Shown here: piece after piece, positions 1-64,000 of the stretch
Numbering within the stretch: the first letter of the stretch is position 1
How the letters are laid out: every line of letters begins with the position of its first letter
From: an uncultured virus (IMG/VR IMGVR_UViG_3300020379_000824)
Taxonomy: Duplodnaviria; Heunggongvirae; Uroviricota; Caudoviricetes
Direction: 5' to 3' (one strand)
IMG/VR virus record: IMGVR_UViG_3300020379_000824
Location: 1-64,000 of that record
DNA length: 64,000 nucleotides
The notes under the pieces: model-generated
Database searches by the model: none
Seen by the model: the letters and a program-made list of their open reading frames with translations, nothing else
Told to the model about the DNA's origin: nothing
Made by a program: the position numbers and the translations under genes

Positions 1-35
1 CCTACTGTACCAAGTCCAATGATTCCTAGTTTCAT
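1..35 (-). CDS. 5' end of a probable nucleotide-sugar (UDP-glucose/GDP-mannose type) dehydrogenase, running off the window
   Basis: Read by hand: MKLGIIGLGTVG (Rossmann GxGxxG). ATG overlaps the stop of the upstream epimerase (ATGA). Confidence 0.55.
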   Translation of the reverse strand, partial: MKLGIIGLGTV

Positions 36-889
36 AATAGTGACTCCACTGTTAGTTTTAATCCTTCCCTGAGTGGTGTATACTCAAAAGGTTCGGTAAT
101 TGATAAAAGTTTCTTTGTATCAGGACAACGGCGTTTTGCACTGCCTTTTAGTCCAGGTAATATCTCTAGTTTAGTTGGGTCTACACCCATAATATCCATG
201 ATGCATTTTGCTACATCTGATATTTGACTTTCTTCTTCTCTGCCTACGTTTACAATTTCGTTGCTTGTATTTTTTACAAGTTCGTGTGTTAGTTTTACTG
301 CATCGTCTATATAACAGAAACTGCGTGTGTCATCGCCCTTAATAAAGTATTCACCTTTTGCTACTCGCTCTACGAACTCACTGATAAAATGATCTTTCTG
401 TCTTGGTCCGTAAACATTGAAGTATCTAATAATAAGATATTCAAGTCCTGCATTTGCTACTAAGTTTTCACCCAGTGCTTTAGGTATACTGTAACTCCAA
501 CGTGGATTTATAATGTCCTCAAAATGTATAGGAACATTTTCATCTGTTGGCACGCCATATATACCTTTATCTATTGCACCGTTAAATATTTCACAAGTAC
601 TTGTGAATACAAATTTTGTGTCTGTGTTTTGATATTTTTTAATTAAATTAAATGTTGGTAGTGTATTATTAAATGCAACTTGTGTAGGAGTTTCGTAAAA
701 TAAACGTGTTCCATTAGTTGCTGCCATATGCACTACTACATCACCCTGTGGCATTTGATCTACTATTTCTGTCTTACAAAGGTCTTGTTCGTTCACTAGA
801 TCATAAGCAGTTACGTCATGTGAATCTTTAACATAGTCGTAGTAATGACTACCTATAAAACCTTTGTGTCCAGTTAGTAAAATTTTCAT
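32..889 (-). CDS. NAD-dependent nucleotide-sugar epimerase/dehydratase (extended SDR)
   Basis: TGHKGFIG Rossmann motif, YSIPK (YxxxK), RYFNVYGP, TRSFCYIDD. Confidence 0.9.
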   Translation of the reverse strand: MKILLTGHKGFIGSHYYDYVKDSHDVTAYDLVNEQDLCKTEIVDQMPQGDVVVHMAATNGTRLFYETPTQVAFNNTLPTFNLIKKYQNTDTKFVFTSTCEIFNGAIDKGIYGVPTDENVPIHFEDIINPRWSYSIPKALGENLVANAGLEYLIIRYFNVYGPRQKDHFISEFVERVAKGEYFIKGDDTRSFCYIDDAVKLTHELVKNTSNEIVNVGREEESQISDVAKCIMDIMGVDPTKLEILPGLKGSAKRRCPDTKKLLSITEPFEYTPLREGLKLTVESLL

Positions 890-1116
890 CTTTTAATTAC
901 GCCACTATTCCAATTTCTTGCACAGTCGTTAGCATATGCTTTGCTATGTCCAACAATGGGTCTGCTTTCAACTAGTTCACCATTTTCGTACATATCTACT
1001 ACGTAATGAGATTCTTCTCTTACGTTAGCACTTCTGTTACTAACCATGTCTTGAATGAACTCTTTTTCTTTTTTATTCTTAAGTCCATTGAGTCCTTTTG
1101 TTGCCAATTTAATCAC
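886..1116 (-). CDS. hypothetical protein (true start may be the downstream Met)
   Basis: ORF overlaps both neighbours by 4 nt in an operon-like run. Confidence 0.55.
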   Translation of the reverse strand: MIKLATKGLNGLKNKKEKEFIQDMVSNRSANVREESHYVVDMYENGELVESRPIVGHSKAYANDCARNWNSGVIKR

Positions 1117-1865
1117 CTTTTTCCTTTCTTCATACGTTTTATTGCTCGAGCTAATTGCTCGTCCCTTTTCAACTTACGATCTCCTTTGTAGTGTATAATG
1201 TGATGTTCAAGAGCTGCATTAAAATGATTTTTGCCAAGACCAGGAAAGCGTATACGTGCAATATCATAGTTGTGTATCTTGCCTTCTTTCTCAAGTCTTT
1301 CTCTTGCAGCATCAAATGCATGGCAATCTAATTGCCCTGCTAGATCATAAATTGTATCGTGCGTATAGTATTCCTTCCACACATCAAAAAATTCTTTAGC
1401 ATGTTTGTGGTTCAAGTCAAACGCAAGAAAACCTGTTTCTGTATAATGAGGTCTTCCTAAGTAACTTGTGAATAATCCCTCAGGTAAAAATCCTTTAAGA
1501 TATTCTTCGGTAATACTATTGTAAATCTCGGCATCGCTGTCAATCCAGTATAGTGTATCTACATCAGCATTATTTGCACAATGCCAAATACAATAACTCT
1601 TGTGACTAAACCTTACACCGTCATATATAAACTTACCAGGCACTCTGTGTGCATTACGTTTTTTAAATTCTGTAAGTTCTGGTACTGACGGCTCTAACTT
1701 TCTAATAACAAAGTTAGGTGGTGGATTTTCAATTTCAATGTTGTCTACATAGATGTAAACAGTGATATTAGGTGAAACAAATTTTCTTACACTTTCTACA
1801 AAGTGTTTTCCATATTCGTGATACCCTTTGTCACTAAACGTTGATACAATACCAAGTTTCTGCAT
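1113..1865 (-). CDS. putative GT-A fold glycosyltransferase
   Basis: RFSHK and WIDSD (DxD) motifs; clear paralog of 6920..7732. Confidence 0.65.
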   Translation of the reverse strand: MQKLGIVSTFSDKGYHEYGKHFVESVRKFVSPNITVYIYVDNIEIENPPPNFVIRKLEPSVPELTEFKKRNAHRVPGKFIYDGVRFSHKSYCIWHCANNADVDTLYWIDSDAEIYNSITEEYLKGFLPEGLFTSYLGRPHYTETGFLAFDLNHKHAKEFFDVWKEYYTHDTIYDLAGQLDCHAFDAARERLEKEGKIHNYDIARIRFPGLGKNHFNAALEHHIIHYKGDRKLKRDEQLARAIKRMKKGKR

Positions 1866-2221
1866 TATGTTTTAGTTCCAACAGTTCTACGCACAATGTC
1901 GTCATGATTGAACTCTGCCCAATATAGCTCAAACGCTACACCATCTTCGAGTCCTTCGAACTGATGGATCTTACCAGGCTTAACTTGTGTAAAGTCGCCT
2001 GCTTCAAGGATAGTTTCATCAACTAGTCCTTTTTGTTCTCCGTCCTGCCAAACACGAATTAACATTTTGCCCGACTCAACAAAGAAGCCATTCCATTTAA
2101 ATTGATGTTCGTGTTCAGAACATTTGAAACCTTTATTATACTCAATGCGGTGAAACTCTAGTACACCATTTGCATGTACTAGTTCTGTGTTACCCCAAAT
2201 CTTTCCTGCTTTGATACCCAT
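1865..2221 (-). CDS. cupin-fold protein (sugar isomerase-like)
   Basis: CSEHEH...FFVESG...PGKIHQF cupin motifs; AGGAG RBS upstream. Confidence 0.75.
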   Translation of the reverse strand: MGIKAGKIWGNTELVHANGVLEFHRIEYNKGFKCSEHEHQFKWNGFFVESGKMLIRVWQDGEQKGLVDETILEAGDFTQVKPGKIHQFEGLEDGVAFELYWAEFNHDDIVRRTVGTKT

Positions 2222-2259
2222 TTTATACTCCTAGATATTTTAATATACATACTTAATTA

Positions 2260-2769
2260 TCAGAGTAAGTTAGCCAATTCGACTTGTTCTGACTGTCTAC
2301 TAATTTCTTTAACAAAGTAAACACATGGCGGATTATCACCGTCATGCAATGGAACTGATAATAGTTGTCCGTTTTTCATCTTTGGAAAAAACCATCTTAC
2401 GTCTTGGTAGATGTTTACTATTTCTACTGGTTGAAAATCAGCCCTATAACCTTTAATTGGATTCATACAGAATGCTTCAAATCCTCTTTCGTTAATACTA
2501 GTTAACGGTAATACTTCTGGATCTGTAGCACAATCGCTATCTCCAATTAACATACACCAATCTAGCGGCATTTGTATTTCATATCCTCCAATATTCATTA
2601 AGATTGCTGGACTATTAAAACTTTCTAAAAATATAAGTGGCATGAAGAAGAAATCTGGATTGCCTGGTTCACTATTATCAAGCACACTAAATCTTGCGTC
2701 CTCTTCCACTTCTTCGGGTAGTTCATTTAAATTGAACGCCTTGTTATCTAATGTCAAAATTCTACTCAT
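2260..2769 (-). CDS. hypothetical phage protein
   Basis: 169-aa ORF with AAGGA RBS and its own sigma70-type promoter. Confidence 0.7.
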   Translation of the reverse strand: MSRILTLDNKAFNLNELPEEVEEDARFSVLDNSEPGNPDFFFMPLIFLESFNSPAILMNIGGYEIQMPLDWCMLIGDSDCATDPEVLPLTSINERGFEAFCMNPIKGYRADFQPVEIVNIYQDVRWFFPKMKNGQLLSVPLHDGDNPPCVYFVKEISRQSEQVELANLL

Positions 2770-2794
2770 TTATTTTTCCTTATTTGTATATACG

Positions 2795-2823
2795 ATTATA
2801 TACGATTACATGCGATTTGTCAA
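2795..2823 (-). promoter_or_regulatory. consensus sigma70 promoter overlapped by three 10-bp direct repeats
   Basis: Minus strand TTGACA(2823-2818)-17 bp-TATAAT(2800-2795). Confidence 0.85.
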
Positions 2824-2954
2824 GAAATCTTATCTTCTAATTCCTTTAGGCGTTGTTGTAATCTTTCGATAATCTTATAATTAACTTTCTCTGCTTTGCA
2901 TACTTCTATGCTTTCTTTTAACTTTAATATTTTATTTTCAATACTACCTACCAT
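2820..2954 (-). CDS. small 44-aa coiled-coil-like protein (not in ORF track)
   Basis: Hand translation MVGSIENKILKLKESIEVCKAEKVNYKIIERLQQRLKELEDKIS*; fills the gap and overlaps the upstream stop. Confidence 0.55.
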   Translation of the reverse strand: MVGSIENKILKLKESIEVCKAEKVNYKIIERLQQRLKELEDKIS

Positions 2955-3226
2955 TTGTCTAAATTTACCCCTCTAGTATTGAATGTGCCTTTTGCTCTAC
3001 TTTCTCGATAATCAAAAGGAACACTTACGCTAAATGGGTCTGACAATCCTTTACCTACCCATTTAAAAGTATTGTAAACTGTGCTAGGATTAACATGGTC
3101 ATAATATCTAATAACCCATGTGTCCGACTTTTCTGCATATGCCTCTACTTCTTCGTAAGTGCCATATACATCTTCTCCGTTATCCAACCGTGCTAGTTCT
3201 TGATGTGTAATACAATTTGATGTCAT
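2948..3226 (-). CDS. hypothetical protein
   Basis: 92-aa ORF in a tightly packed run. Confidence 0.65.
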   Translation of the reverse strand: MTSNCITHQELARLDNGEDVYGTYEEVEAYAEKSDTWVIRYYDHVNPSTVYNTFKWVGKGLSDPFSVSVPFDYRESRAKGTFNTRGVNLDKW

Positions 3227-3229
3227 GCC

Positions 3230-3409
3230 TTAAAATATTTTGCCTATGATATAAAAAGACAACAGCATAAAACCTATACTACCAAACTGCATTATAGATG
3301 CTATTGTCACTATTGATAGGCTTCTGTCAGCCCACCATTTACCTTCTGTTTCGTGCCATTTTTGTATTTGCTCTGGCGTTGCTTCCTTATAATTTTTTAC
3401 TTCATTCAT
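3230..3409 (-). CDS. small 59-aa membrane protein (not in ORF track)
   Basis: Hand translation MNEVKNYKEATPEQIQKWHETEGKWWADRSLSIVTIASIMQFGSIGFMLLSFYIIGKIF*; ATGA overlap with the uvsW stop; hydrophobic C-terminus. Confidence 0.65.
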   Translation of the reverse strand: MNEVKNYKEATPEQIQKWHETEGKWWADRSLSIVTIASIMQFGSIGFMLLSFYIIGKIF

Positions 3410-4857
3410 GTGTCTATTTTAGTTATTTGGAAAGGATATTTCGCTTCTCTGTAAAACTTCTTACGTTCTGTTAAGTGACGTTTTGCATATTTACATGTTG
3501 ACGTAATATCCCATATTTGTACAAAATCTTTATCTTCTGCCTTACGTATGCCTCTACCGATACTTTGAATTACCCTAACAAAACTTTTACCAGGTTCAAT
3601 AAGCACCAAATTAAATATCCTAGGGATATTAATCCCGACAGCAGCCACACCATATGTAGCAATGATAACCTTTCCATCAGATGTTTTAATTTCGTCATAC
3701 TCTTCCTTTCTATCAGCAAGTTTCATTTCACCAGCAACAAAAACTGCTTCAGGTATTTGTTCCATAATTTTTTTACCTGTATCAATTCTGTTTACTAGCA
3801 CCAGTGTATTACCTGTTAACGAAAATTCTTTTATCTTAGAAGACATCCACGATATTCTATCTGGGTCTGTAACTAACCAAGTATATTCTTCTTGATAGTT
3901 TCTAAATTCTTCAATGTTTTTTGTCTGTAAAATTTGTATATCTAGTTTTGCAAGTACATCCTTTTCTTGTAAATCGTGGGCAGTAACTTGATTAATAACA
4001 GGACCAATGCCTGCAAGTATACCTTGAAATTCCCATGCTTGTTTAGGTACAGTTCCTGTTAGTCCCCAACGTATAGGAGCATTTTTTAAATTGATTGTTA
4101 ACAGTTTTTTAAGTACATCTGCTTTTGCTTGATGCACTTCGTCAATAATAACTGCATTAACGCCTTCTAAAAATTCTGCAAGTGTAAGAGCTTCGTCATA
4201 TTTGCCTTTTTTATCTAAAACATTAAGACTTTGCCATGTACATACTGTATGTGTTTTTCCTAGTTCTTTTCTGTCTCCGAAGTATACACCTACATCAAGT
4301 CCTAAGTTAATATAATCTTCTTCTGTTTGTACAACAAGACTTTTATTAGGTACAATTACAATTGTACGTCCATATGGCTCACACAAATGACTAAGTGTTG
4401 CAGTAGTAATTGTTTTACCTGCACCTGTTGCTACTTCTTGTAAACTTTGTGGGTTATCTAAAAATTTATTAACAACATCATATTGATAATCTCTTAGAAC
4501 AATTGGTTGTCCTTCGAGCTGATGTCCTTTAGGCCAAACTTTACCTTTGTCAGCCCAGTAGTTTTCTGTAATTTTGTCAAATTTTAAGTCTGTAGTTTGA
4601 CGCTGATCAATAACTTCTATCTCATACCCAGACTCGTCAATAACAGGTAAAATAACATCTAAGTGTGCAACATACCCTGTACCACCAATACCAAAGAAAC
4701 TAACAGTTCCATCCCATCTACCTAATTTATATGCTGGCATGTGCCTTGCATACGGTAAATCATACTTGAGCTTGTTTGCAATCTTTCGACGTGTTGCAAC
4801 ATCAAGACCTTCCAGTTTAATGTTTACTTCATCTTTAATAACAAGTTTACAGTTCAA
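3406..4857 (-). CDS. uvsW: UvsW-like SF2 DNA helicase
   Basis: LRDYQ Q-motif, ATGAGKT Walker A, DEVH, GLTGT, QSIGRGIR. Confidence 0.9.
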   Translation of the reverse strand: MNCKLVIKDEVNIKLEGLDVATRRKIANKLKYDLPYARHMPAYKLGRWDGTVSFFGIGGTGYVAHLDVILPVIDESGYEIEVIDQRQTTDLKFDKITENYWADKGKVWPKGHQLEGQPIVLRDYQYDVVNKFLDNPQSLQEVATGAGKTITTATLSHLCEPYGRTIVIVPNKSLVVQTEEDYINLGLDVGVYFGDRKELGKTHTVCTWQSLNVLDKKGKYDEALTLAEFLEGVNAVIIDEVHQAKADVLKKLLTINLKNAPIRWGLTGTVPKQAWEFQGILAGIGPVINQVTAHDLQEKDVLAKLDIQILQTKNIEEFRNYQEEYTWLVTDPDRISWMSSKIKEFSLTGNTLVLVNRIDTGKKIMEQIPEAVFVAGEMKLADRKEEYDEIKTSDGKVIIATYGVAAVGINIPRIFNLVLIEPGKSFVRVIQSIGRGIRKAEDKDFVQIWDITSTCKYAKRHLTERKKFYREAKYPFQITKIDT

Positions 4858-6037
4858 TTAAAGGCTCCTGAATTGTTGGTTCGATATCGCCGATGTATAC
4901 AATACACGGGTGATTTTTAAATAAGTTTCTCATCATACTAGTACCTGTTGCAAATAAATTATTACTTGCTAGTATTGTAACATCTTTTTCGTCTTTGAAC
5001 AACCACTTTGCAGGTTTTTGATTAAAAATTAAAAACTTAGCACCTTCAATTTTTCCTCCAAATCCTTGTTCTCTAACCCATGTATTCAAATGATCACCAT
5101 CTGCATGTTTATTGGCTCTGAAGCATACTCTAAAATCACTCCTATCAAACCCGCAATTATCAATAGTATCGCATAATGTATATAACCAACTATTTACATC
5201 ACCTGTTCGATCAAGGATAATTGCAATTCTGCCATCAACAGAATAACCCAATTTGATAAAATCACTCAAATCTTTAATCCAAAAGTGATTTCCTGTTTCA
5301 CTTGCAATCTTTTTATTCCATGAGTTAATGTTTTTATTTTTACCACCAAAGATATGACCCATAGATTTTGCTAACACTAAGTCAGAGTTTATTTTACCAG
5401 TCTTATGTTTTCTAAAATATACTTTGGCACTGTCACTAGCGTTTTTTAATTCAACTGAACCTTCAATAATTTTACTAAGTTTGCTGTACTCCTTTACATC
5501 CCAATAAATTTCTTCTACACGTTCAACAACATCATTAAATTCATGGTCAATTTCAAAATCATTAACTTTTAAAAATTCTTTGAGTAATACAAGATTGTAA
5601 CCATACAAAGAAAGTGTTCTAACTTTTCTTTCTCCGTCCCATCGATTCTCATTATCCATGTCATACCGAACTTCTTTGATAAACTCATCAAATTCTGTTT
5701 TAAAATGAAACGGAAATTTTAGCACAATCATATGCTTTTTATTAATTTCTTCAATCCATACTTTCTTAGACATATCAACAACACGGAAAGGTTGTTTCCA
5801 CTGAGGCATCTCCATATGATCTCTATAATCAATTTCATCTGCAACTGCTTTACGGTACTTGAACAGTAACTTTAGTACATATTGGGCCTGTTTCTCAGTC
5901 AATTGTTTTCCTTGATGTATAGAATCATAAAAACTATGAGCAGCAGAACGGTCTTGGTATTGCATTGAGTAATATTTTCTCTCAAGCGTGTCCAAGAAAT
6001 CTATGAATAGATCTTCTGTAAAAGTGTGATATCTCAT
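4847..6037 (-). CDS. hypothetical protein
   Basis: 396-aa ORF coupled to uvsW; no motif recognised. Confidence 0.7.
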   Translation of the reverse strand: MRYHTFTEDLFIDFLDTLERKYYSMQYQDRSAAHSFYDSIHQGKQLTEKQAQYVLKLLFKYRKAVADEIDYRDHMEMPQWKQPFRVVDMSKKVWIEEINKKHMIVLKFPFHFKTEFDEFIKEVRYDMDNENRWDGERKVRTLSLYGYNLVLLKEFLKVNDFEIDHEFNDVVERVEEIYWDVKEYSKLSKIIEGSVELKNASDSAKVYFRKHKTGKINSDLVLAKSMGHIFGGKNKNINSWNKKIASETGNHFWIKDLSDFIKLGYSVDGRIAIILDRTGDVNSWLYTLCDTIDNCGFDRSDFRVCFRANKHADGDHLNTWVREQGFGGKIEGAKFLIFNQKPAKWLFKDEKDVTILASNNLFATGTSMMRNLFKNHPCIVYIGDIEPTIQEPLIEL

Positions 6038-6043
6038 ACTACT

Positions 6044-6072
6044 ATTATATAATAGAATGCCGCAGAGATCAA
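6044..6072 (-). promoter_or_regulatory. sigma70-type promoter, -10 box only 6 nt from the ATG (leaderless)
   Basis: TTGATC(6072-6067)-17 bp-TATAAT(6049-6044)-AGTAGT-ATG. Confidence 0.7.
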
Positions 6073-6920
6073 GAGTTAATTTGCGTTTTTAGGTAATTTT
6101 CTAATCTTTTTAGTGGTAGACCTTGTTCTATTTCTTCGACAGTAAACTCAGTCCATGCATAATCATTTAGCCATTGCTCTCTGTCTGGCAAAATAGGATC
6201 TTCGATTGTAGATAAGTCTTGCATACTAACATCGTATGCTAAACTTGATGGGCCTGTATATGCAGGAACACCATTTATGACGCTATGAATACCTGGATTG
6301 CTTGACCAGCTTATAGTGGCCCAAACATCTTCGAATGACATGTCGAAATCATCATACGTACCGATCAATTGAACGGGCTCTTGCCTAAGTACGTTGGGGA
6401 GGTATGCTTCAATTGAGTCTAAACGGCACCTTGGATGCGGTCTAAACTTAATCATTCTATCTGAATACTTTCTAATTTCAGTTACAATGTCTATTACCCA
6501 CTGACTCATGCGAGGCATGTCTTTCCATTGCAAACTTTTATCATGCTGTCCACATAATAAAATGTATTTGCCTTCTTTACGCCAAGGTTTTAAAAATAGC
6601 CCAAGATTCCTGCTACGACTATTATCATTATTACCAGGACCAAAATAACCGTCCCTATTGATTCCATTAATTCCTACCTTCCAGGTGGTTCCTCTTTTAA
6701 TTCCACCTACTTCTAATACTATTGTTGGCTTCTTTTGCTCCCAGACTGCTTTGTTAGGCGCCATTCTTCCATTAAACAATACGCTCCAAATAACATTAAC
6801 GTCACTATCAGTATCGGAGTCAGTAACACTATGCCCACAAGATACAATGCTACGTTCAAAAGCAGCAAAAATAGGTTTAGAGTTAAGTGCGCCATGTTGC
6901 TTCCACAGTTTGAATTTCAT
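6069..6920 (-). CDS. KpsS/KpsC-like (capsule synthesis) putative glycosyltransferase, paralog 1
   Basis: KFRPHP and SWSSNPGIHSVINGVP motifs; shared C-terminal R..W...AxxxFT.EE...G pattern. Confidence 0.55.
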   Translation of the reverse strand: MKFKLWKQHGALNSKPIFAAFERSIVSCGHSVTDSDTDSDVNVIWSVLFNGRMAPNKAVWEQKKPTIVLEVGGIKRGTTWKVGINGINRDGYFGPGNNDNSRSRNLGLFLKPWRKEGKYILLCGQHDKSLQWKDMPRMSQWVIDIVTEIRKYSDRMIKFRPHPRCRLDSIEAYLPNVLRQEPVQLIGTYDDFDMSFEDVWATISWSSNPGIHSVINGVPAYTGPSSLAYDVSMQDLSTIEDPILPDREQWLNDYAWTEFTVEEIEQGLPLKRLENYLKTQINS

Positions 6921-7732
6921 TATTGGTTCCAGTATGGTTCCGTTCTTGGTACAAGTAAGTCTGTACGTTTGCTTTTTCCAAGAGCCTTACGACCTCCTTT
7001 AAGATGATCAAGGTATGCTCCCCACATTGAGTTAATTAGTGGGTGTCCTTCACCAGTAACAAGTCCTGCTGCCCAATCCCATTCGTGCATTTTAACTCTT
7101 TGACGAACAACATCAAATACAAAACTGTCGTGCCATTCTGCCATTTGAAAAATACCTTCATTTTCTGCTTCATCGTAAACACGTTGAAACTCTTTCATAA
7201 ATCTTTTGGTTTGTTTGTTACCTAGTGTAAGAGAATAAAGTCCGCACTCACTAAATTTGCCTTTTCTACCAAGAAAACACACATCAAAGTTAGGAGGTGT
7301 TAGTTCATTTAGTCTTTGATACGTAATTGGGCTATGACAAAACGTATCAGCATCCATCCACATTAATCTTTGTGTGTCACACACTTTTGCACAGTGAAAA
7401 ATACTGTAAACTTTGTGTGCAAAGCGAATTGCGTCCCATTTAAATCCTTTACCTGAGTCTCTTCTTTTACTTCTTATAGGATCTCCGCTAACATCTCCGT
7501 TTGCTTTAGGTACATCTTTCCATGTATTCTTAAATGCTACAAGTTCTGGTACTGACGAGTGTAAATCGTACAATACAACTCTATTATGGTCCTTAATTCG
7601 CGGATTACAGTCTTCTGCGTATACATGTAGCTTCACTTCTTCTGGCCAATTATCGATAAAACTGTCGATCATGCGTTGTCCGTACTGTTGTAAGCCTTTT
7701 GCGTGGAATGTTGTTACTACACTAATTGTCAT
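6920..7732 (-). CDS. putative GT-A fold glycosyltransferase
   Basis: RFAHK, WMDAD (DxD), EWHDS, DHLKG; start MTISVV chosen for its ATGA overlap. Confidence 0.65.
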   Translation of the reverse strand: MTISVVTTFHAKGLQQYGQRMIDSFIDNWPEEVKLHVYAEDCNPRIKDHNRVVLYDLHSSVPELVAFKNTWKDVPKANGDVSGDPIRSKRRDSGKGFKWDAIRFAHKVYSIFHCAKVCDTQRLMWMDADTFCHSPITYQRLNELTPPNFDVCFLGRKGKFSECGLYSLTLGNKQTKRFMKEFQRVYDEAENEGIFQMAEWHDSFVFDVVRQRVKMHEWDWAAGLVTGEGHPLINSMWGAYLDHLKGGRKALGKSKRTDLLVPRTEPYWNQ

Positions 7733-8148
7733 TGGAAAAAATCTCCGTTTTTCTTGCAAGTCCAAACGTGAAAAGTGCCAGCCTGTGCAACTGCATTGTA
7801 CTTATGTCTATAAAGATTAGCACTTTGTACTCTATCTATCACTTTCTCGTCTTCAATGAAAACATCTGGACTTGGATTACTTAAAATTGAACCCATATGG
7901 TCCAACACTTTTAATAAATCTCTATCTATAAAGATTGTTGTTATAGTTGGAACAAAACAATCCTTTAATTTTGACTTATATACAACATTTGCACGTCTTA
8001 CTCTTGGTGCACCTTTGTCATATACAAAAACAGTGCCAAATAAATCAAATAATTCGTCAAATACACCAAGTCCTTGCCCTATAACTAAGCAATCAACAAA
8101 AGGTGTCTTAACTGCACTCTTTAAAATTCTTTTTGTTGCTTTAGACAC
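7729..8148 (-). CDS. hypothetical protein
   Basis: 139-aa ORF with GTG start, coupled within the operon. Confidence 0.6.
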   Translation of the reverse strand: MSKATKRILKSAVKTPFVDCLVIGQGLGVFDELFDLFGTVFVYDKGAPRVRRANVVYKSKLKDCFVPTITTIFIDRDLLKVLDHMGSILSNPSPDVFIEDEKVIDRVQSANLYRHKYNAVAQAGTFHVWTCKKNGDFFQ

Positions 8149-8149
8149 G

Positions 8150-8896
8150 TCATCTTCCTTGCTGTAAAGGTATTACCTTGCCACTTTTACCACTAAATTT
8201 TTCATACGGTCCATCGCCTAGGTATCTACCCATGTGATTTTTAGCAGGAGCCATAAATCCTGACTTAGGAGCCATAATCATAACCCTTTTTGACTTCATG
8301 TATACTTGATCATAATTTCTTTTCATAAAAAAGTCAACTGCTGTGTCTACATCGTTATTAATTTCAAAACATACCCAAGGATTTTGTTCTTCTATAACCT
8401 TTTCCATGCCTAAAATTGCAGGAAGTTCATAACCTTGTACATCAATTTTAATTAATGAAATATTTTTAAGATTTTCGTCATCTAATCTCTTTACTTGCAC
8501 TGTATAAAAGTCAGGTGACTCCCACATTGCAATTTTACTGTCTCCGCAGTTCTTAATACCGTCATGAAACTGTACAACGACTTCTTTATCACCAAGTGCT
8601 GAATCTCTAACTTCAACATTTGCAGCATCACCTATATTTTTTATTAAACATTCATGAACTCTTGTACTAGGCTCATAAGATACAACTTTCTTAAAATGTT
8701 TTTTCATATCCATTGACCAAACACCTACATTTGCTCCTACATCTACAAATGTTTGCTTCAAAGGTATAGTATCAATGATCCTTTGTCTAATTTTTCTTTC
8801 ATAATTAGGGTTAGACATGTCGGTATCTTCTTGAATATGTCTTGTCATTTTAACTTCGTTGTCTGGCATGTACCAGCCGTTGTCTAACTGTATCAT
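8150..8896 (-). CDS. FkbM-family SAM-dependent methyltransferase
   Basis: FVDVGANVG, YEP, LIKIDVQGYE. Confidence 0.9.
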   Translation of the reverse strand: MIQLDNGWYMPDNEVKMTRHIQEDTDMSNPNYERKIRQRIIDTIPLKQTFVDVGANVGVWSMDMKKHFKKVVSYEPSTRVHECLIKNIGDAANVEVRDSALGDKEVVVQFHDGIKNCGDSKIAMWESPDFYTVQVKRLDDENLKNISLIKIDVQGYELPAILGMEKVIEEQNPWVCFEINNDVDTAVDFFMKRNYDQVYMKSKRVMIMAPKSGFMAPAKNHMGRYLGDGPYEKFSGKSGKVIPLQQGR

Positions 8897-9807
8897 AAGT
8901 ATCTCCTAAAGTGTCGCCATGCCTCACCTGAGGCTAATTCTTCAAAGTTCCAATGACACATTGCTAACTTTTGCACCCAATCTTCTCTATCAAAAAGTTT
9001 AGGATCGTTTATTCTTTTTATTTTTGTATTAGATACTTCGTGACTTTGACTGTGTTCAGGTTGTGGGTCTGTTAAGAACACAGGCACGCCTTCGATAGCA
9101 CTAACTACACTCGGACTACTATTATATAGCACAGTTGCCCAAGCACCTTGTAAATCTTGTAATATACTGGGGTTACTGCTTAAAAATACGTCTTTGTGTT
9201 GTGGGAAGTATCTAGTCTTTTTATCTCCTGGATGACCTCTAACAATTATTGGTCTATCCGTAATCTCTCTTAGTGTTGCAATAGTATCGTTTGCCCATTG
9301 TACGCTGTTATACCCACGCATACTCCAACCACCGTTACGTTGCAAACAAACTAGAATATGATTACCACTTGTTCTCCATGGCTTCATTTGTATACCTAGT
9401 TTGCTACTAATTTTTGTCCATCTGTTAGGATCAACATCTGTATCAAAGTAAAATCCTGTTGTAGGAAACACACCATTGAAACTATATCTTAAATAACGAT
9501 TTACATTTCCGCTATCATATGCTAAGAATAAGTTACTGTCTACAATTAATGCTTTTTTACCGTTATTAATTTGTTGTTCAACTGCATTTCTTCTTAAAAC
9601 TAAATGAGGTGCAGTTTTTCCATGCTCGTGTACAAAGCCTTGTATAAGTGCAACATCAGCATTTGGTACAACTTGCATTGCTGTTTGTGCAATAGCAGTA
9701 TCGCCAGAATTTCGTACTCCAGTTAAAAAATTATCTAGGATCATAGGTTTCTCTAGATTATTATTATGCGGTGGAATACCTCCGTAATATGCTACTGCTA
9801 CTGTCAT
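8893..9807 (-). CDS. KpsS/KpsC-like putative glycosyltransferase, paralog 2
   Basis: LQ, IVRGHP, YNSSPSVVSAIEGVPVF. Confidence 0.55.
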   Translation of the reverse strand: MTVAVAYYGGIPPHNNNLEKPMILDNFLTGVRNSGDTAIAQTAMQVVPNADVALIQGFVHEHGKTAPHLVLRRNAVEQQINNGKKALIVDSNLFLAYDSGNVNRYLRYSFNGVFPTTGFYFDTDVDPNRWTKISSKLGIQMKPWRTSGNHILVCLQRNGGWSMRGYNSVQWANDTIATLREITDRPIIVRGHPGDKKTRYFPQHKDVFLSSNPSILQDLQGAWATVLYNSSPSVVSAIEGVPVFLTDPQPEHSQSHEVSNTKIKRINDPKLFDREDWVQKLAMCHWNFEELASGEAWRHFRRYL

Positions 9808-10910
9808 GGTAATCTCTTTACATTCTTAATTGCTACACCATTCATAAGCTCTTCTTTTGTGTATTGAGAGTATGAAAGCATACATAACCAAGAACCTAAG
9901 TTACCTCGATATAAATCATTAATATCTGAAAGTTTGTTTCTTGTAACTGGATTAGTAATGTGTCTATCTAGTGTAATTGCAGGTACGCCAGCCCATATTG
10001 CTTCAGTTGCTGCGTTACTATTGATGTTCACTACACAGTAATAATCGTCATTTAAGAGCTCTTTATGTAAATTACTTCTCTTCTTTTTAGGTGCTTTCTT
10101 TCTAAATCTAATACGTTTGTCTGTATACTTGCGTAACTCTTTTGCTACATCATACTTCCATGTCTTTAGATCTACGTGCATAATACTTGCTGCAAAAGGA
10201 CCAGGTTCGATTACGTAAATAATTTCTCCGTCCTTTCTCCAAGGATTAGGAAACGTCTTAAAATTACCTAATCTATCTGCTGGCGCATCAAATGACTTAC
10301 CGTAGTGCAAATGACTACGTACAACTCTATGCCATACTTTGCTTGTTTCTAAAAAGTTAGTGTACCCACTATCAATAAACCAAAAAGGATAATTGTTATC
10401 AATTTTTCCAACAAGTAAATCTTCGTTACCTACAGTGTTTCTAATTAAACAATCTTCTTCTAAACTGTTAAAATCTCTTCTACGAACGTAAGTATTATCT
10501 TTACCATCGCCTACCCATTGCCCTGTACCTTTTACAAAGTTTTTATAACGAGCCTTTTTATACGATTCAAATATATTTTCAATACCAAACGCATCAATAA
10601 AATATTCTATGTTATTATGAATAGCATCAAAGTAAGCATTACGTATGTGACCTTTGTTGGTATTAACTACGTCTACCCACTCATCTAAATCTCTACGCAC
10701 AGCCTTAAACAATTTATCTTTGAACTTTTTCTTTTCTTCTTTATCAAGTTCACGTCTAGGATCTTTCCATTTAGCTCTTTTACTAATATGGTCTTGAATG
10801 TATGTTGCTGTATACCTGTCTTGAATATTAAACTTGTAAAGTTCTTGTGGAACAGGCACTAGCGATAACAAATAGTTTGCAATCTCTTTGTCATTCATTA
10901 ATAGTTTCAT
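9804..10910 (-). CDS. KpsS/KpsC-like putative glycosyltransferase, paralog 3
   Basis: FIDSGY, WHRVV, NINSNAATEAIWAGVP. Confidence 0.5.
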   Translation of the reverse strand: MKLLMNDKEIANYLLSLVPVPQELYKFNIQDRYTATYIQDHISKRAKWKDPRRELDKEEKKKFKDKLFKAVRRDLDEWVDVVNTNKGHIRNAYFDAIHNNIEYFIDAFGIENIFESYKKARYKNFVKGTGQWVGDGKDNTYVRRRDFNSLEEDCLIRNTVGNEDLLVGKIDNNYPFWFIDSGYTNFLETSKVWHRVVRSHLHYGKSFDAPADRLGNFKTFPNPWRKDGEIIYVIEPGPFAASIMHVDLKTWKYDVAKELRKYTDKRIRFRKKAPKKKRSNLHKELLNDDYYCVVNINSNAATEAIWAGVPAITLDRHITNPVTRNKLSDINDLYRGNLGSWLCMLSYSQYTKEELMNGVAIKNVKRLP

Positions 10911-11689
10911 TAAGAGTATTTCTCCACTAGTTTATATGCACGGCCCTGTTCTACTTCATCAAATGTAAATTGTCCATAGGCTAAACTATGACAGTGCTGT
11001 AATATTTTATCTGCTTCAGGTTTGTAAGGATTACTAAGCTGACTCAGATCGGTTGAGGCTAACGGTGATGCTGCACAAGGAACACTTACAAATGCTGGTA
11101 CACCGTATAGTACTGATTCTAGTGCTGCCATGCTATTCATTGCGACAGTAGCATACACACCAGTTTCAAATGCGTCATATATTGAATATTCAAAGTTACG
11201 TTCTGTACGTGAACCTTTTACTCTTACTTCAATAGGTAAGTCGCAGTATTTTTTAATAGTCTTTGTAGTTTGTTTGACCCATTTATCGTAATCAATGTCA
11301 TACCAAACACATGCTTTAGGATTAGGCATTACTAAAAGAATTTTCTTATCGTAATTTTTCCATCCTTTCCACACTAGTCTTGGATCATCTTCAACTAACA
11401 TGTTCCATCTATCGTTTGGTATGTTGGGTCTAAAAGTAGAAAGTTGGTTTTCGTTTTTAACAATACGATGCCATTTCTTTCCACCTTTTTTATTACCTGG
11501 ACTAGGAAAGTTTCCAAAGTATCCAGTATCAATATACCAATAATCTCTGTTCTCTTTTACACAGTTATCAGCATGTTGTTTTTTGATTACCCCTCTGATG
11601 ACCATTGGCTTTTCAGTTTCAGACGATTCAACAGTTAGTTTGTTGCCTGATCCTTCTACCAATATTTCTTCAGGAGATATTTTGTCCAT
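10910..11689 (-). CDS. KpsS/KpsC-like putative glycosyltransferase, paralog 4
   Basis: YIDTGYFGN, WHRIVKN, AMNSMAALESVLYGVP. Confidence 0.5.
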   Translation of the reverse strand: MDKISPEEILVEGSGNKLTVESSETEKPMVIRGVIKKQHADNCVKENRDYWYIDTGYFGNFPSPGNKKGGKKWHRIVKNENQLSTFRPNIPNDRWNMLVEDDPRLVWKGWKNYDKKILLVMPNPKACVWYDIDYDKWVKQTTKTIKKYCDLPIEVRVKGSRTERNFEYSIYDAFETGVYATVAMNSMAALESVLYGVPAFVSVPCAASPLASTDLSQLSNPYKPEADKILQHCHSLAYGQFTFDEVEQGRAYKLVEKYS

Positions 11690-12387
11690 TAAAGATTAAC
11701 CTTAAATTTCATCATCTCAAATAATTCTCTTTTCCATTGTTTATGGTAAGTGCATCTACGATAATTGTCAAACCAAGGTCCGCCTTCTGTATAATGAATT
11801 GCTTTTGGTTTACTATCTTCTGTTTCTTCATACCAGTCAACTAACCAATTCCATTCTTTACCTAGCTCACCAATTTCACTGTCATCTAACCAACTAAATC
11901 TATGTAAGTATGCACCTGTAATAGCAGGGTCATTTACAAGATCCATAGTAATCTTTTTGTTACTAGGATGTCCACAGTTGTATAAAATTACACTTGACCA
12001 ATTTTTACGTGGGTATATAGTTTGTTTTTGTCCGTCCATTTTTACACCTTCCTTAGGTGTATAATCATGTTGCACACACATAACTGCATACTTGTCATCT
12101 GCTTGATCAAATAGTTCTTTTATGTCTGTTAAAAAGATAATGTCGCTATCACAAAACAATGCCCAGCCATCAAAGTTTGTAAGCTCTGGTACTAAAAAGC
12201 GTGTAAATGTAAATTCTGTTGACGCTAATTTATCTACAGGTCGATGATACCAACCTTGTTCTCTTAATTCATTTTGTTTTAACGGTGTTACTGATACGTT
12301 TTCATTTCTTGTTAAGATACTGTGTCTGCAAACTTGATATGCAATATCTTCTCTAGTATCGTATCCTACGAATACTTTTAAGTCCAT
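11689..12387 (-). CDS. GT8-like glycosyltransferase
   Basis: VFVGYD, STEFTFTRF, FCDSD (DxD), YPRKNWSS, EWNWL, HYTEGGPW. Confidence 0.8.
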   Translation of the reverse strand: MDLKVFVGYDTREDIAYQVCRHSILTRNENVSVTPLKQNELREQGWYHRPVDKLASTEFTFTRFLVPELTNFDGWALFCDSDIIFLTDIKELFDQADDKYAVMCVQHDYTPKEGVKMDGQKQTIYPRKNWSSVILYNCGHPSNKKITMDLVNDPAITGAYLHRFSWLDDSEIGELGKEWNWLVDWYEETEDSKPKAIHYTEGGPWFDNYRRCTYHKQWKRELFEMMKFKVNL

Positions 12388-13211
12388 TGTTCCTCCAAAT
12401 ACGCTCTTGCTTTTCCTGTGCGTAGTTCACTGTCGTGAAATTGACCTGCTGCTAAATGACAGCCCCAAGCAAATAATTTATCACTGCTTGGATAATACGG
12501 TTTTTCTATTAATGATAAGTCTTGTAGTCCGACTGGGTTTGCTGCACTAACAGGCGCTAACGTAAATACCGGAATACCCTGAAATACACTCTCAACTGCT
12601 GCATTACTATTAAATGTAACAAGAGCGTACACATCGTCGTCTAAGGCTTCTTCTAGCGTGTTGTGTAGCATTCTATCTACTCTTTGTTTATTACGTTGTC
12701 TAATTTCGATAGGTCTGTCAGTGTGTTGTTTTAGTGTATTAACAGTTTCTGCTAACCACTCTTCTAAATCAAGATCATAAAACTTCATAGGCTTTTCGTC
12801 TGGTGCTGCAATAAGAATCTTTCTACCTTTCTTATTCCATGGCCTAAACTTTTTGCCGAAGCCTTCAAATCTCTGAGATGGTCTGTCAATTAGTTTATTA
12901 TGTTGTAGATTGTTCTTTACAATACGATGCCAAAATTTCCAACCATTAGGATTACTAGGACTTACTTCATTACCAAAGTATCCTGTATCCATATAATAAA
13001 AATCTCTGCCATCTTCCCAACATCTATGCATCCACTTCTTTTTTAGAATACCTCGTAATACAATTGGATCTTCAGAAGCATCATAATCAAACGTGTTTGA
13101 ATCTTGAACAGGTTGATTACATCCTCTAGCAAAGCGATTTATATAAGGGTCTTTTTTACCCTTGCTTACAAAAATCCAATTAGTCACGTCTTTCAATATC
13201 CTCTTCAACAC
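12378..13211 (-). CDS. KpsS/KpsC-like putative glycosyltransferase, paralog 5
   Basis: YMDTGYFGN, WHRIVKN, TFNSNAAVESVFQGIPVF; true start may be GTG at 13187. Confidence 0.5.
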   Translation of the reverse strand: MLKRILKDVTNWIFVSKGKKDPYINRFARGCNQPVQDSNTFDYDASEDPIVLRGILKKKWMHRCWEDGRDFYYMDTGYFGNEVSPSNPNGWKFWHRIVKNNLQHNKLIDRPSQRFEGFGKKFRPWNKKGRKILIAAPDEKPMKFYDLDLEEWLAETVNTLKQHTDRPIEIRQRNKQRVDRMLHNTLEEALDDDVYALVTFNSNAAVESVFQGIPVFTLAPVSAANPVGLQDLSLIEKPYYPSSDKLFAWGCHLAAGQFHDSELRTGKARAYLEEQWT

Positions 13212-13962
13212 AGGCTTCCCCGTATTGAACTTCTAGTATGTGTGTTAAATCATCTGTGGGGTTACTTGCTTTATGCCAAGTACCTACTGAAATATCATAT
13301 CCTTTTGTTAAGGGTAAAAGCTCTACAGTATCACTAATGTTGTTCCACTCTGTTTGCATTTTAACTTTGCCTTTTAGTACATACCAATGTTCTGATCTTT
13401 GAAAGTGTCTTTGATCAGAAAGACATGCACCTGGCTCAATTACTAATTCTTTAATTTTAAAATTGTTTTCAGGTTGATGATCTAATACTCTATACCAACC
13501 CCATTTGCGTTTTGTTTTAGGTGTTTTCCATTCTCCTAAAATCCAACTTGAACTGTTCTTTTTGTCTGTTCCGCCAACACCAAATTTAAATTCTACTCTT
13601 TTGTTGTCAGCAAATTTTGTTACTTCTGGTGAATTGCCTTCACCTCTATCACCGCCATTAGCAAACACTATCATGTCATGCATTGTTTCAGATGTTTTAA
13701 GTGCTACTTCTATTGCACCACATGCAGATCCTTCCTTATCATCATCAAATGTAATAACATTGTCTACTACAGCAAGTTCTTTAATAATAGCAATTCTTTC
13801 TTGTACAGGCATAAACGGCATGCCTTTTTTGTTTGTTAACCATTCGTCACTGTTAACACCAACCCATAACTCGTTACCAAGTTCTTTGGCTGCTTTGAAA
13901 TAGGCTATATGCCCACTGTGTAAGGGATCAAACCCGCCTGTTACTAGTACGATTCTTTTCAT
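13180..13962 (-). CDS. cytidylyltransferase (HIGH family) fused to a mannose-6-P isomerase-like cupin
   Basis: GGFDPLHSGH, FANGGDR, NSSSWIL; C-terminal WGWY...LSDQRH..RSEHW...EVQYG...EEDIER. Confidence 0.85.
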   Translation of the reverse strand: MKRIVLVTGGFDPLHSGHIAYFKAAKELGNELWVGVNSDEWLTNKKGMPFMPVQERIAIIKELAVVDNVITFDDDKEGSACGAIEVALKTSETMHDMIVFANGGDRGEGNSPEVTKFADNKRVEFKFGVGGTDKKNSSSWILGEWKTPKTKRKWGWYRVLDHQPENNFKIKELVIEPGACLSDQRHFQRSEHWYVLKGKVKMQTEWNNISDTVELLPLTKGYDISVGTWHKASNPTDDLTHILEVQYGEACVEEDIERRD

Positions 13963-13967
13963 ACTAG

Positions 13968-13975
13968 TATTTATA
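13968..13975 (-). promoter_or_regulatory. T4-type late promoter heading the glycosylation operon
   Basis: TATAAATA-CTAGT-ATG on the minus strand. Confidence 0.75.
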
Positions 13976-13997
13976 TGCGCAGTTTATGTAAAGAAAA

Positions 13998-14453
13998 TTA
14001 AATGGTTGCGTCGTCCAAACCAGCTGTTCTTAGTTTGACGATATTAGATACTTGCCATTGTTTAATGTCTAGTCCTTTGATAATGCCTAGCCATTTATTA
14101 CGTAATAATGCAAACTCGTTAATAATTTTTTCAAAGTCTACAACATCAGCTTCGCCATCTACAAATTTTTCAGCATCTCTAGAACTTAATTGACGTTGAT
14201 AATTTTCAACATATTTTCTAAAGTGTGTACTACGTAAACGGCGAAGCTCAATGTTTAAATATTCGAGTATTGCTTCGATCTCTTGTAACTGACCAAATCT
14301 AGTTTCTACAATTGCAGGCATTTGTGCTGATGCTTTTTCAAGACGTCCAACAACATTTGTTTCTTTTTTAGCCTGTAATAATTCTGCTTCGTAGTACTGC
14401 ACAGCGGCAGGTATCTTCGAAATATCTTTAGAAACTTGATCGTACCAGTTCAT
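13998..14453 (-). CDS. uvsY: UvsY-like recombination mediator
   Basis: Helical ~150-aa protein with YVENY...AEKFVDGE..V and KQWQVSNIVKL; lies next to uvsX. Confidence 0.7.
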   Translation of the reverse strand: MNWYDQVSKDISKIPAAVQYYEAELLQAKKETNVVGRLEKASAQMPAIVETRFGQLQEIEAILEYLNIELRRLRSTHFRKYVENYQRQLSSRDAEKFVDGEADVVDFEKIINEFALLRNKWLGIIKGLDIKQWQVSNIVKLRTAGLDDATI

Positions 14454-14708
14454 TTAATCCTCATCGTCCCAAATTGCATCTTCGACGTCTTCATCGTAAT
14501 TAGTGTCGCCGTCATCTTCGTCTTCAGTTACATACTCAATTGCAGTATCCAAGTATGTGTCAATACCAAAGAGTTCGTTGATTGCAATTTCAGATACTCC
14601 GTGGTCCACTAAAGCAGTAACAAAGTTTTTTGCTACTTCTTGTTTTTCCTTCTCAGGAACATGTTCTGACACTACGTTCCAAATGTCAGCAATAAGATCA
14701 GATTGCAT
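14454..14708 (-). CDS. small acidic hypothetical protein
   Basis: 84-aa ORF with GGAG RBS between uvsX and uvsY. Confidence 0.7.
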   Translation of the reverse strand: MQSDLIADIWNVVSEHVPEKEKQEVAKNFVTALVDHGVSEIAINELFGIDTYLDTAIEYVTEDEDDGDTNYDEDVEDAIWDDED

Positions 14709-14722
14709 AGATTTCTACTCCA

Positions 14723-15796
14723 TTATTCAGTTGGTTGTTCTTCGAAGACTTCCTCGTCGACCTCGACAGGTGTCTCTGTTACAGGTGTATTTATGATATC
14801 GTCCATAATTATCTGTAATTTATCTCCAGTCCATGCTTTTCGATATTCTAGCATAACTTCGCCAGTTGCTGGACTTGTATACTCAAGTCTATTACCTGAC
14901 TTTTTAAGATATCCTTTTGCTTCGAACAATTCAATCAACCCACTGTGTGGATCCATGCCTGTTTCGTATGGTATTTCAACTTGTACACTTTCAAATGGTT
15001 TGTTGTAACGTGTTTTCATTACCTTACACGCTGCTCTAATACCATGTACTTGTGAAGTTTTGTTACCGTCTGCGTCTACTTTAAGTTTAAGTTTCTTAAT
15101 AGCTACAACAATACTAGAAGCATATACAAACCCTTGTCCACCGCTAATCTTATCATCTGGATCAAACATATCCTGTGATGCATACGTGTGGTTAGTACAT
15201 ACCATACCTACATTGTAACTACCAATCATGTTAACTGTGTTACGAACAAGTGCAGTCAATGCCTTAGGCTTACGACCCATGTCACCTTTCATATCACCTT
15301 TTTGGAATTGGTCAACGTCAGTAGGTGTTAATAACATACCTAACGAATCAATTACAAATAATACTTTAGGACGTTCTTCTTCAGTCATATCACGATATTC
15401 TTTCATGAACTCTGATACTGTTTTAGCAACGTCATCAATCATTGACATGTTAAGTTTAAGTAGTTTATCTTCTGAAGTATCTACGTCAAGTGCTTGTAGC
15501 CACGCTTCGTCAAGTGCGTTCTCTGAGTCAATAAGAACTACAAAGATGCCTTGTTCTTGTGCAGCCTTTACAATGTTTGCTGAACAGAAGTAACTCTTAC
15601 CACTACCTGATTCACCTGCAAACACTGTTACCTTACCAAGTGGAACACCTTTATTAAAGTCACCACTTACAAGATAGTTTAGTGCATAGTTTCCTGTGCT
15701 GACCCAATCAGTTGGATCATTAAAGCCAATACCAAGTCCGTCAATGCTCTTAGTGATTGTCTTTCTGAATTTACTTATATCAAATGCTTTCGCCAT
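14723..15796 (-). CDS. uvsX: UvsX/RecA-like recombinase
   Basis: STGNYALN, GESGSGKS Walker A, IDSENA, VIDSLG, SGGQGFVY. Confidence 0.93.
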   Translation of the reverse strand: MAKAFDISKFRKTITKSIDGLGIGFNDPTDWVSTGNYALNYLVSGDFNKGVPLGKVTVFAGESGSGKSYFCSANIVKAAQEQGIFVVLIDSENALDEAWLQALDVDTSEDKLLKLNMSMIDDVAKTVSEFMKEYRDMTEEERPKVLFVIDSLGMLLTPTDVDQFQKGDMKGDMGRKPKALTALVRNTVNMIGSYNVGMVCTNHTYASQDMFDPDDKISGGQGFVYASSIVVAIKKLKLKVDADGNKTSQVHGIRAACKVMKTRYNKPFESVQVEIPYETGMDPHSGLIELFEAKGYLKKSGNRLEYTSPATGEVMLEYRKAWTGDKLQIIMDDIINTPVTETPVEVDEEVFEEQPTE

Positions 15797-15820
15797 AATT
15801 ACCTTTCCTATGTGTTAAAG

Positions 15821-15883
15821 TGTGGTGTGGAAGATCTCGCTGGTTACCGAACGGAGATTTTAGCCGGAACTTCCACATACACA
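15821..15883. other. structured intergenic element (nested inverted repeats) between gp32 and uvsX
   Basis: TGTGGAAG(15826-33)/CTTCCACA(15870-77) enclosing ATCTC/GAGAT. Confidence 0.5.
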
Positions 15884-15884
15884 A

Positions 15885-16892
15885 TTAGTTACTAGCGTTT
15901 CTACTTCTAATCATTGCAAGAATGTCTTGCGCTCTGTTAGAACCATCGCCTTCACCTGCTGGTGCCGCTTCTGCTACTGGCTCAGCCGCTGGTGCTGCCG
16001 GAGCCGCTTCAGGTGCTGGAGTTGCAGGAGTTGCTGCCGGTGTTGCCGGAGCCGCTGGTGTTGTTGGAGTATATGCCTTGTTAGGATCTCCAGTACGTGA
16101 CGCCATACCTGCTGGCTTAAAGTACTGACCCCAACGGTCCATATCATATGCCTCACCGTCTACTGACGCTTCGAACATCTCTTTCATAACCTTTAACTCA
16201 ACCTCACCAGGTTTCTTTGGAAGGAAATCTGACATGTTGTAAAGACCATGCGTTTCGATTGCTGCCTTTTCAGCGTCATCTAATGCACGTTCTTTACGTG
16301 ACCAAGATGATGTAGAATAGTCTGCATAGCCACCTTTAGAAGTTTTCTTAACTCTAAAGTCAACGCCACGCATATAATCTGTTGGCAGTTCTTCTAGTTC
16401 AGGATCCATTAATGCACCTTTAATGATCTGGAAGATCTGTGGTCCAATAATAAATCTACGGATTGGGTTTTCCGGAGAACTTTCTTCGTTTAGCGGGTCT
16501 TCAGTAACAAACCCTTGGAATACATACGAACGTTTTTTCCAATACTTACGTCCCATATCTTCTAAAGATTTATCTTTAAACCATGGTCGAACTTCTGATA
16601 AGATCGGACATGGTGTTCCATCATTATACATTTCCATACATGGAACTTGTACAATAACCTGACGTGAGTCAGTGTCGCCTTTTACTCCAGCAAACGGAAG
16701 TTTAATCATTGCACGTTCTGCCCAAAAGAACGTATTAGATTGATCTGCGTCAGGTAAGAAACGAATTACTGCTTCTTTGCCTTCTTGCATATTCCAATGT
16801 GGGTAAATTGCGTTGTCTCCACCGGAAGAATTTCCAGTGTTACGATTGTTGGACTCTTGTAGTTTAGCCCTTATTTCTGCGAGTGATGCCAT
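15885..16892 (-). CDS. gp32: gp32-like single-stranded DNA-binding protein
   Basis: AVIRFLPD, C..M....CPI, YWKK, GYADYSTSSW; Pro/Ala-rich linker near the C-terminus; next to uvsX. Confidence 0.85.
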   Translation of the reverse strand: MASLAEIRAKLQESNNRNTGNSSGGDNAIYPHWNMQEGKEAVIRFLPDADQSNTFFWAERAMIKLPFAGVKGDTDSRQVIVQVPCMEMYNDGTPCPILSEVRPWFKDKSLEDMGRKYWKKRSYVFQGFVTEDPLNEESSPENPIRRFIIGPQIFQIIKGALMDPELEELPTDYMRGVDFRVKKTSKGGYADYSTSSWSRKERALDDAEKAAIETHGLYNMSDFLPKKPGEVELKVMKEMFEASVDGEAYDMDRWGQYFKPAGMASRTGDPNKAYTPTTPAAPATPAATPATPAPEAAPAAPAAEPVAEAAPAGEGDGSNRAQDILAMIRSRNASN

Positions 16893-16949
16893 TTGTGCCT
16901 CCTATAGCCTTGTTATATGTTTTCACTTTCATGCCTAAGCATATGTTAT

Positions 16950-16978
16950 ATTATATGCAACTTTATTTATCTTGTCAA
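16950..16978 (-). promoter_or_regulatory. consensus sigma70 promoter for gp32 with a late-type ATAAATA box in the spacer
   Basis: TTGACA(16978-73)-AGATAAATAAAGTTGCA-TATAAT(16955-50). Confidence 0.85.
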
Positions 16979-17012
16979 CTGTTATTTTAACTAAATGTGG
17001 TTTTATTCAGCC

Positions 17013-17039
17013 AAAAAGAAAGGAGACCGTAGCCTCCTT
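17013..17039 (-). terminator. rho-independent terminator
   Basis: AAGGAGGC-TACG-GTCTCCTT followed by TCTTTTT. Confidence 0.8.
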
Positions 17040-17062
17040 ACTTAGATTATAACTTTTTGTTG

Positions 17063-17299
17063 TTATAGTGCCTTGTGCAATTGAGCAACTAGCTTTGCTT
17101 TAGTCAGCCTTCTATCTAATTCAATGCCGTTGTCTCTACCTATTTCTTCTAACTTAGCTTTTGTCATTTTTGATAACTCAGCTTTAGTTAGTTTCTTAGC
17201 TTTCGCTGGGGCCTTTTCTTTCACTTCGTTCTTTAGTACCAAAGGTTCTGCTTTGGGAGCTTCTGATGAAGTGAATAGCTTTTTAATCCAGTTAAACAT
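17063..17299 (-). CDS. small basic protein with a Rho-N/HeH-like helical motif
   Basis: LSKMTKAKLEEIGRDNGIELDRRLTKAKLV; GGAG RBS. Confidence 0.65.
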   Translation of the reverse strand: MFNWIKKLFTSSEAPKAEPLVLKNEVKEKAPAKAKKLTKAELSKMTKAKLEEIGRDNGIELDRRLTKAKLVAQLHKAL

Positions 17300-17333
17300 A
17301 TTAGTCTCCGTTAATGAGTATTATTTAAGTCTT

Positions 17334-19715
17334 TTAGTAAGCACCAGCTAAGGTTTTGATTCTTTCGAGTTCTTCGATTTCTTCTGCGCCTTGCTCTTGT
17401 GCCGGTGCCATACGCTCTACCATTTTACGAGCAACTTGTCCTGCATGTTCGCCGAACTTCTTGTCTACCATAGTAGCAACACCTTCTGGACCTTTTGGAA
17501 AAGTACCACTTTGTCTATCGTACATGCTTACAATAAATTGTGCTACTTCGTTAATATCATATGACTTGCCATCAACTTCGAAAGACTTTTTACCAGCTTT
17601 TTTGGCTTTATCCATTGCGCCTGAAAACTTGTTGCCTTCGCCAAAATCTGGCTCATCTTGTTTTTCAATATGATTGCCTTCGTCATCAAAGTCTGTGTCA
17701 ACCATATCAATTGCAAACATAGCATCAGCTGCGTCATACTTGCCATTTCTAATTGCATCTTTAACTTTGTCTTTTGGCATTTTTAATTTGTGATCTTCGT
17801 CTGTAAAGTCACCTAAAATTTCTTCAGCACCAATTAACGCATCACTTACTCTACCTTCTTTTTGTGTTCCTTCGTGTTGTTTATGATCTGCGTTATCGTA
17901 TGTTTCTTGTGCGTCCTCTTGACATGCTGCCATTAACTCGTCCATGTCTTGCATTTCAAGATCCATGTCAGCATCAAAACCTAATTTACTGTTACCGTCC
18001 ATTTGGCAATCAAGTGATATTGATTTAGGATCAACTACAATTCTTACTGGTCCGTCATCGCCTTCAATACTTGCTTTATACGATACAGTGCAAGGTGTCA
18101 TTTCGCCGTCATCGCCTGTTCCTTCCCATTCAAACTCGCCTTCGAACTCGTCTGGCATAAAACCTTCTTGTTGTGGCTCTGCTTGATCAGCACTTACTGC
18201 TGGCTCATCAACCATATCACCAAAGTCTAATGCTTCTAGTTGCTCAGGTGCATGTTCTTCTACCCATGCTTTAACAAGTGGACGAGCATCGCCGTTTGGA
18301 TCTTCCTTTGCCTTCATTTTAATATCGTTAAACAGTCTGTTGTCTTCGATAATACCTTTTAAACTTTGAATAGCATTTGTGCCATCTACGCCTACTGGAA
18401 AGTCTTGGCTTACTAATTCATTTAGACTTGCAACTGCCTCTTTAATTTCTTCGTCGCTGCCTGCTGTAAGTGGTGAATCTTCACCTAATGCCATTGCCCA
18501 ATTTTCAAATGCTGCAAACGGATCACTAGATTCATCCATGTCATGTATGCCGTTACCATTATCATCAACCCAATGTCCTCCATTCTCATCGTGTGAGTCA
18601 TGATCACAATCGGTTGTAGGTTTGTGCATTACATCTCCACAATCCTTACAATGATACTTGTCTGATTCAGTTTTTGTCATTTCGACTATGTCGTCATAGC
18701 CTACAATTTCATCTTCTTTCATTAGTCTGTATAGTACAGGAAATACTGATGTTAAATCTTCTTTAAAATTTCTTACTGTAAATTGATCTTTAAATTGCTC
18801 CATTACATCATCTGGAACTTCCATTGCCTCTGGTGCCTGGAAACTTTCTACATATGATTCGTAGTGAGCCTGTTTAGACATTTTTGCAATTCTTTCTCTA
18901 AGGGAATCAAGTTGGCCTTTGCTACGTTCAACAACTGAATTTGTGTCGGAGTTCATTAAGTCGTTACGTACAACATAGCCTGTGAAACTTTTTAATTGTG
19001 CAATCTCTTCACTCATTTTAATAATGCTTTCACCAATTGCATCATATGGAGCACCACCATTTGCAACGTGTCTTTGCATAGCTCTTGCGCCTGCTAAGTG
19101 AATGAAAGGATATTTAAATCTTTCACCTTCTTGGTTTTCAACAAACAAAGCAGCAATATTTCTTGATCTATCACCTGGCTTCATTTCTGTATCATCAGCA
19201 AGTTTTTTACTGTGCTTAATAATTAATCTTGTATCTTCCAATTTTTGGAAGCTCTGTTTCTTAGTCCCGTATAAGGTGCTCTCGTTCATTTTATTCTCTC
19301 CGACTGGTTTTACTATAGTGTCATTATCTGCTTGAGGATTTGAATATTGACTTAGGAATGCATAATCCCTTTGGTCTAGATTGTCTTTAGCAATGTCTCT
19401 AGTATCAAATGCTAGTAGTCGACGCTTACTAAACTTTCTTAATTCTTTTAAAAATCCGTACCAATTGTCTTTTTGTGAATCATCCATGCCTTCAGTAATA
19501 CCATTTGAAAAGTATACTTTCATTGAATTTGCTTCAGCAAGACTAATACTCACGTGTCCAATGTTCTTATCTCCTTCATTATAATCGAAGTCAAAGAATC
19601 TGGCTTCCTCTGGGTTTATAGTAATTGACCCAGCGGCATCTCCTAATTTTAAACCTTTGAATCTGCTTCTAATTTTATAGAACAGATCGGTTGCTATGTT
19701 GTTAGTTGCGTCCAT
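17334..19715 (-). CDS. large acidic phage protein, possibly head-internal or scaffold-like
   Basis: 793 aa from MDATNN (start set by the late box at 19721-27); E/D-rich modular C-terminal half; directly downstream of terminase. Confidence 0.7.
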   Translation of the reverse strand: MDATNNIATDLFYKIRSRFKGLKLGDAAGSITINPEEARFFDFDYNEGDKNIGHVSISLAEANSMKVYFSNGITEGMDDSQKDNWYGFLKELRKFSKRRLLAFDTRDIAKDNLDQRDYAFLSQYSNPQADNDTIVKPVGENKMNESTLYGTKKQSFQKLEDTRLIIKHSKKLADDTEMKPGDRSRNIAALFVENQEGERFKYPFIHLAGARAMQRHVANGGAPYDAIGESIIKMSEEIAQLKSFTGYVVRNDLMNSDTNSVVERSKGQLDSLRERIAKMSKQAHYESYVESFQAPEAMEVPDDVMEQFKDQFTVRNFKEDLTSVFPVLYRLMKEDEIVGYDDIVEMTKTESDKYHCKDCGDVMHKPTTDCDHDSHDENGGHWVDDNGNGIHDMDESSDPFAAFENWAMALGEDSPLTAGSDEEIKEAVASLNELVSQDFPVGVDGTNAIQSLKGIIEDNRLFNDIKMKAKEDPNGDARPLVKAWVEEHAPEQLEALDFGDMVDEPAVSADQAEPQQEGFMPDEFEGEFEWEGTGDDGEMTPCTVSYKASIEGDDGPVRIVVDPKSISLDCQMDGNSKLGFDADMDLEMQDMDELMAACQEDAQETYDNADHKQHEGTQKEGRVSDALIGAEEILGDFTDEDHKLKMPKDKVKDAIRNGKYDAADAMFAIDMVDTDFDDEGNHIEKQDEPDFGEGNKFSGAMDKAKKAGKKSFEVDGKSYDINEVAQFIVSMYDRQSGTFPKGPEGVATMVDKKFGEHAGQVARKMVERMAPAQEQGAEEIEELERIKTLAGAY

Positions 19716-19726
19716 ATAACTATTTA

Positions 19727-21316
19727 TCAAAATCCTGTACTTACGAAGATCGGCATTGGGAACTGATCTTCCGTCATTCTTTCTGTCATTTTATCGTAAA
19801 TCTTAGGATCCCAATCAGATAATACGTTAGCCATACGTACAATTAATAACGTTGCGGCCACTAAATCGTCATGTTCACCTGTTTTTGCACCGTACCCAAC
19901 ACCGTGTGCTACGAATGTTTTTAGCTCTGATATAAGCGGTTTACTGTGTATTTTCATCTTATTCTTTTCTAATAAGTTCTTTAATCCGCTACATGCAGTA
20001 ATCTTTGTTTTGTGTGTAGTGTTAAATCCTTTCCTATAGCGTCTAACATGTCCTTTTCTAATAGGTTCACTTAAGAACAAGCCGTTAAAGTTTTCTTCGC
20101 CTATATCTGCAATAACAACAAGTGCTGCTTCGCCAATGGTATTGTTTTCTACACTATAATATATAGTAGGATTTGGATTACCGCCATTTGCACATTCGCT
20201 TTGAATGTACTGTAATATTTCTCTTAATGTTCTTACTTGCTGTTGTATTGGTGTTAAATTATGTCGCCATTCTCCTACCTGTTCCATACTAGGCATTTCA
20301 AATATTTGAATAGCACCATAGTCACCACCTGTACCTAAACTTGGATCCATACTTACTAAGTATGTTGCTTTAGGATTAATTTTCTTATACCAGCGTGTTT
20401 GACCTGTATTCATAACAGGTTCTGATCCTTCTAGTTCAGCCAACTTAACACTATTAATAAGTGTTTCATCAAAGATTAAGAATTCACAATCAAATTCACG
20501 TCTAAAACGTTCGTCACCAATCTTTGCTTTTTCTTGTGCTGCCCAGTCGTCATCTCTATCTGGATGTTCTGTCCAAGGAGCAAAGTAAGGAAAAAATCCG
20601 TTAGTACCTACTCCCATATCATTACCATGATCGTCAAACTTTTTATTTGCTTCTGTCCAAATCATAGCAAACTGATCTTCGTCTGAGTTTGGTGTACTTG
20701 TAACAATCGCTTTACCACCTGTTGACAGTGTAGGAGAAAGTGCAGTCCAAAACTCTTTGGCTTTCTCTGGGGGTTGCACAAATGCAAACTCATCACAGTA
20801 TATTAATGAAAGTGATTTACCACGTCCAGTATCTTCTGTTGTGGTAGTTGCTTGTATTCTACTACCGTTATCAAATTCAATTGTGTTTCTGTTGTATGTG
20901 TAGATACCTGCACGAATAAAATCTGGCAAAGTTTCATAACCGTATCTATATCTATTCATAATATCCTGCGCACCTGTATATTTGTGTGCAGCAATTAGTA
21001 CTTGTGCTTCAGGTGTAAACATAGTATACCATAATAAGTATCCAGCAGCACATGTTGTTTTACCCATCTGTCTTGGTAACATAGCAACACAGTATCTATT
21101 TTCTGCGTATGCTTGTATTAGCTCTCGTTGAAATCCGTAAGGAACAAACTTCATCGAGCCTTTTGTTGGGTGTTGAATAGATAAAAAGTTTTCGCAGAAA
21201 TACAAAGGTCCTGTAATAGGATCCATACAAGCCTCTAAGTGCTTGACTTCTTCTAACGTATATTTTTGTTTGCTGTGGGCCTTCTTAATCTGAACGCCAT
21301 CTAAACTCTTTGCCAT
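19727..21316 (-). CDS. gp17: terminase large subunit (T4 gp17-like)
   Basis: PRQMGKT Walker A, YCDEFAF Walker B, TSTPN, MDPSLG, VENN, HDDLV nuclease motifs. Confidence 0.95.
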   Translation of the reverse strand: MAKSLDGVQIKKAHSKQKYTLEEVKHLEACMDPITGPLYFCENFLSIQHPTKGSMKFVPYGFQRELIQAYAENRYCVAMLPRQMGKTTCAAGYLLWYTMFTPEAQVLIAAHKYTGAQDIMNRYRYGYETLPDFIRAGIYTYNRNTIEFDNGSRIQATTTTEDTGRGKSLSLIYCDEFAFVQPPEKAKEFWTALSPTLSTGGKAIVTSTPNSDEDQFAMIWTEANKKFDDHGNDMGVGTNGFFPYFAPWTEHPDRDDDWAAQEKAKIGDERFRREFDCEFLIFDETLINSVKLAELEGSEPVMNTGQTRWYKKINPKATYLVSMDPSLGTGGDYGAIQIFEMPSMEQVGEWRHNLTPIQQQVRTLREILQYIQSECANGGNPNPTIYYSVENNTIGEAALVVIADIGEENFNGLFLSEPIRKGHVRRYRKGFNTTHKTKITACSGLKNLLEKNKMKIHSKPLISELKTFVAHGVGYGAKTGEHDDLVAATLLIVRMANVLSDWDPKIYDKMTERMTEDQFPMPIFVSTGF

Positions 21317-21330
21317 ACTAGTATTTACTC

Positions 21331-21357
21331 AAAAAAATAGCACCCGAAGGTGCTATT
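21331..21357 (-). terminator. rho-independent terminator with UUCG tetraloop
   Basis: AATAGCACC-TTCG-GGTGCTATT-TTTTT. Confidence 0.9.
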
Positions 21358-21376
21358 GAATCTTATAATAGCAGTA

Positions 21377-21811
21377 TTATGCTAATTCTAGTGTAGTTTT
21401 TACTGTACAAGTAACACCAGTAAAGTCAATTTGTGCTGGTGTAGCACCTGATAAATCAGTTAGTGCAATAATCTCATCTTCGATTTGCTCAACAAGTGTT
21501 TCAGCACCTGCACCATCATAGTCTAATGAATCATTTGGTTGCTCAACTACAAGTGCAAACTTTTGGTTTGTACCATATAGTGCGCCACGAATAACAACAG
21601 TACAATATTTTTCGACAATACGCATAATGCTTTCAATTGCTAAACCGCTTCCTGTTTGAGCATTTACTGCTGCGCCACATGCAACTTCAAAAACTGTTAA
21701 AGTTTTGTTACCGTTGTAATGTATTGCTGTCATGTCAGCGTATGGTTTTCTGTTTTCAGCAACTTTTACTGAGCTACCGCCACCGATTGTTGATTGTGTT
21801 AAATCTGCCAT
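21377..21811 (-). CDS. hypothetical, probably virion structural protein
   Basis: 144 aa, GGAG RBS, ends at a strong terminator in the structural region. Confidence 0.6.
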   Translation of the reverse strand: MADLTQSTIGGGSSVKVAENRKPYADMTAIHYNGNKTLTVFEVACGAAVNAQTGSGLAIESIMRIVEKYCTVVIRGALYGTNQKFALVVEQPNDSLDYDGAGAETLVEQIEDEIIALTDLSGATPAQIDFTGVTCTVKTTLELA

Positions 21812-22473
21812 TACTTCTCTCCCTTAGCTTCTGCTAAACGTTGTGCAAGTTCAGCTTTAATTTGAGCTCTTAGGTCATCACCTTCTTTTACTTTTTTCAT
21901 AGGATTGTCACCGTCAGCTACTTTAGGATGTGTACCTTTAGGACGGTTCATTCCACCTGCTAATTTGTTTTGCATATAGTCAATGTCTCTGTGGTCTTCA
22001 TCAGGCTCATTAGCATATGCTTCTTCTTTATCTTTTTTCTCTGCGTCGTGGTCGTCCATGTCGTGGTCGCCATCGTCGTCTTTGTCTAAACCTTTGATCA
22101 TATCGTGATCTGCATCATGGTCATCTTTGTCCATGTCCATATCCATATCACCGCCTGGCTTGTCATCATTATCGCCATCAAAGTCTGGAATCAATTTGTT
22201 GATTGGCTTTGGCATAGCAATAGTCATGTCTGGCATATCAGGCATTTCTGGTTTTTCAGGTTGGTTAATCATATCTGGATTAACCTTTGTCATTAATTTT
22301 AATACGTCTTCGATAGCATCACCTTCAGCACTGATGTTAACATTCATTCTTGCTTTGTCTTTACCTTCTGGTGCTGTCATTGGAGCCTGTGGCATTGGAA
22401 CTGGCATCTCTGTAACAGGTGCATCAGTTGTATCAAGCTCACGCATTCTTTGCATAAGTTCATTAAAGTTCAT
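21811..22473 (-). CDS. acidic Met/Asp-rich hypothetical protein
   Basis: DFDGDND and DKDDDGDHD EF-hand-like DxDxDG stretches. Confidence 0.7.
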   Translation of the reverse strand: MNFNELMQRMRELDTTDAPVTEMPVPMPQAPMTAPEGKDKARMNVNISAEGDAIEDVLKLMTKVNPDMINQPEKPEMPDMPDMTIAMPKPINKLIPDFDGDNDDKPGGDMDMDMDKDDHDADHDMIKGLDKDDDGDHDMDDHDAEKKDKEEAYANEPDEDHRDIDYMQNKLAGGMNRPKGTHPKVADGDNPMKKVKEGDDLRAQIKAELAQRLAEAKGEK

Positions 22474-23054
22474 TATTTACTCCCTACAGGGCTCTTAGCA
22501 CCCGCTTTGTCAGTTTTAATCTTAGGAACATCTGCAAAAACGTCTGCTTTTAGTTTGTCGTGTCCTAATTCCTTTTTACGTTCTTTAGCAGTTTTAGATA
22601 AGTCTTTCAAAAATGATTTGTTAAACTCATCACCAAAGTAGTCTTTGTATTTGACTTTGCCTGCTTCTTTATATTCGTTGTCGTGTAATAGTGCGCCTTC
22701 TCTTTTGTCATCATTAACTTGATACTCTTCAGTTGGGTTGGCACTGTTTCTTACTTTACAATGTTCTGCTGCGCAACCACAATCTTCACAACATGCCTTA
22801 TGTACTTCTAATGGAGTAATAGGATAGTTTGTAACAAGATTAAATGTAGTTACTTCCATATTAGACAACTCTGGAAAATCCAAAGGAACTTCCGTAACTG
22901 GTGTCTTATTCATTTCCTCGCAAGTTACTACTTCTCTAGAAGCCATGCAGGCCTTTAGTCTATCGCAAAAGCCTTCAGGAACTTCGCCTGCTACTTTTAC
23001 GTTGAAGCTGTATACTTTCTTGCTTTCTGTCAAATATTCATTGAACGTTTTCAT
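22473..23054 (-). CDS. hypothetical head-associated protein with a capsid-targeting-like N-terminus
   Basis: Starts MKTFNEYLTES; late box 5 nt upstream of the ATG. Confidence 0.65.
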   Translation of the reverse strand: MKTFNEYLTESKKVYSFNVKVAGEVPEGFCDRLKACMASREVVTCEEMNKTPVTEVPLDFPELSNMEVTTFNLVTNYPITPLEVHKACCEDCGCAAEHCKVRNSANPTEEYQVNDDKREGALLHDNEYKEAGKVKYKDYFGDEFNKSFLKDLSKTAKERKKELGHDKLKADVFADVPKIKTDKAGAKSPVGSK

Positions 23055-23062
23055 ACTAGTAT

Positions 23063-23569
23063 TTATTCCTTTCCGCCTAATTTCTTCATAAGTTCGTTAC
23101 GATCTAGCATAACATACCCAGATCCATTAACAATTTCATTGGGATCTTCGGGTGAATCTTGGTCAAGTTTAAGTTTTCTCATCTGCAAATCAACTGCTTT
23201 TAACTTTTTGTCAATTTTAGCAGATTTAGCATCTACTGCATTCTTAAGCATACTTCCAGCAACTTCAAAAATACGTCCACTGTAGCGTACCTCTACATTC
23301 ATACCCAAATCCATAAGATCATCATATGCTTTCTCAGCTTTATCAGCTAAGTGATCTAGGTCTGATTCACCTAGAGTATCCAATTCTTTTACTGCGGGTA
23401 AATCCTTAGTAATGTTTTGGATTGCTTGATAACTTTGATCTACACTTTTTATTTCGGCTTCCATTTCTTCAGCCTTAACTACCGAAGTTTCAACCTCTGT
23501 TGGCTCTTCGATTTTAGGCTCTTTGTCCTGTTCTTCCAAATTAAAAAGTTCCTCTAATTTCTTTGTCAT
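23063..23569 (-). CDS. probable terminase small subunit (gp16-like)
   Basis: Size; helical core with GRIFEVAGSML resembling the gp16 R..EV motif; C-terminal DRNELMKKL; near the large terminase. Confidence 0.5.
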   Translation of the reverse strand: MTKKLEELFNLEEQDKEPKIEEPTEVETSVVKAEEMEAEIKSVDQSYQAIQNITKDLPAVKELDTLGESDLDHLADKAEKAYDDLMDLGMNVEVRYSGRIFEVAGSMLKNAVDAKSAKIDKKLKAVDLQMRKLKLDQDSPEDPNEIVNGSGYVMLDRNELMKKLGGKE

Positions 23570-23577
23570 ATTATTAC

Positions 23578-24018
23578 TTATCTTCGTTTCGGTCCGGTGT
23601 GAAAAATATCTTCTTCAGTTACAACTCTAAAACGTACTCCTTTTTGCTTACACCATGCTGTAGCTGCTTCCCATTTTGCCATATTAAGCACATACTGTTC
23701 TTGATTGTATCTACTTTTGCCAACATTTTCTCTCATGGTTTGATTTTTAGGTTTAACTTCTATTACTTCTGCATGTTGCTTACCTTTTTTATCTGCGTAA
23801 ACAATAAAGAAGTCAGGTACGTAAATTGTATGTTTGCCTGTTAATGGACTTCTATAAGGTATTTGAATACTTTCACTTGCCCACTTTGCAACACCTTGGT
23901 GCTCATCTAACATTCTCATAAAAACAGTTTCCCAACTTGAACGAGCCATTGGTGTTTTATTACCAATATACTTACTGGGGTTTTTCATTTCAAACTTGCC
24001 TTGAGCAAACTTGGGCAT
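23578..24018 (-). CDS. gp4: head completion nuclease (gp4, TnsA-like)
   Basis: RSSWE, WASE, YVPDF, IEVKP, KWEAA; start MPKFAQG preferred. Confidence 0.88.
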   Translation of the reverse strand: MPKFAQGKFEMKNPSKYIGNKTPMARSSWETVFMRMLDEHQGVAKWASESIQIPYRSPLTGKHTIYVPDFFIVYADKKGKQHAEVIEVKPKNQTMRENVGKSRYNQEQYVLNMAKWEAATAWCKQKGVRFRVVTEEDIFHTGPKRR

Positions 24019-24019
24019 G

Positions 24020-24385
24020 TTAAGCACTCACATTACGTTGTTTTGAGACATCTTCTACCGGTGTACGATAGCCTAGTGTTGAAGTTGATGGTCTATTATT
24101 ATTTAGAATTTCAGCAACCAAAGCACTGATTTGTAATTGTTCTAAACCTGTAATATCATCTAACACTTTTGTTATAGGCATGTTTTCTAACTTTGCCTGT
24201 TTTAATAATGCTGATGCAACAACTGATGCTGCACTATCGTCGAAACCTTTTAATTTAAAAAATCCAATTGCTGCATCATAGTCAACAGCATTATATTCTA
24301 AAGGTTCTTTACCGTATTGGTCAAAGTAAAGTCTAGTACGTGCTGCACTATCTTGTATTTCCTTTGCTGGTAAATTAGTAGGCAT
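24020..24385 (-). CDS. hypothetical protein (tail/baseplate region)
   Basis: 121-aa ORF with AGGA RBS. Confidence 0.65.
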   Translation of the reverse strand: MPTNLPAKEIQDSAARTRLYFDQYGKEPLEYNAVDYDAAIGFFKLKGFDDSAASVVASALLKQAKLENMPITKVLDDITGLEQLQISALVAEILNNNRPSTSTLGYRTPVEDVSKQRNVSA

Positions 24386-24386
24386 G

Positions 24387-25490
24387 TTATGTTCCTATAT
24401 CCTGTCTTCCTACGCCGGTGCCGCCACGTGTTACTTTTTTCTTTGCAGTAGTAGTTCCGTTGGCTGCATCATTCTTCGGAAAGAATATTCCTGCTGCACC
24501 TGATATTGTATTTGAAATTTGTTGTATGCCACCTGGGCTTGTTAAAATATTAACACCTTCATTAATAATAGATTCTTTACTTAATCCTCTAATATTTTTA
24601 TATGTGTTAACTGCGGCAATTGCTGTACCTAAAAATGACTTAGGACTATCAAATGCACTACCGTTACCAACAGCACCAAACACTGCTTCGAGTCCGTCAA
24701 GTACGCCGCCTTCTCCTAGTAGTAATCCTGTTCCTCCTCCTGCTATACCTAGTGGAGATGAAACTGTATCGTAGTGTAAGTTTGCAAAGCCTTTGGGCGA
24801 ACCTTGACTGACTGTTCCTGCTGTGTATTGCACTGCTTCGTATTGTAATGACATTGTGCTTTCAGCAGTTTCAGAACCTGCTGCCATTTCCATACCACCT
24901 GCTGTCCACTGTTGTATTTTTGGATTAACTAGTGTGTAGCCAACAAAGCGTCTACGTCCCATTGTAAAGATAGTAACAGATTTAAAGAAGTCCGCAGTAG
25001 ATCCGTTATCAAAACCAAATGCATAATTGCCTGTTTCTTTATTTCTATATTGATCTCTATCAAACGCTGCTGTAGGATTAGATCTATCTGCAATGTAGTA
25101 TCCATAGTATAAAGCCCACATAGCACTTATAACACCTTGGTTATCATCGTGCATAGTAAACTGCACAGGATCATATTGAATTCGTTTATATACGTTATGC
25201 TTTTTATTATACTGGTTTAGTGTATCCATTTGGAAAGTAAACTTAGGTAAGTCTACTCCTTTAACTAACAGTCCTGTTTCTTCAGCATGTTTGCTTTTGA
25301 AGTGAGCAGCCTTAACTGCTATAGGATCCATTTCAAATCTAACGTAATAATTAAATTTAGTCTTAGGTGCAAGACGCATTGTGTTATCAATGAACAGTCT
25401 TGTGGCATGAGTATAGTTACCCATAATACCTTTAGGTTGGGTAAGTCCTGTTGCGAAATCGCCTAAGAATCTTGTGAATTTATTTGCCAT
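24387..25490 (-). CDS. tail-tube-like baseplate/tube junction protein (gp48/gp54-like)
   Basis: VDLPKF...NQYN...YDPVQFTMHDD tube-fold pattern; adjacent to the tube gene. Confidence 0.6.
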   Translation of the reverse strand: MANKFTRFLGDFATGLTQPKGIMGNYTHATRLFIDNTMRLAPKTKFNYYVRFEMDPIAVKAAHFKSKHAEETGLLVKGVDLPKFTFQMDTLNQYNKKHNVYKRIQYDPVQFTMHDDNQGVISAMWALYYGYYIADRSNPTAAFDRDQYRNKETGNYAFGFDNGSTADFFKSVTIFTMGRRRFVGYTLVNPKIQQWTAGGMEMAAGSETAESTMSLQYEAVQYTAGTVSQGSPKGFANLHYDTVSSPLGIAGGGTGLLLGEGGVLDGLEAVFGAVGNGSAFDSPKSFLGTAIAAVNTYKNIRGLSKESIINEGVNILTSPGGIQQISNTISGAAGIFFPKNDAANGTTTAKKKVTRGGTGVGRQDIGT

Positions 25491-25506
25491 ACTATTATTT
25501 AGCCAT

Positions 25507-25535
25507 AAAAAAAGCCCGGAAAATAAACCGGGCTT
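25507..25535 (-). terminator. rho-independent terminator after the tail tube gene
   Basis: AAGCCCGG-loop-CCGGGCTT-TTTTT. Confidence 0.85.
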
Positions 25536-25558
25536 CTTCTACTTGATTGTAAAATCTC

Positions 25559-26200
25559 TTAGCCTTGAGCGCCTGAAGAACCTGTAGTAGATTCACCAAT
25601 TGTTCTGCCAACGTTTGCGCCAATACCAACGCCAACGCCTTGCTCGCCTGCGCCCCACTGTACCATGTTATCAAAACGTATAGTAAGTGCAACTTGCATA
25701 GCTTCGTTAGTAGCGTAGTTAGCGTCACCGTAGTCTACGTTAGTTAGGAAACAACCATACATGTTTGCTGTTTCTAATACGCTTACTCCGTTTTCACTAG
25801 CACCGTTACCACCGTCTAGTACTTCAATTTTAGTTGAGAATTTGTAGTCAATACCTGATCTAGCAGATGCTTGTTCAACAAAGTCGAACTGCTTCTGGAC
25901 CTGTTGGCCGACTAGTTTCTGTACAAAGCCACTAGCATCGTCACGTAAGTTTAATGTTAGTGTTTCAAAAGTATACTTACCTGCTAAGAATACCTTTGAG
26001 TTGTACACGTCTAACTGCATTTCTTCAAAACCTACTTTTGGTCTTGAAACATCTACAACCTGTTTAGTAAGTTCTGTTGCAGCACTAACTCCAAATCCTA
26101 AAAGTGTCACCCTAAAGCGATATTTTAGTTTAGGCATCAAGAGCACTTGGTTGCCTGCGTCTGTTGGTACTCCAAAGTTGTTAAGTGATGTAATAGGCAT
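25559..26200 (-). CDS. gp19: tail tube protein (gp19-like)
   Basis: PKLKYRFRV, AGKYTFETLTLNLRDD, LTIRFDN; directly downstream of the sheath. Confidence 0.85.
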   Translation of the reverse strand: MPITSLNNFGVPTDAGNQVLLMPKLKYRFRVTLLGFGVSAATELTKQVVDVSRPKVGFEEMQLDVYNSKVFLAGKYTFETLTLNLRDDASGFVQKLVGQQVQKQFDFVEQASARSGIDYKFSTKIEVLDGGNGASENGVSVLETANMYGCFLTNVDYGDANYATNEAMQVALTIRFDNMVQWGAGEQGVGVGIGANVGRTIGESTTGSSGAQG

Positions 26201-29200
26201 TATATTTCTCCTGTGTTCTTGACACGCAATGGAATGTAAATAAACTCAATCGCCTTAATCGGTTCGATAGCAATGTCAACATAAAGTTCATTTCTGTCAA
26301 CTCTTGCTGGCGTGTTGTTAGTTTCATCACACACAACTGCAAAGTCGTATAAAGCTCTTAAGCCTACAAGCTCGAGTAATAATGACTCAACTGCTTGTTT
26401 AACTTCGTCCCTCGTGATCTTATCATTTGGTTCAAAGATATATGGTCTTGCAAGTTTATTAAGTTGTGATCTTAAGTACACAACTAAACGTGCTACGTTA
26501 ATTCTATCTAAAGCACTTGCATTTCTTGCTCTAGTTTTTTGACCGTAGTTTACAAGTCCTACACCGTTAAAGAATGTAATTGGATTAATTTTTAATCCGT
26601 ACAGTGTATCTCTTTGACCTTCATTAAGTGCAACTGTTTGGAATTCGCCTGTTGCTGAATCAATATATCCTACTGATGTAGCGTTGCTAATTCCACCACG
26701 TCTTGTTCCTGCTGGAGCAAACCATGGAAACGATACTTGGTCACTTAGTGCAATAGTTCTCATCATCATGTGTGATGCTGGAACAACTGCGTTTGCGCCA
26801 CCTAAGTCAGTTGTAAATCCATTTGGATAAAACGCACCTAAGTATTCATCGTATGTTACAAGTCCGTTGTCGTTATTGTCAACAACTAATGCACTGTTTG
26901 ATCCGTATGCTAACAATGAAGTTGCATCTGCTGCTAATCTTAATGGTGTGTCACCAATAACAAATGCTGTTAAGCCTCTGTCAATGTTTAAGTTAACAAG
27001 ATTGCTCATTGTTTCTGTGTATCCAGGACATGAAATTAAGTTAAAGTTTCTTGTTTCTTCATCTCTAATTTCTGAGCTTGTATCAATTGCTGATTTAAGT
27101 GCTTGTACAACTACCATACGCTGTGCATGTCTACCAAATGATCCGCTACCATCTTCTTGGTTGCCTGATTGTGTTGACCATCTGTCTGTAGCATAACTTG
27201 TCATTGCTTCGTCGCCAAAGCGTGTGTTATCAGCTGTTAAGTCAATATAGTTGTTGTTGTACTTCTTAACGTTACCGCCACTTCTACGTAAGTTCCATAG
27301 CAACATTCCTTTTGGATATAGTGCTGGATCTGGAGCATCTGGATCTAAGTAGTTGTTAGTTAGTAAGTCTTTAATAGTTGCTGCTGTGTTACCAGTAGAA
27401 CCTGCTAGACCGTAACGTGCATCTGCAAACAATACGCCGTCTTCTGTTGTTTGATCTGTTTTATCAACAAGTACCCATGCTAGGTTATTACCGTCCCATC
27501 TGTAAATTGTTGGGAAGTCTTCTAAACTTGCAGTTGAAATCCAAAGGTCTCCATCTACTAGTGCAGTACCATCGCTTTGACCTGATGATGCTTTTGGCTC
27601 AGTTGCTGAAACAATTGGTCCATCTGGTGAACAGTTAGCGTATCCTGAACTAAAGTTATGGTAACCTACCCAAGTAGTACCATTGTGGATCATCATGTCA
27701 ACATCACTAAACTCTGGATTGTACCAAAGTTGTCCATCTGCTGGTTCAGCTAATGGAGCGTTACTTGATGCTGCAAAATCATCTGCTGCTAAAGGCTTCC
27801 AGTTAGAAGCAACATAGTTTTCACTTGCGCCTGCTGGTGCAGTGTAAAAGTTTGCTGTTCCTAAACCTGTGTTAATATTGAATACAGTAAATGCAGCACC
27901 TACTGGAGTATTAGTTCCGTCAGTAATTCTAAAATCACCGCCTAATTTGTGCATAATTTCTACTGTGTTTGAACTTGTTACTGCTGCTTCAATGTTAGTA
28001 AAGCCTGCGCTGTTAATAGCACCTGCCATTAATTCTGCATCTGCTGCATTACCTGCTGCTGTAAAGTTCACTGCTATACCAGCTGCTAATGCTCCAGAAG
28101 TTTTAACACTTTCTGCAATTGTAAATGTGTTTCCACCTACAGTAAATGTACTTGCGTCTACTACTGCTGAAGTAATTTTTGTTACTCCAGTTGCAGCTCT
28201 TCTAAACACTCTGAAAGAAGCAGTCATTGGACTTTCGTCATATCCGCTATTTTCTTCTGCGTTAGTTTGTACATATAAACTATCTGTTGGAATGTTAACA
28301 CCACCGCCTGCTCTATCTAATGTATAAAGTGCAGATGAGTTGTTAGCATATAATGGTGCAGTATATGATACCCATGAAAGAGTAGCTGCTGACCACTTAC
28401 TTGCTCTCCAACGTGCGCCGTTGTTTGGCTCAGTTGTTTTAACCCATACACTTCCTGTTGGACGTGGTGTTGAGTCACCAGTTTTAAATTCTGGAACACT
28501 TGTATGTGGTGCAATGTGTAGTTCTGGTCCGTAGTATGTTCCTTTTGCAACACCTAAGTCTGCAAAAGTAACTTGTGGGCTACTTAAACCGTCATCAATA
28601 ATAATAGCATTTGACTTGGATGAATCACCTACACCGTCATCTAAACTACCATCTGAATAAAGATAAAGTCTACCGCTTACATTTCTTGCAACAATTCCTT
28701 GTGTTTCTGTAATAGCACCGTTAATAGCTGTTACCAAGTCATCTAATGTGCCAGTTATTTGGAAATTTGTTCCGTTAATAGTAAAGTTTCCTGAACTTGC
28801 TGTCATTGCAGTACCAATAATTGTTGGATGGCTAGCTGTCCAATCATTGCTACCTACTTTAACCCAAGAACCTTGTGTTACAGTTGAACCGTTACCTGCG
28901 GATTTATACCACATAGTTGCATTTTCTTTACTTGCACTAAATGAACCGCTTCCGTCAACTGTTTCAAATACTACTGCGTAGTCGCCAATAGCACCAACGG
29001 ATGTTTTAGGTGCACCATTATCAATTTTTGATGCATCATCGTCTGTTAAAACGATAGGTGTTTTAGAAGCAAACTTCTGACCACCTGTTGTGGTAACTGC
29101 TGCTCCGTTCCACTCTTGAATTCCAAAAGCACTTGAACCGCTGTTGATCCACCACTTTCCGTCTGCTGGATTCGCTCCCGGAGCAGTTGTAGAACCTTCT

Positions 29201-29556
29201 AATTCGTCTAAGTCAACATCTGCACGTACAACAAAAGCTGAATTTGAAACGCCTAATAATGAATATGCTGAAAGCAATCCATATTCGTTTAATTCGCTTC
29301 CGTGTATCGGAGTGTTGCTCGCTGTCTTTTTGAATGTTGGTACACCAAAAAGATCTACTAATTCTTTCTGTGAGGTAACTTTGTACGCTTTACCTGCGTT
29401 AGCTTTTAGCGTTCCAGCTGCTGTAGCCGTTCCCGCTGCGTTTAATTTATCTTGCGATGAAGCAATAACAATTAGAGGAGTTGTACCAGGCTCTGCTGGG
29501 GTATAAAACGACTCGTCTATTACTGTTACTTCTACGCCTGGTGATGTTAATGCCAT
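26200..29556 (-). CDS. gp18: contractile tail sheath protein, enlarged
   Basis: SPGVEVTVIDES, PWFAPAGTRRG, INPI, DRINVARL, FEPND, CDETNNT, EFIYIP. Confidence 0.95.
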   Translation of the reverse strand: MALTSPGVEVTVIDESFYTPAEPGTTPLIVIASSQDKLNAAGTATAAGTLKANAGKAYKVTSQKELVDLFGVPTFKKTASNTPIHGSELNEYGLLSAYSLLGVSNSAFVVRADVDLDELEGSTTAPGANPADGKWWINSGSSAFGIQEWNGAAVTTTGGQKFASKTPIVLTDDDASKIDNGAPKTSVGAIGDYAVVFETVDGSGSFSASKENATMWYKSAGNGSTVTQGSWVKVGSNDWTASHPTIIGTAMTASSGNFTINGTNFQITGTLDDLVTAINGAITETQGIVARNVSGRLYLYSDGSLDDGVGDSSKSNAIIIDDGLSSPQVTFADLGVAKGTYYGPELHIAPHTSVPEFKTGDSTPRPTGSVWVKTTEPNNGARWRASKWSAATLSWVSYTAPLYANNSSALYTLDRAGGGVNIPTDSLYVQTNAEENSGYDESPMTASFRVFRRAATGVTKITSAVVDASTFTVGGNTFTIAESVKTSGALAAGIAVNFTAAGNAADAELMAGAINSAGFTNIEAAVTSSNTVEIMHKLGGDFRITDGTNTPVGAAFTVFNINTGLGTANFYTAPAGASENYVASNWKPLAADDFAASSNAPLAEPADGQLWYNPEFSDVDMMIHNGTTWVGYHNFSSGYANCSPDGPIVSATEPKASSGQSDGTALVDGDLWISTASLEDFPTIYRWDGNNLAWVLVDKTDQTTEDGVLFADARYGLAGSTGNTAATIKDLLTNNYLDPDAPDPALYPKGMLLWNLRRSGGNVKKYNNNYIDLTADNTRFGDEAMTSYATDRWSTQSGNQEDGSGSFGRHAQRMVVVQALKSAIDTSSEIRDEETRNFNLISCPGYTETMSNLVNLNIDRGLTAFVIGDTPLRLAADATSLLAYGSNSALVVDNNDNGLVTYDEYLGAFYPNGFTTDLGGANAVVPASHMMMRTIALSDQVSFPWFAPAGTRRGGISNATSVGYIDSATGEFQTVALNEGQRDTLYGLKINPITFFNGVGLVNYGQKTRARNASALDRINVARLVVYLRSQLNKLARPYIFEPNDKITRDEVKQAVESLLLELVGLRALYDFAVVCDETNNTPARVDRNELYVDIAIEPIKAIEFIYIPLRVKNTGEI

Positions 29557-29687
29557 CTTTTTATCTCCTGGTAATATTTTCGTATCAGTCTATTACGTAA
29601 ACTTGTTGCAATTGTATTTAGCACATCTTATAAAATTTACCCGGTTTAACCATTAGAAAAAGGGGTTGAAAAGGTGTAAATACTAGC

Positions 29688-30023
29688 ATGAGACCTCTTT
29701 GTAAGTGCGGATTACGGCCACGTGCTGTTAACTATAAGAAAGGTAAGCGTACCTACTATAGGAGTCTGTGTGAAGTTTGTAATAATCACGGACAATACAC
29801 AGGTGTACCTAGATGGGCTCGTGCTGGATATAAACAAAAGTCAGCATGTGATAAATGTGGATTTAAGTCACCACATCCTGAAGTATTTAGAGTACTTCAT
29901 TTAGATGGAAACTTAGATAACTGTAGGCACAGCAATCTAAAGACAGTGTGTGCTAACTGTATTTCTGTGCTTTCTAAAGAAGGTATTAAATGGAAACAGG
30001 GCGACTTAACTGCTGACTACTAG
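29688..30023 (+). CDS. small Cys-rich HNH-like / zinc-finger protein
   Basis: CKC, CEVC, CDKC, HLDGNLDN...NLKTVCANC; late box 5 nt upstream. Confidence 0.7.
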   Translation: MRPLCKCGLRPRAVNYKKGKRTYYRSLCEVCNNHGQYTGVPRWARAGYKQKSACDKCGFKSPHPEVFRVLHLDGNLDNCRHSNLKTVCANCISVLSKEGIKWKQGDLTADY

Positions 30024-30626
30024 AGCTTTTACTTCGTTATATAAGTCGTCAATTTTCATATCATTGTGAATAGTATGGTCAAATTTAGTACCTACCCAAG
30101 CCCATTCTGAAGCATGTACTTTCTGTACTTTTAGATCATTAATTGCTATATTACTACCTGCATTTGCTTCAAGTGCTGTGTCATACCATTTAGGCAAACG
30201 TCCACGTTGTACCCATATCATCTTACCATTTTGATTCTTAATTGCTTTTACTTCATTAGGAAAACGTACATCACTTACAATAATATCATCTTTAGAATTA
30301 CGTATTTTGTTCTCTAAACTAGCAATCCAAATATCATCATGAAAGCTCTTACGGCACACTTCAGTACCCCAATATTGCAATACCCACCTTGGTGTTAATG
30401 TTGGCATTCCAAGTCTTTCTGCCCACCAAGGATCTACTTCTTCACGCCATTCACGTGCTTCTTTTGTTCTTCCTTCAAGTAAAGTTCGGTCCCATCCAAA
30501 CACTGCTGCAACTGCATCTTTTAATGTATCAGCAAAACTTTCTCTTCTAAATTCGTGAAAGTTTACTAGATAATCAGCGACAGTGTCTTTGCCGCTACCG
30601 ATAAAACCACATACACCAATAATCAC
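30006..30626 (-). CDS. deoxynucleoside monophosphate kinase (T4 gp1-like)
   Basis: GFIGSGKDT, SFADTLK, TPRWVLQYWGTE, SDVRFPNE, HASE. Confidence 0.92.
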   Translation of the reverse strand: MIIGVCGFIGSGKDTVADYLVNFHEFRRESFADTLKDAVAAVFGWDRTLLEGRTKEAREWREEVDPWWAERLGMPTLTPRWVLQYWGTEVCRKSFHDDIWIASLENKIRNSKDDIIVSDVRFPNEVKAIKNQNGKMIWVQRGRLPKWYDTALEANAGSNIAINDLKVQKVHASEWAWVGTKFDHTIHNDMKIDDLYNEVKALVVSS

Positions 30627-30656
30627 AAATATACTCTCCTAGTTAATATACTTTAC

Positions 30657-30685
30657 AGTATACTAGGATAGACAGTGAATGTCAA
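30657..30685 (-). promoter_or_regulatory. sigma70 promoter for the dNMP kinase
   Basis: TTGACA(30685-80)-17 bp-TATACT(30662-57); AGGAG RBS downstream. Confidence 0.85.
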
Positions 30686-30690
30686 GTATT

Positions 30691-30993
30691 TTATTTGAAT
30701 TTATTAAGTCTTCTTACCAAACGAGTTGCTGTATTGATATTTTTGGTACGTGACTGACGTCTAGCCTGTTGAGGGCCAGTTCTAGCACGAGTAGTTTTCA
30801 TACGTTGTGCTTGTGCAATGTTAGGATGATCCCAACATTTGGACGGGTGTGATACCTGTCTGCTTTTGCGTGGGCCTGATGGACAACGGAACTTCATTTT
30901 AACTGTTCCGCCTCTTGCAGTAGACTTACCTCTGCCCCAAACCATACCGTCGTATAGTTCTTCGCCTTCCCACATAAATTCTTCTGCTTTCAT
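30691..30993 (-). CDS. small very basic protein
   Basis: Start MKAEEFMWEG (TAATG overlap with the gp13 stop); Arg/Lys-rich remainder. Confidence 0.65.
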   Translation of the reverse strand: MKAEEFMWEGEELYDGMVWGRGKSTARGGTVKMKFRCPSGPRKSRQVSHPSKCWDHPNIAQAQRMKTTRARTGPQQARRQSRTKNINTATRLVRRLNKFK

Positions 30994-31751
30994 TATCCTA
31001 TAACCCAACTATAACCGTGACCACCCGGAACTTGAGTTGTAAGTTCCATTGTTAGTCTTTCTAAATCTGCTGTACCTTCTGCTTTTAACGATGGTCCGTT
31101 TAGAGCTGTACCGCCCTGTGGACCTGCAATACTTGCAAATTTCTCTCTTGCTTGTCCTAACATTACTTTACAGTTTGCTAGTGTATAATCTTTAATCCAT
31201 TGCCCTGCATATACATCTTGTAAAATTGTATAGTCAGGCTTTTCATTATATGCCCAAAGAAGTACTTGTTCTTCTCCTCTTGGACGCTGCATAATAATTA
31301 ACTTTTTACTTTGAGGATTCCAAGTAAAATTGATAAACGATCCAAACATCTTTCCAACAAGTTCTTGATACTGTGCAAATAATTCATAAGTTGCAAGTCC
31401 GCCCATGTTAGTTGAGCTTAACAAATATGTATTAGTGTATGCTAAGTTGAAAGGTTCAAACACTGTACCGCCTGTACCGTTACCTGTTCTACTACCAACA
31501 CTTCTTCTATATATCTGCCTTACTTGCTGTATTTCATGTGGCAAAATATATTCGTTTTTATCTTTTTCTAGCGTAAGTGTTATGTAACTTTCTTCAACGG
31601 CATTGTCGCTTCGCTGTCGAAAAACACCTAAAGCACGTTTTAGTCCTGTATCATAGTGAATAGGATCTAGCTCGACATCGATCATTCCATCGCCTAGCAT
31701 TGCTTTACAATAGTCGAATACTTCTTGTTTTGCTGTTTCTATTTGGCTCAT
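30993..31751 (-). CDS. gp13: neck protein gp13-like
   Basis: MLGDGMIDVEL, WIKDYTLA..K..LG....KF....GPQGG..LNG; start MSQIET set by the late box. Confidence 0.85.
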   Translation of the reverse strand: MSQIETAKQEVFDYCKAMLGDGMIDVELDPIHYDTGLKRALGVFRQRSDNAVEESYITLTLEKDKNEYILPHEIQQVRQIYRRSVGSRTGNGTGGTVFEPFNLAYTNTYLLSSTNMGGLATYELFAQYQELVGKMFGSFINFTWNPQSKKLIIMQRPRGEEQVLLWAYNEKPDYTILQDVYAGQWIKDYTLANCKVMLGQAREKFASIAGPQGGTALNGPSLKAEGTADLERLTMELTTQVPGGHGYSWVIG

Positions 31752-31795
31752 ATAAGTATTTATGCCTTTCGCAACTTTAGGTAAATAGTTATACG

Positions 31796-33175
31796 ATGCC
31801 AAGACTCAGTTTATATAGACCCGAAAAAGGGAACGATTACAAATTTCAAGATAAAACCGTTTGGGAAATGTTCCAAGTGGGCGGTACCGATGTATTAGTA
31901 CACAAGTACATAGGCCCAGGAAATTCACAGGAAAACACACCATCAACACCAACATATAGTACAGATGATCCTACAAATATTCAGGATATGCTGTTCTTAG
32001 AAAATAGAGATCGCAAGTATGATCCAGATGTTTACAGATTACGTGGTGTATATAATGTACAAGACATTGATTTTAATCTAAGTCAGTTTGGCTTATTTCT
32101 ACAAAATGATACAGTGTTTATTACATTTCATATTAATGATACTGTCGAAAAACTAGGTAGAAAAATTATGTCAGGCGATGTTATTGAATTGCCTCACTTA
32201 GATGACGAACATGCTCTTAATGATTTAAATTATGCACTAAAACGTTTTTATGTAATTGAAGATGTTAATCGTGCAGCAGAAGGATTTTCAAATACATGGT
32301 ATCCACACTTGTACAGAGCAAAGTGTAAACCATTAGTAGATTCACAAGAATTCAAACAAATTTTAGATGGTATAGCAGACCAAGAAGCACTAAAAGGTAC
32401 TTGGAATGCTGAGTCAACTTACTTCCCAGGAGATATAGTTATTGCTCCTAATGGTGAAAAGTATCAAGTTATATCAGAAGTTACAGGTGTTGAACCACCT
32501 AACTCAACTTATTACAAACTTGCAGATACACTCAAAGATATTATGAGTACGTATGAAAAAGAAATGCAAGTTACACAAGCGGTACTTGATCAAGCTGAAG
32601 CAGATTCACCAGAGTCAGGTTATGACACTAGTAGATTTTATACTATGCAAACTGACAATCAAGGTAACACAGAACTTGTTACAGCTGACAGTGATGACTT
32701 ACTAATTCCTAGTACAGACAAAGATGGTAATACATTACTTGATGACAAAGGTAACGAAGTTTATATGTCTGTTACTGCTGACACTGCATACCAAACACCA
32801 GAAGGTAATGCATATAAAGGTTATCTAATTGGTGACGGGTTACCAGAAAATGGTGCACCGTTTACACAAGGTATAGCATTTCCTCTCAATCCTATTGAAG
32901 GACAATTTCACTTACGTACTGATTACAAACCTACACGCTTGTTTAGATTTGACGGAATACGTTGGAGAAAAACTGAAGATGATGTAAGAATGACAAGAAG
33001 TAACTTAGGTCCAAGTCAAGTAGGTGCAGGTAAAGATTTTGCTGGACACGATCCTGCAATAAGTAAAGGTAAGGATTCATTTATTAACAACACAACAGTT
33101 AATAATATAGGTGGTAAACAAATTGAAGAGAAACAGAGTTTGAGTAAAGCTCTTAGACCCAAGGCAGACGATTAA
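31796..33175 (+). CDS. gp14: neck protein gp14-like (extended)
   Basis: FNLSQFGLFLQNDT, GDVIELPHL; divergent from gp13 and upstream of the gp15-like gene. Confidence 0.7.
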   Translation: MPRLSLYRPEKGNDYKFQDKTVWEMFQVGGTDVLVHKYIGPGNSQENTPSTPTYSTDDPTNIQDMLFLENRDRKYDPDVYRLRGVYNVQDIDFNLSQFGLFLQNDTVFITFHINDTVEKLGRKIMSGDVIELPHLDDEHALNDLNYALKRFYVIEDVNRAAEGFSNTWYPHLYRAKCKPLVDSQEFKQILDGIADQEALKGTWNAESTYFPGDIVIAPNGEKYQVISEVTGVEPPNSTYYKLADTLKDIMSTYEKEMQVTQAVLDQAEADSPESGYDTSRFYTMQTDNQGNTELVTADSDDLLIPSTDKDGNTLLDDKGNEVYMSVTADTAYQTPEGNAYKGYLIGDGLPENGAPFTQGIAFPLNPIEGQFHLRTDYKPTRLFRFDGIRWRKTEDDVRMTRSNLGPSQVGAGKDFAGHDPAISKGKDSFINNTTVNNIGGKQIEEKQSLSKALRPKADD

Positions 33176-34671
33176 TGGATTTCTTTTACGACGGACAAAT
33201 AAGAAGATACGTAACTCAGTTTATGAGAGCTTTCATAGGCTTTAAATATGAAGCAGGTGATAAAACTCAGCAAACAATTCCTGTTATGTATGGTGATCTT
33301 ACAAGACAGGTTGCTTCAATTATCAGAGAAAATTCTGAGAACAAGTTACCTACTGTTCCTCGTATGTCTTGTTACATTTCAGGATTGCAAATTGATAGAG
33401 ATCGTTTAACTGATCCTTCATTTGTTAGTAAAATGAGTGTAAGAGAAAGAGACTTTACATTTGACGAAAGCACAGGTGAGCCTAACTACACAGGCGCACA
33501 AGGTAACGCATACACTGTTGAAAGACTTATGCCTACTCCTTTTATCTTAACAATGAAAGCAGATATTTGGACTTCTAATACAGATCAAAAATTACAAATA
33601 CTAGAACAAATATTAGTGTTGTTTAATCCATCTATGGCTATTCAAACAACAGACAACTATATTGACTGGACCAGTTTAAGTGTAATTAATTTAGAATCAA
33701 CTAACTTTACATCACGTAACGTGCCTACAGGAGTTGACGACGACATTGATGTATGCACACTAGAATTTACAATGCCAATATACATTTCTCCGCCAACTAA
33801 AGTTAAAAAACTTGGAGTTGTTAGAAGTGTTATTGCAAACATATTTACAGAGACTGGTGATGTAGCAAATTTAAATGACTTAGTTTATGATGCTACAACA
33901 GCACAATCTACTCAATACATGAATGCACGTTACGGTGTGTTATTGTTTAAATCAAACAACAATCAACCATTCGATTATGACTTAACTATTGTAGACGATG
34001 ATGAAGCAGTAAATGCTTTAGGAATTGATGTTAAAGAACAAAAAAGTAAAACTACAGAAATTGATTGGAATGCTGTGTTAGATAGATTAGGCGGATTTAA
34101 AGCAGGAGCAAGAATATACTTTAGACAGCCTACAGGATTTGAAATGGTTGGATCGTATGCTGTTAATCCTTCTAACCCTAAAGTATTGTTAATAACATTT
34201 GATCAAGATACTATTCCAACTAATACTACTATTGCTTCAACTGTAAATGGCGTTGCTGCCCGTGCTACTGTTGATGCTATTATTGATCCTTACAAGTTTA
34301 ATCCTATTGAGAAATGGGGAAGTTATACAGCAATACCACTAGGTACACGATATCTAGTTCTTGATAATATTAACGATAGTGATAACGTTGGACAAAGTTA
34401 TAGAGAAACTCCATACAATGAAGCGTATGATGGTCCTGATGCATGGAAAGGAACAACAGGTGAAGACCCTATTATTGTAGCCAATGCTATTATTGAATGG
34501 AATGGTACAAACTGGGTTACATTAGCTGATCCAAACACACTAGCAAATCCAACATATTTCCAAAATTTAAAAACAGGCATCCAATATAAATGGACGGGTA
34601 CTGAATGGCTTAAATCATTCGAAGGTGAATACTCGCCAGGTTATTGGAGAATTGACCCTAACCCAGCATAA
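33175..34671 (+). CDS. gp15: tail sheath stabiliser / tail terminator gp15-like (extended)
   Basis: FFYDGQIRRY, IPVMYG, VPRMS, PTPF, QILEQILVLFNP. Confidence 0.8.
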   Translation: MDFFYDGQIRRYVTQFMRAFIGFKYEAGDKTQQTIPVMYGDLTRQVASIIRENSENKLPTVPRMSCYISGLQIDRDRLTDPSFVSKMSVRERDFTFDESTGEPNYTGAQGNAYTVERLMPTPFILTMKADIWTSNTDQKLQILEQILVLFNPSMAIQTTDNYIDWTSLSVINLESTNFTSRNVPTGVDDDIDVCTLEFTMPIYISPPTKVKKLGVVRSVIANIFTETGDVANLNDLVYDATTAQSTQYMNARYGVLLFKSNNNQPFDYDLTIVDDDEAVNALGIDVKEQKSKTTEIDWNAVLDRLGGFKAGARIYFRQPTGFEMVGSYAVNPSNPKVLLITFDQDTIPTNTTIASTVNGVAARATVDAIIDPYKFNPIEKWGSYTAIPLGTRYLVLDNINDSDNVGQSYRETPYNEAYDGPDAWKGTTGEDPIIVANAIIEWNGTNWVTLADPNTLANPTYFQNLKTGIQYKWTGTEWLKSFEGEYSPGYWRIDPNPA

Positions 34672-34679
34672 GTATTTTA

Positions 34680-35069
34680 ATGCAAAAGAGAGCAGGAATA
34701 CTATATCTGTCAACAGACACTCAACGAATACTACTAATCTTAGAGAATGAAAAGTGGTCTGTTCCTACGTTTGCAAGAAAAACTTCTGTAATTGATGACA
34801 GTTTAGAATTACAAGAAGATTTTTCTAAAGGTAAAATTGTTCCTATTGAATTGTATTTGAGCCAAGATAAAGGTTTTGAATACGGAACTTATATTTGTTT
34901 AGTAAAGAAAGAATTTTTAACTACAAAAGCAAATACAATGAGTTGGTGTGATTTAAATTACTTGCCCAAGAATTTACATACTGGACTTAGAAACACATTA
35001 AATAATAATCTAATAAGAACAAAAATAGAAACTATTTTGGAGTTACACAAAGATGCTAATACTATCTGA
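34680..35069 (+). CDS. hypothetical protein, possibly a degenerate NUDIX fold
   Basis: RAGILYLS..T.RILLIL...W and P..LH.GL patterns, but no intact Nudix box. Confidence 0.45.
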   Translation: MQKRAGILYLSTDTQRILLILENEKWSVPTFARKTSVIDDSLELQEDFSKGKIVPIELYLSQDKGFEYGTYICLVKKEFLTTKANTMSWCDLNYLPKNLHTGLRNTLNNNLIRTKIETILELHKDANTI

Positions 35070-35316
35070 AGAACCTAGATTTCAAAAAGACGTTAGAGAT
35101 TTTCATGAAAGAATTCAAAACGTACTCGACGAAGCAGAGAAAGCGCAATGCAACGGACTGCTTGAAAAACTTATTAATGTAGTAAAAAAATTAGATGAAG
35201 TTCATGCAAACCTTGCATATGATGCAAAGGCTATGACACAAGCAACAGAACAACGTCAGGACATTGCTGTTGTTAGAAAAATGCTTGATAAAAGATTGAA
35301 AGATCTTAAATGCTAG
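35053..35316 (+). CDS. small helical hypothetical protein
   Basis: 87-aa ORF with GGAG RBS, converges on the fibre gene. Confidence 0.6.
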   Translation: MLILSEEPRFQKDVRDFHERIQNVLDEAEKAQCNGLLEKLINVVKKLDEVHANLAYDAKAMTQATEQRQDIAVVRKMLDKRLKDLKC

Positions 35317-36941
35317 ATTGAACCAAAACTCTTAATATTAATTGAACCTACCATAGCAGCGTGGCTAGTACACTGATATCTGTAACCACCTGATATTCCT
35401 TCAGGAACTTTCCAATATAATATTCCACCAGTTCTTGCATTTGCACTAGAACCTGTAGTTACTGTTCCAGTATCTGTTACATGTACTAGTCCTGTATCGT
35501 ATGCTGAACCTGCTGCGTTTTGAATTTGGAATGGATGACTTGATGAAACACCCTGTAAGTTAAATGCAATAGTTGTTCCGCTAATTGCATAAATTGTAGG
35601 ATTGCCCCCAGAATATTGATCAAAACTATATGACGAAGTACCTGAGTGTCCAACAACCAATTGTGTAATTGCTGGCAAGTAAACATCTGAAACTTTTAAT
35701 CCTGCTGATGTTACATCACCTAAGTCGTCAAAGTCAGTTGCTCCGCCACCTGATGCTGTAATAGTAACACTATCGCCACTTGCGTTTGTTGTAAGTGTAA
35801 TGTTTGTACCGGCTGTAAGTGTTAGTGTGTCAGTTGGGTTGTCTGCTACAACATCACTTTGTCCTGCTACCATAATAGTAGAGAACGCATTTTGGTTTAC
35901 ATCTCCACCACCGCCGGATGCTGAAGGTGCCCAGTTACTGCCGTTCCAAGAAAGTACTTGTCCGCTTGTTGGTGCAGCAGTTGTTGTGTCAACATCACTT
36001 AGTGCATCAATAGACAATGAACCAATTCCTGTAATGTATCCTGCACCGTTAATTAACTGATTGTTATTTGATGGAATACTTGGTGTACCTGTAAGTGAGC
36101 TATATGCTCCATCGAAAGCATCTGTAATTCCGTAACCTGCAATTGTAGTTGGTTTACTTGTTATGTCAGTAAATGCTACACTTGTTAAGAAACTTGTAAG
36201 ATTAGGTGGTGTGTAAGTAAACACACCTGTTGAATCATCATATGCAAGTCCACCGTTACCCGATGCTGTTGCATTAGCACCAACGCTTAAGGCTGTAAGT
36301 GCTAATAAACTAGGTTTGTTACTTAGGTTATTATAATTTAAAAAGTATGAACTGTCAAAACCATCTAGTGTATCTGCATCAGTACCTGCGCCACCTGTTG
36401 TACTATCAACACCTGGCACCCAAGATGTACCGTTCCACTTTAGAACTTGTCCTGTTGTTGGTACTGTTGTTGTAGTATCTACATCTGATAAAAAATCAAT
36501 TGAAAAAGGAATCATATCAAGCGTTACTTTATCTAATGCTGCATCACCTACTGATTGAATATTTGTTCCACCTGTAAGTGTTAATGTATCTGTTGAAGCA
36601 TCTGCTACAACATCTGCACCTGTATCAGTTGAAATAGTTGAAAATATATTTCCGCCTGCTCCGCCGCCGCTTGATGTTAGTGTAACTGTATCTGTACTAG
36701 CATTTGTAGTGATAGACATTCCTGCACCAGCAACTAGTGTTAGTGTATCTGCTCCACTATCTGCTGAAACGTTATCTTGTCCTGATACTGCAATAGTAGC
36801 AAATGATAGGCTTGAACCACCGCCTCCACCGCCTCCACCAGAGATAACGATATCCCAAGTTGTACCGTTCCATTGCCATGTAACGCCACCGCTTGTATAT
36901 TGGTCTCCTACTAAAGGACTGTTTGGAAATGCTAGTGCCAT
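35313..36941 (-). CDS. fibre-like virion protein with internal repeats and a C-terminal cupredoxin-like domain
   Basis: Gly/Thr/Ser-rich; three F.TI...V.AD...DTLTL repeats; LSDVD...GQVL.WNG repeats; C-terminal HPF...YQCTSHAAMVG. Confidence 0.75.
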   Translation of the reverse strand: MALAFPNSPLVGDQYTSGGVTWQWNGTTWDIVISGGGGGGGGSSLSFATIAVSGQDNVSADSGADTLTLVAGAGMSITTNASTDTVTLTSSGGGAGGNIFSTISTDTGADVVADASTDTLTLTGGTNIQSVGDAALDKVTLDMIPFSIDFLSDVDTTTTVPTTGQVLKWNGTSWVPGVDSTTGGAGTDADTLDGFDSSYFLNYNNLSNKPSLLALTALSVGANATASGNGGLAYDDSTGVFTYTPPNLTSFLTSVAFTDITSKPTTIAGYGITDAFDGAYSSLTGTPSIPSNNNQLINGAGYITGIGSLSIDALSDVDTTTAAPTSGQVLSWNGSNWAPSASGGGGDVNQNAFSTIMVAGQSDVVADNPTDTLTLTAGTNITLTTNASGDSVTITASGGGATDFDDLGDVTSAGLKVSDVYLPAITQLVVGHSGTSSYSFDQYSGGNPTIYAISGTTIAFNLQGVSSSHPFQIQNAAGSAYDTGLVHVTDTGTVTTGSSANARTGGILYWKVPEGISGGYRYQCTSHAAMVGSINIKSFGSI

Positions 36942-36963
36942 AATATTTGTTCCTCTACTGTAT

Positions 36964-38568
36964 TTATGCGATACCTAAGTTTGTGATAGTAACACTACCT
37001 TGAATTTTATGTGACTCATCTGTCTTATATTTGTTGTATAATATTCTACCTTCAGACCCCATAATACTAGTAGTATATGCATTATAATCATTTGAAAGCC
37101 CTGTTGAATACATTGCTTGTGGCGAATTTGCTTCTATTTCTTGCTTTAATTGTGCTGGTGTTAGTTCAGGCTTTGCTTGTAAATGTAATGCTCCTACACC
37201 ACATACTTGCGGACATGCCATACTTGTACCACTAATAGATTGCTGTCCAAATGCAGGATCTAATTTATATGGTGTTGGGCCACCTATTTCTGATATCTGT
37301 GAACATGCACTAATAATATTTGTACCAGGTGCCCATATTGTTACCGCTGGGCCTTTCATGCTGTCTGGCTTTGTTACATCTTGATCGTTAAGAATTCTAC
37401 TGTCAATGTTTCCTACGTTAAATGCTCCTGTTGCATATGGAGAAGGAGGTCTATTGTAAAACTGTGTTCCGTAACTAGTCCACGAAACTGTGTTATTATA
37501 ATCAATTTCTCCTGAAGTTGTAACTTTGTAATAATCATTTCCTGCTGCAATACAGACATGTACTCCTGCATTAATAAGTTCTTCTACATCAGCATCAACT
37601 GATGCAACCTGTACAGGTATTTTCCATCTTGAACCTACATAAGGTACAACACCTGTGTTTGCCCATAAGTCGGAAACATTATTGTATGTTGTTCCCCAAA
37701 ACCAATTAGTTCCTCTGTAACTTCCGCCTACTGGCGTTGTTGCTTGTGGAATATTAGTTCCGTATCCCCAACTCATATTAACAATAGTTGGTCTTTTATA
37801 TCCTGTGCTTGTAACTGGTTTGTTATTGTGCCATTCTCTAATAACATCAAAACAATCTGAAATAGGAATACCACCATTAGGATCTGCTGTTCCTGGAATC
37901 ATCTTTACTGCATATATTTTTGCATTCTTTGCCCAACCAAATGTTTTACCTGCAACTGTGCCAGCGCAGTGTGTTCCATGGCCATGATAGTCTGTGTAAT
38001 GTTCTGCAGGCATTGAGCCACCGCCGCTGAATCCATCATACCAGTCTAGCTCAACTAATCTAGAAACACCGTTAGCATCTTGCCATTCTGGATGCAAGGG
38101 TTCAATACCCGAATCTTGAATAACAACATCAACACCTGTACCATCTAGTGGATACAAGTAATCTTCTGTTATTTGTGTAACTATCTGTTCGCCGGAAGGT
38201 GTGCTACCATTACCATAGTTTTCTGTTAAACTCTGACAACGTTTAAGTCCCCAGTTATCAATGTTACCTGCGCTGCCGGAACCTCTATAGAATGTTCCTG
38301 ACTGCCTTGCTCTAAGTGTAATCTCAATATCATCTCTTTGTTCTGGTGGAATCTCAACTGCTATTACTCTGCTGTCGTTAGCAAGTGTAGTTGCTTCATC
38401 ATCTGACAAGTAATAATGTGTGTTTCTTTGTGAGGCCGGACGTGCATTTGCAATTTCAACGCTTCTGCTTGGAATAGTTTCATCGCCAAATGATGCAACC
38501 ATTTCTGCATCAAATGCATTAAGATCAATACCGGCTTTTACTGTGACAATATATTCTTTTTCAGCCAT
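36964..38568 (-). CDS. subtilisin-like (S8) serine protease
   Basis: VVIQDSG (Asp), HGTHCAG (His), AAGN (oxyanion Asn), SGTSMACP (Ser); N-terminal prodomain-like segment. Confidence 0.93.
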   Translation of the reverse strand: MAEKEYIVTVKAGIDLNAFDAEMVASFGDETIPSRSVEIANARPASQRNTHYYLSDDEATTLANDSRVIAVEIPPEQRDDIEITLRARQSGTFYRGSGSAGNIDNWGLKRCQSLTENYGNGSTPSGEQIVTQITEDYLYPLDGTGVDVVIQDSGIEPLHPEWQDANGVSRLVELDWYDGFSGGGSMPAEHYTDYHGHGTHCAGTVAGKTFGWAKNAKIYAVKMIPGTADPNGGIPISDCFDVIREWHNNKPVTSTGYKRPTIVNMSWGYGTNIPQATTPVGGSYRGTNWFWGTTYNNVSDLWANTGVVPYVGSRWKIPVQVASVDADVEELINAGVHVCIAAGNDYYKVTTSGEIDYNNTVSWTSYGTQFYNRPPSPYATGAFNVGNIDSRILNDQDVTKPDSMKGPAVTIWAPGTNIISACSQISEIGGPTPYKLDPAFGQQSISGTSMACPQVCGVGALHLQAKPELTPAQLKQEIEANSPQAMYSTGLSNDYNAYTTSIMGSEGRILYNKYKTDESHKIQGSVTITNLGIA

Positions 38569-38577
38569 GCTTTATAC

Positions 38578-40311
38578 CTATACTAGACTCGCCCAAGCAC
38601 CGTTTTCATATACCTGTGCTTTATTCAACGTAGAATCATATATCATATCACCGTTCCCAGGCGACAATGCATTTTTCTCTGTTGTTGTAAAACTAGGTAA
38701 TCTAAACGGAGCACCAGTAACTCTTACACCGTCTTGTGTATCTAAAACTAGAGTTGAACTACTTGTAATTTGTGGCGTTCCAGTATCGGTTTGAGCGATA
38801 GTTTTTACTGATAGCGTATCACTAACAGTTAAGTTAGTTGTTGTATGATTTGTTGTTGTGAAATCTGTTACTGAAAATTGTGCTGCTGTGAGCAAGTTAT
38901 TGACAGTTAAATCGTTTTCAACAGTTAGATCACTTTGCATTAACACACCTGGAGTAAAGTTTATTCCTGAACTGTCACTAGTGTCAATGTTTGAACCTGT
39001 GAATACAAAGTTACCAACTTCAGCAGCCGTTGCACCACCTGTTGCTGTACCACTTGATGTGTATGCTGTAAATCCTGTACCGTTAACACTTGATGTTAAT
39101 CCACTATCAGAATACAAAGCAAACTCTAATGTGCTAGTAATGTTTGCATAGTATTCGTTACCATTAAGTTCTGTCATACCAACAACACCTGTAATAGTTA
39201 CAGGTTGTCCTTCGTAGAATCCATGTGCAGAAGTTGTACTAATTACAACTGGATTTGCCTGTGTTGCTCCACCAATAGTTGCAGTTATAGCACCACTACC
39301 AACTGCGTCTGATGCTGGCGACCATTGTGCGCCGTCCCATTTAAGTACTTGGTTAGTACTTGGTGAACTTGTTGAAACATCTGCAAGTGTTGTAATAGAA
39401 GTTGTTGTTAAATCTTGTAATGCACTGTCTGCTTTAGTACCTTGTGCTGAAGTTGCAGCATCTGTAATTCCGTACCCAGCAAGTGTTGTTGCTTCGTTTG
39501 CTAGTTTAGACCATGCACCTGCATGAGCATAATAACCTTTACCTGTTCCATGTACATGAGCAAACATGCCATGATAAGTTGTGGCGCTAGGTAAATCACC
39601 TTCGGTTGCAAATACGTTTGCGTAGTAAACTTTGCCTGTTGTAGTAATATCATTACTACCCATATCTAAGTTACCACTGACTGTTAAACTGTTTAGTAAT
39701 GGTGGTGTATATGTAAACACACCTGTTCCGTTGTCGTAACTAACTGCTCCGTCACCTGCCGCAGTTCCTTCTGTGCCAACTGAAACACTTGACCTAACTG
39801 CTGCTTGATCTAATCCAGCTGCTGGTGCTGCTGCGTTAATCCATGCGCTGCCGTTCCATTTTAAAACTTGATCAGCACTTGGTGATGTAATAGTTACGTT
39901 TGATAAATCTTGTAAATTTGACGGAATAGCCGGGTAACCTAATACTGGTTGTACCCATTGGTTACTATCTCCATCATTGATATAGACATACAGTGTACCA
40001 TTAGTACTGTTAAACCAAATTGTACCTTCTTCCGGCGTACTTGGTGCAGATTGGCTAACTTCGATACTACCACTTCCGCTACCGCCACCAACGCCTGCTG
40101 CTGTTGCTTTTGCTGCAAATATTGCGTTAGTAACGTTAGTTAAATCGCCTCTTGCTAATGGTAAACCACCTACAATCTGACTATCGTACAGTCTAATTGT
40201 ATTATTGTCTTTATCATAGAATATTTCTCCACGAGCACCTGTTTTTCTATCCAGAAATTCTGCATCTCTAGGTACTACACGAAGGTTATTAATGATAGGT
40301 AAATTTGCCAT
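38578..40311 (-). CDS. fibre-like virion structural protein
   Basis: GEIFYD, GTIWFNS..LYVY, QVLKWNG repeats, ANPVVI..AHG..G..VTITGVVGMTELNG (FCCH-like beta domain), GDMIYDS. Confidence 0.75.
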   Translation of the reverse strand: MANLPIINNLRVVPRDAEFLDRKTGARGEIFYDKDNNTIRLYDSQIVGGLPLARGDLTNVTNAIFAAKATAAGVGGGSGSGSIEVSQSAPSTPEEGTIWFNSTNGTLYVYINDGDSNQWVQPVLGYPAIPSNLQDLSNVTITSPSADQVLKWNGSAWINAAAPAAGLDQAAVRSSVSVGTEGTAAGDGAVSYDNGTGVFTYTPPLLNSLTVSGNLDMGSNDITTTGKVYYANVFATEGDLPSATTYHGMFAHVHGTGKGYYAHAGAWSKLANEATTLAGYGITDAATSAQGTKADSALQDLTTTSITTLADVSTSSPSTNQVLKWDGAQWSPASDAVGSGAITATIGGATQANPVVISTTSAHGFYEGQPVTITGVVGMTELNGNEYYANITSTLEFALYSDSGLTSSVNGTGFTAYTSSGTATGGATAAEVGNFVFTGSNIDTSDSSGINFTPGVLMQSDLTVENDLTVNNLLTAAQFSVTDFTTTNHTTTNLTVSDTLSVKTIAQTDTGTPQITSSSTLVLDTQDGVRVTGAPFRLPSFTTTEKNALSPGNGDMIYDSTLNKAQVYENGAWASLV

Positions 40312-40341
40312 ATTATGAGTTCATCCACTGTTGTTGTAAAG

Positions 40342-40392
40342 TATTTATCTGCTTTCAGACTATTCATGTCATTAATAAACTGGCCATAAATA
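40342..40392. promoter_or_regulatory. divergent pair of late-type promoters (fibre operon leftwards, halogenase operon rightwards)
   Basis: ATAAATA on the minus strand at 40348-40342 and on the plus strand at 40386-40392 (5 nt before ATG 40398). Confidence 0.7.
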
Positions 40393-40397
40393 GTAAT

Positions 40398-40976
40398 ATG
40401 ATTATAGAGAACGATATTGCAACATGGACCGGCGTTATGAGACCCGAAGAATGTGCAGCCCTTATTGAATATTATGAAAAATTGAACGACTTGCATTTAA
40501 CTGCTAGTCGTCAAACTTTAGGAGATAATTCAGCACATAATAAAGCAGATCATGCTGCGTTTCTTCTTGAACAACCTGCATTGAATATGTCAACAGACAA
40601 TCCTACTATACATACTTTTATGAATAGATTTATTGATTGCTGGAAGCAATATACTGCACATTATAGTGTGTTAGGCGAGTGCGGCGATCACAGAGTTTAC
40701 TTTATGAAACTTCAAAAAACCCTTCCAGGAGAAGGATATCATACTTGGCATTTTGAATCAGATACAAAAGAAAGGTCAGGTAGAATTGCAGCGTGGGGAA
40801 TGTATCTTAATACAGTTGACGAAGGCGGAGAAACAGAATGGTTGTACCAAAAGAAGCGTATTGCTGCTACTGAAGGAACCTTAGTTGTTTGGCCTGCAAG
40901 TTACACGCATACTCACAGAGGCAATCCGCCATTAAGTGGTGAAAAATATCTTTTAACAGGCTGGGTTGAGTTTTAA
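40398..40976 (+). CDS. 2OG-Fe(II) oxygenase, prolyl-4-hydroxylase-like
   Basis: WHFE (HxE), YLNTVDEGGET, WPASYTHTHRG, KY..TGW; start MIIEND set by the late box. Confidence 0.88.
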   Translation: MIIENDIATWTGVMRPEECAALIEYYEKLNDLHLTASRQTLGDNSAHNKADHAAFLLEQPALNMSTDNPTIHTFMNRFIDCWKQYTAHYSVLGECGDHRVYFMKLQKTLPGEGYHTWHFESDTKERSGRIAAWGMYLNTVDEGGETEWLYQKKRIAATEGTLVVWPASYTHTHRGNPPLSGEKYLLTGWVEF

Positions 40977-41593
40977 TGAAAGTAATACCTACGTTTCCAA
41001 CAGAACTATTTGAATTTAAGAACACAGAGCTTGACAACGATGCTTTGATTCCTTTGTGTGAGCAGTATGCAGATCATGTAAAACATTCTGATACAATTAG
41101 TTCTATGAGAAACTTACATGACAAAAAAGAATTGAATCCATTGTTTACATGGATTAATGATTGCATAAAGCAAGTTCACGTACAACAAAAATTTGACTGC
41201 GATGGTTTTAAAATTACAAGCAGTTGGTTTAATAGAGCATTGCCTAGAGAAGGTATGCGTTTACAATATCACAGACACTCTATGAGTTTTTTGAGTGGGG
41301 TGTATTATGTTACTGAAGGTGCTGCAACAGTATTTGAAGATCCTGTTAAGCATAGAACAGAAGCACAACTAGAAGTACTTAGACATGATTATAGTCCGCA
41401 TTGGTTTAGTGATGCTGAAGCTGGAAAACTTGTTTTATTTCCTAGTTGGTTATTTCATAGTTCAACTCCACACTTCGGAGAAAAAGATAGATACATTATA
41501 AGTTTTAATACAATGCCATATGGGGATATAAATTTTAATCTAGCAACAGACTCTGTTGCAAGTTTAGAAGTACATACCAAGGAAAAGAAATGA
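40976..41593 (+). CDS. putative 2OG-Fe(II) oxygenase (TIGR02466-like)
   Basis: WFN, HRH, LSGVYYV, FPSWLFH, RYIISFN. Confidence 0.85.
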   Translation: MKVIPTFPTELFEFKNTELDNDALIPLCEQYADHVKHSDTISSMRNLHDKKELNPLFTWINDCIKQVHVQQKFDCDGFKITSSWFNRALPREGMRLQYHRHSMSFLSGVYYVTEGAATVFEDPVKHRTEAQLEVLRHDYSPHWFSDAEAGKLVLFPSWLFHSSTPHFGEKDRYIISFNTMPYGDINFNLATDSVASLEVHTKEKK

Positions 41594-43077
41594 TTAAAAA
41601 ATTACTTGTGCTAGGTGGCGGTAATGCTGGACTAATGACTGCACTATATCATAAAAAGTCTATTGACAACTTAGACATTACACTTATTAAATCTGATAAA
41701 ATTGGAACTATTGGTGTTGGCGAAGGTAGTACTGAACATTGGAGAAGATTCGCTGATGCAGTAGGTATTACAATGACTGATCTTGCAAGAGAATGTGGTG
41801 CAACTATTAAGATTGGTATTAAGTTTGAAGATTGGCACGGTGACAAAACCAGCTACTATCACAGTTTAGCAGAACCATATATATTTGTAGATGCATACAC
41901 AGGTGATGCACATACATTGATGAGATTGATTTCAGAAGGTGTTGATTCTGAATCGTTGCATTGGGATTTACCTATGCAAGGATATGTAAGTCCGCCATTT
42001 GAAGATTACTATCAGTTCCATTTTGATAGTGAAAAATTAAATGCATTTTTAGAAAAGAGATGCATTGAAGCAGGTATTAACGTTATAACTACAGAAGTTG
42101 TAGATGTTAACATTGGTGACGGGGGCTTTGTAGACTCAGTAGTCGACATAGAAAGACGAACACACACCGCAGACTTTTTTATTGATAGTAGTGGATTCAA
42201 AAGAGTTATTGCAAGTAAACTAGGTGCTGAATGGGTAGACTGGTCATCATTTTTACCTATGAATAGTGCTATTGCTTTTCAAACACCACGCCAAGAAGAG
42301 ATACCACCTTACACACTTTCTAAAGCATTAAGTGCTGGTTGGCATTGGCGTAGTCCTGTACAAGAACGTTTTGGTAACGGTTATGTGTTTAGTGATCAAT
42401 TTATTTCTGAAGACGAAGCCATAGCAGAAATACAATCTTTATTTTCAGATACAATTAATATAGGTAGAAAAATTAATTTTGTTTCAGGTAAGGTTAATAA
42501 GTTTTGGATTAAGAACTGTGTTAGCATTGGACTTAGCAGTAACTTTGTAGAGCCTTTAGAAGCAAGTAGTATTTCAACAACTATACAACAATCAAGAGCA
42601 TTAGTTGGCGCACTAGCATCTTGGGAACGTGGCGATCAAGCAACTATAAATGAATACAATAGGATATTTGATGACTGTTTAAGTAATGTGTTAGACTTTA
42701 TTCAATTGCATTATTTTACACAAAGAGAAGATTCAAAGTTTTGGCGTTGGTGTAAAAATGAAATAGAAGTTACTCCTTTTAATAAACAAAACTTAGAAAA
42801 TTTTAAAAAACAATTTGTAAATCAAATATTATTACCCGAAGATGGTATGCACGGAAGTTTTAGAATTTACGATAATTTAAATTGGATACAGATTATGCAT
42901 GGATTGCGTATGTTTGATATTCCTAGCATTAAAAAATTATATAATGAGCGTTATAGTAAATATCGTGCAGAAGATACAGCACAATTATCTATGCTACCAC
43001 AAACTCCAGGTAACGGCTGGATGAAATGTAGAGAAGCAATAGAAACATTAAAAGGAAGGACTACCTATAAGTTATGA
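41590..43077 (+). CDS. flavin-dependent (tryptophan) halogenase-family protein 1
   Basis: GGGNAG, IGVGEGS, ATIK (catalytic Lys position), FIDSSGF, WHWRSP, FVEPLEA. Confidence 0.9.
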   Translation: MIKKLLVLGGGNAGLMTALYHKKSIDNLDITLIKSDKIGTIGVGEGSTEHWRRFADAVGITMTDLARECGATIKIGIKFEDWHGDKTSYYHSLAEPYIFVDAYTGDAHTLMRLISEGVDSESLHWDLPMQGYVSPPFEDYYQFHFDSEKLNAFLEKRCIEAGINVITTEVVDVNIGDGGFVDSVVDIERRTHTADFFIDSSGFKRVIASKLGAEWVDWSSFLPMNSAIAFQTPRQEEIPPYTLSKALSAGWHWRSPVQERFGNGYVFSDQFISEDEAIAEIQSLFSDTINIGRKINFVSGKVNKFWIKNCVSIGLSSNFVEPLEASSISTTIQQSRALVGALASWERGDQATINEYNRIFDDCLSNVLDFIQLHYFTQREDSKFWRWCKNEIEVTPFNKQNLENFKKQFVNQILLPEDGMHGSFRIYDNLNWIQIMHGLRMFDIPSIKKLYNERYSKYRAEDTAQLSMLPQTPGNGWMKCREAIETLKGRTTYKL

Positions 43078-44579
43078 TAAAATCTCTAACAATATTAGGT
43101 GGCGGAACAAGTGGATTAGTTGCAGCACTAACACTTAGAAAATCTCACCCTCTATTAAAATTAAAACTTTTAAGATCAAGTAAGATTGGTATTATTGGTG
43201 TTGGTGAAGGTAGTACAGAACACTGGCAAAGATTTATGCACCACATTGATGTTGATGTTCCAACGATTGTTAGAGAAACAGGAGCAACATTTAAAATCGG
43301 TATTAAGTTTACTAATTGGCAAGGAGATGGGAAACATTATTTTCATAGTTTAACAGAACAGTTTGCAGCACTAGATCCACTTAGTGAAGCACCTGTTCAA
43401 TGGATGAGAATGATTGCTGAAAATTGGGATCCTATTGATACTGTTTGGAAAAGAACTGCTAGTAGTTTACATGCTGAACCTTTTCATGATAGTTTTGCTC
43501 AATACCATTTTGATACAAATAAATTAAATGAATTCTTTACACGATTATGTGTAGAAAGAGGAATCGAAGTATTAGATGTTGATATTGAAGATGTAATTTT
43601 AGATGAAACAGGTAATGTTAAAGAGCTAGTTGACGAAGCTGGAACAAAACATGCTAGTGATTTCTTTATTGACTGTAGTGGATTTAATAGAGTTATATCA
43701 AGTAAACTAGGACAAAAATGGATAGACTGTGGACATCAACTTCCTATGAATAGTGCTATTGCGTTTCCTACTGCTAGAACTGAAGACATCCCATCTTATA
43801 CAGAAGCAACTGCACTAAGCAGTGGTTGGTGTTGGAGAATTCCTACACAAGATAGATATGGAAATGGTTATGTGTTTAGTGATCAATTTATTAACGAAAC
43901 ACAAGCATATGATGAAGTATCGCAGCACTATGAAAAGCATTTAGGTATTAAAGATTTAGAAATAGGTAAACGTGTAAAATTTAATGCTGGATATGTTAAC
44001 GAATTTTGGACAAAGAATTGTGTATCATTAGGGCTTAGTGCTATGTTTGTAGAACCTTTAGAAGCAACATCAATAGGTTCAACAATACAACAAGTTAATA
44101 TACTTGTAGGTAATTTATTGTACTATAGAAAAAATGATGATACTGTTGCAAAAAGATTTAATGAAAGAATGAATTTAATTGCTACTAACATTATTGACTT
44201 TATTCAGATACATTATCTTACAAAACGTAACGACTCAGAGTTTTGGCGTTGGTGTGATGAAGGTATTGTTCTAACACCATTCAACGAAGAAACACTACAG
44301 TCATTTAAAACTGCTTATCCTAATTCAGGACACTTTGTTGATCCGTCTCTTATGTTCAGTTATCTTAATTGGATACAAGTTATGCACGGCTTACATCTTT
44401 TTGATTATGATGCTTGTAAAAAGTTTTGGGAAGAAAATTTTGCAGAAAGACACAATGAAAGTTTAACAAATTTAATGAAAAAACAATTAGCAGATTGGCC
44501 AGATGAAAAAATTTACACACATCGAGAAGCATTAAACATATTAAAAGATCGTTACTTGGAGGTAAACCATGAACTCTAA
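43074..44579 (+). CDS. flavin-dependent halogenase-family protein 2
   Basis: GGGTSG, IGVGEGS, ATFK, FIDCSGF, WCWRIP, FVEPLEA. Confidence 0.92.
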   Translation: MIKSLTILGGGTSGLVAALTLRKSHPLLKLKLLRSSKIGIIGVGEGSTEHWQRFMHHIDVDVPTIVRETGATFKIGIKFTNWQGDGKHYFHSLTEQFAALDPLSEAPVQWMRMIAENWDPIDTVWKRTASSLHAEPFHDSFAQYHFDTNKLNEFFTRLCVERGIEVLDVDIEDVILDETGNVKELVDEAGTKHASDFFIDCSGFNRVISSKLGQKWIDCGHQLPMNSAIAFPTARTEDIPSYTEATALSSGWCWRIPTQDRYGNGYVFSDQFINETQAYDEVSQHYEKHLGIKDLEIGKRVKFNAGYVNEFWTKNCVSLGLSAMFVEPLEATSIGSTIQQVNILVGNLLYYRKNDDTVAKRFNERMNLIATNIIDFIQIHYLTKRNDSEFWRWCDEGIVLTPFNEETLQSFKTAYPNSGHFVDPSLMFSYLNWIQVMHGLHLFDYDACKKFWEENFAERHNESLTNLMKKQLADWPDEKIYTHREALNILKDRYLEVNHEL

Positions 44580-46113
44580 TACAGTTATATTAGGCGGTGG
44601 CGTTGCAGGCTGGTTAACTGCACTACTAATAAAAAAGACAAGACCTAGTATGAATATTACTGTTGTTGAAGATCCTAATAAGCCACCTATTATTGCTGGT
44701 GAAAGCGGTACAACTACATTTGTTGATATGTTAAAGTATCTTGATATCGATTTTGATGACTTTGTTGCTAAAGCAAATGCTACACCAAAACTAGGTGGAC
44801 GTTTTAAAGATTGGTCAGGAGTAGGTAGTGAATTTATTCATTGTTTGCAAACAGATTATGCACCTTGGTTAGATGGATGGTCAGACAATCCTGACGCTAG
44901 TGTCTTTAATATGAACTTAGGACAATTTACCGGTATAATAGCAGCTGAAAGGCAAAAGAATTTATATCAGGCTACACTGCTAGGTAATGATGTTCCTTTA
45001 GCAGATGCATTCTATGCAAACTATTTTATTAAAGAAAATAAAGTTCCGTTTGGTGCTTCTAAATCAGAACTACCAATTATTGCTATGTGGCACAATGAGA
45101 GTAGAGCAACGGCAGCATACTTGAAAGAAGTGGCTCTTAAAAGAGATATTACATTGATCGAAGGCACATACGTAGATGCCAAACAAAATGATAAAGGTGA
45201 TATAACAACTTTAATTTTAGATGATAACAGAGAAATTGAAGGAGAATGGTTTGTTGATTGTACTGGATTTGCACAGTTACTAATTAGAAAAAAATTAGGA
45301 GCAGAATACTCTGATTACTCAGATCATTTTACACACAACTCTGTTATTGCATGGTGGGACGAACCCAAGTATTCAGTAACAACAAATGCAACAGCAATGA
45401 AATATGGTTGGCGTTGGAATATTAATTTGCAACACAGATCTGGTAATGGTTACATTTATGACAACAATTATATTACAGCAGACCAAGCATTAGAGGAAGC
45501 AAGAAGTGTATGTGGTGAACATATAGAACCTATTGCTTCATTTACATACACACCCGAAGTAGCAAAAGAAAGTTGGAAAAATAATGTTTTTGCAATTGGT
45601 TTAAGCAGTGGTTTCTTAGAACCATTAGAAGCAAACGGTATTGCAGTTATTTGCGAGTCACTTTATGCTATGCAAGATTTGTGGGATCCTACTAGAAGAG
45701 ATCACACGCTGTACAGAGATAGATTTAATCATAGAGTTAATACAGTTTATGAAGATATTAAAGACTTTATTGCATTACATTTTAGAGGACGTAGAGATGA
45801 CACAGACTTCTGGAAAAGTCATATACATGACCCAGAACGTATTCCAGAATCATTAGCAATGAAACTAAAAGACTGGGATCATTATTGGCAAGGACTTGTT
45901 GGTGTAGAGCCTGTTTTTAACGGTTATTCGCCAGCAGCATGGATGCAAGTAATACAGGGATTACATATATTTTCTAACACATACTTTAGCACTGCGTTTG
46001 AAGATAAACTTGAAACAGGCAGAAACGTGCTAAATACTAACGTAAAACGCTACAAAGAGCTTGTGGCTCCATTCTGGACAATCGATGAATGGATTAAGAA
46101 TATTGATAAATAA
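44569..46113 (+). CDS. flavin-dependent halogenase-family protein 3
   Basis: GGGVAG, AGES, ATPK, FVDCTGF, WRWNIN, FLEPLEANG. Confidence 0.88.
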   Translation: MNSNTVILGGGVAGWLTALLIKKTRPSMNITVVEDPNKPPIIAGESGTTTFVDMLKYLDIDFDDFVAKANATPKLGGRFKDWSGVGSEFIHCLQTDYAPWLDGWSDNPDASVFNMNLGQFTGIIAAERQKNLYQATLLGNDVPLADAFYANYFIKENKVPFGASKSELPIIAMWHNESRATAAYLKEVALKRDITLIEGTYVDAKQNDKGDITTLILDDNREIEGEWFVDCTGFAQLLIRKKLGAEYSDYSDHFTHNSVIAWWDEPKYSVTTNATAMKYGWRWNINLQHRSGNGYIYDNNYITADQALEEARSVCGEHIEPIASFTYTPEVAKESWKNNVFAIGLSSGFLEPLEANGIAVICESLYAMQDLWDPTRRDHTLYRDRFNHRVNTVYEDIKDFIALHFRGRRDDTDFWKSHIHDPERIPESLAMKLKDWDHYWQGLVGVEPVFNGYSPAAWMQVIQGLHIFSNTYFSTAFEDKLETGRNVLNTNVKRYKELVAPFWTIDEWIKNIDK

Positions 46114-46134
46114 AGATATAGGAGTTATACAAAT

Positions 46135-46293
46135 ATGGCAACTTACAAAATGATTATTAGAAAAGAGGTAGGTAAAGCGCCTATTACTCAGGACACTTGT
46201 GAAGCATCAAGCAAAGAAGCAGCGGCAAAAATCTTTGAAGAGCGTCACGGTCCAGCAAAAATCGTTGCAGGCCCTACTAAAGTCAGCGACTAA
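46135..46293 (+). CDS. small 52-aa protein (not in ORF track)
   Basis: Hand translation MATYKMIIRKEVGKAPITQDTCEASSKEAAAKIFEERHGPAKIVAGPTKVSD*; AGGAG RBS and ATAAATA box upstream; stop abuts the convergent gene. Confidence 0.8.
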   Translation: MATYKMIIRKEVGKAPITQDTCEASSKEAAAKIFEERHGPAKIVAGPTKVSD

Positions 46294-46920
46294 TTAACGC
46301 TTAAATCCAAGCATATCTTTAACATTCTGCACTTCGTCTTTTATCTCTTGACGAACAAATTCTGCAGGAAGTCCTAATGCTGGTTTCGTATCCCATTTTA
46401 AATGTGAATATGGTCCATCGGCTTCTACGTACTGTAGAAACGCTTGTACTACTTTGTTACCCTCATACGGGTTTCTCCAGTGTTCGTGCCTACGTCCACT
46501 GTATATAACAATATCACCAACATCTAAATTAATCTCGTGTTCAACACCATCTTCATTTTTAATGTATATTGGCCAATTGTATTCTGGTTCTTTTGATATT
46601 GCAACTGATACCGATACTTCAGAGCTAGGTCTGTCAAAGTGTTTTTTAAGTTGCGATCCTTTATAATATATCCTAGCATAAGAGTACACTGGTACCAACT
46701 CATGACCCCATTCTTTTGCAACCAAAGGATTTAGTTTTACCATCAATGTTTCAAACATCAAGGGAGCGTATCTCGCAAAAGTGTTTTCTTCAAGGTCAGA
46801 TAAGTCGGCACCAGCATACAATACTTTACAAACTTCTTCCATCAGTTCGTACTCTAATGCAAGAAATTCGCAGAGTTCTGTTGATACTGCGCCTCGTATA
46901 ATTTTGTAATCTTCTATCAT
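46294..46920 (-). CDS. 2OG-Fe(II) oxygenase-like protein
   Basis: YSYARIY, HFD, GDIVIYSG...EHWR, QAFLQY. Confidence 0.8.
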   Translation of the reverse strand: MIEDYKIIRGAVSTELCEFLALEYELMEEVCKVLYAGADLSDLEENTFARYAPLMFETLMVKLNPLVAKEWGHELVPVYSYARIYYKGSQLKKHFDRPSSEVSVSVAISKEPEYNWPIYIKNEDGVEHEINLDVGDIVIYSGRRHEHWRNPYEGNKVVQAFLQYVEADGPYSHLKWDTKPALGLPAEFVRQEIKDEVQNVKDMLGFKR

Positions 46921-47474
46921 AGTAATGGCATTAACCCCATATTACCAAAAGGTCTTTCTTCATAATTTCTAATAAAAGAATTATTTGGTATTGAATGTAC
47001 ATCAAACCCTATTGTTGTTCTATAACCTTCATATGGTTCTAGTACTTTAACTTCGTGTTCAGCATGTCCTGGTCCTAAATATATTTGACCTGGCTTGTTA
47101 TCAATAGTCCAATTATCAAATATAGTTTGTGTACTTTTAGGATCAATGCTAATATATCCGTGCCAATCAAATTCATGTCCGTGTCGTGTTAAGCATTCAT
47201 CTGGTCTATGATAGTTTAACCATGCTTGTATCCACAGTGGTCGATCATCACCTATATTACTTCTTACAAATGTTCCAAGCTCTTTATATATGTTATAAAA
47301 AATAGTGCTAGGTGCAGTTAGTGCAAACACATTGTACAAATTATATGACCATGTGCTGTCATTATTATCAGAAAATATTTTCTTAAAAACACCATGTGCG
47401 TTATCTAAATGATCAAAAATCTGAGTCTTATTCTCGATTATATATTGACTTTGGTGTAAGTAGTATTCGCTCAT
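46917..47474 (-). CDS. 2OG-Fe(II) oxygenase-like protein
   Basis: AWLN, HGH, HGYISI, HEV, RTTIGFD. Confidence 0.7.
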   Translation of the reverse strand: MSEYYLHQSQYIIENKTQIFDHLDNAHGVFKKIFSDNNDSTWSYNLYNVFALTAPSTIFYNIYKELGTFVRSNIGDDRPLWIQAWLNYHRPDECLTRHGHEFDWHGYISIDPKSTQTIFDNWTIDNKPGQIYLGPGHAEHEVKVLEPYEGYRTTIGFDVHSIPNNSFIRNYEERPFGNMGLMPLL

Positions 47475-48082
47475 CCTAGTTGAACCCTATCTAAATTAAT
47501 GTTAATAACAGATCTATATGCAGAATCTTTACAATAACTGCTAGTATGATAATACTTTCCTGGGAATACAACTACTCTACCTTGTTTAGGTGTAACACGT
47601 TCTTTAATTGTAAACTTGTTCTCTTTGATACGCATAATATCATCAGTACCAGGATCATAAGTATCATTTGTTTCATTAAAAATAATAGTATCACCGTCAC
47701 AATCGTTTACATAATAAATTGCATTCCAATGTTCAAAGAAGCTGTCTATGTGCGGCATATGGTATTCTAACGTGCTTGTTTTGTTAGGTAGGGTCAAGTT
47801 AGCTCTCATGCGTATTAACCTGTTATACGGCGTCTTAGACGCACTAGTAATGCTTAAAACAAGCGGATATACAAAATTAAAGTGTTGACTTACTGCTTGT
47901 TGTTTTTCGTAAAAAAAGTGATTAAAACCTGCATGATTGCTTTCGCCTTGTAGTTCTGCATCAGGAGAAACCATGTTCTGATTAAAGACCCAACCAAATT
48001 CCCAACCAGTTAATAATGTTCTAATATGGTCTGAATAATCTTTAGGAATTACATCATCAAGTATTAAAATATCATTTGTCAT
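47471..48082 (-). CDS. 2OG-Fe(II) oxygenase
   Basis: PHID, IYYVNDCDGDT, PKQGRVVVFPG..YH, RSVININ. Confidence 0.85.
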   Translation of the reverse strand: MTNDILILDDVIPKDYSDHIRTLLTGWEFGWVFNQNMVSPDAELQGESNHAGFNHFFYEKQQAVSQHFNFVYPLVLSITSASKTPYNRLIRMRANLTLPNKTSTLEYHMPHIDSFFEHWNAIYYVNDCDGDTIIFNETNDTYDPGTDDIMRIKENKFTIKERVTPKQGRVVVFPGKYYHTSSYCKDSAYRSVININLDRVQLG

Positions 48083-48588
48083 TGTGTTGGATACCTCTGT
48101 ACTGCTGTTCCGTAAAACGTTAACATAAGTGTATTTGGTTTGTATTTTAGAATTTTATAATGTTCTTTAGGATCCCATAGTACACATCTGTTGTAAACAT
48201 TTTCTATGTTTATTGTAGGATTATGTTTATTATCATAAAAACAAATACCAGAATCTAGTTCAGTGTTTTCTGTTAAAAATACTGTACCAGCAATATTTGC
48301 TTGTGTGCTGATTTGTTTAATTTGATCAATACATCTTTCATTCATTTTTTGATATTCGCAATGTAAGAATGTAAACATTTCTTTACCAAGCACATGTTTA
48401 ATAAGTTTACCTAGTAATCTTTCAAACATATCTATATCAAGTTCATCTAGTGTTGCTGAACGTGATCCTGGAAAAACAGAATTATCTTGGTCAACAAACT
48501 CTTGTTTATTTGCATGATGCTCTACTAGCCAAGGCTGCTCAAAGAAGTTGTCAATAACTTTTACAGGTTGTGTAATATTTCTAATCAT
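48079..48588 (-). CDS. degenerate 2OG-Fe(II) oxygenase-like paralog
   Basis: VIDNFF..P, PG.R, AGTVFL, NVYNR..W...H shared with the neighbour, but no HxD. Confidence 0.6.
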   Translation of the reverse strand: MIRNITQPVKVIDNFFEQPWLVEHHANKQEFVDQDNSVFPGSRSATLDELDIDMFERLLGKLIKHVLGKEMFTFLHCEYQKMNERCIDQIKQISTQANIAGTVFLTENTELDSGICFYDNKHNPTINIENVYNRCVLWDPKEHYKILKYKPNTLMLTFYGTAVQRYPTQ

Positions 48589-49292
48589 ATTGCCCTCGCA
48601 AAAAATACTTGTGTAAGCCTTGAGTCTTTAATAGTATTACCATAAAAGTGTTCAGGACTATGCCAAAGCCTAGTATCAAAAATAATAGCTCTGTTATATA
48701 CACTTTCCATTGTTACTGTTTTTTTAAATTCTGCAACTTGTGCTTCGCGTATTTGATTAAATTCTTCTTTTTCTTTTGCTGGAACATCTAATACATCTTG
48801 CATAAACACTTCTGCATATTTGCCACCATCAAAATCCATATCTTCGTATATTACTGTTCCTGTTCCTTGAGGTGCTTCTTTGTTTAAGTATACAACTCCT
48901 GCTACATTTAATTTAGGATCATCGTCATGTACCCAGCCACGTGTGTATGATTCTGGTGTACTATGAAACGCTGTTTGTATTTCGTCAAACCCTGTATAAC
49001 CATAATCTTTAAGATATACTAGTAATTTTTTACTAAAAAAGTCTAAACTTTTTTGATCAAATTCATGAAACAGTTTAGTTCTTACACCTGGCCAACTTCC
49101 TCTATCACCTTTAAAGTATTCTAAACTAAGTGCATATTCTCTTACTTGATCAGGCTCTTCATAAAAATTATCAACTACCATAGTAGGTAGGTAAGGATAT
49201 GTAAATCTATCCTTTAGATTTTGAGAAACAATACGAGAACTAGATTGTTTGTCACGCTCTAGTAATTCATTTATATACTGCTCTTTATCCAT
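48585..49292 (-). CDS. 2OG-Fe(II) oxygenase (DUF6445-like)
   Basis: VVDNFY..P, WPGVR, WVHDD, AGVVYL, YNRAIIFD..WHS, RLTQVFF. Confidence 0.8.
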   Translation of the reverse strand: MDKEQYINELLERDKQSSSRIVSQNLKDRFTYPYLPTMVVDNFYEEPDQVREYALSLEYFKGDRGSWPGVRTKLFHEFDQKSLDFFSKKLLVYLKDYGYTGFDEIQTAFHSTPESYTRGWVHDDDPKLNVAGVVYLNKEAPQGTGTVIYEDMDFDGGKYAEVFMQDVLDVPAKEKEEFNQIREAQVAEFKKTVTMESVYNRAIIFDTRLWHSPEHFYGNTIKDSRLTQVFFARAI

Positions 49293-49866
49293 CTATTTGT
49301 CTCGCTGTAAAGTTCATAGTCATTACAATCCTTTTTGTAAACATCTTAGGACATGTACTTGCATGATAGTGTCTTCCGTTGAATACTAATACTTTACCTT
49401 GATGTGGCATACTTTTATGCATAGGCTTGTATTTTTCTGCCTCTTCTGTTTCGTGAAATACAACAGTTTCACCATCACACTCATTAACATAGTAACATGC
49501 AGTATAATGATCTACTTCAAAATCTACATGCGGTGTGTTATGTTGATATCTTACATGCGGCATCATATACTTTGTATTAAGTAAAAAGCCTAAGCGCATA
49601 CGTAACAGTTGGTCTAGTTCTAAACCTGCTTTTGCACAAGTATTCTGTAACAACGGAGTAAAAAATTCTAATCCTGGATTTTCTTTATTGTTAGGATGAT
49701 ATACTAGATTTGCAAAACTAGGTGTAGATGTATTAAGAGTATCCTTCTTTTCAAATGTTGTATCTTCCATAAAATGCCAATCAAAAGTGATATCAGTCAC
49801 TACATCAAATATTTGTTTTTGGTAATCTTTTTCAATTACATTTTCTATTTCAATCGGTTTAAACAT
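49285..49866 (-). CDS. 2OG-Fe(II) oxygenase
   Basis: PHVD, YYVNECDGET, FNG.HYHAS, RIVMTMN; paralog of 47471..48082. Confidence 0.85.
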   Translation of the reverse strand: MFKPIEIENVIEKDYQKQIFDVVTDITFDWHFMEDTTFEKKDTLNTSTPSFANLVYHPNNKENPGLEFFTPLLQNTCAKAGLELDQLLRMRLGFLLNTKYMMPHVRYQHNTPHVDFEVDHYTACYYVNECDGETVVFHETEEAEKYKPMHKSMPHQGKVLVFNGRHYHASTCPKMFTKRIVMTMNFTARQIDG

Positions 49867-50578
49867 TGTTGATCCTATAATAATTTCTATCTACTGCATT
49901 TTCCATTGGCTCTGTTGGCAGTTTCTGCCAGCATGGAATACTTAGAGATATTCGTTTGCCTTTAGGATATGCACAATGATACTGTCTTGAGGGGATATAT
50001 AATGCATCTCCCGGTTCTAATTCTACGTCAATATCTACTTCCATGTCTTTATCTTGTAACTTACCATTCATTAATCCTGTTCTATGCATGTAAGAAATTT
50101 TATTTTTATACACTTTCCATCTAGTTTTTCCTTCTGCTTGAATAATAAAATTACAAGGATAATCATCATGTATTGTAAAAGACTTAGAATCTTTTAGCCC
50201 ACAATACACATGTATTGCAGCATGTATACTAAACATATTTTCAAATACGTTTAAAAAATCCATTGTTTTTTGATTATGAAATCCGTAATCTAAACAGATT
50301 AATCCGTAACCAGCATTTACTTTATCAAATATAAAACCTTTATCTTGCACACCTCTATCATAAATCCAATTTTTTCTACTAACAGGTATTTCAATTTTAC
50401 TGCTATCTGGACTTATAAGTTCAAAGTTATAACGTTCTGTTTTATTTGTGTGCTGTTCAATATCTTGCCAAGTAACCAATTCGCTAGGATTGTCAAGCAA
50501 CTTCTTAAAGAAGTGTGGCTTATCTTCAAACGCTAAGTTTGTTTCGCTAAGTATTCTTCTGCTGAAGTCGTTCATCAT
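49859..50578 (-). CDS. JmjC/cupin_4-type oxygenase
   Basis: SFTIHDD, NFIIQAEGKTRWKV, LEPGDALYIP...H, RISLS. Confidence 0.85.
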   Translation of the reverse strand: MMNDFSRRILSETNLAFEDKPHFFKKLLDNPSELVTWQDIEQHTNKTERYNFELISPDSSKIEIPVSRKNWIYDRGVQDKGFIFDKVNAGYGLICLDYGFHNQKTMDFLNVFENMFSIHAAIHVYCGLKDSKSFTIHDDYPCNFIIQAEGKTRWKVYKNKISYMHRTGLMNGKLQDKDMEVDIDVELEPGDALYIPSRQYHCAYPKGKRISLSIPCWQKLPTEPMENAVDRNYYRINNV

Positions 50579-51173
50579 CTGTCCTTATTAATTTAACATT
50601 AAAAGATACACTTACTCTATCTTCTTCTGTTGTATTTCTTTCAACACCATGCGGTAACCAACCCGGAAACAATATTAATTTACTTGATACTGGTTCATAA
50701 GCAATTGCTGCTGCACTAATAGGTGTATAGTTTTTCATTGGTGCTGCTGATGCAATAATAAAATCTTGCATATGATTTTTGTAAACATTTAAATTACCCT
50801 GTCCTGGCTTTGCACTTACATAGTACACACCAGATATAAAACTATTATCGTGTATATGTACTGAATTAGTATTACCTTGCCTGTTAATATTAAACCAAAA
50901 GTTTTCCATTATAGGATAACAATATTCTTCGTAATAACCGTAATCTCTAATACACTGATTTACTTGTTGCATAATTGCATCGTGTAATGGTTTCATTGAA
51001 TCGTATGCATCAGGCCTAAAATCTTTTGATTGCCAGCCTCCTTGATTACTTAGTACTCTTCCATTGTCATCTTCTTTGTGCAGTTGATAACAAAGTTTTA
51101 GCATGTCTGTATTGTCTAGTTCTGTTTGCTCCCACCAAACTGGAGTAGGAAAGAACATATCCATATTCATCAT
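50547..51173 (-). CDS. putative 2OG-Fe(II) oxygenase (TIGR02466-like)
   Basis: FPTP, SNQGGWQS, WFNIN, HIH, ISGVYYV, FPGWLPH, RVSVSFN. Confidence 0.88.
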   Translation of the reverse strand: MMNMDMFFPTPVWWEQTELDNTDMLKLCYQLHKEDDNGRVLSNQGGWQSKDFRPDAYDSMKPLHDAIMQQVNQCIRDYGYYEEYCYPIMENFWFNINRQGNTNSVHIHDNSFISGVYYVSAKPGQGNLNVYKNHMQDFIIASAAPMKNYTPISAAAIAYEPVSSKLILFPGWLPHGVERNTTEEDRVSVSFNVKLIRTDDERLQQKNT

Positions 51174-51973
51174 AACCTTAACTCCAAGTCGCCCATTCTA
51201 ACTTCAGGAGGAAAATCATCTGAAAATGCAAATGTATGACTCCATCTAAAATCTACGTTAGATGAAATAACTGCTGCATGACTAATATCTGCTCTATACA
51301 TTGTCATTTTGCCTTCTACTGATGGCGCTGATCCCATATACTTAAATCCCCATTGTGCTAATTCTTCGTCTGACATATTGAACCAAGCATCTGCTCTTTG
51401 TGGTTTATCTGCAATTTGTGACCAACGCTCATACATAGGATGATCTTTATCTGTTTGAAAATCGTATAGACTATCTTTTACAGTTCCTTCGTACTTGTAA
51501 AGTTTTGTACAAGAATCTACTAAGTCGTGTCCTGTAAACCATAAATTACCTACTAAACCTTTAGGATAATCAACATGCGGAATTCGCCAGCAACTAATAG
51601 GTTTAGCTCTTTCTTTATAATATACATTACCCCATTCATGTATTTGCGGATCAAACATATTGCTTTCTACATTTTTTAAATAAAAATCACGCAATAAGAA
51701 ACATATATTTTTATATGTCCAGTCTGGTAAATGTATTGTATCAAATGGATTAGGATCTAAATTACCTTCTGCATTGTTATCTTTTACAATAGGAAAAGAC
51801 TTTACTAAGCCTTTAAAAAAATTAAAGCCGTCATCATAAAAAGGATTATCAGCAATCCAATATCCAATACCTTCACCTAAGTCAAAGTACTCGGCTTTAA
51901 AGTCCTCTAAGGACTTTACCTTTATAACACTATCGATAGTGTTTGCATCTGGATAACAAATTTTAAAGTCCAT
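51170..51973 (-). CDS. 2OG-Fe(II) oxygenase-like protein
   Basis: IPHVD, distal SH, FRWSH. Confidence 0.65.
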   Translation of the reverse strand: MDFKICYPDANTIDSVIKVKSLEDFKAEYFDLGEGIGYWIADNPFYDDGFNFFKGLVKSFPIVKDNNAEGNLDPNPFDTIHLPDWTYKNICFLLRDFYLKNVESNMFDPQIHEWGNVYYKERAKPISCWRIPHVDYPKGLVGNLWFTGHDLVDSCTKLYKYEGTVKDSLYDFQTDKDHPMYERWSQIADKPQRADAWFNMSDEELAQWGFKYMGSAPSVEGKMTMYRADISHAAVISSNVDFRWSHTFAFSDDFPPEVRMGDLELRL

Positions 51974-52581
51974 TATTTAATATTAATAGTCATTACAATT
52001 CTTTCTTGGTCTGTTTTGTTTTCTGTAACAAAGTGTTTTAACCAACTAGGAAAAATAATAACATCTCCTGTTTTACATTGCACTTCTTGCAATGTTTGTG
52101 TTTCGTTTACTATAGGAAAGTTTGTGAAGTGATATTCTAAAGGATTTCTAAAAACAATATTGCCGCTATCGGGTGGGCATTTGATATAGCAACTTGCTAC
52201 AAACGTACTATAGTTGTGACAATGCTCTTCAGTATATCCTGTCTTGTAATGTCTATTAAACCAAGAACCGATAACCGATGACTGTCTTTCGTAAAAATTT
52301 AATTCTTCTTTTATTCCTGTTAACTTAGTGCCTAGCCAATGGTGAAATTCAGCAAGTTCTTCCCAAGTGTGGGGCTGCTGTCTTTCAGGCAAAGTTACAG
52401 TAGATAGGGCGGCGCCTTTTTCTAAACTAGAATTTCTCTCAACTGAATCAAAAACTTCTTCTATTGATTGTTCTATTTCGTCATATGGAAAGTTATAACT
52501 GTATTTCCAAATTGTAGGCGGAAAGAGGTGTATGCCTCCCTCATTAGTCGGACTTACCATGTTCTTCCTCATAGGTTTCAA
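51973..52581 (-). CDS. putative 2OG-Fe(II) oxygenase (TIGR02466-like)
   Basis: WFN, HCH, YIK.P..SGNI.F, FPSWLKH, RIVMTIN. Confidence 0.85.
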   Translation of the reverse strand: MKPMRKNMVSPTNEGGIHLFPPTIWKYSYNFPYDEIEQSIEEVFDSVERNSSLEKGAALSTVTLPERQQPHTWEELAEFHHWLGTKLTGIKEELNFYERQSSVIGSWFNRHYKTGYTEEHCHNYSTFVASCYIKCPPDSGNIVFRNPLEYHFTNFPIVNETQTLQEVQCKTGDVIIFPSWLKHFVTENKTDQERIVMTINIK

Positions 52582-52816
52582 TCGCTAAATCTAAACCCAT
52601 AAGTGTGCCTTCCATCTTTAGAACATCAGTTGAAAGTTCTTGTCTCTTTGCAAAGTCAATAGAAGTAATACCATACGGATTTAATTTTAAATCAGCAAAT
52701 TCTTCTTCTAATTTGGCAAGTTCTTCGTTGCTTTTAGTCATGTCAGCTTGAAGTTGAGCTTTTACAGCTTCCAACTTAGTGACAACATTTCTATTTTTTT
52801 CTGTCATTGTAATCAT
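52544..52816 (-). CDS. small coiled-coil protein
   Basis: 90 aa, heptad-like, coupled within the oxygenase operon. Confidence 0.65.
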   Translation of the reverse strand: MITMTEKNRNVVTKLEAVKAQLQADMTKSNEELAKLEEEFADLKLNPYGITSIDFAKRQELSTDVLKMEGTLMGLDLAIETYEEEHGKSD

Positions 52817-53622
52817 CCTTTGTGTTTATACTTAGTTAAGACTGCCTTTGCCCTTTTTAATCTTGATGCTAAAGTGTCTTTATCTAGCAACGAGCAGTTT
52901 GCAGCATAATTATATGCTTTTTCTCTCTGTATGTCAACTTCAGTTGGGTGTGATGCAACTGAATAATCGTACGCACTATAATTCAGTTCACTTCTTTTAA
53001 TAGGAATGTACTGAGCTAATGGTGTTCCTGCTCTAATTAATGTTTCTCCTTCTAAAACATTCCAGAACAGTTGTAAGTTTATTACGTGTGATTGCATTGG
53101 ATCTAGTATACCATGTGCTGATGTAAACCTAGGCTCATTAGCATATGTAAGTGGTAATTGTAACAATACAATATCGTCTGAAGCTTCAACTCTCCAAGGA
53201 GTTTCTACTTTTACTGTTGTCCTTAATGTGTTTTCAACATCATCAAGCACAGGTACAGTTTGACTTTCAGTATGCATCATAATATATGATTCAGTACCTG
53301 GCATTTCTTTGTCAAACTTAATCGGTTCGCGCCATTCAAAACTAACACCGTCACCATTTGTTCTAATAATAAAGTCTGCTGGTGCTGGTACTATCCATCC
53401 TGTCATAGCAACTTTTCGTATTCCAGGACACTTAGCAACGTTAGCTTCTAGTCTTTCAACTTGCGGAGGGGGTTGATTTTTTGTAAAGTTTCTTGGTAAT
53501 TTAGATGCTTGAAAAATAGGATAAACATCTGCAACTCCAGGATACAGACTATAGAACCGCAAGTGTGGCTTTTGCTTATTAAAAAACTTTTTAATCAAGC
53601 TCGTAATCATCTTTCCCGCCAT
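52813..53622 (-). CDS. hypothetical protein of the oxygenase island (KCPG motif, beta-rich)
   Basis: KCPGI...GWIVP, TPW, GILD, IRAGTPLAQYIP. Confidence 0.65.
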   Translation of the reverse strand: MAGKMITSLIKKFFNKQKPHLRFYSLYPGVADVYPIFQASKLPRNFTKNQPPPQVERLEANVAKCPGIRKVAMTGWIVPAPADFIIRTNGDGVSFEWREPIKFDKEMPGTESYIMMHTESQTVPVLDDVENTLRTTVKVETPWRVEASDDIVLLQLPLTYANEPRFTSAHGILDPMQSHVINLQLFWNVLEGETLIRAGTPLAQYIPIKRSELNYSAYDYSVASHPTEVDIQREKAYNYAANCSLLDKDTLASRLKRAKAVLTKYKHKG

Positions 53623-55213
53623 ATATGTTTTCTTTTAAGTACTCATAATGACTAGGTAGATTCTCTAGATGATCTAATACAAAATTTTTATACTGTTGAT
53701 ACATGCGATCAACTGCACCTATTTCCTCTTGTATATCTACTTCGAATCTACGACTAGATCCTCGTAAAACTAACTCAGGTGTAGCAGTCGCTCTAATGCC
53801 CATTCCCGCTGTAATAAAACAATTTCCTGTATATGTTTCATCGTACGCATGTCCGCCTACAATGTTACCAATCATAGCAACATACTGTGAATGTTTTTGC
53901 ATTTCATCTGAATGCATAAGCGGATCATATTCATTTATTTCAGTACACCATCTCCAGTATGGAGTGTCTTCTCTCATAGAGAATGCATAGTGTTGTGATA
54001 CAAAGTCTCTAAACTTTTTAACATCATATTCACAAGAAAAGTTAAAGCCTTCTCGTTCAGTTCTAGTTACATGGCCGTCTCTTGTGTTTAATATATCAAC
54101 TAGTTTAATAATATTTTCGTGTGTAGTTAACAGTCCTGTTGATTCTAATGGCTCAACAAATCCGTAACTAAGTCCTACACCTACTACATTACCTTTCCAT
54201 GCTCTATGTCTATAACCATGTTTAATTTTAACTTCAAACATTTCTGCTGCTTCAGCAATTTCTGGTGTATGTGCTTCTGCAAGATGTTTTCTAAACTCTA
54301 CTTGAGCTTTTTCTGGTGTTGTAAACCTTGATGAGTAAACATAGCCTGTACCAATTCTATTCCATAAAGGAATGTTCCATACCCAACCATTACCAAGTGC
54401 ATGGCAATCAGTTACGTTGTGCATTTGTTTTTCTCTATCAGTATAAGGTAATCTACATGCCCATGCTCTATCATTTGCTAAGTGTTTTTCAAAGTTCATA
54501 AAGTGTGAACCCATCCAACCTTCTAGCATAATAGATGCAAAACCTGTACAATCAATATACAAGTCACTGTTTAACTTAGTTCCGTCTGCACATAATACTT
54601 GTGTAACGTAACTGTTTGTATTGTCTTTCATATGGGAATGTACTTCGCCATACATATGTTTTACACCGTTAGGAATAGCAATTTTATCTTTTAAGTATTG
54701 ACCAAATGCTGCTGCATCTAAATGATATGCAGTATCCCAATCAAAATTAAAGTTTCTTAAAACACCATCTTCGTTTTTAGTTTGCTTGTTTTGTTCAGCA
54801 AGTAATGTATTACCTGTACAAAAGAATCTTGCAAATTCTTCTGGAGTATATTGTTCAGGTTTTAGTGCTGCTAACTGTCTCCAGTTTTCCATGCCACCTG
54901 GCTTATCAGTATAATCGAATCCATCACTAAACGGATATTGAAATACTTCGCCTTTATTTTCTCTAAAGTTTGTAAATTGAATTGAGTTTTTATATGTTGC
55001 GTTACATGCTGGCATCCAATCTTCATCTTTAAGATCAAGCATTTGAAGATATCTATTAATATGTCCTAATGTACTTTCACCTACGCCAACTGTGCCAATT
55101 GTTTTAGATTCAATTAATGTAATATCTAAGTGTGGGCAACATTTAGAAAGTGCTGCTGCTGTCATCCAACCGGAAGAGCCGCCTCCAACAATTGTTACTG
55201 TTTTAATTTTCAT
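53591..55213 (-). CDS. flavin-dependent halogenase-family protein 4
   Basis: GGGSSG, VGVGEST, ATYK, YIDCTGF, WVWNIP, FVEPLESTG (all canonical). Confidence 0.93.
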   Translation of the reverse strand: MKIKTVTIVGGGSSGWMTAAALSKCCPHLDITLIESKTIGTVGVGESTLGHINRYLQMLDLKDEDWMPACNATYKNSIQFTNFRENKGEVFQYPFSDGFDYTDKPGGMENWRQLAALKPEQYTPEEFARFFCTGNTLLAEQNKQTKNEDGVLRNFNFDWDTAYHLDAAAFGQYLKDKIAIPNGVKHMYGEVHSHMKDNTNSYVTQVLCADGTKLNSDLYIDCTGFASIMLEGWMGSHFMNFEKHLANDRAWACRLPYTDREKQMHNVTDCHALGNGWVWNIPLWNRIGTGYVYSSRFTTPEKAQVEFRKHLAEAHTPEIAEAAEMFEVKIKHGYRHRAWKGNVVGVGLSYGFVEPLESTGLLTTHENIIKLVDILNTRDGHVTRTEREGFNFSCEYDVKKFRDFVSQHYAFSMREDTPYWRWCTEINEYDPLMHSDEMQKHSQYVAMIGNIVGGHAYDETYTGNCFITAGMGIRATATPELVLRGSSRRFEVDIQEEIGAVDRMYQQYKNFVLDHLENLPSHYEYLKENIYGGKDDYELD

Positions 55214-55280
55214 ATCTTTTCCTTTGGTGTATTTTATAATATACTACTATTATTTATCCTATGGTAGAGAGGGCAGAAAT

Positions 55281-55305
55281 AAAAAAAGGCTCCGAAGAGC
55301 CTTTT
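55281..55305 (-). terminator. rho-independent terminator with UUCG tetraloop
   Basis: AAAAGGCTC-TTCG-GAGCCTTTT-TTT. Confidence 0.9.
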
Positions 55306-55329
55306 AATATTTGGAGTATACTTACGTTT

Positions 55330-55845
55330 TTACTGGTTAATGCCTGGAACTGGATCGTTTGATTTATCAGTCCAACCGCTGTATCTTTTCCAAGCTGGTA
55401 AGTCCGAAGTGCTTGAATTACATGGCTTATTTTCGCTTGGTTCTGTAGTATTTCTTCTAACCATTGCTTCTTCTTCAGTGATTAGTTCTGGTGCTGCTGG
55501 TGCTGGAATCATTGATTTTACTGTAGAAATGTGTGATGCCCACGGTCCTGAAGCAGAAATACTTCCTGATTCTTGAACTTCGTGGAAAATCATATCTAAC
55601 TGTTCACCAACTTCACCATAAGCAACTCTACGTGCTTCTGAATCTTGTGTGTATGGGCCGTCTCTTTCTACCCAAATCATTTGCTGTTGTTGTGGGGACC
55701 ATTCTAATGTCCAATCTAAAGTGATCTCATCTGGAGCATCTACCCACTGGATTGATGCGTCAGGACCATTGTAGATTTCAAATTCTTCGCCGGGCTCTCT
55801 AATGTCTTGAACCCAACCTTGATATCCTATAAGTGCTTTTTTCAT
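55330..55845 (-). CDS. hypothetical protein, possibly a fibre assembly chaperone
   Basis: RRVAY..VGEQLDMIFH...W...I..VK...P pattern; directly downstream of the Gly-rich triad. Confidence 0.55.
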   Translation of the reverse strand: MKKALIGYQGWVQDIREPGEEFEIYNGPDASIQWVDAPDEITLDWTLEWSPQQQQMIWVERDGPYTQDSEARRVAYGEVGEQLDMIFHEVQESGSISASGPWASHISTVKSMIPAPAAPELITEEEAMVRRNTTEPSENKPCNSSTSDLPAWKRYSGWTDKSNDPVPGINQ

Positions 55846-55876
55846 GGTTTAATATACTCCTATTGTCTTTTATTTA

Positions 55877-56731
55877 TTACTTATATTCCTCAACGACTAC
55901 AATACCTGGTCTTCCGTCTGAACCTCTATGTCCATGGAAATACCCGCCTGTACCACCTGTACCCGGCGCACTGTGTCCTTGATGATTGTGTGCAAAGTGT
56001 CCACCCTGTGGATGCCCTGACGGTGCTGCACCACCGAAATATGTTGATCCACCTGGACCAAACGAGTGGTGATGACAACCACCTCCACCTTGGTGAATAT
56101 TTAAGTTTCCGCCATTACCGTTTCCACTTACACCACCTGAGTGTTGGTTTTGTCTGTTAGCCCCATGTCCACCGCCTGCTGACATATAAGGCCCAAAACT
56201 AGTTGTGTTACCATTACCACCAGCACCAGAGTAATAAGTACCTCCGCCACCGCCACCAATTGTAATACCAACTGAGCTGATTCCTGTTACATCCATTATT
56301 CTTTCTGAGTATCCACCAGCGCCGCCTGACTCTCCGTGACCACTTGCGCCACCGCCTCCGCCAACTAGTTTAACTCTAATGTATCTTACGCCACTTGGTC
56401 TGTTCCAAGTACCGTTACCTGTAAAAACTTGAATACCTGAGAAACCTTCGTTTCTATATTCTAATGCGTTACCTGAAGAGTTTGCAGAAAGAATAGTATT
56501 ATTTCCTCCAACACTTGTAAGTCCTGTACCACCTCCACTTACTGGAACTGTACCTGTAACTACATTTGAACCTAAGTTAACTGCACCGTCTGCTAATTTG
56601 TTTGCATCAACAGCACCTGATGCAATGTCGTCTGCTGCAACTGCGCCTGCTGCTATCTTTGATCCTGTTAGAGTTGCATCAATAAATGCATCACCTGTGT
56701 ACTGCTTTAGTGTTTGATAGTTAAATGCCAT
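55877..56731 (-). CDS. Gly/His-rich fibre or adhesin-like protein, paralog C
   Basis: MAFNYQTLK start, short-repeat stalk, FT...TW..PSGVRYI + GGGGG domain, GHPQGGHFAHNHQ. Confidence 0.75.
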   Translation of the reverse strand: MAFNYQTLKQYTGDAFIDATLTGSKIAAGAVAADDIASGAVDANKLADGAVNLGSNVVTGTVPVSGGGTGLTSVGGNNTILSANSSGNALEYRNEGFSGIQVFTGNGTWNRPSGVRYIRVKLVGGGGGASGHGESGGAGGYSERIMDVTGISSVGITIGGGGGGTYYSGAGGNGNTTSFGPYMSAGGGHGANRQNQHSGGVSGNGNGGNLNIHQGGGGCHHHSFGPGGSTYFGGAAPSGHPQGGHFAHNHQGHSAPGTGGTGGYFHGHRGSDGRPGIVVVEEYK

Positions 56732-56732
56732 T

Positions 56733-57590
56733 TTAATAGAACTCCGTTACAATTATGATTCCCGGTCTACCGTCAGCACCTCTGTGTCCACTAAAGTATC
56801 CTGATGTTCCACCTGTTCCTGGTGAACTATGTCCTTGGTGGTTATGTGCAAAGTGTCCACCTTGTGGGTGTCCTGATGGACCTGGTCCACCAAAGAAACT
56901 AGCACCACCCATTCCTGCTGAACGTTGTTCGTGACTTCCGCCTGCACCACAATAGATGTTTAGGTTACCACCTGATCCAACACCAGGTAATCCGCCATTA
57001 TGTTGATTATGTCTATTAGCACCGTGTCCGCCACCAGCTGATAAGTATGGACCAAAACTTGATCCACTTCCGTTACCGGCAGCACCAGAGTAGTATGTAC
57101 CACCACCTCCACCGCCAACATTACAGCTCACTGAGCTAATACTTGTTACGTCAAGTACTCTTTCTGAATATCCACCTGCTGCTCCTGATTCACCATGTCC
57201 TGAACCACCGCCGCCTCCGGCTTGTACTTGTACTAAAATATATCGTACGCCACTTGGTTTGTTCCAAGTACCTGTACTTGTATAAACACTCATACCTCTA
57301 ATACCTGTTGGTGTAAAGGTTAAGTTGTTATTACTTGAATTCATTGTTAGTGCTTGGTATGCTCCACCAACACTAGTTTGTCCTGTACCACCTTTATTAA
57401 ATGCCGCTGTACCAGAAACTACACTACCGCCTAAGTTAACAGCACCAGCTGCCATCTTATCACTAGTAATAGCACCGTTCGCTAATTTTGCATTTGTAAC
57501 TGAATCTGTGCCTAAATCTGCACCAGTAACTGTAGCACCATCTAAGGAGGTATTTGTTAAATTTTTCAGTGTTTGATAATTAAATGCCAT
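56733..57590 (-). CDS. Gly/His-rich fibre or adhesin-like protein, paralog B
   Basis: Same architecture, 285 aa. Confidence 0.75.
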   Translation of the reverse strand: MAFNYQTLKNLTNTSLDGATVTGADLGTDSVTNAKLANGAITSDKMAAGAVNLGGSVVSGTAAFNKGGTGQTSVGGAYQALTMNSSNNNLTFTPTGIRGMSVYTSTGTWNKPSGVRYILVQVQAGGGGGSGHGESGAAGGYSERVLDVTSISSVSCNVGGGGGGTYYSGAAGNGSGSSFGPYLSAGGGHGANRHNQHNGGLPGVGSGGNLNIYCGAGGSHEQRSAGMGGASFFGGPGPSGHPQGGHFAHNHQGHSSPGTGGTSGYFSGHRGADGRPGIIIVTEFY

Positions 57591-57605
57591 TCTCTCTCAT
57601 ACTCC

Positions 57606-58457
57606 TTAATAGTAGTTAGTCACAATAATCATGCCAGGTCTACCATCTGAACCCCTATGTCCATGGAAGTGAGCTCCTGCTCCGCCTGAACCTTGTGTAC
57701 AATGATTTTGATGATTGTGTGCAAAGTGTCCACCTTGTGGGTGATTACCTGGAGCACCTCCACCAAAGTATGTGTTTGCTGTACTCTGAGCACTATAAGC
57801 GTGGTGACTAAATCCGCCACCTGTATGGATATTCAAGTTACCACCTGATCCATTTCCGCTAACTCCACCACTGTGTTGGTTTTGTCTGTTTGCTCCGTGT
57901 CCACCACTTGCACTTACATATGGACCAAAACTAGAACCATTACCATTACCACCAGCACCGGAGTAGTATGTACCACCACCTCCACCACCAATGCTAACTG
58001 AAACTGAACTAATTCCTGTTACATCAATAAATTTTTCTGCATATCCGCCAGCAGCACCACCTTCTCCGTGGCCGCTTCCGCCACCACCAGCACCTTGTAC
58101 TTGTACTCTAATGTATCGTACACCACTTGGTCTACTCCATGTACTATTACCTGTATAAACATTCATACTTGCAATACCATGTTGATCAGTAGTTAGTGCT
58201 GAGCCTGTGCTTCTTACAGCTCTATATGCTCCGCTACCACTGTTAATACCTAGACCACCTTGTGCAACTGATAATGCACCTGTTGCTTTAGCACTTCCAA
58301 GATCAACAGCACCTGTTGCCATTTCGTCAGACCCAACGGCTCCGGTAGCAATGTTTGTTCCTGTTACAGTTGTATTCGCTAAGTCTGCCTGAGCTAGACT
58401 ACCGTCCACAATTGCAGCCCCTGTAACTTTTTTCAAACTTTGATAATCAAATGCCAT
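57606..58457 (-). CDS. Gly/His-rich fibre or adhesin-like protein, paralog A
   Basis: Same architecture, 283 aa. Confidence 0.75.
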   Translation of the reverse strand: MAFDYQSLKKVTGAAIVDGSLAQADLANTTVTGTNIATGAVGSDEMATGAVDLGSAKATGALSVAQGGLGINSGSGAYRAVRSTGSALTTDQHGIASMNVYTGNSTWSRPSGVRYIRVQVQGAGGGGSGHGEGGAAGGYAEKFIDVTGISSVSVSIGGGGGGTYYSGAGGNGNGSSFGPYVSASGGHGANRQNQHSGGVSGNGSGGNLNIHTGGGFSHHAYSAQSTANTYFGGGAPGNHPQGGHFAHNHQNHCTQGSGGAGAHFHGHRGSDGRPGMIIVTNYY

Positions 58458-58474
58458 TTTCTTCTATGCTCCTG

Positions 58475-58933
58475 TTAAATTGATGCTACTAACCAACCAC
58501 TTGCTTCGTCAGTGTACTCTAGTGTAAATGATGCACCATTAGTACTTACAGTCATATTGTCGCTTGTACGCATAATTTTTTTACCGTTGGCTCCAACTGT
58601 TAAGTTATTACTACCAAATGTTCCTGAGTAATCTTGAAACTTAACTGTATCACCTTCGACTGGAGAACCCGGTAATGTTACCGTAACTGGTCCGCCTGCA
58701 CTGTTAACAATATAGAATGTATTTGACATAGCTGCTGTTGCAGATGTAATTACTACTCTCGGTAATTCTCCAACTACGTGCCATTGTACCGCGTTATGGT
58801 TATAAATTTCTAAAATATTTTTAGAAGTATTATAATATAAAGCACCAGAGTTAGCACTAGGAGGGCGTTGAGCAGTAGTGCCAGATGCAATAACTGGCTG
58901 ATCGTTAAGTCCTTGTCCTACTATTCTTCCCAT
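58475..58933 (-). CDS. tail-fibre-associated structural protein
   Basis: GTTAQRP..G.LYYNT and VTLPGSPVEGDTVKFQD (gp34-type repeat) modules. Confidence 0.65.
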   Translation of the reverse strand: MGRIVGQGLNDQPVIASGTTAQRPPSANSGALYYNTSKNILEIYNHNAVQWHVVGELPRVVITSATAAMSNTFYIVNSAGGPVTVTLPGSPVEGDTVKFQDYSGTFGSNNLTVGANGKKIMRTSDNMTVSTNGASFTLEYTDEASGWLVASI

Positions 58934-58945
58934 GTTTATCTCTCC

Positions 58946-59266
58946 TTATGCTGTTGAAGTTTCAATACCTAAGCACACAGCTGATACGTTAATTGCGTTT
59001 GATCTTACAACAACGACCTTAGATGCGTCAAGCACTATACCTGTTCTTTCTAGTACACCGTTTGCAGAAATTTGAGAATCATATTCAATATAATCTGCGT
59101 CTGCTGGTGTTCCAGATGAACTAACTGCTATCCTTACTGTTGCAGCACTTGAAGACCTATTACAGATATTTACCGTTACTACGCTAAAGTGATCTGCAGG
59201 TACTGTGTATAGGGTAGTATCAGTAGCCGCTGCAAGGTCTGCTGTCCCTAAAATTCCTGTTGCCAT
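58946..59266 (-). CDS. small beta-rich structural protein
   Basis: LYTVP...VNICNR; GGAG RBS; lies in the fibre operon. Confidence 0.6.
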   Translation of the reverse strand: MATGILGTADLAAATDTTLYTVPADHFSVVTVNICNRSSSAATVRIAVSSSGTPADADYIEYDSQISANGVLERTGIVLDASKVVVVRSNAINVSAVCLGIETSTA

Positions 59267-59291
59267 TTTCTTTTTCTCCGTTTATATATTT

Positions 59292-62200
59292 CTAGTTTAA
59301 GAAGTACGACCAAGCAATTGGTAGTCCTCTAACTCCACCTTTGAAATTCATGTTAGCATTAACTTGAATTGGCGCTTGTGTAGTTGTAGTTATTTGTGTT
59401 CCAGCAATATAAATTGCACCTGCTGTAACACTATTTACGTTAAGTGATGCACCACCGCCACCAATTTGTGAACTGATGTAAGCCTTAATAGCTCTTTGTG
59501 TTGGTACAACACTATCACTATCTGCTGTGAAGAATGGGTCTGTACTAAATTCTTCAATTGAAGCAGATCCTCCACCTAGCGTAACTTCACCAAGTGTAAG
59601 TTCTTGTAGTCCTGCAATGTTAAATGCATCAGCATTCAATGTTGCAACACCAGTTGACTGTTCAACACTAAACAATCCACCAACTCTAAAGTTACCATCT
59701 TGGTCAGTTGCTGTGTAGAATACTCTACCACCAGCACGTTCCCTAGTTTCGTTAGCTTGTATTGGATCTTGTGTTGGAAGTCCTGGATAGTTGGTTTCAG
59801 TAAAGTTACCTGTACCAATATCTAGGAAGTCGTGTCCTGTTAAACGTACCTGCGAGTACTTAATTCTAGTTGTTACACTAGTACCGTGTGCAGGAACATT
59901 AATAACTTTCATGTCCGGTGATATTTGTAAGAAACATGTGTACGCACCTGGGTTTGTACCAAGTTGTGTTACAATGTTAACAAGTTTAAATGTTTCATTT
60001 GGTAAATGTCCAAACACAACATTTGATCCTGTTACCGGAATATCTGTAAGTTGTCTAACAGCAATGAACGTACCGCTTTGGAAGAAGTCAGCAAATCCAT
60101 CACCACCTACTAAGTCAGCGGAAGCTGAAACATATCCAGTTCCTCTGCTAATAAATGTTGGGTTAGCTAACACACCATTACCAATTCTAACTACAAATGG
60201 TACAGCGTAAATTTCACTTGGGTCAGTAATTGTTAGTGTTGGAACACTATCGTATCCTGATCCAGGCTCTAATATTCTAACTGAAAAGATCTTGTTCTGT
60301 GCAACAAATGTTCTTGCTCTAGCAGTAACACCTAGTCTTGATCTTGAAGCAATTGCTCCTGATACAACTGGTATTGTTACCCAGTAACCTTTTCTATCTG
60401 ATACACCAAATCCACATGCTTGGTAACCTTCACCTACTTGGTCTCCAGTTACACCTTCTAGTGATTTCCATGTCCAGTTAAATCCGTCTTGCGATGTAGC
60501 AACATCGTTAAAGCCGTCTAGTCCATCAATATATGCTGTAGCAACAAACTGCCCTTGTCCGTATTCAACTCTTTGCAATCCTGAAACTGCTGTTGAGTCT
60601 GGAGCACCCATTGGCATCGCTACCCATGTTGCGCCATCTAACGACATAGCACCTGTGTTTGTATCACTTGCAACTGCAACAAAGTGTCCGTTACCCCATG
60701 AAACATCTGTCCAAGCACTACTTGCTGGAAGTGTTGATGCTGTCCAAGTTACAGCGTCAGTTGAATATTCAACTGTATTTGAACTTGGTTTAATTGCTAC
60801 AAACAATCCTTTACCGTATACAATTCTTGTATGTCCAGTGTTGTTAAGTGTTCCTGTAATATCCCACTCAACACCATCTAATGAAATAGCAACTGTAGCT
60901 GATCCTGCTTGTACTGCAACAAACTTGCCTTCGCCATATGTAACATCAGTCCATGTTCCACTTGATGGCATAGTAGCAGTTGACCATGTAACACCGTCAT
61001 CGGAGTATGCTGCTGTTGCACTACCTGTTGCTACTGCAACAAATCTACTTTGCAATGCTACAGTTGATCCATCGTCGATCATTCCGTGTGCTATTGATGT
61101 CCAGTTAGCATTTGGCATAACGTTTGCTGTCCAAGTTTTACCATCAGTACTGTAAGCACCTGCTGCTGCACTTGATTTAACAGCTACCCATACACCTTCT
61201 TGAGCTTGTCCTGCTGTTTCAATTTCTAAAATTACACCGTTAGCATCTACTGACACAACTGTTACTGTAATATCGTTTGTGGTTGCTGCGCCGCCTACAT
61301 TGTTACCAGCAATAGTAAATGTATCGTAACGTGTATATTTTGTTCCGCCACTTACAATTGTTGTAATGTATTTTCCACCGTTTTTAACAACTTGGAAACT
61401 AGCACCTGAACCACCACTGTTATTATATGTTGCACTTGGTAAGTAAACTCCTGTGCGTCCGCCATGCAATACATCTTGCCATGCACCACTTGTAGGAAGT
61501 GTTACACCTTCTGAACTATCAGTTGGAGCACTAAATACCGCTCTTGGTTCAACTGTGTATGTTGATGAAGCATCCGGAGCAACAATTGCTGTACCAGCTA
61601 CAATGTGATCAAATCCAGCTGCGCCTGTTGACTCTTTAGTAACTCCTGCAATTTTAGTACCACTGTTATATGAAGCAATAATACCGTACTGTCCAACACC
61701 AGCACCACCTGTAACATTAACTCTCATACCAAGGTATGCTGAACTAATCTCTGCGTCTGTTGCAGCAAGTGTAATGCTTGTTGAAGAACCAGCCTGTGCA
61801 GTGTTTGAGTTAGTAATATAACCAAATCCACCGAAGTTACCATCTGCTTCTGGAGCATTAGTACTATCGTCTACGTTATCTTGTAGGAAAATTTGGTGTA
61901 CACCGCCATCTCTAAATTCATCTGGCTCTGCTGTTGCACCTGTACCAGCACCTGAAATTAACCAACTTGCGTTAGTGTATTCGTTACCAGCATTATTAAA
62001 TTCAAATGCGTAAACTTCTTGTGCGTTATCAGTTTGTACACTTCCAACTGTTGCTTCAAATTGGAATTTGTTATCAACAATTGCAGTGTTTGGAGTTTCA
62101 GTCGAATCAAATCCTTCTGCTACTGAACCAAAGTCACCGTAAGAGTTGTTACCGTTTGTACCTCTAATTCTACCACCGTTTTCTGACAAGTAACCTACGT

Positions 62201-64000
62201 GTGAGTAATATGTAAACACTGATACAAGCTCTGCTCTACCATTGTTTGTTACCCAAGCACCAATACCGTCTGATATAACCTGTGTAAAGTCGTTACTAAC
62301 AATCGAATCGTTACCGCCGTTGTGTAGTGCGCCATCAATCTTTTGACCAATTGCACCAGCACCAAGTGTTGTTACGTTTTGTACGTATGGTGAACGTTCA
62401 ATAATCCATGTTGAGAAATCATCTGGTCCATATCCTGGATCAAGTGATACATAAGCACCACCTGAAACTCTTGAAGTTCCTAATGCATTTGGAGCAAGTA
62501 AGTCACCTGCCATGTTTGCAAGAGTTTGGTTTCTAACACCTGTACCATTTCTTACGTAGTAGAAGTCTTCGCCATCTCTTACACCATGTACTGCGTTACC
62601 GTAGTATCTTGCAGCCATTAATGATTTGTAGTTACCGTGATATTGTATATCATACTTGAGTGCGTCAAGTATTCTATTCATATCTCTTTCACATTTCTCA
62701 CTGCTGTAATCAAGCATAACAGTCATTGATCCTGTGTCATCATCAATTGACATTGGTGTCGAATCGTTTCTAGTTTTTGCAACTGTAAATTTAGTGCCTG
62801 AAATAATTTTGTTTACATAGTAAGTTACACCTGTTTCAAAACCATTTCCGCCTACTGTTGCTGGAGCACTTAATATTGTTCCGCTAACTTTAATTGCAGT
62901 ACCAATTCTTAACCAACTAGTATCACTAATTGTTACAGCGTCATCTGATGCTGCTGTTGCAGTTGCAGTATCTTTGTACGTGTCTTGTACCCATGCAGTA
63001 GATTCAGCAACAATAAAGTTTCTGTTTCTTTCAATCTGTAACATAGCATGATGTGCATTTCTTACTTCAGTAATACAAGGTGATCCTTCATTTGAACCAC
63101 TGTACACAACATCGTCTAAGTGTTTCATTAGTGTGTTGATACGTGCAATTGCTGTAGCGTCTCCGCCTACATTTGCAATAGCTTGTGTTCTTACATATTC
63201 AAAAGCACTTCTTGTAGTTGCTTTCTGATCTAAGTCATAAACATCTTTTGCTGTTGATCTCAAGTATGAAAGTGCAGCTCTCATTGTTTGCTCGTTACTA
63301 TTTGTAGCAACGTCAAACATAACTGCTTCCATAATTAATCTTGTATCACGTAAACATTTGCTTTGGTTGTATAATACTTTTGGTGTAGTGCCATCTGTTT
63401 TAGTAGCACCTGGATATACAACATCTGCTCCGCTTGGAGAGTTACAACTAAACACAATATTTGCTAGTGTGTAAGTATCTTCAATTGCTAATCCGTGTAC
63501 TGCATCAACAGTAATATCCATTACACCTGTGCTGTTATTATATGTAACTGCTGTAATGTTTAATACTGTTCCGTCACCTTTAGTAACAATACCACCACTT
63601 ACATATGTGTGTGCATATGCACTTGTTCCAACATAACTTTCAATTCTAGTTGTGCTAGGAACAGCCTGTACTGTAAAGTCAGTATGGTAATTAGTTGGAT
63701 TTAAGTGGTTGATAACTCCCGTTACAACGGTCTCTTGCGCTGCGTCTAAGGTCTCTACAGCGGTGATCAATGCAGTTGTACTAGTTACACCGTTCGTTAG
63801 TGTAGGATAGTTTATAGCGTTTGCTACAACTGTTAAACTTGATCCGTCTGTAACTGTTTGTGTACTACCACCAAATGTTGCAGACAATGTAAATGTGTTT
63901 GCATTTGGAGCAGTTTTAACCCAATACTTACGTGTTTTGTGTAATGCTCCGCTACCTGTACCGTGCGTAGCTCTCATTACAATTGCGTCACCAACTTCTA
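59292..64000 (-). CDS. very large virion structural / receptor-binding protein (5' end lies beyond the window)
   Basis: Frame stays open to base 64000; KC.RD helical repeats; SPYVQN/SNDFTQ beta-helix-like region; repeated S.DG.TW Asp-box (BNR) propeller motifs. Confidence 0.85.
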   Translation of the reverse strand, partial: EVGDAIVMRATHGTGSGALHKTRKYWVKTAPNANTFTLSATFGGSTQTVTDGSSLTVVANAINYPTLTNGVTSTTALITAVETLDAAQETVVTGVINHLNPTNYHTDFTVQAVPSTTRIESYVGTSAYAHTYVSGGIVTKGDGTVLNITAVTYNNSTGVMDITVDAVHGLAIEDTYTLANIVFSCNSPSGADVVYPGATKTDGTTPKVLYNQSKCLRDTRLIMEAVMFDVATNSNEQTMRAALSYLRSTAKDVYDLDQKATTRSAFEYVRTQAIANVGGDATAIARINTLMKHLDDVVYSGSNEGSPCITEVRNAHHAMLQIERNRNFIVAESTAWVQDTYKDTATATAASDDAVTISDTSWLRIGTAIKVSGTILSAPATVGGNGFETGVTYYVNKIISGTKFTVAKTRNDSTPMSIDDDTGSMTVMLDYSSEKCERDMNRILDALKYDIQYHGNYKSLMAARYYGNAVHGVRDGEDFYYVRNGTGVRNQTLANMAGDLLAPNALGTSRVSGGAYVSLDPGYGPDDFSTWIIERSPYVQNVTTLGAGAIGQKIDGALHNGGNDSIVSNDFTQVISDGIGAWVTNNGRAELVSVFTYYSHVGYLSENGGRIRGTNGNNSYGDFGSVAEGFDSTETPNTAIVDNKFQFEATVGSVQTDNAQEVYAFEFNNAGNEYTNASWLISGAGTGATAEPDEFRDGGVHQIFLQDNVDDSTNAPEADGNFGGFGYITNSNTAQAGSSTSITLAATDAEISSAYLGMRVNVTGGAGVGQYGIIASYNSGTKIAGVTKESTGAAGFDHIVAGTAIVAPDASSTYTVEPRAVFSAPTDSSEGVTLPTSGAWQDVLHGGRTGVYLPSATYNNSGGSGASFQVVKNGGKYITTIVSGGTKYTRYDTFTIAGNNVGGAATTNDITVTVVSVDANGVILEIETAGQAQEGVWVAVKSSAAAGAYSTDGKTWTANVMPNANWTSIAHGMIDDGSTVALQSRFVAVATGSATAAYSDDGVTWSTATMPSSGTWTDVTYGEGKFVAVQAGSATVAISLDGVEWDITGTLNNTGHTRIVYGKGLFVAIKPSSNTVEYSTDAVTWTASTLPASSAWTDVSWGNGHFVAVASDTNTGAMSLDGATWVAMPMGAPDSTAVSGLQRVEYGQGQFVATAYIDGLDGFNDVATSQDGFNWTWKSLEGVTGDQVGEGYQACGFGVSDRKGYWVTIPVVSGAIASRSRLGVTARARTFVAQNKIFSVRILEPGSGYDSVPTLTITDPSEIYAVPFVVRIGNGVLANPTFISRGTGYVSASADLVGGDGFADFFQSGTFIAVRQLTDIPVTGSNVVFGHLPNETFKLVNIVTQLGTNPGAYTCFLQISPDMKVINVPAHGTSVTTRIKYSQVRLTGHDFLDIGTGNFTETNYPGLPTQDPIQANETRERAGGRVFYTATDQDGNFRVGGLFSVEQSTGVATLNADAFNIAGLQELTLGEVTLGGGSASIEEFSTDPFFTADSDSVVPTQRAIKAYISSQIGGGGASLNVNSVTAGAIYIAGTQITTTTQAPIQVNANMNFKGGVRGLPIAWSYFLN

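Follow-up and report, generated by a model that had tools for sequence, protein, structure and literature searches.

Our best reading of the island at positions 40398 to 55213 of this marine cyanophage DNA, still a tentative one, is that of a late-transcribed module for protein tailoring, which most likely acts on fibre-side proteins of the phage itself. At the centre is a Syn9-type cassette (a VirX1-type halogenase, a dUTPase-fold partner, a small gp44-like protein and eleven divergent Fe/2OG or JmjC hydroxylases), which in the present lineage has been joined by a second, convergent operon. Judged by sequence, islands of this kind are already known: the minus-strand operon is colinear with Syn9 gp40-gp54 and Hal4 is a VirX1 orthologue. 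The novelty is the plus-strand operon, which holds two oxygenases and three deep-branching halogenases and ends on a conserved 52-aa ORF. The original prediction of an island inserted among fibre genes was right about the fibre flanks, but the larger half is a known Syn9-type cassette, not a new insertion. The entire island, with its gene order kept, recurs in an uncultured clade of apparently very large genomes, and the plus operon is absent from every cultured phage record examined. The window (the whole stretch analysed, 64,000 nt) belongs to a record of 74 kb, which CheckV puts at only about 20% of a genome.

The two convergent, coupled operons that had been predicted were recovered with their ORFs and coordinates (Table 1). 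Their genes overlap tightly, by 1, 4, 4 and 11 nt in the plus operon, followed by a 21-nt gap to the 52-aa ORF, and by 1-38 nt at 12 of 12 junctions in the minus operon; the operons meet at 46293/46294. Most of their genes code for flavin-dependent halogenases (four) and for oxygenases of Fe/2OG or JmjC type (twelve); the others are a dUTPase-fold protein and two small ORFs. All 21 genes are under purifying selection (dN/dS 0.09-0.20 against a 66-88% relative). The four expected Trp-halogenase-family proteins, Hal1-Hal4, match Pfam Trp_halogenase at 291-353 bits (cut-off 21) and are the only such matches in the 74-kb record; all retain GxGxxG, the catalytic Lys (K75, Hal4 numbering), WxW and the E354-P-L-E357 stretch. 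Hal4 matches PDB 6qgm over its full length (E 3.9e-195) and is 54% identical to Syn9 gp42. Hal1 and Hal2 share 45% identity, and Hal1's best cultured-phage relative reaches 39%; Hal3 is about 25% identical to Hal1, Hal2 and Hal4 and at most 31% to any cultured-phage match. Hal1-Hal3, the three added halogenases, come from two further deep lineages.

Where about 12 oxygenases had been proposed, twelve were counted: seven exceed a Pfam cut-off (2OG-FeII_Oxy_3 once, 2OG-FeII_Oxy_5 three times, JmjC_2 once and DUF6445 twice), and five combine sub-threshold Pfam or PHROG matches with invariant HxD...H...R or HxH...H...R residues. The P4H-like and JmjC-like members were confirmed by Pfam; among the three supposed TIGR02466-like proteins, one reaches the NCBIfam cut-off of 62.5 bits and two lie below it. 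The metal triad is intact in 11 of the 12, ten of which also keep the downstream Arg, and the HxA/G halogenase form occurs in none of the twelve. A clear triad was not found in the 169-aa DUF6445 paralogue (dN/dS 0.18), whose enzymatic activity is uncertain. The closest solved chains to the JmjC oxygenase are NO66 and the L16 arginine hydroxylase, which are protein hydroxylases, and the oxygenase at 50547-51173 matches PDB 3bvc and 2rg4, both uncharacterised. The family matched by the gp54-like oxygenase, phrog_2954, carries the label 'ferrochelatase'; phrog_1644, matched by the 267-aa oxygenase, bears the label 'minor coat protein'.

Table 1. Features of the island and its flanks (window coordinates).
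Feature	Position	Strand	Evidence or remark
Left-flank fibre-type protein	35313..36941	-	PHROG (left flank: phrog_677, phrog_9729)
S8 subtilase	36964..38568	-	Peptidase_S8 102.7 bits
Left-flank fibre-type protein, 577 aa	38578..40311	-	PHROG (left flank: phrog_677, phrog_9729)
ATAAATA box	40342..40348	-	30 nt ahead of 577-aa fibre gene start; back to back with plus operon box
ATAAATA late-type box	40386..40392	+	5 nt ahead of plus operon's first ATG
P4H-like 2OG oxygenase, 192 aa	40398..40976	+	2OG-FeII_Oxy_3 40.5 bits; invariant H118, E120, H171, R174
2OG-FeII_Oxy_5/TIGR02466-like oxygenase, 205 aa	40976..41593	+	PF13759 59.1 bits; TIGR02466 59.1, sub-cut-off
Hal1 flavin-dependent halogenase, 495 aa	41590..43077	+	Trp_halogenase 350 bits
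Hal2 flavin-dependent halogenase, 501 aa	43074..44579	+	Trp_halogenase 327 bits
Hal3 flavin-dependent halogenase, 514 aa, deep branch	44569..46113	+	Trp_halogenase 291 bits
ATAAATA box	46106..46112	+	22 nt ahead of 52-aa ORF; overlaps Hal3 stop codon
Conserved 52-aa ORF	46135..46293	+	present in 83-100% relatives; dN/dS 0.18
Syn9 gp54-like 2OG oxygenase, 208 aa, minus operon's last gene	46294..46920	-	phrog_2954; invariant H94, D96, H147, R149
HxH...H...R-type oxygenase, 185 aa	46917..47474	-	PF13759 16.7 bits, sub-threshold; invariant H98, H100, H140, R152
Oxygenase, 203 aa	47471..48082	-	PF13759 23.5 bits, sub-threshold; invariant H111, D113, H179, R190
Short DUF6445 paralogue, 169 aa	48079..48588	-	DUF6445 28.7 bits, N-terminal part only
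DUF6445 oxygenase, Syn9 gp52-like, 235 aa	48585..49292	-	55.7 bits; invariant H122, D124, H211, R225
Oxygenase, 193 aa	49285..49866	-	phrog_274, phrog_81; invariant H113, D115, H168, R179
JmjC (MINA/NO66/YcfD-type) oxygenase, Syn9 gp49-like, 239 aa	49859..50578	-	JmjC_2 64.8 bits; invariant H137, D139, H201
TIGR02466/2OG-FeII_Oxy_5 oxygenase, 208 aa	50547..51173	-	PF13759 84.7 bits; TIGR02466 110.9, above cut-off
Oxygenase, 267 aa	51170..51973	-	phrog_1644; invariant H133, D135, H232, R243
2OG-FeII_Oxy_5 oxygenase, 202 aa	51973..52581	-	PF13759 65.6 bits; TIGR02466 61.2, sub-cut-off
Syn9 gp44-like protein, 90 aa	52544..52816	-	colinear with Syn9 gp44
gp43-like dUTPase-fold protein, 269 aa	52813..53622	-	AF2 model, pLDDT 88.7
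Perfect TTGACA-N17-TATAAT	52909..52937	-	within gp43-like gene; end 92 nt before gp44-like ATG
Hal4, VirX1 orthologue, 540 aa, minus operon's first gene	53591..55213	-	PDB 6qgm match
ATAAATA late-type box	55251..55257	-	37 nt ahead of Hal4 ATG
Terminator-like hairpin and T run	55284..55305	-	between gp40-like gene and Hal4 promoter
gp40-like Trp-rich protein, 171 aa	55330..55845	-	directly upstream of halogenase
Three paralogous Gly/His/Tyr-rich short fibre-type proteins, 284, 285, 283 aa	55877..58457	-	Gly_rich_2 29-38 bits; 284-aa paralogue matches phrog_863
Fibre module: 152-aa and 106-aa fibre-type proteins, 1561-aa tail fibre	58475..63977	-	PHROG tail-fibre families

Late transcription is suggested by the ATAAATA boxes, which stand at both operon heads as first described and are conserved there in relatives, as well as upstream of gp40 in Syn9 and S-CREM1. 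The motif is depleted (12 copies vs 27.6 expected), and all but one of the 12 copies stand no more than 80 nt before a start on their own strand (binomial P 1.5e-14), ahead of neck, virion-structural and fibre genes. The plus operon box is kept in L011, L012, L021, L023 and L029 despite diverged surroundings; that of the minus operon is present in seven of the nine uncultured relatives shown, the other two having CTAAATA. The perfect sigma-70-type site inside the minus operon, one of four in the window (0.13 expected), weakens the fibre reading: in this phage the oxygenase array may be expressed early from it. The 85% and 72% relatives do not share its -35 hexamer, the site being confined to close relatives.

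Such a promoter ahead of the oxygenase array would suit a role in host physiology, with the oxygenases hydroxylating host proteins (ribosomal, translation factors) or consuming 2-oxoglutarate and thereby steering NtcA-dependent expression. 2OG modulation was proposed by Sullivan et al. 2010 (PMC3037559), and the JmjC member's closest solved relatives hydroxylate ribosomal proteins. We nevertheless consider this role unlikely: a 2OG sink needs fewer than twelve divergent, order-conserved families under purifying selection, the halogenases are left unexplained, and the site is conserved in close relatives only. Moreover, a Pelagibacter phage carries a halogenase and oxygenase pair within its late structural module, outside NtcA biology, so the function does not depend on the metabolism of cyanobacteria.

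Fibre-type PHROG matches flank the island on both sides, as had been claimed. Linkage to fibre genes in relatives, also predicted, is near-constant for the Gly/His-rich and gp40-like genes, but the left flank (35313-40311), kept in 72-100% relatives, is lost in a 55% clade that has gp15, NUDIX and a second gp43-like copy instead. In this clade a 71-aa ORF, 42% identical to the 52-aa ORF, holds the same position. On the right, the gp40-like gene and a halogenase lie downstream of the Gly/His-rich fibre locus in 62 of 62 cases with at least 1300 nt of room, the gp40-like gene directly precedes the halogenase in 20 of 20 phage records, and Gly-rich and gp40-like genes are both upstream at 66 of the 70 VirX1-like loci with at least 2 kb of upstream sequence. 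Six of seven contexts of Hal4 relatives in cultured phages run fibre, Gly-rich, gp40-like, halogenase and oxygenase array on one strand, and the fibre module at 58475-63977 has an identical order in a 265-kb relative. The Gly/His/Tyr-rich proteins keep ten His and four Tyr unchanged in all six sequences compared; the gp40-like protein has invariant W34, W45, W58, W102 and W158 and a fold weakly resembling tail-fibre assembly proteins. Several contexts weaken the fibre reading: at four of the 70 VirX1-like loci (one lineage, about 58% identical) and in cultured S-B64, a lone halogenase lies amid replication genes and the Gly-rich, gp40-like and gp43-like genes are missing; relatives of Hal1-Hal3 in S-H38, P-SSM2 and HTVC008M do not adjoin Gly-rich or gp40-like genes; and the left flank is replaced in the 55% clade. 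The adjacency could simply reflect synteny inherited within a group whose gene order is strongly conserved; the zone that follows the fibre module is known to be plastic (PMC2984593).

If fibre-side proteins are the substrates, the cassette enzymes would be produced at the same time as the virion proteins. The halogenases would take host-supplied FADH2, O2 and halide (iodide or bromide, by analogy with VirX1) and halogenate exposed aromatic side chains, and the oxygenases would hydroxylate other residues. The targets would be the co-inherited proteins: the trio of short fibre proteins rich in Gly, His and Tyr, the Trp-rich gp40-like protein, or both. We infer these substrates, the expression timing, the halide choice and any effect on the virion. 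Fibre tailoring is favoured by the intact catalytic residues, purifying selection, late-type boxes and conserved linkage, by the protein hydroxylases related to the JmjC member and the VirX1 active site (large and accessible in a trimer, according to a review, PMC8407142), by the lack of a scaffold enzyme among those searched for, and by the instances in the Pelagibacter phage and on contig L197 (see below). The virion decoration first suggested gains from the boxes, the linkage and the missing scaffold enzyme, and loses from the lone halogenases, the sigma-70 site and the left flank.

Alternatively, a free amino acid, small peptide or host metabolite might be successively modified and the product released at lysis. 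Such secondary-metabolite tailoring was proposed for the Syn9 cluster by Iyer et al. 2010, who describe homologous bacterial neighbourhoods of dioxygenase, halogenase, SapC and TonB-receptor genes, some with NRPS genes (PMC2938197). In vitro, VirX1 halogenates many small aromatic compounds (PMC8407142), which weakens the fibre reading; the lone replication-module halogenases work without a fibre partner, and the island holds the conserved 52-aa ORF and the 90-aa gp44-like ORF, for which the family search gave no match. We find this explanation doubtful. As originally noted, no scaffold-building enzyme is visible. The domain search of the window gave no match to NRPS, PKS or ligase domains; neither the 74-kb record, itself a fraction of a genome, nor the 265-kb relative yielded an AMP-binding domain, and the relative yielded no condensation domain either. 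No transporter gene is among the island's family matches. Late-type promoters would also place synthesis just before lysis, the cassette is tied to one fibre family across genera, and a related pair occurs in the Pelagibacter phage.

The gp43-like protein, whose gene comes after a halogenase in 14 of 16 phage records and at 70 of 73 viral loci, invites yet another explanation: it would bind a pyrimidine nucleotide, which halogenase and oxygenases would then turn into a modified DNA base or a nucleoside product. All listed Foldseek matches and the best 22 VIA matches of its predicted structure are dUTPase, dCTP-deaminase or viral dUTPase-fold (best Z 9.9), and C65 is invariant. Two distant relatives adjoin thymidylate synthase (HRTV-2) and nrdA/nrdB (S-RIM4), the 265-kb relative has a second copy 3' of a NUDIX gene, and the lone halogenases lie within replication modules. 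Both this nucleotide-enzyme fold in the halogenase's constant partner and these neighbours weaken the case for fibres. Nucleotide modification nonetheless strikes us as very unlikely: the gp43-like protein has no Pfam match and no sequence match to dUTPase families, and Asp83 and Asp174, which we take to correspond to dUTPase motif aspartates, are not kept in distant relatives. It also fits poorly with the late-type promoters and the fibre linkage, and the JmjC and P4H-like members are of protein-modifying types. Outside Kyanoviridae, on contig L197, the gene ahead of the gp43-like one encodes a tail-collar fibre protein, and a P4H-like oxygenase lies close by.

Among known systems, the minus operon corresponds to the Syn9/Syn10 neighbourhood as described in PMC2938197 (gp40-like, VirX1-type halogenase, gp43-like, gp44-like and 2OG array), at 31-54% amino-acid identity to the Syn9 proteins. 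Both arrays include one MINA/NO66-type JmjC and end on the gp54-like gene, and the Syn9 cassette likewise lies downstream of fibre and Gly-rich genes. There are three differences: (i), one halogenase heads the minus operon here, versus two in Syn9; (ii), a terminator and an ATAAATA box of its own separate the gp40-like gene from the halogenase; (iii), there is a convergent second operon with two oxygenases, three halogenases and the 52-aa ORF. With VirX1 (cyanophage Syn10, PDB 6qgm), Hal4 shares the Lys, the WxWxIP motif, the EPLE stretch and the gene context, and a like activity and halide preference would be predicted by analogy; Hal1-Hal3 are no closer to VirX1 (E 8e-43) than to bacterial Trp halogenases (1e-57 to 1e-61). 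The JmjC_2 and 2OG-FeII_Oxy_3 members share fold family and metal triad with NO66/MINA53/YcfD and prolyl 4-hydroxylases, at low identity (E 1e-7 to 6e-4), and the phage JmjC protein is much shorter (239 aa vs 373-489 aa chains), without the extra ribosomal-substrate-binding domains. Finally, bacterial operons that combine 2OG hydroxylases with collagen-like or tail-collar proteins have been proposed to be enzyme-substrate pairs (PMC2938197). Those operons carry sulfotransferases and, unlike the island, no flavin halogenases; common to both are hydroxylase genes co-encoded with Gly-rich or fibre-type structural proteins, and L197, which brings a tail-collar protein, a gp43-like protein and a P4H-like oxygenase together, is the phage-side parallel.

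The stretch belongs to a fragment of an uncultured T4-like cyanophage (whole record 74,443 bases, CheckV completeness about 20%; G+C about 0.36 in the window), and no near-identical DNA was found among 50,697 cultured phage records. Two convergent operons of halogenase-family and Fe/2OG enzymes had been predicted in it, and coordinates, Pfam matches and conserved residues bear this out; the operons abut at 46293/46294. All 12 gene junctions of the minus-strand operon overlap, by 1-38 nt, and on the plus strand a 21-nt gap separates the terminal 52-aa ORF from the preceding gene. That ORF is among the 21 genes that all have dN/dS values of 0.09-0.20 against a 66-88% relative. It had no match at 0.9 or above in the ESM Atlas; HMMER found 11 relatives, six of which are repeats within proteins of 297-977 aa, and two of these repeat proteins have sub-threshold PepSY matches. 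The whole double-operon island is found with its order kept at 33 IMG/VR loci, which fall into groups of about 100, 87, 79 and 76% identity, and a clade at about 55% identity retains the three plus-strand halogenases (Hal1-3) and the entire minus-strand operon. Near-identical protein clusters (98-100%) take in contigs of up to about 341 kb, and the genomes of the clade may be well above about 250 kb, the size of the largest phage records met in our searches.

Positions of the features discussed, in the window unless a locus is named
Feature	Position	Strand	Content or remark
Island	40398-55213	+/-	two convergent operons
Plus-strand operon	40398-46293	+	in order: P4H-like oxygenase; 2OG-FeII_Oxy_5 oxygenase; Trp-halogenase-family proteins of 495, 501 and 514 aa (Hal1, Hal2, Hal3); 52-aa ORF
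52-aa ORF	46135-46293	+	
Minus-strand operon	55213-46294	-	540-aa halogenase (Hal4); 269-aa protein (gp43-like); 90-aa protein (gp44-like); ten oxygenase-type proteins
Hairpin with T run	55305-55284	-	between gp40-like gene and Hal4
Gly-rich proteins	55877-58457	-	three paralogues
ATAAATA boxes ending 5 nt before ATG	13968-13974, 19721-19727, 23060-23066, 31757-31763	-	
ATAAATA box ending 5 nt before ATG	40386-40392	+	
Perfect TTGACA-N17-TATAAT	2795-2823, 16950-16978, 36330-36358	-	
Perfect TTGACA-N17-TATAAT	52909-52937 (read 52937-52909)	-	within gp43-like gene
Sugar-nucleotide/glycan cluster	32-13962	-	NAD epimerase/dehydratase; cupin; FkbM methyltransferase; GT8-like transferase; cytidylyltransferase + mannose-6-P isomerase fusion
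TnsA-like gene	23578-24018	-	N-terminal endonuclease domain, 84.2 bits
S8 protease gene	36964-38568	-	subtilisin-type; Peptidase_S8, 102.7 bits; phrog_9158
NUDIX and second gp43-like copy	L035:5057-6336	+	locus of the 55% clade
Tail-collar fibre gene, gp43-like gene and neighbours	L197:189-5910		6-kb contig binned with a Bacteroidota MAG

Four halogenase-family proteins were expected, and Pfam PF04820 matches exactly these four in the 74-kb record, over their full length and at 291-353 bits (cut-off 21). All four retain GxGxxG, the catalytic Lys and EPLE, the stretch that bears the Glu; an alignment of 38 rows, these four among them, shows G10, G11, G12, G15, K75 and E354-P-L-E357 to be invariant, and likewise the WxW of the WxWxIP motif, which continues as IP in Hal2 and Hal4, SP in Hal1 and IN in Hal3. 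The nearest solved chain to Hal4 is 6qgm (E 3.9e-195, full length; next chain 8.7e-73), and Hal4 is the orthologue of VirX1, the Syn10 halogenase with a solved structure. Its context is also that of the Syn9 and Syn10 counterparts, with a gp40-like gene upstream and a gp43-like gene downstream (both named after Syn9 genes). VirX1 is a much-studied iodinating halogenase, reportedly known since 2019. Hal1 and Hal2 share 45% identity, Hal3 is about 25% identical to the other three, and the best cultured-phage relatives reach 39% (Hal1) and 31% (Hal3); in sequence, Hal1-3 are as distant from VirX1 as from bacterial Trp halogenases, and the four enzymes probably represent three deep lineages. No flavin reductase (PF01613) was found in the 74-kb record or in a 265-kb relative (completeness 72%).

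The oxygenases are recovered in part by family profiles: seven of the twelve pass a Pfam cut-off (2OG-FeII_Oxy_3, one; 2OG-FeII_Oxy_5, three; JmjC_2, one; DUF6445, two), and the remaining five have sub-threshold Pfam or PHROG matches together with residues that are invariant across relatives. PHROG names matched among these five, such as 'ferrochelatase', 'DNA endonuclease V' and 'minor coat protein', are mislabels. The proposed TIGR02466-like trio holds for one member at 110.9 bits, the other two (59.1 and 61.2 bits) lying below the NCBIfam cut-off of 62.5. A metal triad (His-x-Asp/Glu...His or His-x-His...His) is invariant in 11 of the twelve, with HxH in place of HxD/E in four, and a 169-aa DUF6445 paralogue is without a clear triad. 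Ten of the 11 have a downstream Arg, the candidate 2OG-binding residue, none being listed for the JmjC member, and the HxA/G form of 2OG-type halogenases occurs in none of the twelve.

What these enzymes act on may be fibre or other virion proteins, a reading to which we give somewhat less than even confidence. It is favoured by near-constant inheritance with one fibre family, the Gly/His/Tyr-rich short fibre-type proteins (Gly-rich proteins), and with a gp40-like partner. Starting from the Gly-rich proteins, we collected 72 viral loci; 62 of these extend 1300 nt or more beyond the last Gly-rich gene, and in every one of the 62 that stretch holds a gp40-like gene as well as a halogenase, with Gly-protein identities of 59-100%. 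Starting from the halogenase (80 loci), gp40-like and Gly-rich genes lie upstream in 66 of the 70 loci with at least 2 kb on that side, and a gp43-like gene lies downstream in 70 of the 73 with room for it. Co-occurrence with the Gly/His genes in relatives, a check that had been suggested, is seen for the halogenase and gp40-like. Both samples favour relatives that carry the peptides used as queries, and these phages tend to keep their gene order, so what the counts document is joint inheritance and not repeated independent association. Among cultured records, gp40-like stands directly before the halogenase in 20 of 20 and gp43-like adjoins it in 14 of 16. Six of seven cultured contexts of Hal4 relatives (Syn9, S-CREM1, S-RIM44, P-TIM40, S-WAM1 and P-RSM6) have fibre, Gly-rich and gp40-like genes, one or two halogenases and an oxygenase array on one strand.

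Lone-halogenase lineages argue against fibre-side tailoring. S-B64 has a lone halogenase adjoining gp46/47 nuclease genes, and the four exceptional halogenase loci of the viral sample form one lineage (about 58% identity); in its one annotated member the lone halogenase has as neighbours a DNA polymerase fragment, MazG, a clamp loader and PhoH. Relatives of Hal1-3 stand in diverse surroundings, which weighs on the same side: they lie about 6.5 kb from a fibre gene in S-H38, beside fibre-assembly genes in P-SSM2 and between terminase subunits in Pelagibacter phage HTVC008M, each with a 2OG oxygenase beside the halogenase. Two further approaches to linkage were set aside. A 106-aa fibre-type gene was rejected as a marker, its distribution (P-SSM2, S-CAM1, S-CAM3) being unlike that of the cassette. 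A tblastn search of cultured phages with the Gly-rich proteins returned 11 records, all cassette-bearing, and was rejected as an unfair test of exclusivity because the search is insensitive (low-complexity filter), having missed P-TIM40 and P-RSM6.

Fibre genes had been described on both sides of the island. The right flank is shared with the 55% clade, in the order of the window (the giant fibre gene, a pair of small fibre-type genes, the three Gly-rich genes, then gp40-like and the halogenase), whereas the left-side fibre genes are a trait of closer relatives only: on the 265-kb contig that represents the clade, that flank carries the neck gene gp15 together with a NUDIX gene and another copy of gp43-like. 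With the right flank common and the left flank different, the island is anchored on its fibre side.

The neighbouring proteins offer candidate substrates. The gp40-like protein (171 aa) is Trp-rich, with five invariant Trp; its fold found no match in the PDB and a weak likeness to tail-fibre assembly proteins in BFVD (E 4e-3 to 6e-2). A C-terminal domain common to the three Gly-rich proteins has ten His and four Tyr that are invariant. For the gp43-like protein there are 187 homologues, none of them named or assigned to a Pfam family. Its predicted fold (pLDDT 88.7, from a 46-sequence alignment) is matched by Foldseek to dUTPases throughout, among the matches listed, and in an independent search of 48,161 chains the top 22 were dUTPases, dCTP deaminases and viral dUTPase-fold proteins (best Z 9.9); this confirms the dUTPase fold named by Iyer et al. 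(2010). A nucleotide-enzyme fold in so constant a partner counts against fibre-side tailoring and bears on another reading, the modification of nucleotides, which we regard as very improbable. At E values up to 10, gp43-like matched no Pfam family and its profile no PDB sequence, and it is not a sequence member of the dUTPase or dCTP deaminase families. Cys65 never varies, either among 46 sequences or in four distant ones; the distant relatives also keep His117, Gln121 and Lys138, but not D83 and D174, presumably the dUTPase motif aspartates. Two distant relatives fall just under the DUF6065 cut-off. One in a Halorubrum virus adjoins thymidylate synthase, 2.3 kb from a fibre module, and one in S-RIM4 adjoins nrdA/nrdB. 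A predicted complex of Hal4 with gp43-like scored 0.00 (two runs, without controls), which is uninformative for either side.

Two further gp43-like loci were encountered. In the 55% clade, the second copy (37% identical to the first) lies with the NUDIX gene just before the Hal1-3 operon, so that, within one genome, two separate sites pair a dUTPase-fold protein with halogenases. The Bacteroidota-binned contig has a gp43-like gene (31% identity) directly after a tail-collar fibre gene, two unknown genes and, convergently, a carbamoyltransferase, an unknown gene and a P4H-like oxygenase; no halogenase was found on its 6 kb.

Conserved late-type boxes also favour fibre-side tailoring. ATAAATA is rarer in the window than expected (12 copies against 27.6), and 11 of them stand no more than 80 nt upstream of a start on their own strand (P 1.5e-14). 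The genes headed by a box include those for a gp13-like neck protein and a virion structural protein, the two left-flank fibre genes, gp40-like, the first gene of each operon and the 52-aa ORF. The operon-head boxes are retained in relatives despite diverged surrounding sequence; this placement and conservation uphold the original prediction that both operons begin with the box of the structural genes. The sequence TATAAATA, which we take to be the full T4 late-promoter 8-mer, occurs once in the window. In Syn9 and S-CREM1, ATAAATA precedes gp40 and not the halogenase, so that the cassette and gp40 seem to form a single unit there, whereas in the window a separate box and the hairpin split gp40-like from Hal4. 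For five of the twelve boxes the distance to the following ATG is exactly 5 nt; if ATAAATA acts like a T4 late -10 element, mRNAs from these would be leaderless or nearly so, or alternatively the motif has a second role at those starts.

Perfect sigma-70-type TTGACA-N17-TATAAT sites are found four times in the window, all on the minus strand (0.13 expected). Of these, one stands ahead of the gp32 SSB gene, its spacer containing an ATAAATA box; for another, located within a fibre gene, no downstream gene is obvious. The site inside the minus-strand operon stands ahead of gp44-like and the oxygenase array, so the array may be expressed early in the source phage, which tells against fibre-side tailoring; the -35 hexamer of this site is absent from the 85% and 72% relatives. 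Action on host physiology has been put forward for enzymes of this kind, Sullivan et al. (2010; PMC3037559) proposing modulation of 2-oxoglutarate and NtcA by the 2OG oxygenases of cyanophages, and is for this island an improbable reading in our estimate. Metatranscriptome-library contigs from three studies (runs X1, X2, X4 and X5) overlie the island and its flanks; they were rejected as evidence of expression class, being without strand, start or timing and possibly derived from DNA in the libraries.

A small-molecule product, which we consider rather unlikely, would agree with the activity of VirX1 on small molecules, a point against fibre-side tailoring. Domain searches of the window found no NRPS, PKS or RiPP scaffold-forming domain or recognisable precursor, which agrees with the earlier observation that no scaffold-building enzyme is visible; AMP-binding domains are absent from the 74-kb record (about 20% of the genome) and from the 265-kb relative, and condensation domains from the latter. 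This lack of scaffold enzymes speaks for fibre-side tailoring, as do the protein-hydroxylase types among the oxygenases, the tail-collar instance outside cyanophages, and the open active site and trimeric state of VirX1 described in PMC8407142. A 2OG oxygenase has been detected in the S-SCSM2R virion proteome, where the authors allow that it is perhaps merely abundant (PMC12801897).

A more specific version of fibre-side tailoring, which we advance tentatively and with considerable doubt, is that the four halogenases, which fall into three deep lineages, together with as many as twelve hydroxylases would modify the Gly/His/Tyr-rich trimeric fibre tips or the Trp-rich gp40-like partner late in infection, so that adhesion or host range would be tuned chemically and not by mutation. 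On this view the unusual trimeric state of VirX1 and its open active site would be adapted to fibre substrates with three-fold symmetry, and the presumably trimeric dUTPase-fold protein would be a docking adaptor. If true, enzymatic halogenation would be seen here for the first time on a structural protein of a virus, and chemically halogenated phage adhesins would mean a new level at which host range is controlled in the ocean. Near-constant inheritance with the Gly/His-rich fibre family and the Trp-rich partner gives viral halogenases concrete substrate candidates; if the fibre reading is wrong, the product may be a phage-made halogenated metabolite or nucleotide. A full-text literature search, with subscription papers outside its scope, found no virion-decoration idea for phage halogenases.

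Other genes of the window deserve mention. The sugar-nucleotide/glycan cluster, with an ATAAATA box at its head, could be a second tailoring system of the phage. The S8 protease gene lies between two fibre-type genes and is retained in the 66-100% relatives, and the TnsA-like gene, within the structural gene block, may encode a homing-type nuclease.

The minus-strand operon is, on gene content and order, a Syn9-type cassette: Syn9 gp40-gp54 and S-CREM1 genes 68-80 match it gene for gene at 31-59% amino-acid identity. According to Iyer, Abhiman, de Souza and Aravind (2010; PMC2938197), the Syn9 cluster comprises ten tandem dioxygenases including a MINA/NO66-type JmjC protein, two Trp halogenases along with a dUTPase-fold protein in which a cysteine is conserved, and secondary-metabolite synthesis is proposed as its role. 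The island likewise has a divergent dioxygenase array with one MINA/NO66-type JmjC member and a Trp-halogenase at its head, which a dUTPase-fold protein with a conserved Cys adjoins. This kind of cassette has therefore been known since 2010, and the plus-strand operon appears to be the new part. With four halogenases and twelve oxygenases the locus is the richest version seen in our analysis, and its convergent two-operon arrangement, which an uncultured clade conserves, is probably new to the cultured record as far as compared.
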